A stretch of 64,000 bases of DNA, taken from assembly GCA_965202585.1 (NCBI GenBank), contig OZ241832.1, positions 33,666,001-33,730,000 of the forward strand. The letters run 5' to 3'. Below the pieces are notes generated by a model that saw nothing but the letters and a program-made list of their open reading frames with translations, did not search any database and was not told the DNA's origin. A program made the position numbers and the translations under genes. This DNA comes from Thalia democratica. Lineage: Eukaryota. Shown in pieces: positions 1 through 64,000 of the stretch. How positions within the stretch are numbered: the first letter of the stretch is position 1; the number at the start of each line of letters is the position of its first letter.

Positions 1-3000
1 ATATGCTGAACATCGTTACATAAAAAATTAACTTACAATTGAATACAAATAAAATATACTTACTTTTAATTTGTGAATTATATTCAATTTCTAATGTTTA
101 CATATTTAAGAAGAAAACAGAATTAACCTTTATGTTTATAATCGTGTCTCGTTTAAAATTTTAATAACACTTTAAGGCTGATTATATTCATCTACATGTG
201 TTTTTAAGACATTTGAAAAACTTTTAATCATTTTTTTTTCAAATGCTTAAATGTCTTTCTTTACACATTAATTTTTGTGGACTGCAATAGCTTAAAAACT
301 AATTTTCTATAGTTTATAAGTTTTTTGGTACTTATCTTAGTTGTATCACGAAACTTTATTTTTGTCAAAAGTAATCGAATACAGTCAATATAGTTTTGTT
401 TTGGAAACAAAAAAATAGTTTCAAAGGTACAATGTAAAGTTTTGTTTAAGAATGCTTCTTTTGTTGACTGAAATATGGTATTTCAGAAAAAAAATCACAA
501 TAGAAAACCATAATACCGTCTATATGTCAAAAACTTCATGGTAATTTCCAATAAAAGACAATATTTCTCATTTTGTGCATAATATAAGCAAATTAAACAA
601 ATTGTTTTATAATTTGTTTTCGGTCGTAGCTGTGAAATTAAATGAAAATTTTCATATATGTTTTTAAATTTATCTAATGTTCATTTCAATTTTATAGCAT
701 TTCAAGCAGAACATTTTAACTATTTAATATATTGTTCATACAGTATAGCATATTTTGAATTATACAAATTCAAATAAACAAAGTAAAAGGTTAAAGACAT
801 TTAAAGAACACCTGCTGTATTAGAACCTGATGCAAAATCTGGAAATCAAACTCAAATCTATAACATATAGCTTTTTTTGAGCTTTAAGTACATTTGTTTA
901 CAACAAAATACTTTTATAGTTTGTAATGCTTATTATGAGTCATTGAAACTTTTTTTCAACAACTTTTTAAAAGCTTGTGTGTACGTGTTTAAAAAGTATT
1001 TAAAAATTGAAGCTTAAGAGCGTTGTTTATAACGTAATTTCTTTATTACTGCAATTAATTAGCATCACTAACAATTTTTTCTAGTTTGTGAGTGGTCCAT
1101 TTTTTTCTTACTGTTTTTTACTAAAAGCTTAAAAGAGGTTATTACAGTTTTGTATTGAAATAAAAGCTATTAGAAAGTGATAGTTAGAAAAATTGCTTAA
1201 ACATTAAATTTATAGACTATAACTACAAAAAAAAACTTCAGTATTTGTGGTTATGTATTTAAATGAACTGTACAGTTTAAATTTTTCAAAAACAGTTTAA
1301 AAGTCTTCATTTAACCTTTACTTTTGATTCTATAACGTAAAGAAAAAGTTAAGTATTTAGTCTTGTCTTAGATTTTCATGAAAAAATAGTCGCGAAAAGC
1401 TAGAAAAGTTGTGTTTGTTTAGTCAACCAAGTTCTATGTTTTTTATTTATATAGTCAAATTAGACGTTTATGTACTTTCAAAAATATTTTACTTAAAAAA
1501 TCTTTTTTGTGCAGACCGACTTACATGTTTAAGTGATTGATAAAAATAACTACAGACGTACAAATATGTTTAATTATAAACAGACTTAAATGCAACTTTA
1601 AGTTACAATATAATACTAAAGTATGGTAGTTCTCATAGAAAACCTGTTTTTAGCAGTTGTAGAGATTTAGATTAACTGTTTTGATTTTAAAATGTAATTT
1701 TATTAAATTGTATCTGTCTATGCAATACCAAACCATTTAGCATACATCAGTGTTATCAACTAATAAAAATTGTATACACTGAAGACTCTACTTGGTCTCA
1801 GAGGTAGGGATAACAAATAGAAAAATAGTTTTTATAATTACCCCAAGAGAATTTCCAAACAATACTACATTACCCAATGATAAAACTGTTTAAAAAACGA
1901 TTCTTGTAAATTTTGTTGTAAATTACTTCTGTTAGCTACAATTTTAATTCTTACCGCAATCGTAAGCTTTTCTATTATTACATTTAGAAAAAAATGTGAT
2001 TTAGGTAAAAAAATAGAGTTAAGAGTTGTTATTTGATCAAAAGTATAAAGTTATACGCGTTTTCAAACATTTTAGATATAAAGTTACATAAAAATAAACT
2101 TTAAGACTAAAATTAACTTCAGTAACTCATTAGAAATTTTAACATTGTTTGAAAATATTAACAGCCATAAAAATCACAAAACAAGAGCTATAACAATGGC
2201 TACAAGCTTCATTTTATACTGTAAAATTATAAAGTTAAAATAATTAGTTCTAAGTATTTTAAAAATAAACAACATTAAGAGTAGGATTTTTTTTAAGAGC
2301 TTACTTTTAACTTTAAGTATTTACAAAACATTATCTTTTTTGCAAAAATATACAGTTAAAAAGATTTACTTTAGTATTTTTATCAGCCCACATACCAAAT
2401 AAGGAAAGCCTAAAATAACTTGCGAATACCGCATTTTCACATTATAACTTTAAAATATGCTTAACAATTCATATCATTCTAATTATATTGCTCCGGCACA
2501 ATAAGCCTAGATTATCTTTTTTAAGAGCAGAAATTTCCTAAGAAATCAAAAATGCCACACTACAGCGAAAAATTTCATTTCCGATGGCTATAAAATTGAT
2601 TCAGCTGTTTTTAAAAGTTGGTGATTTTTGTTTGTTGTAAAGGTCAATGACGTGTGTGTTCCATCAGAGACATTTAAAACTTCGTTAAATTTGCTACACT
2701 TGTCCTAAGTACTGAATTTCTTTGTAAATGGAAAATTAAAGTTATCTATATCCTTTTTTTTGTAATTCTAAGTTTGCATTTTAAGAATGTGTTTAAAAAT
2801 AACTTTAAAATAAATAGTTTTGGGCTTTATATAATGAAGTAAAAATATTTAAAAACCACTTTGAAAATTTATTAAAAAATATTTTTAATAATCTTTCAAA
2901 CATCTTATTATTTTCAAATGTTATAGCTGAGAATAACTAAGACTGCATTTTTTATCTTTTATCAAATCAAAGTTTTTAAATTATTTTCTTGTAACATATA

Positions 3001-3759
3001 CGTTTTTTATGTCATGAATTCATTTCTATTACAAATTGTTGTTACAAAGCAAAACAAATTAATAAAATCAAAATGCTTTAATGTTCAGAGTTTCAATTTT
3101 TATACTTAGCAAATCATTACATATGATGAAATAATATCAATATTTAGTTAACATTAGCAAATAAAATTTAAATATTTGAAAAACAAACACTTTAACTTTT
3201 ATTTATAAAAGTGTTGTTTTTTAATGTATCGTTCTATGAAAGCTAAAGAAAAATTATATAAAAGTTTTTAAGAACACATAAAATTTTAAGAAAAATTTTT
3301 AACGAGTTTTCAATAGCTTAAGCAACTCTTAATACTATATTTTACATTTTATAAACAAAACTTTTACACATTTCGAAGTTTTCATAAATTAGTATAGTTG
3401 ATGATAAATTAAAAACAATAAAATACATCAAAAAAAAAATTGTCAATAACTTCATTTTAGATCAGATTTAAAAGCAAATGTACACTTTTTTAATTAATAT
3501 TTCTAAATCTTCAAAAGCAGTTTTTTGATTTATAGTTTTAAAAATGCTCAAGGTCTGCAAATACATCAAAACGATCTTCTATATCAAGCATGCAACTTTG
3601 ATTGAGCAAAGTTGTTATAAATTTCTTAAGCACTTTTAACAATTTACGGAGCATGAAAAAACGTACTAAACAAACATAAAAACTATCGAGAGTGTAATTT
3701 CAAATTTTTCAAAATTATACAATTTAGATGTTATCCACTCGAATTAACTCGAACACAGA

Positions 3760-4340
3760 CCGAGATAAACGAAAATCCGTCATAGAATGCTGCAGCAAGT
3801 ACAAGCCGCCGACAAAGAAAACAGGCCACCCACCTTCGCTGCAGTTAATTTATCAGACAAAAATGGATTATTTTCACGTTGGCCCGATCTAATCATCTCC
3901 CATTACGGGGCTCATGTGTGCAGCTAAAATGGGAGATTGATGTGTCCAAAAGCCCGGGCTGCCAAGAATAGAGAAATTAATTCTGCAGATGAATTAAACA
4001 GATTGATTTCCGCCTGAAGACGAAACTTTTTTTATGAAAAGAAAAGCCGCTGCCGAAGCCTTTTGTATTTTTGGTTGCGCTCGCGAAGTAATAACAAATT
4101 GAAGTGCAATAAAATTCACGGGTGAGCTGATGTTTTTCTTCGGTGTTTTATTTGGCACCGACAGTTTCCGCGTAATTAAGCTTTGCATCATTATTAAGCC
4201 TTTTGTCAGCACGGAACTGCACGCTGAAAACAAACTCGTTGTTTGCTCTGTTTCGCTGCTGTTAGACGGGCACTTGCATTTTTCCTCGTCCGAGTGAGTT
4301 GATTGGTTTCTGAATGTAAACAAGTGATGGTGGCTTTATT
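3760..4340. promoter_or_regulatory. CpG-rich non-coding island, enhancer-like
   Basis: Sharp rise in GC/CpG without a credible ORF; multiple TAATTA/GATTA homeodomain-type cores, GATTGAT twice, and GGCCACCCA (Gli-like). Confidence 0.45.
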
Positions 4341-5831
4341 TTGTCAGCGTTGGTGTTAATGTGAGTTTATACTGAACAGAGTTGGTTTGGTCTTGAAGGT
4401 AAAATAGGTTTTGAGACAAAAAATGTGCTTTAAGGCTTTTAAAAAGTTTTAAGCATCACATAAACTTGTATATTATTCACTGTATTTGTAGTTTAAAAGC
4501 ATAATCTATTATTAGTTTATTTTTTATAATACGAAAAAAAGAAAATATATAAGTCTAGATAAACAAAGCAGTTGTAAGTAATAAGAAAAGTGCTTTTTTT
4601 TAATAAACACACGAAACCTTTATTGGAGCTTTTATAATAAAGATTTTAATGCTTTTTAAATCCGTAAACAAAGACTTATATTTTTTTATACAGTATCTAA
4701 AAAAGAAAGTTAGTCTGGTAAGAAGCAAAACTTTTACTGCTATGTACATTGTACGTAGAGTTCACTCAGGAGATTACTGTTGTAAGTTCAATTGTAAAAC
4801 TTTTATGACTATATTCACGGCTTTTATTTTAGCAATACTAAAATCAAGTAAGTTTTTTTTTCACAATTGAGTACTCTATATCAAGGTAAACTCAAATACT
4901 TTTTTATTTTGAACGAACTATTTAATTTGACTAGCACGAGTATAATAAGCACTTGTAAATGCTTTGAAGCTAAGACGTTAGCTATATAAACTTAAGTCAT
5001 ACTAATATAAAATATTTTTAAACCAGTATGAAGCTAGTAAGGTTAAACTTATTTAAAGCCAATACTGTGAAGATAAAGTATAATCAGAATAAAAATTAGT
5101 TCAAACAAAATTAGGTAGTAGTCTTTTGAAGTTCAATTAAAAAACACCAAACAAATAAAGTTTGGTTCTGTACGTAACGTTATGTATGAAAATTTTATAA
5201 ATTCAGAAAAAAAGTTGCAAGTAAGTTATGCTTAGAGTTAAACTTTTTTTTTGGTATTTCATGCAATTTATATTAAGTACTTAAACTTAAAGAAAAAGAA
5301 ACAAAATATTATTAAAAGGTATAACCCATTTACAAATTACATTTAAATACATTAAATATTTACTATTAACACTTAATTAAGACTGAGCTCATCAAAAATT
5401 TCTTTAAATAAAAGATATTACTGATAAAGAAAAAAAAACCGTAACTGTCAAATGTTTTAGTTTAGATTACACAATGCTTAGTTTTATCTTTTTTGAATAT
5501 TAGTAACAGTAAAAGTACGTATTTAAGACAGGAAAAAACCATAGCTATAAAAATTCACATTATGAAACAAACTGGTGAGTGAAAACCACCTTTTTTTCCG
5601 GAATTTTTTTCTGGTATAAAATTAGAAATATTAGCAATTGGAACAAAAAAATTAACTAAAAGTTTCTTTGAACTATAAGTTATGGACTTAAATATTAAAT
5701 ATTTGTAATAGCTATTTAAGTAAAACATTTTAGTTTTTTTTACAGTATGTAAAAAACAAACAATGTTTACTGTTTTATTTTCTTATATTCTTATACAATT
5801 ATTTCATTATTTCGTAAACTCAAAAAACGAT

Positions 5832-6015
5832 AAGTCTATCTATGTTTTATGTTTTTTTTAAGATACTGTTTATTTTTTCTTTTGTGTAAACATTTTACTA
5901 TACAAAGTATTAAAAAAATTGGAAACGCTTGTACCAATATTTTTATGCGATGGGTTCAAAGTATAATTTGAACTTTGTTTATTTTAAAAATACAATTAAA
6001 ACGATTTTCGAACAC
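5832..6015 (+). repeat. Diverged direct repeat of about 185 bp, copy 1 (partner 7081-7262)
   Basis: Shared blocks tatctatgttt, aagatactgt, ttgtgtaaac, ggaaac, tttttatgcga, aaagtata.tttg.actttgttt in the same order. Confidence 0.75.
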
Positions 6016-6639
6016 AAGGTACTAATAAAGAAAATAGATATACGGTAAAAATATTTTTTTATAAGTTATACCAGTAATTTTCAATACTAAACGGTTGAGA
6101 AAAAAAACGCATTTGATAAGAACAACCATTATTACATGTTTTTCATTTATTTTGTAATTTTTTTTAAATTTCAACGTATTATTTATATAGTTACAATAAC
6201 TAGTAATATAATAAACTTACTTAAAGCTTTAATTCAAAAATTTGAAAATGCGTAACGCTTTGAAATATATTTTTTTAAATTTAATAGGTTTCCTTGCATT
6301 TAAGTTTTTTACAAAGCCTTACTTCAATAAGTAATTTAGTCTAAAATATTTTCTAATTTAGCACAAACTTTAAACTAAGTATGTTACTAACCAAGGTGTT
6401 CTATAACCTTCAAAATAAATCCTTATACAAATAAACCTTTTTGAAACTTTTGTTTTTGATTTTTACAAATTATAGTTACTTAACATTCATAGGGAAAGTT
6501 ACAGTGGTTTTTTTATATAAATACAAGCTTAAAAAATTGATTTTACATAAATTTTCACTGAATGTTATGGTGTGCACTTCTTTTTTAACATTGTAAACTC
6601 ATGCTTTAGCAAAAGATTTTTAAAAGAAAAGGCTGAAAG

Positions 6640-7030
6640 CTGCACAGAAGCCTCAAAACTCTTTGATCCGCGGCTTCCGAAACTTTCTTTGTTTTCTGAC
6701 CGGAGCAAAAGTGATCAGGCACTGATACTTAAACAAGATTAAGAGTTTAGAAGGCATAAGACTGAAACTTCTTATTGCAAAACCCATAGAAAACCTCGGT
6801 AGCGCAGAAATGTGATAGGATAATTGCGCACAGAAGCTCTGAAAGCGTTTTCGTAAGCTTGCAGAGTAAAAAAAAAAGAGACAAGCAAAGCCGTATTGTG
6901 ATTTAATTTGGCAATTTATATTCGCGCTGTTGTTTTGTTTGTAAACATGCCGCAATTGCTGTTGATCGTAATTAAAATAATCTAAATTGCCAAGATCAGA
7001 TTTTTTCGCGAGGCAATGTGAGATTGCGTA
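6640..7030. promoter_or_regulatory. CpG-rich non-coding island, enhancer-like
   Basis: GC/CpG island with TGTTTGTAAACA (Fox-like) and TAATTA/TAATCT cores. Confidence 0.4.
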
Positions 7031-7080
7031 AAAAGTAATTTTTCTGGTGTAAACGTTGAAGGGTTAAATTAAAAAAAGAT

Positions 7081-7262
7081 AAGATTATCTATGTTTGATG
7101 ATTTTTGGTAAAGATACTGTTATTTTTTTTGTGTAAACTGTTTTCTATAAGAAATATAGAAAAAATTAGGAAACAGTTGCACAAAACTTTTTATGCGAAT
7201 AGTTAAAAGTATAGTTTGGACTTTGTTTGTTTTTAAAATATATTTCAATTCATTTCAAACAG
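7081..7262 (+). repeat. Diverged direct repeat of about 185 bp, copy 2
   Basis: Collinear match to 5832-6015. Confidence 0.75.
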
Positions 7263-9599
7263 AAAACAATTTACTCTTGTGACTATTTTAAAGTAAAACT
7301 TCGGTTAAAGTCTACTTAAGGAAATATGAACATCTAATTAACTTTAAAGCTTGTATACCCTAAAACAAAAATATATCATATACGTTTAAGTAATTTTTTT
7401 TAGTGAAAATTTAGAAAGTAACTTGCGATACAAAATAACAAAAATTATTTATAAAAAGTTCATATGGTTACTTCTATTAAATTGTCGCAATATAAGCCTT
7501 GTTTTGGTGGTGTTGTTTAAATTTAGTTTAGAATACAAACTAAAATACTTTGTTTCAAAAAATAGTAATTTGGAAAGAGTTCATTTACGATTAAAGATTT
7601 TATCGAGTTGATCTGAAACTTTGATTACAATATAGAAAGGTTATCACAATCCAAGTCTAAAATTTATTTTTTCTAAACAGAACTTTGTTTGTTAGTGGTG
7701 CAAGGCTATTTAAAACTTGCTACTAAAAATAAACAGCACTTAAGGTTTAAGTTTAGAAATAGTATGTTAAAAAACAGTGGTTTACTAAAAAAGGTTAAAC
7801 TTGATAAAATATGTTTGTTTGTATTTTATTAATACCGAAATACATAAGAGGCTGCTTTGTTACTAAAATTTATTGCAAATTTAATACTTAAGTGTTAATT
7901 TAACACTATAACTTAATTTCAATAGTTAAAGGTCATACCATACTGCTTTTTTATGTAATAGTGAAGTTAATATTAACTATAAGCATGATTTAAATTGCTT
8001 AAAAGCTAAAAATTATTTTGTTATCTCGAATTTAAATGCTATAGTTTTACTTGCTCGCAGTTAAATTCTTTTAATTGAAGTTTCTTGACTGTGTTTGTTT
8101 ATAGCTATTACTATTAATAACAAGAATATACTTTGGTAAAAATTTTCGATAAACTTATAACCGTCTATTGAAATTAAAAAATATATATAGAGATTTATTA
8201 AATTTTGAAACAGCCTTCCATATAGGTTTAATAAACTTCACACCACTTAAATAGACTAAAAAGTGTACATACATACTTACTTGCATTTATTTTTTTTTAG
8301 TTGTGTAAGTTACAGAAATATTACGTTAGTTTTATCATATTTTAGTGTTTCAAGAATATTTTAAAGCTCAAGGTTTCATGTAGAAATAACTTTGTCATTG
8401 TACAAAAGCAGCGTATAAATTAACCAGTTCAATATATTCAAAATGTATTTTTATTACAATGTTGAATAAACTTTTTACTAGATGGTTATATAAAGATATC
8501 TTATGATAGTAAAATGACCAAAGCATGATAGACCATAAGCTTTATAAAATATTCACTACTTCATGCAAACACACTTCCTTAATCTAATTAAATAATATTA
8601 GTTCTAAGTATTTGACAACTTGTTTTTTATTTTACTTCTAAAATTTAATTTATGTTGTTTTCAATTATAGTTTGAGCTACATTAGCTAAATTTAAAATTT
8701 TCAACTGCATTTTAGACTAAATATATAGTTCATGTTTTATTTTTTATTTTTATTTTTTAGTTTAATATAAATTTCACATGACATTTTTTTCAAAGAAATA
8801 AAGTTTTAAATTTTTTGTTGACAGCAGATAAAATAGTTTTAATCGACAAAAATATTCTTTTTATCTTTCAATTACGTAGATTGTTTTTTTCTTTCAGATA
8901 AAAAGCATAGATAAAGTAAAATAAACTTTAATGATTTTTCTAGTTAAGTTAAATTGTAATTTTTAGCGTTTCGTTGATATCTTTAAAAAATGTTTGTCTA
9001 ATACTTCTTAAACAGTGTTCTTAAATAAAAATGGTTTGTATTATTAGTGTATCAAAAAATACGTGAGTAGAACAAAATAAAGTTTAAACTATATTGATAT
9101 ACAATACACTAAGAATTGAACTTATAGACAGTAAGAAAAATAAAATTTTATATAAAAATACTTTGTAATTGAAAAAGTAATTCGTAGTAAATTTTCAACT
9201 TGGAAAGTCATATACTTTATTGGTTGTAAAACTTTATGAAAAAGGTCGCAAATAAACTTTATTTTACAATGCTCAACATTTTTTTGGTTGTTAAAGTTGT
9301 AAACAAACATTTCTTAAAGTTGTAAAAAACTTACTTGCAAGCACACTAAAGTAACCGAGAAAAACGTTTAAGTTTTTTTTTTCCACTGTTTAACTGTTTT
9401 TTTTAGTTTAATAGTTTTTTAAGAACTGTAATAGAAAAATGTATAATTTGAAACATTGCAATTTTTATTGAAAATAATTTAAAGCATATATTTTATAACA
9501 GCGTATTGAAAATCCAAAAAAAAAAAAAAGCTAGTAGAGAACCAACCGAACTGAAAGCAAAAAACAGGCACGAGGCTTTTCTCAAACTTTCGTTCTCTC

Positions 9600-9884
9600 G
9601 CTATTTTTTCCTTTCGTTCAGACACTGCGCATATAAGCAAGCTCCCATCCACTCGTCGCCATTCAAAAGCTCTCACGTTTCGCAGCTGTGTGATAACTGA
9701 TATTCGAAATGCTTTTTTGGTGAAGTCTTGCGTAAACTAAGCTATCGAGTGCGCGTTGAGGGCTTCGAAACGGGCAATCGACCCTCAAGAATTTTGTCGA
9801 CAGACGTTTTATTACTTTTGTTATTGAGTTTCAAAAATTTCAACGCTTTCAAAGTTTTAGCTATTTAGTTGCGTTTATTTTAAG
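9600..9884 (+). promoter_or_regulatory. Candidate promoter and non-coding first exon of GPCR paralog A
   Basis: CpG-rich island with TATAAG at 9632-9637, an Inr-like CCATTC about 25 nt later, and a donor AAG|GTACGT (GT at 9885). A matching acceptor ttttttcag lies at 11194, 26 nt before the ATG. Confidence 0.4.
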
Positions 9885-10249
9885 GTACGTTGTTAAATTG
9901 AGATCTGAGTTTGTTTTATAAACTTTAAGTTGTTAGTCTTATTTTTATTTGTATGCTTCTTTTTTAGTAATAAACAGATATATTTAAGAAATATTACTGA
10001 AAAGTTAATGAGCAACATATTAATGTAGGTAATTTTTTCAAATTTTAACTTAAGTAAGTTAAATAACCTGACCTTAATTTTACGATGTATTCAAAGCAAT
10101 TTGTAAAAAAATTTGTAAAAATACGACCAACTCATTTTTTATTTTTAAAGTAGAAAGTAGTCTTAAAATATTGTTTAAGATAAACGTTCAAGTAACTAAC
10201 TTTTCTAAAAAGTACTCGTCAAAAGCAAGATATAAATTTTGGAGACTGA

Positions 10250-11110
10250 TTTAATGGATAGATCAATGAAACAGCTGTCAAACTCACAGCGTGATTCATA
10301 AAGACCATCTACTTTGTCTTGTGGCTTTCATAATTGCGCTTTGTAAATTGAAAAACAATTGAAAAAACAAACTTTGCAAATTAGTAATCGGCCAATCAAG
10401 TTATGCTTTTTCCCAGCACTTTCGTTGTTGTTTTTGTTCCATAAATTAGCTGTGTAATCGTTTTTTTGTTTGTTTTAAAAAAGCAATATGTATTAGAATT
10501 AACCTTTAAATTGGTTTTTGAAAAATCAACTCAAAAGCAAATGTGTTCGCCGATTTTATCGCGAGTCTCGTTAACATATTACCTTATCTCAGATTTGTTT
10601 TATCTTGACAGTTTAATTCAAAGCGGTCGCCTATTTTTCTAAGTTTTATTGAAAAACAGTTTATTTATTACGCTGCTTTCTTTGGCATGTTGACACTTTA
10701 ATTGAGCTGATAAGGCATAGTCACACACAATTAAAAGAGTACTGTTGGATAAACATTTCTCACCGACTCTTCATCATTTCAATAAACAGTAGCGGCTCCT
10801 GAGAACACATATTCTTTCGACAAGCCAATTACGGAGCTGAAACTCGCGCAGTGATAAGCCTTCGCCGAAACAGAAAGCTGTTGAAAAGAATGCATAAGAA
10901 AATCCTTCATTACATAAAAAAGAGCAATCTAATTAGCCTTGTAATTAATCAATATCCGCGTATTGTATGTTAACGAGATTTAGAAGGATTATTAGCAAAA
11001 GCTAATTCCTTAATTGCTCCTTTTATCATCAAAGAAAAGGGAGAAACATTTGTAAACAGGATTACGCGAAAGTGCTTCTATGAATAGCGAGCACTATTTC
11101 GAGTGTTTTC
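10250..11110. promoter_or_regulatory. Enhancer-like island just upstream of the GPCR A start codon
   Basis: CpG-rich; CAGCTGTCA and TGACAG (TALE/Meis-like), AGATCAAT, GCCAATCA, several GATA cores. Confidence 0.4.
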
Positions 11111-11220
11111 GAAAGTACAACGAACCCTTGAAAATTCAATTTTAAATAATATGAATTGAAAACTCAGCTTTCTAACGACTATATATTTTTTCAGATAAAT
11201 ATTTTAATTAGTAAAACATA

Positions 11221-12793
11221 ATGGCTTCACGCGCGCTTCAGTTTGTCTTGCTGACGTTGAACTTGGCATCTTTGTCATTTTGTTGGCAGGAAGGTGAATT
11301 CTATGCCCGTGAGTTTATTCATTTGTTTATTAGTTCACAGACTGTTAATACATGGGCTAAAATTTCAATGCTGCACGTTTTTTTCTAAATTAAATCTGAA
11401 ATTAGGCTATTTTCAACTAAACGTAAAACTAATCTAACGGTACAAAAAAACTTTAAAAACTGACTTTTTATCGATCAATGACGTATTTTAACAATCATAA
11501 CGTCACGCAGCTGACGGCCCAGGAAGCAGCAACAGCCCTCCCGACTACACCGTTGACGACATCCCGTTTCCTTACGACGACACACCGCAGGTCAACTTGA
11601 GGGAAACAAACGACGTCGTGGTCGGGACCAGTTACTTTGTCCTCGCGGTCGCCGCGTTCGTTTTGAACCTGATGTCGGCCTTTTCGCTGTACGCGAGCGA
11701 GAGGGCGGCGATGAAAAGAACCCAGATGATCCTGCTCAACCTGGTCTGCCTGCTCCTGGTGCCCACCATGCTCGGCACCGCGCTCGACAGGGTCAACGGG
11801 GGATGGAGTTTCGGAGTTCTCGCCTGCAAGGTTGGTGCTGGAAACAGTTTGTTCAGATTTTTTATTTTTAACGTGTTTTAGATTAAGCAAAGTTTTAACG
11901 TTTTAACAAAAAGTTTCAATTGTTGTTTTCCCTCACAGTTCAGCAACTGGTTCAAGATCTTCTGCATTTCCCTGCAAACGCTCCTGTGCTTGCTGATCGT
12001 CGACTGCGCCAACTCGGACCTGAAGCCTCGCTTCATCACGAAGAACTTGAGCAAGCAGAAGATGCGCAAGTACGCGGCCGTCTCCCACTCGATCAAGTTC
12101 CTCTTCGTCTTCGCCCTCTCCTTCGCTCTCGCCTGCCCCGTGTGGAACAGGTCCGACGTGTCGACGATGTACGGCAGGAGGCAGTGCACCGTGAGAGTGT
12201 ACGAAGAGACCGAACAGTACGAAGCGTCGGAAGAGTACCACGGCGTCGTTGAAGGGGAAAACCCCGTCGACGACGAGAGTTACGAGGGCAGCGGCGCGTA
12301 CGATGTTTCAAGACTCTATGACGATGACTTTTTCACCGACTTTTTGGCGAGCGGCCTCGAAAACATCCAGCAGTGCGGTATGCCCTTGGCCTCGCCCTCA
12401 TACAAGCTGTGGTTCCTGTACACAACGTTGGTCGCCTACTTTGCACCCCTGCTGAGCTTCTTGTGCTGGACGGTTTTCATGACGATCAAACTGCGAAGCT
12501 GCGAGGTGTTCAAATTCAACCGCATGGTGGTGCTCTTCCTGACCTCGGCCCTGTGCCTGGCGCCCATCAACGCCTTCAAGCTGTCCAAGTACTTTGGGGT
12601 GGACCTCGCGCGCGAGAACTGCGCCTTGTTCGGGCTGGTCGCTTCCGTGGTCGCCCACCTCTCCACAGTGGCCCTCCCGTTGGTCCTCGTCTTCCACGCG
12701 TACAAGGCGCGCAAGGAGGGCGGCAAGGAGTACGACCGGGTGTCGGAGGAGAAGAAAGCGCTGACGAGCCGCTCCGACGAGTTCCTCGCCTGA
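11221..12793 (+). CDS. Atypical class A (rhodopsin-family) 7TM GPCR-like protein with signal peptide, paralog A; join(11221..11293,11511..11830,11939..12793), 415 aa
   Basis: Exon 1 MASRALQFVLLTLNLASLSFCWQE is signal-peptide-like and ends G|gtgaat. Phase-1 intron to cacgcag|CT (11511), phase-0 intron AAG|gttggt (11831) to cctcacag|TTC (11939); the frame stays open to TGA at 12791-12793. Seven hydrophobic segments, ECL1/TM3 motif WSFGVLACK, ECL2 Cys, TM5 YF-APL, TM6 CLAP, TM7 proline. AATAAA at about 13082. Confidence 0.85.
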
Positions 12794-14879
12794 GCTCATC
12801 GCGGAGCGTTTGAGTGTTTTGTGTTAGTGTTCTGTTGGAAGCTTGAATCGGGAAGGTTGTGTCTTGAAGTCGGCGTTAAGTGTGTCTTGCAGTTTTTATT
12901 TTGTCTCACTTCGAGCGTTTCGCTTCTTCTTTCCTTCGTTTTGAATAAGAGTTTGAACCAAATTGTTTTTTTTTTCTTATGATTCTATTTTCTCATTCAT
13001 AAAAACTCAAATCATGATGTTGTATTTAAATGGAATTGTTAAAGAATTTATGTGATTGTAGTATTTTGATTATTTTTAGCTAATAAACTTGATAAAAAAA
13101 AGTATTTTTGTATACACTATATTCTAAGTAGAGTAATGAAGTAAATTTTAAGTATTTAAGTTTATACAAAAAACAAAAAAATAACTATTGTTCTGATAAA
13201 ATACCTTTGAAACTTTGTATTATTATATAAAGTAATACTATATATTAATATTAAATGTTAAATGGTAGTAAAAAATACTATGTTAATCAAAATCGTCAAA
13301 AAATTTAAAGAGGTTTAACACAGCAAAATAAATAAAATTAATTAGAAGTAAATAAAAGCTTATATGATAAAAAAAGGAATCTAAAATAAATTTTAATTAG
13401 TTTAAGTTTAAAAACATAGAGCTTTAAAACGATTTAGATAAAATTTAGTTTTTATTTTTTATTTTAATAATTGTATTAAAACCAGCGCTTAAAACTGCAG
13501 TGTCAAACTTTACGTGATTTTAGTAATCAGTTTTAGAAAAGTTTGCATATAGGATAACTATAGTAAACTTATTATACAAATTAAGTTGCAAATAAAAAGA
13601 AAAGTTTAACACCGCACTATGAAATTCTGATTTTTCTATTATAGTTTTAATTAAAGTGGTTTACTTAAAGCAAAAAATATTTAGTTTTCAGTCGCTGAAA
13701 GTATATGTAAATTTTACTTAATTTAAAAAAATAAATAAAAGTCTTATTTTGTACTAGCAGTATTTATGAATATTTAAACAAAACGTTTTAAAACTTCAAA
13801 ATAAAAAATTTAATAAACTATAGGTTTTTAATGTGAAGAAAAAGTTTAAAATGATTAAAAGATAACTTTTAGTAAACTTATTTTTTGTTTCAAGTCTACA
13901 CAAAAACATTTAACGTTTAAAATAGTTGGTTTTCCAAAGTTTATTAACTAATATATGAAGTAGTGTTAAACTAAAAGTATGTTGTATTTTTACTTCATCG
14001 TCAAATATATAGTATGTAATTAGTAATTAAGTTGTAAAAAGTGCTTGAATTAATAGCTAAAACATAAGTATTAAATATAAGTAGCACAAAAAGTGTTGAC
14101 TTTGAATTTTATTTGAACAGTAACAATCAATTTTTTTAAGAAAAACTTTACTTTAATCACATGTAGCTAGAGCTACGTATAAAACGTAAAAAATAGATTG
14201 ATGGTTTTGTTTAACTATACAAAATTTTGACAGACTGTTAAGTAGATTATTTTTAGATGATAAAAATTGAATATGTTATTTATCTTAGGCTTGTTTGAAA
14301 AACTTGTCTTATCTTATAAAACTCCTCTAAAACTTAATTGTGCACTCCTTTTTGTATTAAAACTAATAAAGTTTGGAAAGTTTTACATTTTTATTTGAAT
14401 TTTACTTACTCTAGCCTTCAGTTTTCCTTTGAGGTTTTTATAAAACTTTTAAGTTTAACAAACTTTGTGTTTTTTAACTTAAAATTAAACACAATTACAA
14501 TAAATTACAAATGAGTTTATCTAATAAATGTCTATTTTAGCTACTTAACTTAGTTATAAAATATTTTGTGTAAGTAAAAAAACCTATTATTATTGTTTTT
14601 GTTGAAATTAATGACATTTTAAGACACGATATATATGTTTCGACTTATATTTAAATTTATTCTAATTCAAGTAAAAAACATTTTATAAATGCTTTTTTTA
14701 ATGCAAATAAATAACATCTTTTTATGTTGTTTTAAATTATAGAAATATTCTTGTTAACAAAAAAATGCTATTTTATTTGTATTTTTTACGTAGTAAAGTA
14801 ATTTTTTGATATACCTTATATTTTTTGAGCTTATATTAATATAATAATACGCATTTAAAACTAAAACCGTTTTTTTTAA

Positions 14880-15800
14880 ATTAAAACTCAGTAAGCGAAA
14901 AAAAGAACAAAATCTCGCCTGTTTTTACATCTCGGGTCGCTTGTTTGCCAACAAACAAATCTCACACTCAGCGTGAACCAAATAAAACCAACCCGACAAA
15001 AGAGCATCTCAGCGAGAAGTTAAAATCGATTTCCTCTTTGCTTGTTTTTTTTTCACTTGAAAAAACATATAGAATGTGTTTGTAAAGACTTGAAAATGTT
15101 AACGTTGAAAGTGTATTGCAAAATGAATTTATTCGTGCCAATTGGTCCGGCATTAAGTGATAAAATCTGCTGCATTAAGGCTAAACGGTCACTTTGATGC
15201 CGTGACGGACAGTTGTAATTTATTTTCATATTCATTTCGATGTGGTTTCGCTTCTGCTTTTGATGATAGAGATTTATTAAATAGTTTTAATGCATTTCAT
15301 CGCGAATGTTTATTGAAGTCAATAACAAAAGCGAGTTTGTTTTTCGCGCTTTCAAGTTTTATTGTTTGCCGTGTAAATGCTTTGAAATAGGAGTTTGTTG
15401 AATGAAAACTGATAAAATGTTTTGATAGTTAAAAAAAGTTTTTAACGACTGAAATTCACAATCAATTTTCAAATTTAAAAATCAACAGTATTTAGTTTTT
15501 AAACACAATGATTTTGCTCTGTGCATAATAAAACTAACGTAACAACACAAAACAGAAATTAAAACGCTTTTGTATTTTTACCACAATTGCTTAAATGTCT
15601 AATTTAAAAGGGCTTGGAATCAAGTTAAAATGTTGTGATGTAAACTAATTATGAAATAAATAAACAAAGCTTTGTTTTAGTTAATAATAATCTCGGTATG
15701 CGCGCACAAGAAAGCTTTTTGTTGTTTAGAATTTTTCATATTTCGAAACAGCTGCCCTTATATGCGCGAACACCTGTTGCCGAAAGCTAAGTAATAATTA
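14880..15800. promoter_or_regulatory. Enhancer-like islands downstream of GPCR A
   Basis: CpG-rich; repeated TGTTTG/AAACAAA Fox-like sites and E-boxes CAGCTG and CACCTG. Confidence 0.4.
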
Positions 15801-16041
15801 TTGATAGTGGTTAATTTCGCTTTTAACAAAGTTGCATTTCAGTACAAGAAAACTAAAAGAATAGGTATATTAGTTTTCTTAGGCCAGCTTTTTATCATCA
15901 TTAAGCAAATTCTTAGATAGCTTCATAACTATCTCAAAAAAAAGCAATTACTATCAAAGTTTTTTCAAACATTTGTATTCCAGGTTAACTTTTCATTTTC
16001 TAAGCTAATTTAGTTCGTGTAAAAACGTACTTTATACTGAA

Positions 16042-16597
16042 TGTAATGATATTAACATTTAATTTTCTTATTTTAAAGCGTGTGAATAAATACGGAATTT
16101 TCTGTAACAATAATATTAATGATATGCTTTCTCAAAACAATTATACCAATTCCCAAAACAACTCAAGGGAGTTAATTTCATTCCGACGCGTATATATCGG
16201 CGTTTTGTCTTTCAAATACGCGTTAAAGTTAGTTGCAAAGTTATTACGCGGTACGATCAAGTAACGTTTTACTTCAATTATTGAGAATCAAGAAAACGTC
16301 TACATAGCGGAGTTGATGTTAGTATTTATGTAACTTTACGATTGTTGATACTTTTTATAGATTTTATTTGTGTCGTGATTTAATAGTTTCTTTCTTCAGA
16401 ACTAAGAATTATTATTGAAAATAAAGTAAATTGCATTTATTCAAAGTGTGTTTTATTCATAACTTAGGAAATAGTTTTGTAACTTATACTGTTAGTATAT
16501 TATTTACTTCTCGTAAGTATAGCAGTTAGTAAGTTACTGGAGACCACGTAGTTAAGACAAAAACATAAACATCAATAAAATAACCCATTTGGTTAAA
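16042..16597 (+). repeat. 5' LTR
   Basis: Begins TGTAATGAT, ends GGTTAAA; direct repeat of 19891-20446 (offset 3849). Confidence 0.95.
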
Positions 16598-16598
16598 G

Positions 16599-16616
16599 TG
16601 GAGACCACGCCGTGTC
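16599..16616 (+). other. Primer-binding site, degenerate tRNA-Trp-like
   Basis: TGGAGACCACGCCGTGTC directly after the 5' LTR; 13 of the first 16 nt match the tRNA-Trp PBS TGGTGACCCCGACGTGAT as remembered. Confidence 0.55.
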
Positions 16617-16670
16617 TTTTAAGAACCTTGAATCTTCTGGTTACAAATCTTTAAGCAGTCAACAGAATAA

Positions 16671-18506
16671 ATGCACACAAACAACAATGACGATATCAAT
16701 CTTAATAATTCTCATCAAGCAGAGATGATGAATGATAATGCTGAATTTTATCCGTCAAACAGCATTCAACAACAATTTAGAAAATCAAGCGAAGTTAAGC
16801 AGCTAACAAATGAAGAAGAGTTAAGAGTTTTGCAAATGCAAATAAAAAAGTTAAATAATAGATTAAAGCAGTCTAGATCACCACATTACGAACGTGCGAT
16901 GCTAGAAAAACGCGAACCTTTTTACGATGATTACGAAAAAAGTAATCAAAATAATTTAAAAATTTTTAGCGACACATTTAAGGCGCAAAGACTAAGTAAA
17001 AAGTTTAAAAGGTTAGACTTTGTAAGAAACCCTCGTGATATTATTAGTTTTTTCGAGGAGGAAATGTTAAATGAAAATATTTCTAGTAATACAGAAAAGT
17101 ATAAATTTTTAACTGGGTTTTGGCCGAGAGAAGAGTTGTCAGTCTATTATAAAATGACAGAACGAGGTGAAAGAAATTACAGTTCTTTAAGAAACTTTTT
17201 TATTAATAGGGACAATCAGTTAGCTGAAATTTTAGATAAAATTCCAATTTGGAATGAGTGTACAAACTTTAATAAAATATTTGCTACAGCCGTAAGTTGG
17301 GCCAAATGTCGAGAACAGGACAGAATTAAGTTTTTTCTTGCATACTTAATGCCCTTTTCGATCAAAGATAAGATTAGGGAACATTTTGATGAAAGCTTAG
17401 AACTTTGTAAAAGAAAAGCACAAGCCATATGGAATGCTTATAAAGAAAACGCATTAGTACCTAAGCAAGTTAATTACAATAGACTACAGCAGTATGAGCA
17501 AAGTCAGCATAGGTCTAAAATAAATTACCATAAGCGAGTTCGTCCTAATTATCAACAAAATTTTCATTTTAGAGATAATGGTATTAATCATAATTACAAT
17601 TATCGTCAACATAACCAAGATAGAGATAGTTTTAAACCAAGAAAATCATACAATGGGAATAGTAGTAATAATGTTAACATAGCACAGTGTTTGTCATGTC
17701 ATCAACACTTACCTACAAAAACATCTAATACAAGCAAAGAGTTTCAAACAACCAAAGAAAAAGCTCAGGTAACCAAAAACACTATAGCAGTTGGAGTAAC
17801 TGGTCAAGTAGTATGGTTTAATGTTCGCAAAGGTTACGGTTTTATTCAACGTGATGATCGGAACAGCGATATTTTTGTTCATTATACAGCTATCATCAAA
17901 AACAACCCTAACAAATTATTAAGGTCTCTTGCACAAGGAGAAAAAGTCCAGTTTGATATTGTTGTAGGTAAAAATAACATGTCAGAAGCCGCAAACGTGA
18001 CAGGTCCTAATGGTAAAACAGTTCAAGGGTCTAAGTATGCTGTAGATAAAAATTCAAACTACAATCAAAAACTTCAACAAAATATATTTAACGCAAACCA
18101 TCATTCTCGTAACCTCCAACAGCAAAAAATAAAAGCTAGTAGAGCTTATAAGCAAGCTTTTGCTTTTAAAGCAAAACAATGTAAACTTATCAAAGAAAAA
18201 CATCAGAAACAACAGCAGAAAAATATCAGTTACAATAAAAAGTATGATAGCAAGCCAAAATATCAAGTGCCAACAGTGCAGCTTAAAAGTTATAAACAAG
18301 ACTCAGGCTATTACAATTCTTCAAAAACAAAATCACAAACTAGCGTATCAAGCAACATATTAGCTAAAGAGAAAAACAATTTGGCAGTACTTAATTCCTT
18401 TGACAAAAAAGAAATTATAACACAGAATAAAAAAGAGTCAGAATTACTAATAGCAGGTCTAAAACTTTTAACATTTATCATAAAGCCTTTTGAAGATAAA
18501 ATATAA
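16671..18506 (+). CDS. Gag-like capsid protein fused to a Y-box-type cold-shock domain (611 aa)
   Basis: Intact ORF inside the LTRs. N-terminal coiled-coil-like segment, then a region resembling Gypsy capsid ([46 protein letters not shown]), a truncated knuckle CLSCHQH (17688). CSD at 17793-18041 with [11 protein letters not shown] (RNP1), IFVH (RNP2), [13 protein letters not shown] and [19 protein letters not shown], close to animal YB-1. Confidence 0.9.
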
Positions 18507-19870
18507 ATATTTTCACAAAACTAACGAAACGGATTTTAATAAAGGTAAAAAATTGTAATTTTTTATTAACATGAACATCTATTTTAATATTTTTTAAACT
18601 CAGGTAATTTTTTTAAGAAGTTAAAATGAAAGAAACTATTAAGTGTATTTATTTTGTATTCTTTTCTGATACAATTTCTGAATTGTAAAGTTTATTGCTT
18701 TTTTACTTTTAATGATGTGTTATGAAGTTTTTTATATTATAAATTACAGTTTAGCAATTGAACTATTAATTAAAAGCTATCAAATAGCAATTATAAAATA
18801 GAAAAGTTTCATATGCCTATTTTTTGCATTAAAATTTTAGTAACTACTTTTTTTCTCTAACTTTAAAACAAAATTAAATTACCAGACTTTTTGCTCGTAA
18901 AATAATCAAGTTCAAGTTTAAAGCTTTAAAATTCAACTCGTGATAAACTTTTCCTATAAATTTTGAATTTAAAAGTACTTTCAACTCCCATTTAGTTTTG
19001 ACTGTTAACGATCGAAAAAAAGCACTCGCTAAATTTTACTCTTTATAAACTTCTACAATGCATAAGTTTTGTGTCACTTTATAAAGAAATACTTTATACT
19101 TGAATCCTATAAAAGTTTGTGCATGAAAATAGTACTTATTGTTTTGTAAAATACTTTAAAGAAAATGTTTTCTGTTTTGTTTATTAAAGTTTGCGAGTTA
19201 AATATTAAGAACATATGTTTTTCTAAGTTAAAAACAAAATTAAAATGTTTCATGTGTTTTAAAATATTAATTTTCTATTTAATGCACCTTTAGATGCTTA
19301 AAATGTTTTGTTTTGTATAAAATAATAGGTTTAAACGTAAATACTGACAGTTTCGTTATTGTCTTGTGGCATAATAACATAGTAGTTTTTACTAAACTTT
19401 CTTGAAAGAATATCTCAACTTTTTTTTTTTGAACCGCGTATTTTTGAAATGAATACTACATTGATGGACAATGAAAAGATGAATTTTTTCTATGTCAACA
19501 AGTGACTTCGATGAATTTTTGAATTTGAAGTTTAGAGAAGAACAAGCGAATTAAAACAGTTCGTTCCTGCTAAAAAAACCACCGTTGAAGAAGAAACCGG
19601 AAGAGGAATGCCGGAATAGAAAAAGCCCGAGGACAACAAGCCCAAGAACCCCGAGGAAAAGAAGCCAACTAAATGACTATCATTTTTACTTTGTCCTTAT
19701 GTGGTGTTTTATCTTAGTTTTTGTAAATTATGTAGTTTCTGAGATAATAAGTAATAGTTTCTTTTTCTTACTTTTTTTAACCCAAACTTTTAATATCGAT
19801 AAAAATGTTTAAAGTTAAGTAGGATTTTAAGGATTTAGATTATTTAAAATTAGGCTTTAAACACTAATTT

Positions 19871-19890
19871 AAAAGATAAAAACGAAATAG
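19871..19890 (+). other. Polypurine tract
   Basis: AAAAGATAAAAACGAAATAG (17/20 purines) immediately before the 3' LTR. Confidence 0.65.
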
Positions 19891-20446
19891 TGTAATGATA
19901 TTAACATTTAATTTTCTTATTTTAAAGCGTGTGAATAAATACGGAATTTTCTGTAACAATAATATTAATGATATGCTTTCTCAAAACAATTATACCAATT
20001 CCCAAAACAACTCAAGGGAGTTAATTTCATTCCGACGCGTATATATCGGCGTTTTGTCTTTCAAATACGCGTTAAAGTTAGTTGCAAAGTTATTACGCGG
20101 TACGATCAAGTAACGTTTTACTTCAATTATTGAGAATCAAGAAAACGTCTACATAGCGGAGTTGATGTTAGTATTTATGTAACTTTACGATTGTTGATAC
20201 TTTTTATAGATTTTATTTGTGTCGTGATTTAATAGTTTCTTTCTTCAGAACTAAGAATTATTATTGAAAATAAAGTAAATTGCATTTATTCAAAGTGTGT
20301 TTTATTCATAACTTAGGAAATAGTTTTGTAACTTATACTGTTAGTATATTATTTACTTCTCGTAAGTATAGCAGTTAGTAAGTTACTGGAGACCACGTAG
20401 TTAAGACAAAAACATAAACATCATTAAAATAACCCATTTGGTTAAA
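19891..20446 (+). repeat. 3' LTR
   Basis: Matches the 5' LTR except ATCATTAAAA versus ATCAATAAAA near the 3' end. Confidence 0.95.
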
Positions 20447-21039
20447 TGAATACTAAAATAAAAAATTAAATTATATCTGCTCTTTATGATTCTTTAACAA
20501 CGTATATTTTAATGAACAGGTTTTACACAAACTTATCACGTTTTATTTAAAACTTATGTCTTTTTTAAATTAAAATAGAAACGTCTAACATTATTTAAAT
20601 ATCTAAATTTTTGTGTACTTAAATAAACTAAAGTTTCACTACAACTACACAACTTTTTAAGTATTTTTGAAGATTAAAATGTTGTTTCTTATATGAAATC
20701 GTGACTGTAATCGATATTACATTAATATTTAACACATACAGTAAGACTCGAGAGCTACTAATATAGTAGCAAGATAGACTTTTTAATTAGGCTGATGCTA
20801 AACATAGCAAAGACTGAGTAATTTCTTAGAAAATAATCTAAATTTATTTTAAATTTTAATATGAAAGCTTTAGACTATTACACAAGCTTTCTATTTTTTT
20901 ACAGTAAACCTTGTAAATTAAGTTTAAACTCAAAAACCATATCTTTTATTTTTAGCTAAATAAACGTTCACCAAAACAGCTTCCCAAAATAAACTTTAAG
21001 AAATATTATAAACACTCAAAAAACAGTTTTTCGTTTTAA

Positions 21040-24000
21040 AACCGTCACTGCGTGTTGTTACTGCTGATACAACAATCTCAACAAAAAGAAAAGCACCTAA
21101 TTCACAACGGTTGTTTTCACAAGGCAACAAAGGGCACGACCATTGATTGAATAATATGGGAACTTCACGGCCAATGCAGGAAAGCTCGTAGCTTGGCAAT
21201 AAACTTTGTTTTGTAACAGTACGCGCGCTGTTATTACAGCGTTTGCGCCTTACAAAAACACGCAAGTTGCTTGTGCGTGTATGAAAAGAAAGCAACGTGA
21301 AAAAGTCGGCTCATTCCACCACTAAACTGAATAATAGACAATTGAACTTAAGGTAATGGCTCAATTTACACAGTGTTAAGCGCCGATGTGGTCGCTTGCA
21401 AAGTTTTGTCCATGAGAACGGATTACTTCTGTGAAAATCGCGCAAATTGAATATAATCTCGACGCGACAAGCCAGCGAACAAGCCAGCGAACAAGCGAAT
21501 TGCCTCAATACTTTTCCCTCTCTTTATTTCGACAATGGGGTGAAGGCTTTCCGTTAGCACGTTGTCAACAACTTGCGCGCCTTTTATTTTTAGAAACAGT
21601 GTGGGAAAGTGGTGCCTCGTCCGATTTAGCAAATGCGTTTTTAATTGCTCTGATGCTCGTCATACTGACAACCTGCGCAAACTCGATTAAACGTCGCGAC
21701 CCTGCAACGGGTAATTACCCCCGACCGCAACAAAAGTGAGTTGACAGTTTCCGCGCCTTCGCAGACGCATCGAGGGGCTTGCTTGGATTTTCAGCGGGAA
21801 TTATCGCAGGTGTGTTGATCCTACTAGGGTTTAATGTGGGTCATGTATAAAACTAGCCATTATTTATATATTAATGTGGGTTATGCATTACAGGAAACTG
21901 GCCAGACCCTCTAAGCCGGCCGACATGTGAACCAGGGGTCGCCAAGTTCACGCTTCGTGCTATGATCTGCTGGTGAAAGTTTCAATTTCCTGCGCTTAAC
22001 GAGAAAAATTTACTTTAAATTAATTTCGGGTTAACTTTTAATCGCGGCTGCGAAAAAAACACGGAGCTTGTGTTGGTTTATCTGCTGATTACATCGCTGA
22101 TTTTGGAGATATGCTCCAAAATTAGGTTACTACAAGGCTTTTAACAACTTTTTGTTTCGCTAATGGCTTTACTCGATTTCAGTTAATCAAAGTCTTAGAC
22201 GCTTAGTCAACTTGTGTAACCTTAAAGCGAGCCTATAATAAAATGTATCCTACCCTTTTTTATACTTGTAAGCTCTTTGTTGTTTTTTTTTTACTGGGCT
22301 ATTACATTTTAATTTAATTGTTTTATATATGAGTTGCTGTCAAGTAGAATAGAAAGTTGTTAAATCAACTATTTCAAGTACTTATAAAGTCTAAATAGGA
22401 GCTATTTTAGTGTTTTGTATTATATTTATTTATTTGGTAGCTGGTTAAAAATAAATCTTAAAACTCTAAAAAAATTTGTCATTGAGCACTGTTGTGATTA
22501 GTGTTTTGGTTTTTAATAAATAAAAGATATTCTTATAAACAGCTATTTTTTGATTTAAATTTTTTTTTTAAGTTTCAGAATTAAATTTTTTAAAAGTTCA
22601 AAGGTTTAGATTTTTTAATATAAAATGCTTACTACTTTGTTAGAAAATTGTTATGAAACAAGTACTGTCAACACGATGCATTTTGTAAGTTATATTTGGT
22701 AAAAAACGTCTATATTAAATAAACTTATTAACTTTATTTTTAAATTTTAAAAGGTCTAAAATGTAATTATAAAACATCACGGTAACATTCCACGAGCTTA
22801 AATCGAAAGTCTAGTCAAAGCAAATGCGAATTTAAACTTCCAGAACCTTTCCAAATGCGTCTTACAGTACTGAAAATCACAAACATTTCCTGGAAATTGA
22901 AGCAAGCAAGCGGTTTGTGAGCATGAGCAAGGGTTAATAAACACAACTTTGCAGAATACATTCAATTTCGGAGACGTCCTGGGTTGGCAGATTGTATTTA
23001 CACATGGCTCAATCAAGCGCATTCCGTGTCATTGCGTTGACCGTTAAACGGCTTATTAGCGAGCTGATAAAGAGGCAAATCGCCGCGCTAAAGACCCGAT
23101 TGACGTCAAAGGTAATTGAATTGAAGATCGGTCACACCGAAATGTTCTTAACATTTTTCAGTAATTTTACGGTCATTTCAATGATGCGAGTTTCGACTGC
23201 CGTTTGGGTTTGGATAAGTTCGAAGAGTATTTCAAACTTGCGAGAATATAATGAGGAAACGAAAGTTACCTTTAAAGATTTTTTGGGGATTTCAGGTTAC
23301 AATAGTGCACGTTTGCATTTCGTGCTTTACACTCAAGTTTAATTTTTACCTTGCAAGTAATGTTTCGTGTAAAACATTTCTGTAAAGAGTTTTCCACTTG
23401 AACAACTGATTAAAAGCTTTTGTTGAGAACTCATTCTCACATTAGAGCACGCATAAATCAACAAGACTGATCGCCCGAACCCTAATGTAACTTGGTTTTA
23501 AGTCTATTTACGGGACAACACGGAAAATCTGATCAATTTTACAAATGAAAAACGTGAACTTTGCCTGCATAGTTGCACTTGACAGCGCTATTAACAACAT
23601 TTTGTTACATTTCGGCAAGACAAACGTACAAAGCTGCGAGCAGCACGCTTTTCACACTGAAACAATGAATTCCTTCATTGGAACTTCACGAGCGTCTTGT
23701 ACTAATAAGGAGACCCGAGCACACACTTCCATTTCGACCAAACTTTTTTATTATGTTTTATTTTGCCGGGGCAAGTATGCGATTTAACAGACCACGCTAA
23801 CCTCTGCGGCTTGATAAACGATGGAGCGCGTAGAATGCTAATTGATTTGTGGCGTCGCGCGGCATAAATTTGATTAAAATGTTTTCTGTCGTCCCGGCCA
23901 AATGTGCGCGTAACGGAATTACCGATTTCGAGCGTAGAGCAACATATGTTCAGCGGTGACAACGAAACAGAAAGAAATTTATGTAAAATGTAAAAGCAAT

Positions 24001-24580
24001 ATTTTATTTTTGAATGAAAAAAAATATTTATTTAGTGTTGTAATCGATTTTCATTTGATTTGAGTTTTTAAAAGATAATATATTCTATTTTTAGAGTGTT
24101 GTAAAGAAAGCAGTTTTAATCTTTTCAACCGTTCAAACTGCCGTATCACGTTTAAAATTACCCATTGAGCTTAAAATAACTGTGAATTTAAAATTCTTTT
24201 GAGAGAAAACTTTGTTGTTCAGCAGACAAGTAAGCACAAAAGTCCTGCATGAAGCCACAAGTGTCAAGTGTTTGTAGGCAGCGCAGTATACGGCTTAGCA
24301 GGAAGGGAACAACCAAGTTGCGGCCGTCAATTTACCAACGTCAATCACAGATTACAAGTTTGTGTATTGGATTTTATTGGAATTCTCGCAACTCATTGGA
24401 ACTGCTTGTAACTTCGTGCCACCTTGTGCACGGCAGCTGTTCACTGCGAGCTCTCGTTAACCCGCGCGTGACCCGCCAGCAGATATTCGAGGTTCATGCA
24501 GAGGTTGCCGGTTAATTTCGGACACGGTAAGCCGACACATGCACCAACAGAAGCAGCTTGGAAGTTTGAAGCGGTTTTTA
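21040..24580. promoter_or_regulatory. Block of three CpG-rich non-coding islands (about 21040-22100, 22780-23970, 24240-24580)
   Basis: No ORF with recognisable homology or codon bias. GTGGGAA (Su(H)-like, about 21600), GGAACTTCACG shared at about 21159 and 23681, three ATTGG boxes at 24366-24399, donor ACG|GTAAGC at 24527. Confidence 0.45.
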
Positions 24581-25948
24581 GTTTAATTTTTGACATTCCA
24601 CATTCTGGTGGTAAACACACACGCCATACTCGCCTGATGTAACTTTTGTTGAAAGTTATTTAATATATAATGTATACAAACTGAGTTCTTGGTTATAAAA
24701 TTGTAACTTGAGAAAAAGTAATAAAAAAAATGCATGCTATTTTTGTAAAAATAAAATAAAACATTTAATTGGTTAAAACCTGAATAAATTGAAGTTGATT
24801 TTGAATAATATATCATTACAAGTTTTAATTATTAAATAAGTTATAAGAAATATGAAATTTATTTAATAAAAGTTATTTATCTAAAACTTCAAAAGGGTAC
24901 TTTTGATTTAACAACGTTTGAACTGTAAAACGGTTAGAAGTTAACTCGTTGATCAAGATTATATAATACCGGCTAAGTATGTGTTAGTCATTAAAAAACA
25001 CTTGCCTAGCTTTGAATAAAACCCATAAAGGTAAAGAACTTCCTTTTATTTAGACAACTGTTGTAATTTAAAGAAAGATCAAATGATCTATTTAAGTTTG
25101 TTTACACTACTACAGCTACATAATCGGTTAAAAATCAATTAAATATATTTTTTATTTGTTTTATCTTTTGATGGAGCCTTTGATTTATAAGTATCTTAAA
25201 AGTCATTAGTTAATGACTAATGCTTTATCAACTTTAGTAGGGCAAGAAGTTTAAAGACAAGTACATTAAAATTCGATTAGAAATAAGCTTTTAAAGTCCT
25301 ACTACTAGTTAAAAGCTGTTATCTTTATATTTAATTTAATTAAAAGTTATTTAAGTTTCATTCAGATAGCTCAAGTTTGTATCAAAATACTTACCAAGCA
25401 TGCGATGTTTTGTTTTCAAAAACCTTTATATTAAATGTAACATTTATTTATGCACAAAAAACTGCAACACAATGAAGAAATAAATTTTTTGATCGAAGTT
25501 ATCTTACAAATACTTTATTTTTTGAATATTTTTAAGTTGTAAAGGTGTACTGATTTATATCTGGATAATATTTTATCAAAAAAAAGTATTGAATTTTGTT
25601 TGTAAATATTTTGAATTTTATGTTTCTATATATTTTGTAAAAAAATTGCTTTTTGTTAAGATTTTGTCTGAAAACTTAATGCACTAAATTCAAAGTTTAC
25701 TGTTTTACTTTTAATCTAATCCAAAAGCTAGAATGTTTTTATTGTTATTTGATAGTATTTCATAATCTGAACGAAAAAAATTCTTTTTAAATTGAAATAA
25801 GTTTAAAGAGATGTAATACCTATTAGCTATAAGTTGTTTTTGAAATGTTTGTAAAAATATTTCACGATGCTTCTACCAACTTAAAAGTCAGTAGAACGGA
25901 ACGACTTGACGTTGATTTAACTAAAAAGTTTACATCAGTTCGTTTTAA

Positions 25949-26376
25949 GGGGTGCACGACTATTCAAATTCGGACAACTCAAATTCGGACAATTCAAATT
26001 CTTAAAAAAAAATTGAAAGGGCAACTACTAAAAAAGTAATGTATATTTGTCAAATGTAAAAGATACGTATGTAGGTCTTATTAATATCTGCAAGCCATTT
26101 TTTTTATTTTTGCAAAGCATTAAATATTTTTCGAGATATAGCTTAATTAAACTATAAAACATAGTTATTTTTAGTAATTTTAAAATATCTTGAAAAATAT
26201 TTAAGATTTTGCAAAAAAGAAAAAAGTGGCTTGTAGATATCAATAAGATCTACATATGTATTTTTTATTTTTTTTTAAATTTATCATAATTATTGAGATA
26301 TAGTCTTTCAAATATTTTTTTAAGAATTTGAATTGTCGGAATTTGAGTTGTCCGAATTTGAATTGTCATGTAACCC
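25949..26376. mobile_element. Foldback-type MITE (near-complete palindrome, about 430 bp)
   Basis: Termini GGGGTGCACGAC / GTCATGTAACCC. Arms pair through ttcaaattcggacaa subrepeats, gtaggtcttattaatatctgcaagcc vs ggcttgtagatatcaataagatctac, and ttaaatatttttcgagatat vs atatcttgaaaaatatttaa. Flanked by a duplicated (C)GTTTTAA, 7-8 bp. Confidence 0.8.
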
Positions 26377-28149
26377 GTTTTAAGAGCTTAAAAATTTTGT
26401 TGTTGTTTTTAAAACTTGAAAACATTCAAAAGTGACTGCATTAGCGCAAATTCTAACTTAAGTGATCACAAATGAGTTGTTTTAAATGGGTTTTACATAA
26501 TCTAAGACGACTTAGCGGTAGAACATGTCTTAATTGTTGATAAGCTTTTAATTCCTCTATTTTTTAAAAACAACAGCAAGTTGTTTTAAACAGCAAGTGT
26601 TTTTTCGACTTGGCACGCAGCTATGCGAAATATGCAAACACATTTCAACTTTTAAACTTTTTAGTGCTTACGAAAGTGCAAAAATCCAAAACGTTTTACT
26701 TTAAATTATATTTCGTAAATATTTCAGATGAACAGTTTTGGCATTTATATTTAAACAACATTTCACAATGGTTTTATATTTGGAAATAGAGTAACGTCTA
26801 AGATTTTCGTGTATTTTGTACTAATATAGAGGTACTAAATAGCTAAATTACTATTCTACGTCATTCTATACTTGGAAAAAACTGATAATATTTGATACGT
26901 AAAAAACTATAGTACAGCAGTATGGCATAAGGACAAAATAATAAGGTTTTAGTAAGAATCAGAAAAATGTTAGGCAGTTAATTATTTTTACGTCGTTGAT
27001 ATTATCCTTTTAATATTAAAATTTTGAATTTTACTATTTTTTATTTTGGTTATGTAATAAAAAAAATTTAAACAAAATAAAGCAGCGTTGAAAAAACCTA
27101 CTTTTGTCGAATAAATGAAACAAAATAAGGCAATAAAAAGTCATGAAAAACAAAAAATAATTTAAGACCAATTTTCATGAACTAAAACAATATTGAATAC
27201 GTTTGGTTACAATTTCTGTTTTAAAAAAGCAGTTAACTAATTTAAATTTTGTAAAATTAAATTTCTATTCGAAAAAATTAAACCATAATAATTTTATAAA
27301 CATGAGTCATAAAATCTTGAAAGAGCAAAAAAATAGTAAGCTTATTAATAACAATATAAATTATTGTATTTTAGTATCATTAATACAACACAATGTATAT
27401 AAGTACTTATAAAAGTTTTAAATTTTATTTATCTACAAAAATTTGTCACCAACTTTATAATTTTTAACCGGAAGTATTAATAGAAATGATACATTAAAAT
27501 AGTTGGAATAAATTATTAGACAGGTCTAATTTAAATTGTCAGTTAAAGCTTTAAATTAAAACCATTAAACATATCTCAATTTAAGTAAGATACGTGCAAA
27601 AATATCAAATAAATTGAATTGTCATTAATAAAGAAAGTTTAAACCTAGTAAAGATTTTATGATTACTTATTAAACTGTTTATTTAATTTTATCTTTTTTA
27701 TAGACTAGTTTTATTAGTTAATTTAATAACGATGTTGTAAATAAAAATTTTGAAGTAAGTCTTTATTAAAGTTTTACATTAGTATAAACAACTGATAAAT
27801 GAAAAAGATTAAATCTTTCCTGCAAATAAATATGTTTTAAATAAGATTAAAATTAGTCTTTGTAGTGAAACACAAATAGGTGGTCTTATAAAAAAAGACT
27901 TACCTTACTTAAATTAGTTGCAAAAAGCGTATAAACTTAAACACGGTGTGTATAATCAGCAAAGTTACAGATAGGTTTAAAACTTACTTTTATAAGTATT
28001 ATAAATATACAATCAGACTCATGTGTAATGTTACACTTTTGGAATTTAAATATCAATATCAAAATTATTTTTAACTTCATTTTAAAACTCAAACGCATTT
28101 AACTTAAAAATAGCTATTTTATAAAAAAAAATTAAATCTGAAAAATTAT

Positions 28150-28570
28150 TAGCAATTCAGATGGAATGACAAGCATTAAGGGGTTTCAATTTACTTTCCA
28201 TTCTCGCAATGGAAGCCCGAAATAATACCTTTTAATTAAATTTATTTTTAAACTTCCTCTGAAGCGCGTCCAGCAACCTTTGTTTGGCCTCGGGATGGAA
28301 AGACAATGGATAAGTGGACGGAGACAATGGAAGATTGAGTGCGGCATGCAACGAATGCAGCGCTAAACTGATTAGCGGTCGCGCTTCTGCCTCACGGTGG
28401 CCGTGCAAAGTTCAAGGTGTATTGATTGATAAGCACTTGGCTTCTGTTCCCCTTTTTTCATTCGACTTGTGAACTTTTGAGTGCTGTGATTTCCAAGTTT
28501 TCGATAAAACAAGTTGGCAAGATTTGTCGGGAAAAAAGTTTTAGGTAAGTTTTGCTTGCGCGCAAATGTG
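28150..28570 (+). promoter_or_regulatory. Promoter/enhancer-like island ending in a perfect splice donor
   Basis: ACAATGG twice (Sox-like), TGATTGAT (Pbx-like), GCACTTG (NK-like), and AG|GTAAGT at 28545. Confidence 0.45.
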
Positions 28571-29279
28571 TAAAAGTCAAGGAGTAAGTTTTAAATTTGG
28601 GTAAACAGACTTAAAATAAAAGATAAGACTAGTGTTTCTTTGTATGTTATTTTAAAACAATGTTGAAAATGATTATAAAAAAAGTTTTTCATATCAAAAG
28701 TGCAATTTAATAATACGATTAAATTTTTGCTTAATTGCTATCTAAGATGAAAACTTGAGTTTTAACAACATTTTAAGTACCTGCCAAACTTTGTGAAACA
28801 TTAGTTTCAACAATTATTAATTTTGTGCTTGTTTAATTTACAGCGTATACTTTAACAGTTTTATCTATATTTTATTTTAAACACAAAACTTTTTTACTAA
28901 TCAATATTTACATGACAATTTTTAATATATTTTTAAGTTAAAGAAAAAATATTTGTTAGCCATGTTGCACTTGAATTTTGTCATAAGAACCTTGAAGTAT
29001 TTTTCAACTTAAATATTATTATTTTAAGGAGTTAAAATACCTATTTAATAACTTTAGAAATAGAGCTAAATGCATTTTTTATGATGTTATACAGGAGTAT
29101 TTTTTTTATCTGTTTAACTTTAAGTTAACACAATATTTAATCTTTAAAATTTATAAGAAAAAAACATTGTAAGACCGTTTTATCCTTTTTTTGAACAAAA
29201 CTTGTTTCAAAAAGATAAACTCAGTTTGTTTGATTACTTTTTTACTCATAAAGAAAAATGTCTTAAGACTTTAATCAAA

Positions 29280-29550
29280 AAAGGCTTATCTCGCGAAACG
29301 ACTTTTGTCAACAGCACTTAGCCGGGACAGGTCACATCGTAATAATTACGGGGAAGAATTTTCATTATTACGATGCGTGTGAGAATGCTTTGGGTGTGTA
29401 AACAAGATAAACCTTGTAAACATTTGCGCAATGTAATATTTGAAATTAGTTGCCTGTGTGTGTGCGTGCGTTTGAGAACTTGTGTAAACATTATCGAGTT
29501 CTGAAGTAGTCATCTGAACTTTGATGCCTTGTTTGTTTCGTAATTAGTTT
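29280..29550. promoter_or_regulatory. Fox-site cluster, enhancer-like
   Basis: TGTAAACA three times plus TGTTTGTTT, AGATAA and GTGTGAGAA within about 150 bp. Confidence 0.45.
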
Positions 29551-32469
29551 ATAACGTCTCACAAAAAATTTTTTGCTATCTATTATGTTGTAGTTAGAAG
29601 AAAAAAAAGTCGAATGCTGTGAATTTGTGAGAAACTTTCATAATTTTATTATAGTTTTGTTTTTAAAAGTACGAAAGTTAATAAGTGGCAGTTATTACTT
29701 CCATAAATTGCTATGTTTTGACGATCGGTTTAGGTTAAAACCGTATTGAGAGTTCATTAATAGAAAAAATATTTAAAACCTTATTATTACCCGACTATTG
29801 AACTGAAACAAAGAAAGGTTGAAGCTTTGTGCAAAAGTTAACACCTGGTAATTTAGTTATGTATTGATAAAAAGCTTTGAGATAAATAACAAAACTTTAA
29901 AGTTTGTTTTGTACTATAAATGAACTATTTTTAAACCATAAGGTATGTATGTAATTTATTTTACCTTTGAGTAAACTAAGAAATTGAATGAAAAATGCAC
30001 AAATCTATCATAAAAATTCTTATTGAGATAAATTAGGATTTAAAAGGCTTATAAACCTACCAATAAGCTATCTTATATCCTATAAAATTCAATAATATAA
30101 GCCTTACTAATACAAAATATTGTAAAAGTTTATACTTTTTTCTTGGTTTATCGTACAAATATTTGTATAAATTATTCAGACTGCTTTTAAATCATATTTT
30201 TTTGTTTGAATATAGTTATAATTAGCTTCCACAAAAAATAAAGACTGTAAAAATGTTTAAATTTCATACTAGATTATGATAAATTTTATTAACTAAGTAA
30301 CAAAAGTTAAAAAACTCTTATTTAAAATGTTTTGTTTAGAATTCGTTTTACGAACTCGAAAACACTTTTAACATTTAACTTTCTTTTATAGAAGTTCAGG
30401 TGCTTTTATTTTTTTCAGTTTTTGTTTATTAAAGATGCCTTATTTTGAAGATACATGTCTGTAATAGTTTTATAATACAATAAACCTTGACGTTTGTAAG
30501 GCTTAGCGACTTGCTGTAAAATTTTATACTAAAGTAGTATTTCGAACACTAAACACTAATTTGTTCCAAACACTTCAGTTTTAGTTAAACAAGTTAAACC
30601 GTACGTGAAACTAAGACTGCTTACTGAAACTCAGAAAGATTGGCAACAAACATGATCCAGTCAAAAAATAATCTGATCTTTTAAGTTTTTAGTTTATTAG
30701 TTTGAAAATTTTATTGAAAACTGTTAAGAATAACTTCAATTGAAGATTGAAATCTAAAATATAAATATTTTTAACTCGAAAGTTTGCAAAAGTAGCAAAT
30801 TTATATAAAAATAAAGAGCACCTTTGCATTTTTTGATAGAATTAGACACCTTGCACGTATTAAATCTAAGTTTTCTGTTCATACAAGTTGTACAACTTTA
30901 ATTTACAATAACAAAGTTTAACTTCGTCAAATTTTTTTTATATCTTTTTTCTTGTTATTATTAAGAAAAAGTTCACTTATGAATTTAGCGCAAATTATAC
31001 TGCCTGTAAATAGTTTAATACTCTGATTGCTTCCTGTTTATAAAAACATTGATAATATAGACAACTTGTTGATGTAAATTTGAAGTAAGTCTATAAAAAT
31101 TATAAAACAAAACCTATAAACTTGAAAACGTCTTTTTTTAGTTTTTACTTTACATAATGTTTTAAATGAATAAAATTTTATATTTTATTGTTATACTATT
31201 GTTGCAATTAAGAAAAAACTACAAATTTTAAATATTAAGGTTTGAATTATGTTTTTATTAAAATAATTTTTTTAATACATTAATAATGTTGTTTAAAAAA
31301 TTATCAAAATACAAATAATAATTTAAAAAACTTATCGGTAAAAACAATATAGAGTCTTAAAATAAGTAGCTAATTTGTTTTAAGTATGCTCTTTTTATTG
31401 TAATATAACGACAGAGTTAAACAGAAAAGTTGTTTTTAATTTACAAAACTGACACAGTATAAAGTTTAAACCTATCTAGTATTTTGGTGAGAAAGTTGTT
31501 ATCTTAGATGAATTTGTTTGAAGTATTTACAGGAATAAATTTATCATTTCTTTGAACCGATGTTAAAACACTATTGATTAATGTTTTTAAGCTTGTCAAG
31601 TAGTTTTTAAAGACAGTCATTTTTGACTAAAAATAAATAACTTTTTGGTTAGCTTTGTGGAAGTTTTATGATTAAAAATTTAGTTTAATTGAAAAATAAA
31701 GTTGTAGTTTTTAGATAAGCATACGATTAATCTTTATTGTGCCATGTTTTAGTAACAATTTTAAAATAATTCACAATTGTACAAATTTGATGGAATTATT
31801 AGCTTGGTTATACTTAGCTAGAAATAATAATTGTTTTACTCTGGGAAAAAGTTAGCTCAACTAAACAAAACTATAAAACAAAAAGTCTAAATTTATTTCT
31901 TTTAAGCTATAAAATTAGTACAGTACTCTTTAAAGGTTTCAAAAGAATAACATTATTTTTAATCTTCTTACTAAACTTACTTATTACATATAGCATATTA
32001 CATATATTACATATATAATTTGTTGCATTATTGTATTTTCTTAAGTTTGTCCATCGTCTTATGTTTATTTTATTTTACAGGCCTGAAGATCCCTTAGGGG
32101 AGAAACATTGTAGCCTTTGTAAATAAATAAATTTTAAAAATTATTACATATAGCAAAAAATCTTTATATTTTACTTTTATTTTAAACTTAAACAAACTTT
32201 TTTTGTTGAAAATTTAAATTTAACAACACATACAGTTAATAAACTGACAAACAAACTATTTCCATTAAATTAAATAATTCAAATAGAATTTTATTGACAT
32301 TTTCGTTCAAAGTTAAGGTTAAACAACTGTTTTTTAAATAATTACTTTTAGATTACTTTTTGTAATACAATTTTTTGTTTTTCAAAACTAAAACAAGTAT
32401 GTACTTATCTTATCCTGGAATAAATTGTAAGTAATTCTGTGGATTGGAAGGAGTTAACAAAATTAAAAT

Positions 32470-33600
32470 TTTTTTTAAACACCGGAATTTTACATTCAGT
32501 ACATTCACTTGTATTCAGTTGCAGTTCTTTGTACTAAGTTCACAGTGCATCTGGTTTGACAACAAAACAAACAGCAAATCCTGTTTGCATTCTTCCGTCC
32601 ACATTTCTCGAGGTATGGAGTTCATGCTTGATTGGAGCACATGAAATTACGTTAGGTTTTGGCATGCTAGCAAAGACGGGTGGTAGGTGTGATGAGGTAA
32701 TTTGTTGAGTATGATTTAATGCTATCACTTCACACCTTGGTGGAAAGAAACAAAAGAACTCGGAATATCTTGGTGCTTTTTTAATGTAGGTGGAAAACAT
32801 TACGTATTTTGCAGATGCCTCGTGAAAGGTGTCAAAGGATTAAGGTTAATTAACAACGTAATTTGCCCACAGCCACATGAAAAACACGCAGTTAAACAAT
32901 GATCTGCGGCTTTTAAACAAATATTTGGTTGTAAGTTCACACTTGATTTAATTTTGTTTGTCATACAAATGAACAAAGTTTTTGAATGTGGAGAAAAGTT
33001 TAATGTGTAAGTATAACTATTAGCTTTCATACTGTAACTTAAGTCTATTATAAATCAGGTTGAATTTTTTCAAATTTGGTTTCATAAAGATTCTGCTTTC
33101 TTTTTTTAGTAGGTTACAGTTTTACTGTTTTCACTAACTTTTCGTGTTCAAAGAAAGCTAAACTACTTAAACAGGTTATTTTGTTCAAACTTTTCATAAA
33201 GTTATTCAATAACTTAGTTTGAAAACATAAAGTTGCAGCGGTTAATATGTCAGAACACCTAAAAAGCACCAAAATAGCTGAGAAAATTACATCAGTCGTC
33301 TTCAACCTTTTCAAAAACTGTGCACACTAAATTACAGAAAAATAAATTTTGTTAACACTATACTATAAAATAGTAAAATTTAAAAAAATAAACTATTCTT
33401 TATATTTTTAGGTATGTTACTAAATAAACAACGTGTTGAGAACTATCAATTTACTTTTTTTTTTGTGTTTTGTATAAAATGTGTATGAAGTTTACAATAT
33501 AAAATTCTTACAAAAATTATTTCATCTAACTATTTTTTTGTGCAAAGGTGCACACCGTAAAGACCACTAAACTAGGTGAGCTCAAGTTTCAGGTGTGAAA
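32470..33600. promoter_or_regulatory. T-box-site cluster, enhancer-like
   Basis: AGGTGTGA 32685, TCACACCT 32730, AGGTGGAA 32788, AGGTGTCA 32827, AGGTGTGAAA about 33591. Confidence 0.45.
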
Positions 33601-35604
33601 GCTTTTGTTAGATTATTTTACGAAAAAAAGAATTTTTTGAAATTGAAAAATATTCGGAAAAAATGTTTTGACTAGCTCAATATATCATTGTTAACATCGT
33701 CTGTAATTTAAAACTATAGTTTTTTGTAATTTTGAAGCTTTAATAGCAGCAAGAGTTTTAAACTGACTAACCTAAAGATTTATAATGTGTTGTTTATACA
33801 AAGCATTAATAGAAGTAAACCAAAAAAGATTAATTATGTTTATAATTTTACTAAACAGAATTTTGTAACTATTAATATATACTCTTTGAGAAGTTGGTAA
33901 ACAAGTTTAGTAACTTATGAGTTTTAATACGAAAAAAAATCTGAAAATATGAGCTTTTATTTAACTTAAAATAAAAGTATATCAGCTACTAAATCTATAA
34001 TATTAAAAATTTACTTTATAAATTATCTACAAAAAGAATAAACCGAAAAATATTTAAGTTTTAAAACATTAACTATACAAAAAAGCAGGGGTGCGCAAGT
34101 TACAGTACACGAGTCTGATAAGTCATAAAGAAGATTACTTCAACTTGCAATATTTAATTTAATTTATTTGTTTTTAATAAACCTAGATTACTTTTCTTAA
34201 TAAAAGAATGTATTTAAGATTTTAGCTTACATCAAGTATACAAAGGTTTTATTTAGTTAATTTTATTAAAGTTTAAATTTTAATAGTAGTAAATTTGAAA
34301 GTTGTAAAATCTTAAAATGTCTTAAAACCCGCAAAAAACTTAGGTTGTTAAATTGTTGTTTGTAAAAGGCTGAACCCAGTATTAAAAAAGTTTAATATTT
34401 GTTTTAATCACTAGTTTGTATAAACTCATAAAAATATTTACGTCGAACTTTATTACTGCGCCGCAATGTGGTAAAAAACTTATTGCTCTATTTATATATA
34501 GAACTTATTATTAAAGTTATAAATGATACTAATTTCTGTCTATTTCATAAAAATAAACTTTTTAATAGACATTTTTCAATATGTAAATTGTTGAGTAGAA
34601 TGTGTTGTGTAACGCAAAGCATATACGTAGAAGTTTATAAATTGTTATTATATTGAACCGCTAATTTAACTTTCTAACGTACATTGGTTAACGAAAAAGT
34701 TTTGATATTATGTAAAACACTTCTACAGACTAAAAAAGGTAATTTTATTGATTATATTCTAAAAAAATCAAAAATAACTTCTTTTTTTTATTGTTCCTTA
34801 ACCAATCTTACAACACTATCTACTATTAATAAAGTTTTATTAGATCCAACACTAAATTTCCACTTGACTTCTACATACTGTAAGTAAAATCATGTACCTT
34901 TATCATTACGTTCTATAAATGTTATTATAAAAACTGAAAAACTTTTGAACTATTAGAAAAGAAATAATCGTAAAATACAACTTTAAACTTAAATGATATC
35001 TTAGCAGTTTTACATTTATGTAGTTGATGAAAACATAATTATGATTGTAAATATTTTAATTTTATTTTAAATAGTCAAGCAAACAAAAAACGAAGAAAAA
35101 AAATTGTGTATATAGTAAACTGTTAATAAATCAGAAAAGTTTTTTTCAACAAAGTATACAATAAAATAAGTTATAGCTACTTATTCTACGATTTCTTTTT
35201 GTACAAAACAAGTTCTAAAACAAGCAATTGACAATAAAAACCAAGTTAAAAATACATTTTCTAAATTTATTGTTGTTACAGTAAACAAAAACCATTTTGT
35301 ACATTAATTTGAAATTTAAAGTACAAAAGCAACATCTTTGATAAACAATTTCAGCTAGAAATATTGAAACTTTAGTAGCTATATTCTGTAACTGATGTAA
35401 CCAATTTCCCGCAGTATTTTGAAAACCTATACAGTCTATATACAATTAAAATATTAGATTTAAAGCTTAATCTAACGTTATGTATTGCTTTTTTTATTTT
35501 AAAGTCTAAGTTGTTTTATTATCTTATAATTTGCAAAATGCAAAAGTTTTAATAAAGACAGTAACTTACTCATAAAAAATAACAGTAATAACTAAAAAAC
35601 AAAT

Positions 35605-35710
35605 TGTCCTGGACAAGACATTAAACTGTATCCAAGTGGTGTACGACTCGATAGCCGAAAGGTTCTTCGTGCACCAGGTTCTAGAACCATATATTTTGAG
35701 CGCTTTTTTT
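35605..35710 (+). repeat. Short interspersed repeat, copy 1 (partner 45362-45465)
   Basis: tgtcct..acaagac.ttaaa..gtatcc..gt..cgac.cgata.ccgaaa.gtt.tt.cgtgcaccaggt.ctag is shared with 45362-45465. Confidence 0.7.
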
Positions 35711-36179
35711 GAGTAGTAGTAGAAGTATATTCAGAAAGCTGAACGAGTCAAAATTGATACTAAAATAATATTTTTCAATCTGTATGTAAAACTTTTGCAA
35801 GATATGCAATATGAAACTATTAAAACTGTATTTAAACCGTAACTTATGTTATGGATAGACTTAGAGTAAAAAAGATTAAATATTAAATGTTTAGTGATAA
35901 GAAGCTTTCAAGAAAATAACATCTAATTTCTTTTTAATGTTTAGTAAAACTAATTGTTTTTAATGTTGAAACTGGCAAGTGTCAAGTAAAGCTCTACAAC
36001 ACATAAAAAGCTTTCTTTAATTTCTAAATTTTAGATAATCTTAAGGCTTATTTTTTAAATATTACAAAGTTATTTTAATTACTAAGACTATTTCGTCTAA
36101 AACTTGTTGCTCAAAAAAACGAACAAGCAAAATGAAGTTATAAGAGAACTTTAGCAGATTTAAAACGTAAAATGAAGTG

Positions 36180-36710
36180 CTCGGCTACTTAAAATGCCGA
36201 GAGAGATTTATTTACAAAAACTTCACCTTGACAATAACTCTTACCGTGCAACAGAAGTTTAAAAAAAAAACAAAATGACGTCAGCAGATATTCATTAATT
36301 GACAAATCGCAAAAAACAAATCGAATTAGCCAATCAGCGCCCGCCTTGATCCGACAAATCCGCCACGGCACGCTCGCTTGCACCCGGCCCCTCACTTCTC
36401 ACATCAAGCGAATTACCCGCGTCTTCTGCTGATTCGATTATCCGAACTGAAGCGAAAGTCATTAGCTGATTACCGTGGCACTAATTTCGCTCCCTGCACG
36501 AGCGATCCCCAAGCCCGCGTGAATATTCGCTCAGTCGGCGGAGGGCGAAAGTGCTAATACACGTGTCCGGTTGCACGGTTGCCATGGTGAACGCCTGTTG
36601 CGAAATATCTAGCAAAGACGTTTGATCTCGCCGCTAATATAAGTCAAATGTGCATTAGCTTGCTTATTAGCTCAGTTATTCGTAAAAAGAAGAATGGGGA
36701 AAGTAAGAAA
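36180..36710. promoter_or_regulatory. Strong CpG-island promoter candidate
   Basis: TGACGTCA (CRE), AGCCAATCAG (NF-Y consensus), CCCGCC (GC box), CACGTG, and GTTGCCATGGTGAAC (RFX X-box-like, 36578-36592). Confidence 0.5.
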
Positions 36711-39700
36711 TGTTTTTTTAGAAACTTGTTAAGCTGCAGAAATAATTACTTAAATAATTTACAAATGGAACACGATACATGTTTACCACATTTACTTTTA
36801 CTGTAAAAAACTATTTGAACTTTATACTGATTAAAGTTTAAGAACTACGCGTGACTCGGTAAAACTTAACTATTAAGGTCGAAATAAAACTACATATATT
36901 TATTTAAAACATGCTTTAATTTTGAATTGCTTGCAGCTATGCACATATAAACAGCTGTACTTTTAAAGTATAAAAAAAAACTTTTACTTAAGCTAAAACA
37001 AAATATATTCAAAATTAATTTGATATATTAATAATGTTTTAAATTTCCATGGGTTTGTAAAAAGACAACAATTACTTATTTTTAATCAAAAAAACCTATA
37101 GTAAATTTTAAACTTAAACTAATAACGCTTTATTTAAATTTTTTTAAGTTCCGCAGCAAAGTTTTTATTTAATGAAGGCTAACATAACAATTAAAAAAAA
37201 ATTAAATTTAAGTCCATAACTGCTTTATGAACTGACTTATTTTGTTTTTATACCGTTTATTAAAAAAATATATACATATTTTAAAACTAATGAAGCTTAA
37301 GGTTCATTTAAGTTTTATTTTTAACTAAAAAAAAACAACAGTTTAGCCATGTTAGGTTTGTTTATGTGGTTAAAAACATAACAATTTAAGGCTTGTTTGT
37401 AGTTATTACATCATAATACTTATTAACTGAAGTAAACTTTAAATTTACACACAGAATTACAAAATGCTTCACATTTTGTACGGTATTTTTAAACTCATCT
37501 GTTGAAAAAAACAGGTAGAAAATGGTCAGAACATTTTTGCTAGTATTGACACTTGTTTTAGGAAAATAAGCTACTTATTTTTTATGATTATAAATTCGTA
37601 TCAATTATTCATTCAGTAACCTAACTGAACCTACGTCAGTAAAGTATATATTTTCGGTATTGGTAGCTTTTCAGTCTTTTAACAAAAGCTACCCACCTAA
37701 AGCATATGAATATTAAGTTTCACAAAGTTGTTAATCTAACTTAAAAGTTTTATGCGTATTATAGTCCTACTAAAAGGAATTAGGTGAACTTACCTTTATA
37801 AAATATAATAAATTAATTAAATAGAAAATATTTTACATTATAGCATAGTAATTATTCAAAGCGTTCTCTTGAGACTAGGTTAAGCATACCAAAACTACAC
37901 AATTGCTAAACAATAACTAAATTTCTCTTAAAGATTAGCAATTAGAACATTGTTTTGCAAAATCATTTTAATACAAGCCTATTTGAATGAAATTTTAAAA
38001 TAACTGACACCTATTATCAAACAAAGCTCATATTCCGGTTGATTGCTAATCTATTTTTTCGCCCTCAGATAGCCAAAATTTATTTCAAGGTAGCGATATA
38101 GCCCACTTTTGGAAATCCTGAATTTGTTTTTTGTATAGTTACTCTGTATGTTTTAGTAAATACTGTGTTTTCTGAGTTTTATTGATGTGTTTACTTTTGT
38201 TTTAAGACTACTTAAGTTCAAACAAAGGTAAGTACTGTTTTGCATTACTCAAATAACTTTCAAATTAGTTTTTTTTTTTGTCATTATAGTACATTTATAA
38301 ACTAAAACATTGGTTTAAATGAAATAAAGTCATAGTGACAATCAGTGGCGTCGCGTGTTCTTTTTGTTAGAGGGTGCTGCAGATTGACATTGTAAAATTA
38401 AAATACTCCCCTAGTTTGAAAGATTTATATCAAAACCATAAATTCATATGAAAAAATAGAAACATTTTCAGAAAATAAAGTTCAATATGTTTGTTTAATT
38501 AAATAATAAATAATTTTAAAAATATATGTATATAAAAAACATATCTCATACCTTTGTATATCATCACCGTTTCTTAACAACTATAGCTACTTTTATTTTT
38601 ATTTATATCTATGTGAGTTTCTGTATTTTCACAATTATAAAATTACTAACTTAGTTTTATGACTTGTCTAACTAGTAATAAAAAACAAAAAAAAAACATG
38701 CAAGTAACTTAAAAAACAAGGTTGCTATACATAGGTGACAAGTATAAGTTCAAAAAGAAAATTTTAATTATTGTTATAAATAAATAGTAAATTACAATAA
38801 AACAAACCAGATTTCAAAACACAAAAAGCTAGTAAAAATTACATTGAACTTTACTGATTTATAACTAAATACCGCACATCGATAATATTTGAACATTAAG
38901 TCAATTACTTTATACCTTAACATCATTTAAATTCCTTAAGACCGCTATTTATCATTTTGAAAGTTAAATGTGACAAAAGCGAACATTAAAATTGCTTTGG
39001 TTTCTTAGATATGTATAAAAATGTCTCAAAATAGTTGCATGTCAATTTGTTGCGCTAAATGTTTTATATAATTTTTAAACCCTTTGATATGTAACGTTAC
39101 AAGAATGTTTAAATGATACTACTTAAACCGTTTTGGATGCCTTTTGCAAAAAAAATTGTTACTAAAAATCAATTTGTGCCCATTAGACTAGTAAAAAAAA
39201 GTTTGAACAGAAACTACCCTTTCCATTAAAAAGATATACATGTTAATAGACACTATATCAAAAAAATTAAGTAACTATTAATAAACATAGTTTAGTTAAA
39301 CATAATACCACTAATATTTTAGTTAGATCTTTTTAAGAGTTCATCATTTATTTAAAGGCACAATAAAATACGGCGCATATTAAAAAAAACATAATGCTAA
39401 AAAAAATGGATTGCTACTCTATTTTTCAAGGTTGTTGTTACAAAAATTTAAAAAACGAAAGAGATATTATGATAGTTATTTTAAAGAAACTTTGAGTTTC
39501 TTCGTAAAAGCAGTATATTTTGTTTTTTTCAGATAAAAAAGTTTTAAAAAGATACAAAATATATACTAATGCAGTTTATTTCAAAACTAATTAGAAAATT
39601 CAAACATGCTTTTAACAAAACCATTTTTTTATAAAATTTTGTTAAAGTTTTCGTGACTTAATTTTTTAGTTTTAATAGAAACTAATATGTTCAAAATTAT

Positions 39701-40195
39701 ACTGCTAACTAATTAGAATTGATAAATTAAAAAAAAAAATTAAACTTTCATAATGTTGTATAATGTAAATGAAGTTCAAGCAAAAAAGCTGTAATTAATA
39801 CATGTTTTATTATAAAAATATAAATTTAATTTATACGAAACAATTCCAATAAAAAAAAATTTTAAGCACTGTGTACAACTAAATGATTAACCAAAATAAT
39901 ATTTAAATCTAATTAAGAAATCCGGTGCGAATTAATTTAAAAAGTGTACATGGAATAATTTAATCAACGCTTTAATTATAGTCTGTAAAACTCATTTACT
40001 TATAAGGAAGAAATTGAAATTTATAGACATATTTCAAAATCATTTATTTATTTAGGTGCTTAAACCTCTCAGTACAAAAGAAATTTTCTTTAACTTACTT
40101 TTAACAAAGTGCTCTTTTTTTTGTACAATAAAAAAAAATTAATCGTTTCCATTAAAAATAAAAATTTAAAAAATTATATTGTCAACTTATTTTAT

Positions 40196-42123
40196 TCAAA
40201 TAACAACGTCGGCATTGTCAACATAATTGTTCCTGTCGGACATCAATTTTTCTTCCACTTTCTCTTCTTCTTCTTCTTTTTTACTACTTTCCTTCAGCTC
40301 TGCAGTGTAGGCCAGCATCACCAAGGGTATGGCCAGGCAGGACAGGTAGCCGAACACAAAAGTGACGTCCTGCATCACCTCGCAGACGTTCGGACCCACA
40401 CCGATGCCTCTTATCTTGGCCACCTTGTACAGGATGGAGGGCAGCCAGGTGAGGGCGTGGGCGAGCGAGTTGCCCAGCAACCACCTGCTGCTTGGCGACC
40501 ATTTTTGTTTCCGACAGAAAGCGAACACGAACGTGAGGACTGGTATGACGTAGATAACCACGATCATGGCGACGTACCACGTCATAAAGTTCGCCCCCAC
40601 GCCCTGAAGCTTGCACTCGAACTCATACTCGGTTTCGTCATAATCGTAACTTCCGCTCGACGCGATAACGTCATCGGCTTCTTCGTCATCGGGAAGGTCA
40701 GCGAGGAGCAGTTTCTCCCAGTCCTCCATCTGAACCTCGTCCCAGTTTTTTATGGTGCATACGGGCCTGTCAGCTTCGAACAGCAGGCTGGTCCTTGTCC
40801 AAGTCGGGTGGGCCATGCAAGATGAAAGAAGGAAAGTGAAGCAAACGATGACGATTTTGAGCAGAGCGCCACGTTTTTTTATACTTTCGCTCAACTTCGA
40901 GTGGTTGAGTTGAACGAAGGAGAATATTGCCGCCACCGAGCAAAATGTTGACTGTGACGTCATACTGAAGACTGTTAGCCAGTTTTTCACCTAAAAAGTA
41001 AAGTTTGCTTAATATTCGACTTGTACGGAATCTTACTTTAAATTATTGTTTTTGGTACTAGTTTGGGCAGGAACTTTTTAACAACTCTTTTTAGCTTTGT
41101 AAAAAACAAAATTTATTCTCTTTTTAAATAATTACAGAAATATAAAGGATATTATTTAATAAAAACTATGCTCATCTATAATAAAAATTTAAGTTAAAAA
41201 TAAAAACAATAGAATAAAATTCAATTATGTTGTTCGATAAATACCTGACAAGCAAGGAACCCCAAATACCATTCTCCTGTTATTCTGTAAGAAGCAGAAG
41301 CAAACATGGTTGCCACTAGCAACAGACAACTGGTGTTTATTGACACCGCAAAGAAAAACCTCACTTTGCAAGGTTCGCGTCTGTGTAGCAACTTTAAAGC
41401 GACCAAGTTTATCAAAATGGAAATTGTTCCCAGAAACAAGTACACAATCCCAATAGAAAAGTTTTTCGCCTCGTAGTTTTCGGTGCTTGTATTGTTTTCA
41501 TGGTTGTAATTGAAATCATTGTTAGTTTCTGTAAAAATAAAATATTATTATTACTTAATGTCAGAAAATCCAAAAGTAATTGTTGTACAGTGAGTTTTGT
41601 TTTAAGTAAACTTCTTAACAACAGTTTTTTAGTTAGCTGACATAAATGCAATTGTAAACGAGATGTGCTTCTTAATAGGTTAATCGGTTAAAAGTTTCAG
41701 TAGGCTTCTACGACATGACATTTTAATTAGTCACGATTTGTAGCAGTGAACTTATCAAATGGTAAACTTACACTGATTTTAAACATAAAACTTGTTTTAC
41801 AAACTGTTTAAAGGTTTGCAAGAAAACTAAATATTAGAATTATATGGTTTAAAAAAACACGTAAGTAGATCGTGACAAAAGTCCTTGTAAAAATATATGC
41901 ACTAAAATAAACATATAAGAGCAATAACTTTGATCTAGAAAACTGAAGTTATTACGAAGTTTAGTTCATTAAATAATATTATATTTATTCTTTTACATCT
42001 ACAAACAAACTTACCTGTTACAGCAGTGCTTTTTTCAAAAACTCCCGGCAAATTTTTAAAGTCCATGGCAAATATTTTAGGTGCACAATAACAAAGCAAA
42101 ACGAATAACTTCAATGGCGGCAT
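40196..42123 (-). CDS. Atypical class A 7TM GPCR-like protein with signal peptide, paralog B; complement(join(40196..40990,41245..41528,42015..42123)), 395 aa
   Basis: Exon 1 MPPLKLFVLLCYCAPKIFA...TAVT ends G|gtaagt (phase 1). Exon 2 starts tttttacag|AA and encodes the N-terminus, TM1-2 and WYLGFLACQ, ending |gtattt (phase 0). Exon 3 from tag|GTG to TGA holds TM3-7 (TM6 TWLP). Same intron positions and phases as paralog A. Confidence 0.85.
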
Positions 42124-42179
42124 AATTTTGATCGATCCCTCCAAAAAACTTATTTACAAAACCGATAAATCTGAAAAAA

Positions 42180-42650
42180 TTAGACCATTTGTGAGGCACG
42201 TTCACAAGAGACCGTCGCAAGCAAACAAAGCGACCTTATTAGTGTTTGCCTTGTAGGTTTTATACAAACAGTGCGCGGTGAGACGCATGGCTTTCGTCAA
42301 CAAAGCGAAGTTTCAGTCGGTGGCGCCTTGCGAACTCGAATGAGTCACAAACCAGCGAGCGAGCCAATTATAACTTGTTGAAGCGTTGAGTGGAAACTTG
42401 TTGGAAGGCACAGCTGTTAGCAAAGCGCGCGTGCGATTAGGTGGAACCCCGTTTCTATTCTTATCTGTGGCGTTTCCCGTTGTCAAGAGTAGTAGCAGCT
42501 CACTTGTGTAATGGATGGTGCTTGTCGGCTTATTGATTGAAAGTTTATCGGAGTTTACAAATTTTATCGCCTTTGAGCTGCTTAGTGGTTGCTTTTCTGG
42601 CTGCTTTGCGAATCTTGACTTTAAGACTAAACGATTACGGATTTATTGAC
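42180..42650. promoter_or_regulatory. Enhancer/promoter-like island upstream of GPCR B
   Basis: CpG-rich; TGAGTCA (AP-1), AACAAAG/AAACAAA, CAGCTG, TGATTGA. Confidence 0.4.
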
Positions 42651-45361
42651 TCAAATGACACTTTTACAGGTGTATATTATACTTACTAGTCACCATTATT
42701 TGGTGTTAAAAGAACGTTATCAATAAAAACAAGACAATTTTGACTAATAAATTCCTAAATACATTTTTAGGACTTTTAATGTAATATGCTCTAAAAATTC
42801 TTAGCTGCATTAGATTAAAAGAATTGAAAACAAAATTTTAACAATCAAAAAAAATATCAAATTAACAAAAACATAACAAATACCTAGTTATAAAAATACA
42901 AAGTTGACTATTTTTGCAAGGCTTTCTACAACAAATCGTAAATAAAGTTCAAAAGAAATAAGCCTTTTTTAGAAACGCAAGCGCATACAAAACATATTTA
43001 AAGTTTGATACTCACATGTTCAGTTTAATATGTATAAGTGCTTGTCTGGCGAGAGAGGCCAGAAGAGAGTTACATAAAACTCAAATCAAATTAAGTCGCG
43101 AATTTTGTCGCTTTCACGTGAACATGAGGCAGTTTTCAGGGAATTATGTGCGATCGCTTAAATGTGTTTTCAATACTGAAATGTAGTGTTCGTTTATGCA
43201 AAAATAAAGTGTGTTAAAATAGAAATTGAAAGTCCTAACTTTTGAAAGTCTGCAAGTTTTAACTTTTACAAGCTTGCAAATTTTAGTTCAATAACACCAT
43301 TTACTTAATTTTTCTAAGCATTAAATTTGTTAGTAATATATGACTTGCGTATATTGAGATAAAATCAGTTTCTTTGATCTTTATTACTTTCGGGAGTACT
43401 TATTTCTTATCAAACTTTTGAAAATTTACGCACAATAAACATTAAACTACACATGTATTACAAAAATTTTATACAAAAGTGCACATAACTACAAAAAAAA
43501 AAGACTTTATATTTTGCAATATTTATTATATTTTGCGACTTATTGACGTACTTAGTACTACAGTATTTTATTAAAATTTGTTTTACTGTCTGTCAGTATT
43601 CTTCTATGGCTCTTTTGTACTGGTTTGTTACTTTTTAATTGTTTTGTTTAAGGTTTAATTTCAGACCTAATCAATTCAAGTATTAATAATTTATTTTAAA
43701 GCGTTTTAAAATTCGAAAAACATTAAGTTTATGTTATTGAATGTTTAAAAAATACAGTAAAAGCAACTATACAAACGCAACTAAGCTAAAAACTGTATTT
43801 TTAAACTTTTAAATGCGCTTTAAGGTTTTATTTGCAATCAGTATTAACTATAAAACTAAAATTGATATAAAACCGTAATTAAATGTAAAAAAAATAATTA
43901 ATTTTAAATTAATTCATTAAAAAGTATGTATTTTTATTTTTATTTTTTACATTTTATATAACTTGTTTAAATTTTTTTCAGAACTTACAGGTAAATTTCG
44001 GTTAATTTTTAAACTTTTGTATAAAAATAATATTTTTGCAGTATTAAAAAAGTATCTATTTATTCTTAAGATGAACTTTTTGAAAAGAACATTTAGCATT
44101 TGTATGAGTAATTAAAAAAAAGTTTTTATAATAAGCTTAATTCTAACAAAATTATGAAATGTTAATACACCAATTTAAAATTTTGATACACATTTTTTGT
44201 TAAAAACATAACTTTTACACCTTTTTACCTTTAAAGTGACGTCAATTAAGTAAACTAACTCTTATAATTTTAATTTCAAATTAAATCTATAAAACACTAC
44301 TACTCTGATAATTAACAATAAAACTCTCCACAAAAAGAAACAAAACTGATATAATACACAAAATAAGGTTTTTATTTAATTTAAAAGATTTTTTTTATTT
44401 TTCATAGTAAGTAGTAAGCCTGTATGTAAAACGACTTATTTTCAAGATAAATAAAAGCATATTAAAAGCATAAGAGAAAACAAAGCAAAAAAATAACATC
44501 ATCTGCACTCTTTCAAACATTTAAATGTACATAGTTTTTGTCTCGTTTTAAAAATGTACAGAAGACAATAACTATTTTTGTGCAGATGTAAAACAACGTA
44601 CTTTAATTTGACTAAATAAGTTAACTTGTTGCAAAATTTAGTCTGTTGTATGCTAAAATGTAAATAAAACTAGGTATAATAAAAATTCATTTAGTATAAA
44701 AACAACTGATTTACGTAGGCTAATTTTTAATATAATTATCTTTACTCTTAAAACTTTGCTAATTTTACTTTTGTATTTGTATTTTTTCTTATATAAAAAC
44801 AACGTTTTTTTGATGTTGCTGAAAGACATTTCAACGCAAAAATTTTTAGCTATTTAAGCAAACAGAGTTTATAAAGATTCTTGGAAAACTTTTAAAGTTT
44901 TACAATCATACATATTGTGAATTATTAAGTAAATTAGTTTTAGTTAGTCTGTTTTAAAAGTATTACTGTAAAAGTAAATTATTTTTCTTGCGTATGGCCT
45001 GCTCCTATTCTTATTTTAGTTTAGTCTTATTTTGGTGTTTTTTTTTTCGAAGTACATATTTTAATTCTAGAGACATGGTTGTTTTTGCCTTTCTTTACTT
45101 TTGTTTAGTGCTAACTTCTTTTTTACCCGATTTTATTAAATACTTCCCATAAAAATTTATATTCTTGTTTGTTCCGTGTAATTCACATATATAATATGAT
45201 AGTTCCGCTATACTTTTTAGTTTATTATTAAGTTTGTCTTATGGTTACGGTATCTATTTCTAAATGTTGTAATAGTAGAGCCTACGTAAAACTTTGTTAT
45301 TTTGTATGTTTTTATTGCAAATTGGTGAATTCGGTTTCTTGCTAAAAGTTTAAAAAGTTGA

Positions 45362-45465
45362 TGTCCTACAAGACGTTAAAAGGTATCCGTAGTGTGCGAC
45401 CCGATAACCGAAAAGTTTTTTCGTGCACCAGGTCCTAGGATCAAATATTTTTAGTGTCTTTTTTA
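45362..45465 (+). repeat. Short interspersed repeat, copy 2
   Basis: Collinear diverged match to 35605-35710. Confidence 0.7.
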
Positions 45466-46894
45466 TCGTCCAAACTAATTATTGTAAACTTTTTTTTTGT
45501 TATATTAAAACAATTTAGAAGCTAAGACAAATTTAAATTGTATTTAAGGTAACTGAGTTTTTGTGTATTTAATTATTTTCAATAATGATTTTTTTTTGGA
45601 ATTAGGAACTATTACAAGTGTGAAGTTAAGAAAAATATACCATTGAAATTTTATTTGTTCATAGTTTATTATCATTGTAACACAACCGAATTATTTAAAA
45701 TAAACACTTTCAATTGCTTTTTGAAGAAGTTTAAAAATTTTACATAACTTAAATTAAAAAAGTTGAATTTTATTCTTTCTAAACTTTTAGAGCTGCTCAA
45801 ATTACAAAAAAAATAAATTATAAATGTAGTTTACAGCTGCTTTAAACCAAATTTACCTTATTTTAATATAACGGCGTGAAAAAAAAATGCAATCAGTAAA
45901 AACTATAAACTAATTGACTTATTTAAAGTTTCAAATGATCTATGTATAACTGATATTGCTACTTAAAAATGTGTATTACATATTAGCGACTAATATAAAG
46001 AAACTAAAACAACTGCTGAAATTATCATTTGTATTTTATCATTTAAAGATTTTGCTTATAAATAGGTGATTGTTTAAAACTAACAATACTATCAACACCT
46101 TACTGTTTAAATACTTTTAACAATTTAAAGTAAGAACATTATTTAAATACACCAAGAAAAAAATCGTAGTTTAAAGCTTTCAAACTAAATAACAGCTAAT
46201 ATTATTTAACTTTTTTCAACAGAAACACATTCTATTTTAGTTTTTCTTTAAACCTTCTAGAAATTTTATGTTTAAAAATTTTGCATTTTCAATAATCACA
46301 ACTAGATCATGTTTTTGTTAACTTGACTTTTTTTGTTCAATAAAATATCATGACATTTTTTAAATTTGGAACTGATTTATTTCCGCGGTTTAGTTCTTTA
46401 TCAATGTTTCTAGTAAAACATTATTTTAAACTGTAACTATAAACACAATAAGTATTTTTTTTAGCATACAACGTCTAAATTTAGCAGAATTGATTTAGTT
46501 TAAGATTTATAGTTAAGACCTACTGTAAAAAATCAACATCTAATTTAAGCTCTGTTAATATTTGTTTTAGTATTTGCTCATATCAAAGGGTTTTAGTATC
46601 TAATATTGAAATATATACCTACTTTAACAAGGTAGTTTTTAATAGAACTGCTTCCAAAAAAAAATTAATACATATTAGCTAATTACTAAAATGCAAATTT
46701 ATTGTTAAGTTAATAAAACATTGGTAATTGTAAAATAATATACAAACGATTAGAACTGATAAAATATTAAAAAAATGGAGAAAAAATATATTTTATCTGC
46801 AATACTTAATTAAACCACATAACTTTTAAAAATTCTTACTATGTTTTATATCCGAATATTTTTACCAACAAACATGAAATTGATTTCACTTTTC

Positions 46895-47063
46895 TTGGTG
46901 GGATTCCACGATCACATTTCAGACACTTGGGAGTACTTTCCCTGCCTGGATGATGATCCCCAGGAGCTGTCGTGGATCGGTTGCGACTAGAGGCAAGATC
47001 TTCGTCATGGGCGGGATAGGAAAAGACACGTGAGAAGTTTACGATGAAGTATTCAAAAGTTAG
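46895..47063 (+). pseudogene. Degraded Kelch-repeat coding fragment
   Basis: FHDHISDTWEYFPCL, a +1 frameshift near 46948, then MIPRSCRGSVATRGKIFVMGGIGKDT*EVYDE with an in-frame TGA at 47031. Fits the Kelch pattern W...M..PR......GKIYVxGG....EVYD. Confidence 0.6.
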
Positions 47064-47190
47064 TTAAATCAGAAAATATTTTCTTGTTTGTGGACAAAGT
47101 AGTCGTTTTCCGTTCCAAGTCGACGTTTTGTTTTACGACACAGAGTGAGAAGCGTAAACGGAAGTAGAAGCGGAAAAAATGGCGAAAATT
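47005..47190 (+). promoter_or_regulatory. Housekeeping-type promoter candidate
   Basis: CpG-rich; GGGCGGGA (E2F-like), CACGTG, CGGAAGT and GCGGAA (ETS-like), and AAAATGGCG (YY1-like) at 47176-47184. Lies upstream of a CpG-depleted domain that leads to GATAD1. Confidence 0.5.
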
Positions 47191-50100
47191 CTGTCCAGTT
47201 CAGTCACTGTTGTGCCAAAGTTCCTTTTTCGAAATGTTATAACTGAAAATAAACCATCAAAAAGTTGTACTATGGACTTCTAAATTTATAAATGTTTAGT
47301 TTAAGTCTTTTAGCTAAATTTTAAAAACCTGAAAATTTATCTTGTTAAGTTTTTAACAAAAAAACATTTAGTTAAATTCAATGTGCATTAAACTTTTGTT
47401 AAAACTTTTTTGTATGCAAGTATTATGTTTTATCGAACATTTAGAATTTGTGTTAAGGTTAAATTTTAAGTATAATTAACTCTTTTGGAGAATTTTTGTT
47501 GTTGAGCAGCTCTCGGCAATTTTATAAATTTTCAGCCTCTTAAAATTGCTAACATTTAGGTTTCTTAAATATTTAACTTTAATTGCATAAAACTATGTAA
47601 ACTAAAAAAAGTGAACAAAAGTTGTGCAGTATAAATTAACTTTTGTTGAGTATCTTACTGTGCTGTTTCGTTTATTTTTTCCTTACTGACTTAAGTACGA
47701 CTTTAGTTTTTAGTTCATGTTTTGTAGTTACGGGATGCTAATAAAACGTAAAAAAAGAGTTTGTGTGTTTATATGTGAACTAAACTTCTATCTACCAGTT
47801 TAATTTACTTAATGCACATAGTCTAGTTCTTTATCATAATTAGACAAAAAGTATTAAACATTAAAAAAAAGGTCGATGTAGTCTTACTATTAAACAGCTC
47901 AAAAACAAAAATTTTCTTTAATGCACTACGTCGAAAAACTGTAATTTATTTTTTAATTTATTCTTTGTTTAACAGCAATCTCTTTGCACCAGCTAGTATA
48001 AGAAAGTAAATTGTGCTAAAGTTAAACAAGAAAAGTATTAAAGCCTACTTTATGATTTTATGTTTTAAACTAGTTGGTGAAAAAAAAATATAGCGAAGTT
48101 TTTAGAATTTGTTTAATGTTTTCATAAATCTATAACTATATATGTTAAAACAAAATAATCCAAGAAAGAAGTCGTAAAACAAGCAATTTAAATAAAAATG
48201 TTTATCAAGAATTGATTAATGCTTTTGATTTACTTGTTCTTTGATTTTCTAAAGCTTTGTTTGCATTCTAATTTGAAAAAGAAACAAAAATTAAACTTTA
48301 TTTTATTATTTTACCCTACCACGCAGTATTAAAATATACTGGATATATTTTTAAATTTAATTTGAAAAGCAACTAAAAGACAGAAAATTCTTTAGCAGAT
48401 TTTTTAGATATTACTCTACTTTTTTTCATTATATTAAAAGTTTTAAACCATAAGAATGCATGTTTAAAAATTATTATAAATATTTAGTTAAGTTTAACAA
48501 AAAATATAATATATAATATAATATTCGAAGATTAATCTATAGCTTTTACAACCGCAACAATTAAGCTATACTTAATTTATGGAACTCTGGTTGAGAACAT
48601 ACTACATTAACTATTTTGAGCAGTTAGTTCTAATAATTTTCAAAGCAGTTTATAGTTAATTAATAAGCTGACCAGTAGTTTTGTAAGTTCAAAGCTCAAA
48701 GCTTTATTTTAGCACTGCATGTTAATACCTTTTAGTTAACAGTAAAGTTTTAAACGATGTATAACAATTTTCAATTTAAAGCTTTTGAAAAGTGTCTTAA
48801 CATAAGTTTACTGTTATAAAACAGTCGTAAAAAACTTACTTGCTTTTTATAAAATTTGTTATCTTTAAATTGAGTACAGTCAGTTTATATTAGAGCATCC
48901 CTGGTTGTTTTTTTTTTTCAAAATATTATTAAGCAAAATTAAACTTTTTAATAAAACCCATAATTGTCAACAGTTTCAATTTATACTAAATTAAAAAATA
49001 AGTTTAAGATTTGTTTGTATTATAGATTCTAAAGTAAGAAGTAGTATGTCTGGAAATATACGATGTAATTTAAATATTAAGTTCGAAATAACTTTATAAA
49101 GTTTTTACTTGAATAAGCATATTACATTGGCTCATAGTCTAAAATGTGCTGTATTTGTTGAAGGCTAATAAGTCAATTTTTTTATTAAAGCTTCTTAGAT
49201 CTCCAAGGTTACATCTTAGAAAGTTTATGAAATTGGATTTGGTCATTTATATAATAACTGCATATATCTATAACTACAAATATTTATATTGGTTTTAGTA
49301 ATTTTTAACGTACTCAATACCTAGTATCTTGTTATTTATTTTTGAATTCCTAAAGACTGGTTACTTAATTTAAATTTTTATTATTAAGTTAACTACAAGA
49401 TAACAAAAATAGAATTTACACTACAACTTCTAAAAGAAACTTAAACTGAAATTTAAATGTTTGGCTTTAATATAATGTAAACTCAAATAAACATTTGTGA
49501 ATACCAGCCTATTAAAATGTTATTATAGTATTTATTGAAACTATGTTAATTCTAAATTAAAGTGACCATTGAAGTACCTGAGTTAAATTTTAACAGGGTT
49601 GTCTCATTATCAAAAAGTCTTATTATTTAAAGTTATATTAAAAAACCTTAAGACCATATTGAGGATTTATAAAAAAGATAAACATGCTCAGGCTATGTTA
49701 AGTTTCCTAATTACTCTGTAGGGTTTGTGCAATACAAGCACAGTCATGCTAAATCAGTTTTTTGTAAAGAAACCTCAAAATGTCAGTTTGTGTCTATTTA
49801 ACTAAAAATTTCTGAATGTCAGTTCAAAAGGGATTGAAAGAAATAGAATGTGAAGGCTCACAACTATGGTCAATGGATTGGTGTGGAGAATGATCTTTTG
49901 GTCATCAAGCCTCACACAATGCAATAACATTTTTTGAGCAGTTTTAATTAGAACAACAAAAAGAAACTTAAAATCAATGAAAAATCAATGTTATTAATAA
50001 TTAATTATTTTTTTAAGTTTTATTATTTAAATCAACTCAAAACAAAATTATTATCAAAGAAAAAGTTGGTTGCACTCTTTTTATACCCATTTCTGCCAAT

Positions 50101-50735
50101 ACTGACTATGGAAACCATAGTCTACCATGGGCACCACACTGTTTCCTCCCCTTAGATTTAAATTTTTACAATAAGAACAAGATATATGTTTTTTGTAGGA
50201 AGAAAAAGCTTGATATTGTCACAGATTTTAATGAATTATTTAATTGTTATTTTCTTATAGTCATTTGGCTTCTGATTGCAAAATGTCTGTATCTGTCAGT
50301 ACAAATGCAAATGTCAGTTGAAAAGGGAACAGTATATATATTTTTTCATTGATAAAGTTCAGCTGATAAGTTTTCCTCAAATAATAAGCAATTAAAAATG
50401 TCTAAGTTTTCAACAGGGTTGCTTCTTATAAACTATTAGCCAGGTTAGTTGGAAATTAAACAAAAAAACTTAAGCTGAATCAAACTTACTTTTTTTTTTT
50501 GAAAAACTCAAGCTAGTGTAAATATTTATTTACATATTTAATAAGTAAAATTTAATATTATAAGAATGAAAAAAAAAATCTTCTTAGATTTTTTGATAGC
50601 TAACTGACAAAGGTTTTAAATTTGTTTTGTTATGTTATTCTAAAAATATTTAAGTTTAAGTTGACTTAAGTGTTAACAAAGTTGAAATATCTTGCAAAAA
50701 ACTTCTCATATAATGACATAAAACCATTAAGTTAA

Positions 50736-51421
50736 GGCCATAGGGGGGGGGGGTCCAACATTTTTTTTTACAAAAATAAACTTTGGCTTTTATATGAAAG
50801 CTTTAATTACAAACTACAAGCCAGTTTTTAAAGATATCAAAAATATCATTTAACTTTTGAGATATTTAATTTTTTGTAAAAATTTTCCAATATAAACGTA
50901 TGGATCGCAAATTTTTTGGGGTCAATTTTCTTGGAAATTTTAAAATTTACTAAAAATCTATCTCCTCATTCATTTTTCAAGCAATCTTCTTCAAATTTTC
51001 AGGAAACATTCCTGATAATAAATGGAAAAAACTTACTTTATAATTTTAATAATATAAAAAAATAAATATTTTATCACAAATATTAAAAAAAAAAGTGTTT
51101 TTTTTTTCAAAAATAAATTTTACAAATTTTTTTTTTTATTTCAAAGTAACGTTTTTTGTTATTTTATAAAGATTAGACTGTGAAAGTTAGAAGAAGATTG
51201 CTAGAAAAATGTAGGAGGATATAGATTTTAAATGAAATATTCTTTTTTCTGTTTTAGTTTTCCCTTCCCATAGGGAACCTATTATGCAACCCGACTTTGA
51301 CTGGTCATATCTTAAAAAGTAATTTGAATTTTTTAAAACGATAAAAAGCATCTTAAAGCTTAGAAAAAACTCTTTAAAATAAGATAAACTTGTAAAAAAC
51401 ATGGTTTACCCCCCTATGAGC
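50736..51421. mobile_element. TTAA-flanked Kolobok-like MITE, copy 1
   Basis: TTAA|GGCCATAGGGGGG ... CCCCCCTATGAGC|TTAA. Purine-start termini with a TTAA duplication; the interior matches copy 2 in inverted orientation. Confidence 0.8.
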
Positions 51422-51692
51422 TTAATTTCAATCAATTTTGATATAATAGAATAGTTTACAGGGTACCTGATAAACTTAAAAATTAAAAACTAAAAAAAAG
51501 TACATATGGAAATATTTTGATGCTTTTTTTTCTTGTCTAATGGGGGACCATTTTTCTAATATATATACTACAATTTCTTAAAATATAAAATTATGTATTG
51601 TGTGATAGAAATGTATTTATACAACAATTTTTGTTCATAAACATGATCTATATTGATTTTAGATGCTAGTTTGATTTTTTTTTAGCCTTGAG

Positions 51693-51949
51693 CAGGGTTG
51701 CCACTTTACCTGGAAACCTGAAAAAACCATGAATTTTACAATTTAGGCTAAAAATCATAACTTTTTATTATTAAAAAACATATTTTTAGTGGTTGTACAG
51801 TATCTTTACTGTTTAACACAGTTTCTTACCTTAAACTTAAATAGACCCAAAAATTTGTGCTTATAAAAACTTGAAAATAGAAATTTGGAAAACCTTAAAA
51901 AAAGTTGAAAACCTTGAAAAAAAATTTAAAAAAACAAGTGGAAACCCTG
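51693..51949. mobile_element. hAT-like MITE
   Basis: TIRs CAGGGTTGCCACTT / AAGTGGAAACCCTG with subterminal gaaaacct(t)gaaaa repeats. No 8-bp TSD recognisable. Confidence 0.55.
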
Positions 51950-52540
51950 CTAGTGGCTAGATCTTCAGTGTTCTGTGAAATAACATTAAGTTTTTGTTTT
52001 AAATCTGAAATAAATGGTTATCATCATTTGGGTTTAAATTTAACTGTTAATTGAATTTGAAGTTAATAATAATATATACAAATTTTATAAGATAAGATTT
52101 AATTTACTCATTTGAAATTAAAATTTTTAAATAATATTTAATTAAAATGTCTTACGTTTTGCTCTTTTCTTACATTTATGAAGTTAACTAATATGGTTTC
52201 AACAAGTTGTACCCAAATTTAGATTTTTAATCCTAATTGATTATAATATTGAATCTATAAAAACATTATTTCTCCTAACTTTAGTGAACGTCTGTTGCAG
52301 AAGCATACAACCTTCCTTTTCATTATGAAGAAGAAAAGTGAACATAGCATAAAAGTATTTTGCTCTAAATTTTTTTTTTAAAGTATTTGGATTAAAAAAC
52401 TCAAGATGACTAAAGGCAGTATTTTGCCTTTCAGTACTGTTTTTTTTTTTGACTCAATGAGTGGCCACCCTGTAATCTACATTAACATCATCACATAGAC
52501 CACATTAAAAATGAAAAAGATAAAACAGTAGTTTATGAAT

Positions 52541-52720
52541 AACTTAAGTAGAAGTTCTGTTCACACCAGAACTTAAGTAAAAGTTCTGTTCACACCATAA
52601 CTTGAGTAAAAGTTCTGTTCACACCATAACTTAAGTAAAAGTTCTGTTCACACCATAACTTAAGTAGAAGTTCTGTTCACACCAGAACTTAAGTAAAAGT
52701 TCTGTTCACACCAGAACTTG
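52541..52720. repeat. Minisatellite, 29-bp unit x about 6.2
   Basis: Unit AACTTAAGTA(A/G)AAGTTCTGTTCACACCA(G/T), head-to-tail with no spacers. Confidence 0.95.
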
Positions 52721-53917
52721 AAATAAATACTTTTCTCATGCAAAATTTACTTCAGTTAAGGTCTAAATGTATATATGACTACACCAATTTTGACAAAGTT
52801 TTAAAACTCTCATGAAATATTTTTGAAAATAACTTAATAAAAAAATGTCAATAAAAAGTAATTTTAATATTCACTAAAATTTCTGTACACACTACTGGGC
52901 ACAATTTGAAGAACTTTAGCTTTAACCACACAACACAAACTGATTGAACAGTTTCAGATACCTATTTACATAAGTGCAATATTTGCATTTTTAGCTGAAA
53001 AAATTTTTACACTTGTAATGTACCACAAAAGCACCCTGTGCAAAACTCAAGAAACTTTCATTTATAGAAACTCATTTGAAGAAACTTTCTTGGCAGAATT
53101 TGATTTTATGAAAACACAATGCAAACTCTATGAGACCCAAAAAATTTGACCTAAAGGTTTTAGCTGAAATTTTTTAAAATATGGCACAAATTCACTTAGT
53201 GCACAATTATGAAACTTTAAAGACAATTTTATGGAGACAGTTTTTGAATTTTTGTAATTTTTCTTGATTTTTTTTTTTCAGAAAACAAAGAAGAAAAATA
53301 TCCATTACAAACCTATGGACTGCATTTCTTTTATTTACAATTTTCTTGAATACTAAAAATCTACCTTTTATTTTTTCAGAAAAAGTTGATCAAAGTTATT
53401 TTCAACATCATTTCAACATCAGAAAAAGTAAATCAAAGATTATAAGAGTATTATTTTTTTGCCATTTTAGTTTCCACCTTCCATATGGAACCTATAAATT
53501 TCTCAAATTTTGTTTGTTTATTCATCATAAATTACTTCAAATAATTGAAAGGTAGTAAAAAGTAACATGTAGCTTAAATATTTAACTGAAAAAATACAAA
53601 AAGATATTTTCTTCCCATGCCTTTATGAAGTATGTAATTTTGAAATATTGTAAGAGTTTATCTTAACTCTAACTTTTTACCACCTGACTGAACTTGAATA
53701 AAAGTGAGAAAGAAGTATTCAACATTAAATAAGAATTTATTAAAAGTCCAAACTAAAAAGGCAAAAAAAAATCTATTTTACTAAAAATCAATATTATCTT
53801 ATGGGTTTTAATAGATTATATCATTGATACATAACTTATTTTAAATGATTGCAGGAAAGTTATCTTGATTTAATTTAAACTTAAAATTTTTAAGCATTTA
53901 ATTTTATTATTTGTTAA

Positions 53918-54576
53918 GGGCATAGGGGGGGGGGGGCACCTTGATTTTTACAAGTAGATCTTATTTTGTAGAGTTTTATCTGAGCTATCAGACATTTTTA
54001 ACCGCTTAAAAAAATTCAAAGTATTTTTTAAGATGTGAGCAATCAAAATCAGTGACCTCAATAGGTTTCTAATGGAAGGCGCAAACTAGAAATGCAAAAA
54101 AGACCATTTAACTAAAAATCTATCTCCTCCTTCATTTTTTAAGCACTCTTCTTCAGATTTTTACAGAAAGTGTATTACTAAATTTTAAAGAGATTGAATG
54201 CAGAAATTTTTTAATTTTGAAAAAAAAACACTACCTATTTTTTTGTTTATTTTTATGTAAAATTTTTAATTTTTAATATTTTCAAAATTCCAACATTCAA
54301 AGTCTTCTAAATTACAAAAGGAACGTTTCCTGAAAGTTTGAGGTCTCTAGCTCAAAAAATGGAGGAGGAGATAGGTTTTTAGTGATTTTTTAAATTTCCG
54401 AGAAAATTGACCCCAAAAAAATTGCGGTCCATATGTTTGTATTGTAAACTTTTTATAAATATTTCAATATCTCAAAAGTTAAATAAGATTTTTCAATTCT
54501 ATAAAAACTGGCTTGTAGTTGGTACTTTAAGCTTTCATTTAAGATACAATGTTGGACCCCCCCTCCCCCTATGCCC
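53918..54576. mobile_element. TTAA-flanked Kolobok-like MITE, copy 2 (inverted relative to copy 1)
   Basis: TTAA|GGGCATAGGGGG ... CCCCCTATGCCC|TTAA. Its right end (aaaaactggcttgtagtt...agctttcat...atgttggacccccc) is the reverse complement of the left end of copy 1. Confidence 0.85.
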
Positions 54577-54767
54577 TTAAGTTCCTACATGTACAAGCAT
54601 TTAAGTTATAAAAGTAATATTATTAAAGTTCTCTAGCTCAATAAACAATAAATCAGTTAAAAATTTTAAACTTTCAACTAAATTGATAATAGAAATTCTG
54701 TGGACCATAAGTTTTATCATCAAGTTTTTACAAAGCTGACCACATTTTATTTTTTAATTTCTATTAA

Positions 54768-55417
54768 GGGGGGGGGAATAACCTTTTTCACAATTTTATC
54801 TTATTTTATATAGTTTATACTAAGCTACAAGATGCTTTTTATAAATTTTGAAAATTCAAAATAATTTTTGATATATAGCTGGTCAAAGTCAGAGTTAATA
54901 ATTAAAGTTAAATATCAGAGGCAACAATAGGTTCCTTACAGGAAACAACCAAAACTGCAAACATAGACTAATTCACTAGAAATATATCTTCTCCTACGTT
55001 TTTTGAGATAACTATCTGAAATTTTCAGGAAATGTTCTTTGCAATATTTAGAAAATTCTGTTGCAAGGAATTTTTAAAAAAGTAAAAAATAAAAATTCAT
55101 AAAAAAAAAAAAAAATTATTTGTTTTTTTTTTAAGTTTTTTTTATTTTATTTTTTTTAAATTTAGTTCCAATAGAATTTTCTACATATTGCAAGTAACAT
55201 TTCCTGAAAATTTGAGGTGTTTATCTCAAAAAACGTAAAACAAGATAGATTTTTGTGATTTCTAGTTATTTGTTGTCTTAGTTTGCGTCTCCCATAAGGA
55301 ACCTATTGTAGTCTCCAAACTATTATGACTTCAATCTGTAAAAAGTAACTTGTAGCTTAGTTAAAACTCAATTAGATAAGACTAAATTATGAAAAAGTAA
55401 TTAACTCCCCTATGCCC
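54768..55417. mobile_element. TTAA-flanked Kolobok-like MITE, copy 3 (more diverged)
   Basis: TTAA|GGGGGGGGG ... CTCCCCTATGCCC|TTAA. Internal inverted repeats (caataggttcctta / taaggaacctattg; ttttcaggaaatgtt / aacatttcctgaaaa) are shared with copies 1 and 2. Confidence 0.7.
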
Positions 55418-56798
55418 TTAAGTACATCTTATAAATATAATTAGTTTTTAACTCATTGTGAAGACTCTCTTAAATACAGAGTTTCCTTTATCTTAGTCTT
55501 TCTCATTAATTACAATTTTACAAAAAAAAAATTTGAAAGTTTTTGAAAAACATAAAAGACACCAGATTTTAAATGTTTGTCTTGAAGGACCATCTTGAAT
55601 TATATGTAAAATTGTATACAAATTTTTTTTGTCTTATATTAATAATTAAGTTGTGAGTGTACAAGCAAAACCATAAGAGTTCTAAACATGAATAAATTTT
55701 AGTAATAATATATGGTTTTCTTCTTTACAGTTTAATATAATACCATTCCAATTATCATTTGAAAAGGGCACATGAAATTGTAACGGACTGGCTTGTAAAG
55801 AAGTTTTTTAGCAAAATTGTATTAGATATCATATGCTTGAATATATTTAGCAATTGTGTATATTTCTCATTATTGTTTTGATAAAAATTTTTTTTACTAT
55901 AAGTGTTTTGATAATTAGTATTTAAAATTTAAGTTTTTTCAAGTTATCCATAATCAAAACAAATTTTTTGTTTGTCTAAGAATTAGTTACTTGGAAAATT
56001 TAGTTTTAATTGATACTTTATTATACTCAGTTTATGTCTATTACTATAGATCGCAGTAGTTTGAGCTCTTAGTATTAAATTTGTTAGTACTAAAAATCAA
56101 ATTCAACCTTTTTCAAATATCTAGAAGATCTTTATTAATTGTTCATCTACTAGAATGCTCTACTACTACTACTCTAACACTATTTATACAAGCACTTTTT
56201 ATTGTGTTTTTATTTATACTATAAACTAGATAAAATATTCAAAGAAGTTAGTAAAAGTATACAATAAGAAATATACAATAACTATTAGTCTGCTCTTTAA
56301 AGTCAAAGAAGAATGATAAGTAGCTAAGTTCAGTGGTTTTAGGTTAAAAAATCTGCACACTAGTTTAAGTAAATGAAAATTTTGTTAAAAATTAACACTA
56401 ATTTTATTTTGAAACTTAATAAATGAAAACTATGTAAACAGAAAAATTTAATTTAAGAATTTTACTATATATAATTTTATATTAATTTTCTACTCATAAA
56501 CTTCAGATAGAATTTTTGTTTAATTTTAAAATGATATTCTAAAAAGTTTGGATCTATCATTTTAAAAAAAGTTTTTATTAATTTAGTTAAATATAGTATA
56601 TAGTAGGATAGTGTGTAATTGTTAAAAAATTAAAATCAAAAATCACCAAAAAATTATTCAAAAGACAATAGAGTTTATGAATTAATTATTAAGTATAAGC
56701 AGTTTGACATTTGCATATTATACGAAAGTTCTGTATTCTGTAACAATACCATTGAATTTTTACAGATTTAAATTTAAAAGCAAAAATAACCAATAAAT

Positions 56799-57545
56799 AT
56801 GATTGAATGTAAGCAGTGTCAAACAACCAAAAGCTCAATCTGGCAAAAGAAAGAAATTGATGGTAAACTTGTTGGCTTTGTGTGTCAAAAATGCCACAAC
56901 AATACTCTTAAACAATTAAAGCAAGAACTTATTGAAAGTAGTACAAGTGAATTAAATAGTATTTCTAAATTTAGTAAAAAATCCAAGGCAGTCAAACGTA
57001 AGCTTAGCAAAGAAACATTATTGCCTTTCAAAAAAACTAAAAAGAAATTACAAAATGACCACCCTAAAAACAGTTTAAAAATAAGTACAGCAAATGACTA
57101 TTCACCTGAAACAAAACATATAATTAAAAAACAAGTTGAAATCCTTGAGAACAAATACAACACACTCAGAAGCGTACAACACAACAACATAAACTATGAG
57201 GTGGGTGACATAGTTTCTGTAGTTGATGAAGAGGATGAAGAAGAATATTTTGCTCAGTGCATCTCCTTCAGAGTTGATTCGTACCAACAGAAATCTGTGT
57301 GTTACCAATGGCTGTTTCCCGACCCTGCGACCTCATGGCAAAGAGAGCAAGGGTTCATTCCTAGCAATTTTAAAATTGGGCCCTCTGATAACCTATTTCA
57401 TCCAATTGAAGATATCCGGTTTGTGTGCTCTGCGCCCACTAATTATTTTATTCCATCTACGTACTATGTTAATAGTGAGAGAGATGACAACCGTTCTTTT
57501 ATTCACCACAGAGATTACAGTCATCAAGTGAATATCAGGTCATAA
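56799..57545 (+). CDS. GATAD1: GATA zinc finger domain-containing protein 1 (248 aa, single coding exon)
   Basis: N-terminal C-X2-C-X21-C-X2-C finger (CKQCQTTKSSIWQK...CQKC) and C-terminal YEVGDIVSVVDEED..YFAQ..F..DSYQQKS..QWLFP...F.P..F.IGP...FVCSAPTNYF, which matches the remembered GATAD1 C-terminal domain. Confidence 0.88.
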   Translation: MIECKQCQTTKSSIWQKKEIDGKLVGFVCQKCHNNTLKQLKQELIESSTSELNSISKFSKKSKAVKRKLSKETLLPFKKTKKKLQNDHPKNSLKISTANDYSPETKHIIKKQVEILENKYNTLRSVQHNNINYEVGDIVSVVDEEDEEEYFAQCISFRVDSYQQKSVCYQWLFPDPATSWQREQGFIPSNFKIGPSDNLFHPIEDIRFVCSAPTNYFIPSTYYVNSERDDNRSFIHHRDYSHQVNIRS

Positions 57546-58262
57546 TAGTATCAGTTTCATAATTAAAAACTAAAATATTTTGTACTTTCAATATTTTGAG
57601 TAAGCTAAATATGATAATAAAAAGTTAACTGCTTCAATTCCAACTATTTGTTTTAAAATATTAAGTTCTTAATTATACATATCTAATAATAATATTTTAA
57701 AAAGTAATATTGTTAAGATTTATGTAATGTTCATTTAATAACAATAAAGTTTGTTTTTAAAAAATTTACATGTTTTGTCATTTATTTATCTATTTCACCT
57801 CTTTTTAGAAGTTTTAGAAAAACCTTACATTTATAACTGAAAGCTGTGATTTATTTTAAATTTATGATCATTAAATTTTACTGTAGTTTTTAAACAGTTC
57901 TTTTATGTTTGAACAATGTTGAATGCACATTTACTTAACATACTTTTTATAGCATATCAAAGTTTGAAGCCAACAGTTCTCATTTACTATCATTTAAAGT
58001 AAAGTTTTAAAATTTAGAAAGTTACATGACCAATTACAATTGTTATGACTAAAAAAAAATTAAACCAGAGGTTTTGGCTTAGATAAAACTTAAAACAGGT
58101 ATATAACTTGTTTTTATTTTAACTAAAACTACACATTTGAAAACATTTTGATAAATTTACAAACAAGCAACAAATTCTTATTTGCAATCTTCTATTTGTT
58201 TGAACATTTTTTTCGTTCGTAACTCCTGTTTGATAACAACTTTTTTTATAGTCTCTATTTAA

Positions 58263-61584
<3,322 letters not shown>

Positions 61585-64000
61585 ATTTTTTTAATTTTTT
61601 TCAATGTAGGTAATTTGACGCCAAATTTTTCATTGCTCGTAGGAAGTTTTAAATTGAGTAATTTCAAATTTTAAGTTAACGTGCCCATCGTCTTTATAAA
61701 GAAGCTTAGTAAAATTGTTAGTACAAATTATTGATTGTTGAATAAATATTTTTTTTTCACTGTTTAGATTATTGTTTAACTAGTTTTGTTAGATGTATTT
61801 ACTTTTTTTAAAATAATTAGAATAAATAAAATTGACAAAAAAAAGTCTGTTATTTACAAGTTTGAGTAGTTGAAAATTTGTAACTTTATTGATTTGATTT
61901 ACTGAAAGAAAATAGTGAAACTAATACTTGACGAAAATTTATTGACATTAAACAATAACTCTTCATCTGTATAAAATTTATAAAATCAAACTTAATAGCA
62001 AAAGTTTCTCCTGATTTTTAAGATTAAAAGCTTTAAATAAATTTATACAAAGCATTAAAAATAATATACTAAACAATTTCTGCTTACACGTTTTTATTAG
62101 CATAACGCGTGAAATATTTAAAAATAATTAAATGTTTCATATACTAGGAATTATTAGACTTCAGAAAATTAGAGAAATTACTTATACAAAAATAAGATGG
62201 TTTTGAGTATACTTGCTAGAAATAACAGCTTTTACAGCAGTGCTACCAAACGTGTGTTTATTTGTTTGTTTTGTTAAAAACTTAAACTGTTATTCTTCCT
62301 TGATAAACTAGTAGTAATAACATATTCATAACAGAGTTTTACTGATAAATGCTTGTTTTAAAATGGTAGCCATTTTGTAAATATTTTGGAGTAAGTCCTG
62401 AAAATTTTAATATTATTATATATATTTAAAGATTCATTAATAAAATTTTATTCTAAAAATATTCTGTTTTAGCGCATCTCAAGGAGCTGTTGTTTAGTAA
62501 ACCGTTTTACTGATAAAATAAATCTTTAAAAATAGAATTTAGTTGCCAAGCCAATAAGTTATAATATAGATTAGCCAAATTTATTTAATTTAAAATTGGT
62601 TGTAGAACTTTTATTTTTGATTGACTAAGTCCATTAACTAAAATATTTTTTATACTATGATCCGACTAAAGCCTTGACAATGTAGATCAATTATCATTGT
62701 ACAGACCTCTAATACTGATGGTTTGTGTCTTTATCTTTACAAGGACATTTGTTTAAAATTATTTTTTATACTAAAAAAAGAATCTAGTCCTACCCAATTG
62801 ATAAGATATAAAATTTTGCTGATATTTAATAGATACAGTTAAGTTTAACAAAAAACACCCTTCTAAGTGAAGTGCATAATAATAAATACTTTTCTAAATT
62901 TTAAATCGTAAAAGTGTTAAAAAGGAGCATTTCTTAGTATTTTGTATGAAATAATTTCATTTATTAGAGCTATGAAAAATGTTTGACTAATAGTTTCTAA
63001 TGGACGCGATTTTAACAAGTTCAATCTGTCAGAATGATGTTAGATGGATGAGAAAAGTTTAATAAACGTTAAAAGACTAATCTTCACAAGGAAACTAGTC
63101 TTTTATTGTAAATTGCACATGAATAATCTCTAATTACTCGGCTTCAACAAAGCTTTACTGAAAAGAATTTATTACCAGTTCAAAATTACAAAGGTAAAAA
63201 GTGGGTTTGCCGTAAAAAATCTATTGCTCTAATTTTATTATTATTTATTTAAAACTTCGAACCAAGTAGCACTGGAAAGAAATGATAAGTAGATATAAAT
63301 GAAAATTTAATTATAAAAACTTATTGTACCAAGAGTATTTAAAAATAGTTATTTGAAACTTTCTGGTTTTTCTTAGTTTTTACAAATTTACTTAAGGTAA
63401 CTCAAATATATGTTTCTCCTATTAACTTTATTTACAGAAAATTTGTCTTACTTATCAAAAAAGTTGCGTGGAAAATGCTAAATCTTATTTTATTACATGA
63501 ATTATCTCTTGTAACCTTTTAACAACTTTTATGTAAGTTTTTAACATAGAGATTTAACTTAAGCTATTTTTCAAAAAGATATGAAATTTAAGGTTATGAA
63601 TAAAAAAATATATAGTGTATACTGAATTAAAAAAATAAAACATTCTAATGGTGAATGTCGTCAGTATATATAGGTGCATTCTTAATAACGCTTAACATAA
63701 TGTTTTTTGGAATTGCTGATAGTAATTGTACCCATCAGAAACTTTAATATTTTCCCAAAGACTTTAGTAGATATAGTTTATCATTTTATTGATGTAACTT
63801 AAGTACTTCTCGGCTTGTTATACTGCAAAAACTAAATTTAACACCCTAGTTTGACGTAATTCAAGGCGATAAAGTATGTTTTAGTTAAAATCTTGTTTTT
63901 TAAAAATATATAAACAAAAGCGCTTAAGTATGATCAAAAACTTGATGTATAAAATGGTTATTGGTCATGGAACTTAAAGTTGAAATAAATTAAATTTGAC

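Follow-up and report, generated by a model that had tools for sequence, protein, structure and literature searches.

The window, a 64,000-nucleotide stretch of Thalia democratica contig OZ241832.1, contains two three-exon genes, A (+ strand, 11221-12793, 420 aa) and B (- strand, 42123-40196, 395 aa), which encode proteins of about 400 aa with a probable signal peptide and seven helices. The signal peptides were judged by eye from a charged n-region, a hydrophobic core and small residues at -1/-3, which both proteins show. All four introns have GT-AG borders, and their positions and phases are identical between A and B, with intron 1 in phase 1 immediately past the N-terminal hydrophobic segment and intron 2 in phase 0 abutting LAC(K/Q). 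The features are as follows.

11188-11220, + strand: 5' UTR of A, minimum extent (alignment of the cDNA-like contig L001 starts at 11188)
11221-11308, + strand: exon 1 of A, with the start codon and a probable signal peptide (MASRALQFVLLTLNLASLSFC, followed by WQ), ending in phase 1 (gene model; junction confirmed by L001)
11309-11510, + strand: intron 1 of A, 202 nt, GT-AG (gene model; missing from L001)
11511-11830, + strand: exon 2 of A, with the acidic N-terminal ectodomain, TM1, TM2 (Cys at the 2.50 column) and ECL1 WSFGVLACK (gene model, alignments, L001)
11831-11938, + strand: intron 2 of A, 108 nt, GT-AG, phase 0; a Clavelina gene of the clade carries an intron here too (gene model, L001)
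11939-12793, + strand: exon 3 of A, from TM3 (DCA in the DRY columns) to TM7 (LPLVL in the NPxxY columns) and the stop codon, with an acidic Tyr-rich ECL2 insert and a conserved C-tail ending in EFLA (gene model, alignments)
12794-13082, + strand: 3' UTR of A, minimum extent (L001 alignment reaches 13082)
42015-42123, - strand: exon 1 of B, predicted only, with the start codon and a probable signal peptide (MPPLKLFVLLCYCAPKIFA, followed by MD), ending in phase 1 (donor CAG/GTAAGT)
41245-41528, - strand: exon 2 of B, with the N-terminal ectodomain, TM1, TM2 (Cys at the 2.50 column) and ECL1 WYLGFLACQ (gene model; 89-90% protein conservation in the Tara metagenome contigs L002 and L003)
40196-40990, - strand: exon 3 of B, from TM3 (FSF in the DRY columns) to TM7 (IPLVM) and the stop codon, with an acidic ECL2 insert and a C-tail ending in DVVI (gene model, alignments; orthologues P0004-P0006)

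Exon 1 of B is required because exon 2 has no in-frame ATG ahead of TM1. For A, a 1575-nt intron-free cDNA-like contig from a close relative, orthologous to A (L001), aligned with window positions 11188-11312, 11505-11830 and 11937-13082 at 86-91% nucleotide identity, matching the exons with both introns precisely removed. Moreover, spliced transcripts of the A lineage were recurrent in metatranscriptomes (11 member sequences for P0002, 2 for P0001 and 9 for P0007). This transcript-type support covers the A lineage, and B is known from genomic and metagenomic sequence.

Motif columns were assigned from alignments with canonical relatives. The DRY columns read DCA in A and (I)FSF(VQL) in B, the NPxxY columns LPLVL and IPLVM, the TM2 Asp (2.50) column is Cys in both, and the 5.58 column is W in A and lacks Tyr in B, so that neither protein carries the activation microswitches D2.50, (D/E)R3.50Y, Y5.58 and N7.49PxxY7.53. 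The helix-8 F/R motif is gone too. Kept in both are the TM3-ECL2 disulfide cysteines, ECL1 WxFG, N1.50, P5.50, P6.50 and P7.50; W6.48 is retained in B (Leu in A) and in P0027, and an acidic residue stands at 3.49 in A and most clade members. Exon 3 has 37 columns invariant between A and B, 13 of them in ECL2. Conservation peaks in TM2, where A matches P0002 at 100% and B at 43% identity and the clade-wide motif is (S/V)CLLL(V/I)xTM. The original prediction had read from the letters a signal peptide in both proteins, two common intron positions, WxxGxLAC(K/Q) at ECL1/TM3, a DRY altered in A and absent in B, a replaced NPxxY and a missing TM2 Asp, and these readings held in the gene models and aligned columns, the signal peptides as probable ones. 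Its very short ICL3 was likewise found in the model as a tight turn of 2 residues between the TM5 and TM6 helices, with the correction that this shortness is confined to the thaliacean subclade.

Orthologues, selection and class A membership

Orthologues were found for both genes (P0001-P0003 for A; P0004-P0006 for B, 63-86% identical to B in exon 3), with reading frames open in 4-5 taxa per gene, and A and B are the only two copies found in the 802-Mb genome. B matched the A-orthologue contig in tblastn at E 3.5e-23 (24% identity over 382 aa), and on this alignment the paralogy of A and B is far beyond chance. The dN/dS ratio was 0.12-0.34 for B and 0.48 for A, the latter indicating moderate constraint only, and it was below 0.6 in extracellular, TM and intracellular parts alike; these ratios place A as well as B under purifying selection. 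Within each orthologue group, the cytoplasmic face had a dN/dS of 0.24-0.38, and the C-tail of A is 79-87% conserved, so the inner face does something; selection on it argues against a functionally dead inner face. The open frames had been ascribed to long-term selection, and the ratios of 0.12-0.48, well below the value near 1 that had been named as counter-evidence, agree with this. Transcription of the predicted junctions, a check named at the same time, was seen for A in L001. Orthologues with normal DRY and NPxxY, also named as counter-evidence, did not turn up; the orthologues lack these motifs as well.

Neither the exon pieces of A and B nor the full-length A orthologues P0001 and P0002 gave a match to Pfam 7tm_1 (PF00001) even at E<=10, and P0007 scored 17.4 bits where the model requires 30.5; further clade members were above the threshold (P0008 63.6 bits, P0010 66.8, P0014 56.2). 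A profile built from the third exons of both genes retrieved 18 protein matches in 1.84 billion representatives, including 7tm_1 proteins at E 5e-23 to 9e-4, and most of the 18 pass Pfam 7tm_1 (e.g., P0008 at 2.7e-17, P0010 at 2.8e-18 and P0012 at 5.7e-51). In addition, hhalign of the motif-less against the canonical tunicate receptor alignment gave 99.8% (E 1.4e-28) over 335 columns spanning TM1-TM7. The AF2 model of P0001 (pLDDT 77, pTM 0.74, TM blocks at least 90, beta-hairpin at 209-222), which used an alignment including canonical GPCRs (the A and B families alone gave pLDDT 41), is predicted to have the seven-helix class A fold with an ECL2 hairpin. Foldseek top matches in the PDB were all class A peptide receptors (mu-opioid, CMKLR1, apelin, V1a, NOP and SSTR2) at probability 1.00 and TM scores of 0.63-0.79 by target, and apelin, CCR9 and opioid entries were matched among Swiss-Prot models. 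Opioid, CMKLR1, apelin, V1a, orexin and SSTR2 structures ranked about equally, A and B themselves being very divergent. Transitive and profile evidence plus the AF2 model point to class A membership for A and B, which themselves stay below Pfam 7tm_1, and we regard their assignment to a divergent class A (rhodopsin-family) clade as nearly certain; the original description of rhodopsin-type 7TM paralogues without activation motifs is borne out by the profile, the hhalign comparison, the model and the motif columns.

A tunicate clade and its receptor relatives

In the tree, the motif-less clade had a support of 100/100, with A and B as sisters at 93/93. Its members include proteins of Clavelina lepadiformis and Phallusia mammillata, and the clade is therefore about 300 Myr old or more, the quoted calibration being about 296 Myr (PMC13746493). 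Throughout the clade D2.50, R3.50, Y5.58, N7.49 and Y7.53 are lost, with D2.50 mostly replaced by Cys, and on the tree and aligned columns the motifs were lost once, at its base. Full-length members have an N-terminal hydrophobic, signal-peptide-like segment, which canonical kin lack. The tree leaves the attachment point within the canonical group without resolution; A and B belong to a tunicate-specific class A clade that is probably gamma/SOG-like. The proposed lineage-specific family thus reappears as a tunicate-only clade, and the divergent pair as true paralogues, which are not isolated, since the ascidians Clavelina and Phallusia have members of this old clade as well.

Among the best 60 solved chains, the canonical sister P0017 was closest to SSTR2 (2e-50), then to opioid receptors, and no chemokine receptor was among the best 60 for the canonical sister proteins. 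The direct profile of A and B gave sub-significant matches to GPR15, CXCR3 and C3aR (E 0.012-0.8). Descent from the chemokine-receptor clade was accordingly rejected, and the original resemblance to chemoattractant or chemokine receptors gives way to tunicate somatostatin/opioid-like receptors as the nearest canonical kin. In Ciona, no classical chemokine receptor was found (PMC2396169). Canonical kin with DRY, CWLPYH and NPLMY are encoded in the same genome (G000 C10:10.13 and 10.21 Mb).

These canonical kin, exemplified by Clavelina lepadiformis XP_076812746 ('somatostatin receptor type 2-like', P0017) and by a Styela clava 'somatostatin receptor type 5-like' protein (P0040/P0018), are homologous to A and B over TM1-TM7 by the hhalign comparison. 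They share with A and B the ECL1 W-x-(F/Y)-G...CK motif, the long acidic Tyr-rich ECL2 insert with its SG-x-Y(D/E) core, a Cys just before TM5, a Cys in ECL3, and the prolines of TM5, TM6 and TM7. Unlike A and B, they retain LAxxD, DR(Y/F/W/C), Y5.58, CWLPYH, NPxxY and the helix-8 F(R/K), have no signal peptide, and differ further in their longer ICL3 and long Ser-rich tail; the canonical Clavelina gene is divided into 10 exons by introns at positions other than those of A and B. Clavelina LOC143451980 (P0010, 'uncharacterized protein') and Phallusia CAB3264569.1 (P0014), which are 19-22% identical to A, belong to the motif-less clade and share the losses at 2.50, 3.50, 5.58, 7.49 and 7.53, the signal-peptide-like N-terminus and LSC(I/L)LLP in TM7, whereas they pass Pfam 7tm_1, have an ICL3 of 30-40 residues and long Ser-rich tails, and carry Tyr in the R3.50 column (TDY/ADY). 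The P0010 gene has, like A and B, a phase-0 intron directly past the ECL1 Cys-Lys, but is without the one behind the signal peptide and carries an additional intron in TM4.

Most known examples of G-protein-silent, atypical class A receptors belong to the chemokine system of vertebrates. ACKR1/DARC, ACKR2-4, GPR182 and C5L2 resemble A and B in their class A fold, their degenerate or absent DRY and an acidic Tyr-bearing extracellular capture element, and the role proposed for A and B, ligand binding without G-protein activation, would be analogous. The ACKRs are not relatives, however, the nearest canonical kin of A and B being somatostatin/opioid-like; the loss is more complete in A and B (five microswitches including D2.50 and NPxxY), and the acidic element lies in ECL2 rather than at the N-terminus. 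In a protein-language-model search, an 'Atypical chemokine receptor 1' cluster was among the top feature matches (0.93), which is taken as a lead only. Within tunicates, Ci-GnRHR4 of Ciona, a member of the GnRH receptor family unlike A and B, is also a tunicate-specific GPCR paralogue and a possible functional analogue: this species-specific orphan does not signal alone, and its heterodimers modulate the canonical paralogues Ci-GnRHR1 and Ci-GnRHR2 (PMC3407064).

Proposed ligand capture and competing readings

The clade appears to have arisen from canonical somatostatin/opioid-like tunicate receptors in which the long acidic Tyr-rich ECL2 insert was already present, together with an additional cysteine pair between ECL2 and ECL3, and at its base all five conserved activation residues were replaced. 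The outer face was kept (WxFG-C3.25, the ECL2 hairpin cysteine, the acidic SG-x-YD insert, the ECL3 Cys and the prolines of TM5, TM6 and TM7). With these outer features kept and all G-protein-switch residues lost, A and B probably bind ligand without conventional signalling. They may still bind the kind of ligand of their canonical relatives, probably a basic peptide or protein, via the acidic and, at a guess, sulfated ECL2, and would be unable to bring about the rearrangement of TM3, TM6 and TM7 by which the G-protein pocket opens. Without this rearrangement, they would be atypical receptors, either sequestering or internalising ligand or recruiting a non-G-protein partner to their conserved C-tails for signalling, and would in this way influence how the canonical receptors encoded at other loci of the genome signal. 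Motif loss does not by itself establish that G-protein coupling is gone; a role as decoy, or one independent of G proteins, is plausible, and we give the specific ligand-sink mechanism slightly less than an even chance. A more far-reaching form of it is distinctly more doubtful, namely that a somatostatin/opioid-derived 7TM clade about 300 Myr old captures a basic ligand by a sulfated/glycanated acidic ECL2 and scavenges or presents it, shaping gradients for the canonical sisters, which would make it convergent with the ACKR system of vertebrates, in animals without chemokines, with A and B engaging distinct non-G-protein partners by different, individually conserved cytoplasmic tails.

Alternatively, A and/or B could lack action on a ligand of their own and heterodimerise with canonical kin or with each other, tuning trafficking or signalling. 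The Ci-GnRHR4 precedent, the canonical kin in the same genome and the strong conservation of TM2, which would fit a helix-helix interface, all favour such modulatory protomers, but the ligand-facing extracellular features conserved between A and B, including the ECL2 insert, would be needless for a pure dimer partner, and any particular pairing is suggested by neighbourhood and kinship only; we consider this reading unlikely. Less likely again is that A and B are fast-evolving orphan peptide receptors that couple conventionally to G proteins through non-canonical activation residues. The fast evolution of thaliacean genomes (PMC13746493) would suit that reading, as would the kept fold and P5.50, P6.50 and P7.50, W6.48 in B and P0027, the acidic 3.49 in A and most members, and purifying selection on the intracellular parts. 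Against it stand the joint loss of five independent microswitches, stable in thaliaceans, Clavelina and Phallusia over about 296 Myr, the missing helix-8 motif and the 2-residue ICL3 turn predicted for A and B. To our knowledge, essentially every class A complex relies on R3.50 and Y7.53 for contact with the C-terminus of G-alpha or for stabilisation of the active state, which also speaks against conventional coupling. Lastly, the missing Pfam match, the two copies found in the whole genome and, for B, the lack of RNA evidence could be taken to mean decaying relics or mis-predicted genes, but the open frames in several taxa, the low dN/dS, the intact splice sites and phases, the recurrent spliced A-lineage transcripts and the age of the clade make this very improbable, and for A it is already largely refuted.

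An entire clade in which all five activation residues are lost, conserved from salps to ascidians alongside canonical sisters that keep them, would offer a naturally occurring pairing of 'switch-on' and 'switch-off' receptors in the invertebrates most closely related to vertebrates, and a testable case of a GPCR lineage repurposed after the loss of transducer coupling. Such genes are missed by standard domain models or mislabelled by automatic naming. The reach of the finding is moderate because the receptor family is lineage-specific and its ligand a candidate class only.

In the databases, the Phallusia member CAB3264569.1 carries the automatic name 'kappa-type opioid receptor', and one exon is filed under a Planctomycetota MAG.

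Gene structure and evidence for A and B

At 22-30% GC the window is strongly AT-rich, apart from islands at 34-37% GC, and A and B, two genes for 7TM receptor-like proteins, each occupy one such island in convergent orientation, spaced 27.4 kb apart.

Gene models of A and B
Gene A: exons 11221-11308, 11511-11830 and 11939-12793, + strand, 420 aa
Gene B: exons 42123-42015, 41528-41245 and 40990-40196, - strand, 395 aa

All four introns have GT-AG ends. In both genes, intron 1 (phase 1) follows an N-terminal hydrophobic, signal-peptide-like segment, and intron 2 (phase 0) lies immediately 3' of LAC(K/Q). Every motif that the original prediction quoted for A and B was found in the sequence, and the paralogy it proposed is real, as tblastn of B against the contig of an A orthologue gave E 3.5e-23 and 24% identity over 382 residues.

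Protein searches with A retrieved the relatives P0001 (419 aa, 86% identical), P0002 (70%), and P0003. P0001 is encoded on L001, a 1575-nt JGI contig, which aligned to the window in blocks 11188-11312, 11505-11830, and 11937-13082 at 86-91% nucleotide identity. L001 comes from a close relative and is a spliced copy that includes UTRs and lacks both A introns at exactly the predicted junctions, and support for A as a real gene is direct. For B, the orthologues P0004-P0006 (63-86% identity) sit on Tara Oceans metagenome contigs, which also carry exon 2 in conserved form, followed by an intron. The full-length B protein was absent from a set of 5.8 billion proteins, the scan of JGI metagenome contigs returned no B relatives, and the B stretch was found as RNA in no run on record. 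The three runs covering B are genomic: their contigs retain the introns, and the one joint among them, 40142 to 41138, lacks canonical ends, is flanked by low-complexity sequence, and corresponds to neither predicted intron. Since RNA evidence for B was not found, exon 1 of B is predicted only, supported by a perfect donor, a matching phase, and the lack of an in-frame ATG before TM1 in exon 2. Pairwise dN/dS was 0.48 for A and 0.12-0.34 for B, and in both genes it stayed below 0.6 for the extracellular, membrane, and intracellular parts alike; together with the conservation, these ratios led to rejection of a pseudogene or relic reading.

In addition, contigs of run X3, labelled as a different organism ('organism B'), cover gene B (window 40100-42300) with ~1% differences (7 in 1188 exonic and 13 in ~920 non-coding bases); the source is a very closely related species, or else the labels differ. 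Between A and B, identical 72-aa ORFs (16046-16264 and 19895-20113) bracket a 611-aa ORF (16671-18506) that includes a cold-shock-domain-like stretch (GYGFIQRDD...FVHYTAI), and this segment (16046-20113) has the appearance of a mobile element, bounded by repeats, that inserted between the two genes. In the GC-richer segment 20000-24000 (GC 0.34-0.35) no ORF on either strand reaches 120 aa; the segment could represent a multi-exon gene, UTRs, or non-coding DNA. Moreover, a 248-aa ORF at 56799-57545 (+) has a GATA-type zinc-finger-like start, CxxC-x17-CxxC (CKQCQTTKSSIWQKK...FVCQKCHN), and several ORF pieces at 58272-61584 (+) resemble exons of a protein arginine methyltransferase (PRMT1-like) gene.

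Family assignment and motif states

Neither the exon pieces of A and B nor the full-length orthologues P0001 and P0002 matched Pfam 7tm_1, and a profile of A and B against PDB sequences gave only sub-significant GPCR matches (E of at least 0.012). MAFFT with mixed exon fragments misplaced the TM3 segment of B, and a trimmed version was used for the first structure model; the search profile was built on a clean exon-3 alignment of A and B. Against 1.84 billion representatives this profile matched 18 proteins, most of them bona fide 7tm_1, and a third word-based protein search with the family alignment as query added no relatives. The matches split into two groups, one canonical and one motif-less, that is, without D2.50, R3.50, Y5.58, N7.49, and Y7.53.

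Members of the two groups
Canonical group: P0011/33, P0012, P0015-P0019, P0021
Motif-less group, A clade: A, P0001-3, P0007/22/27
Motif-less group, others: B clade; P0008/30, P0009/31, P0013, P0020
Motif-less group, Clavelina: P0010, 'uncharacterized protein LOC143451980'
Motif-less group, Phallusia mammillata: P0014, CAB3264569.1, automatic name 'kappa-type opioid receptor'

The canonical group keeps LAxxD, DR(Y/F/W/C), CWLPYH, and NPxxY, and shares with A and B a long acidic, Tyr-rich ECL2 insert and an ECL3 cysteine. It includes the Styela clava proteins P0016 and P0018 and the Clavelina lepadiformis 'somatostatin receptor type 2-like' protein P0017, whose best solved relatives were SSTR2 (2e-50) and then opioid receptors. 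Profile-profile comparison of the motif-less with the canonical group gave 99.8% probability and E 1.4e-28 over 335 columns, from TM1 to beyond TM7. Of the earlier proposal of a lineage-specific family resembling chemoattractant receptors, the lineage specificity stands, as a tunicate clade, and the ancestry needs correcting from chemoattractant to somatostatin/opioid-like. Membership of A and B in the atypical chemokine receptors (ACKRs) was likewise rejected on phylogenetic grounds.

The AlphaFold2 model of P0001 from a 28-row family alignment (pLDDT 77, pTM 0.74) has seven helices and an ECL2 hairpin, and its Foldseek matches were exclusively class A peptide or chemoattractant receptors. 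A 12-row alignment of A and B only gave pLDDT 41, too poor for fold search; because canonical receptors were required in the alignment, the P0001 model is not independent fold evidence, and the homology to class A is carried by sequence statistics.

Motif states read from aligned columns of the motif-less group
D2.50: Ser in P0010, Cys in every other member with TM2 in the alignment
R3.50: C, H or Y in the A clade; S in B; I or L in the P0030 group; Y in Clavelina and Phallusia
3.49 acid: retained everywhere except B
Y5.58: missing from A, from B and from the proteins of Clavelina and Phallusia; Tyr in that column in P0030
N7.49: L, I, V or F
Y7.53: L, M, S, I, V or T
Helix-8 F(R/K) motif: missing

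The Cys at 2.50 sits inside a conserved (S/V)CLLL(V/I)xTM motif. Kept in the group are N1.50 (mostly), WxFG-C3.25, the ECL2 cysteines, P5.50, P6.50, and P7.50; at 6.48, B and P0027 retain Trp, and A has Leu.

With regard to database names, P0014 has ADY for DRY, LPALV for NPxxY, and Cys at 2.50, and the name 'kappa-type opioid receptor' is misleading for this member of the motif-less clade. P0009 (NCBI MEL6741401.1), encoded on a contig of 1.7 kb, has the database title 'MAG: hypothetical protein [Planctomycetota bacterium]' and is an exon-3-like piece of the motif-less tunicate receptors (E 1e-19 to the A and B profile); eukaryotic sequence has probably contaminated the metagenome bin.

Age and distribution of the motif-less clade

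A and B had been described as a pair, and they prove to be members of an old tunicate clade. In a maximum-likelihood tree rooted with two ordinary class A ORFs from the source genome, the motif-less clade was supported at 100/100, A and B were sisters (93/93), and the P0030 and P0031 proteins joined them (97/98); a subclade of the Clavelina and Phallusia proteins and P0020 formed the sister lineage. The motif-less stem is long (1.58), and the tree left its attachment within the canonical group unplaced. A phase-0 intron directly after the ECL1 Cys-Lys is common to the Clavelina motif-less gene and A and B, whereas the canonical Clavelina gene (exon structure taken from isoform P0037 in place of P0017) has 10 exons with different intron positions. 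With members in Thaliacea, Aplousobranchia, and Phlebobranchia, the clade is at least 296 Myr old by the calibration quoted in PMC13746493.

All named relatives of A and B are tunicate, and relatives are also present in Tara plankton metagenomes and metatranscriptomes. At the sensitivity used, queries with P0001, P0008, and P0010 returned only A and B in the 802-Mb source genome, with no further motif-less paralogues. This genome (~800 Mb) is AT-rich with GC-rich coding sequence, and for thaliacean genomes sizes of 743-903 Mb and a separate peak at high GC3 have been reported (PMC13746493); these observations are consistent with a salp or another thaliacean.

Motif-degenerate class A receptors are well known among vertebrate ACKRs. 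Ciona has been known since 2008 to possess divergent gamma-group and 'other' rhodopsin receptors, probably specific to ascidians (PMC2396169), and a literature search on motif-less tunicate receptors found no paper. What is new here is the delineation of a specific motif-less clade along with its canonical sister group, a five-microswitch loss that is complete, shared, and old (though P0030 has Tyr at the 5.58 column), full-length members with a signal-peptide-like N-terminus absent from the canonical kin, and thaliacean members scoring under the Pfam threshold.

Outer and inner faces and possible roles

Between the paralogues A and B, the conserved part is the outer face: identity drops from 29% in TM and 23% in extracellular parts to just 12% in intracellular ones, and ECL2 holds 13 of the 37 invariant exon-3 columns, including R..C, P-D-E, SG-YD, and the pre-TM5 Cys. 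Among orthologues of either gene, selection still acts on the intracellular parts (dN/dS 0.24-0.38), and the C-tail of A is 79-87% conserved through to its end (...EEKKALTSRSDEFLA).

Judging from sequence, the family is probably non-G-protein, as originally proposed. A and B, which lack the residues linking agonist binding to G-protein activation, would bind the same ligand class as their canonical sisters, with contact through the acidic, possibly sulfated or glycanated ECL2, and might use their short, paralogue-specific cytoplasmic face for trafficking or a non-G-protein partner. Among the readings considered, a ligand sink or atypical receptor is placed first, tentatively. By analogy with Ci-GnRHR4, a Ciona orphan GnRH-receptor paralogue and the precedent for heterodimeric modulation (PMC3407064), A and B could instead modulate partners as heterodimers, which is ranked next and seems rather unlikely; unconventional yet real G-protein coupling follows as a somewhat more doubtful option, and relics, given the dN/dS values, come last as highly improbable. 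Part of the weight falls to none of these four.

Canonical kin in the source genome are candidates for sisters of A and B or for their signalling partners. They lie on a different contig (C10:10131300-10135860 and C10:10210736-10214828; loci L014, L017, L020, L023, and L029), are multi-exon with exon boundaries resembling those in the Clavelina SSTR2-like gene, and carry DRY, QLATSDLLF, MSVDRYVAISHA, CWLPYH, NPLMYTF, and the tail RTRSFRPSIGSRSDY.
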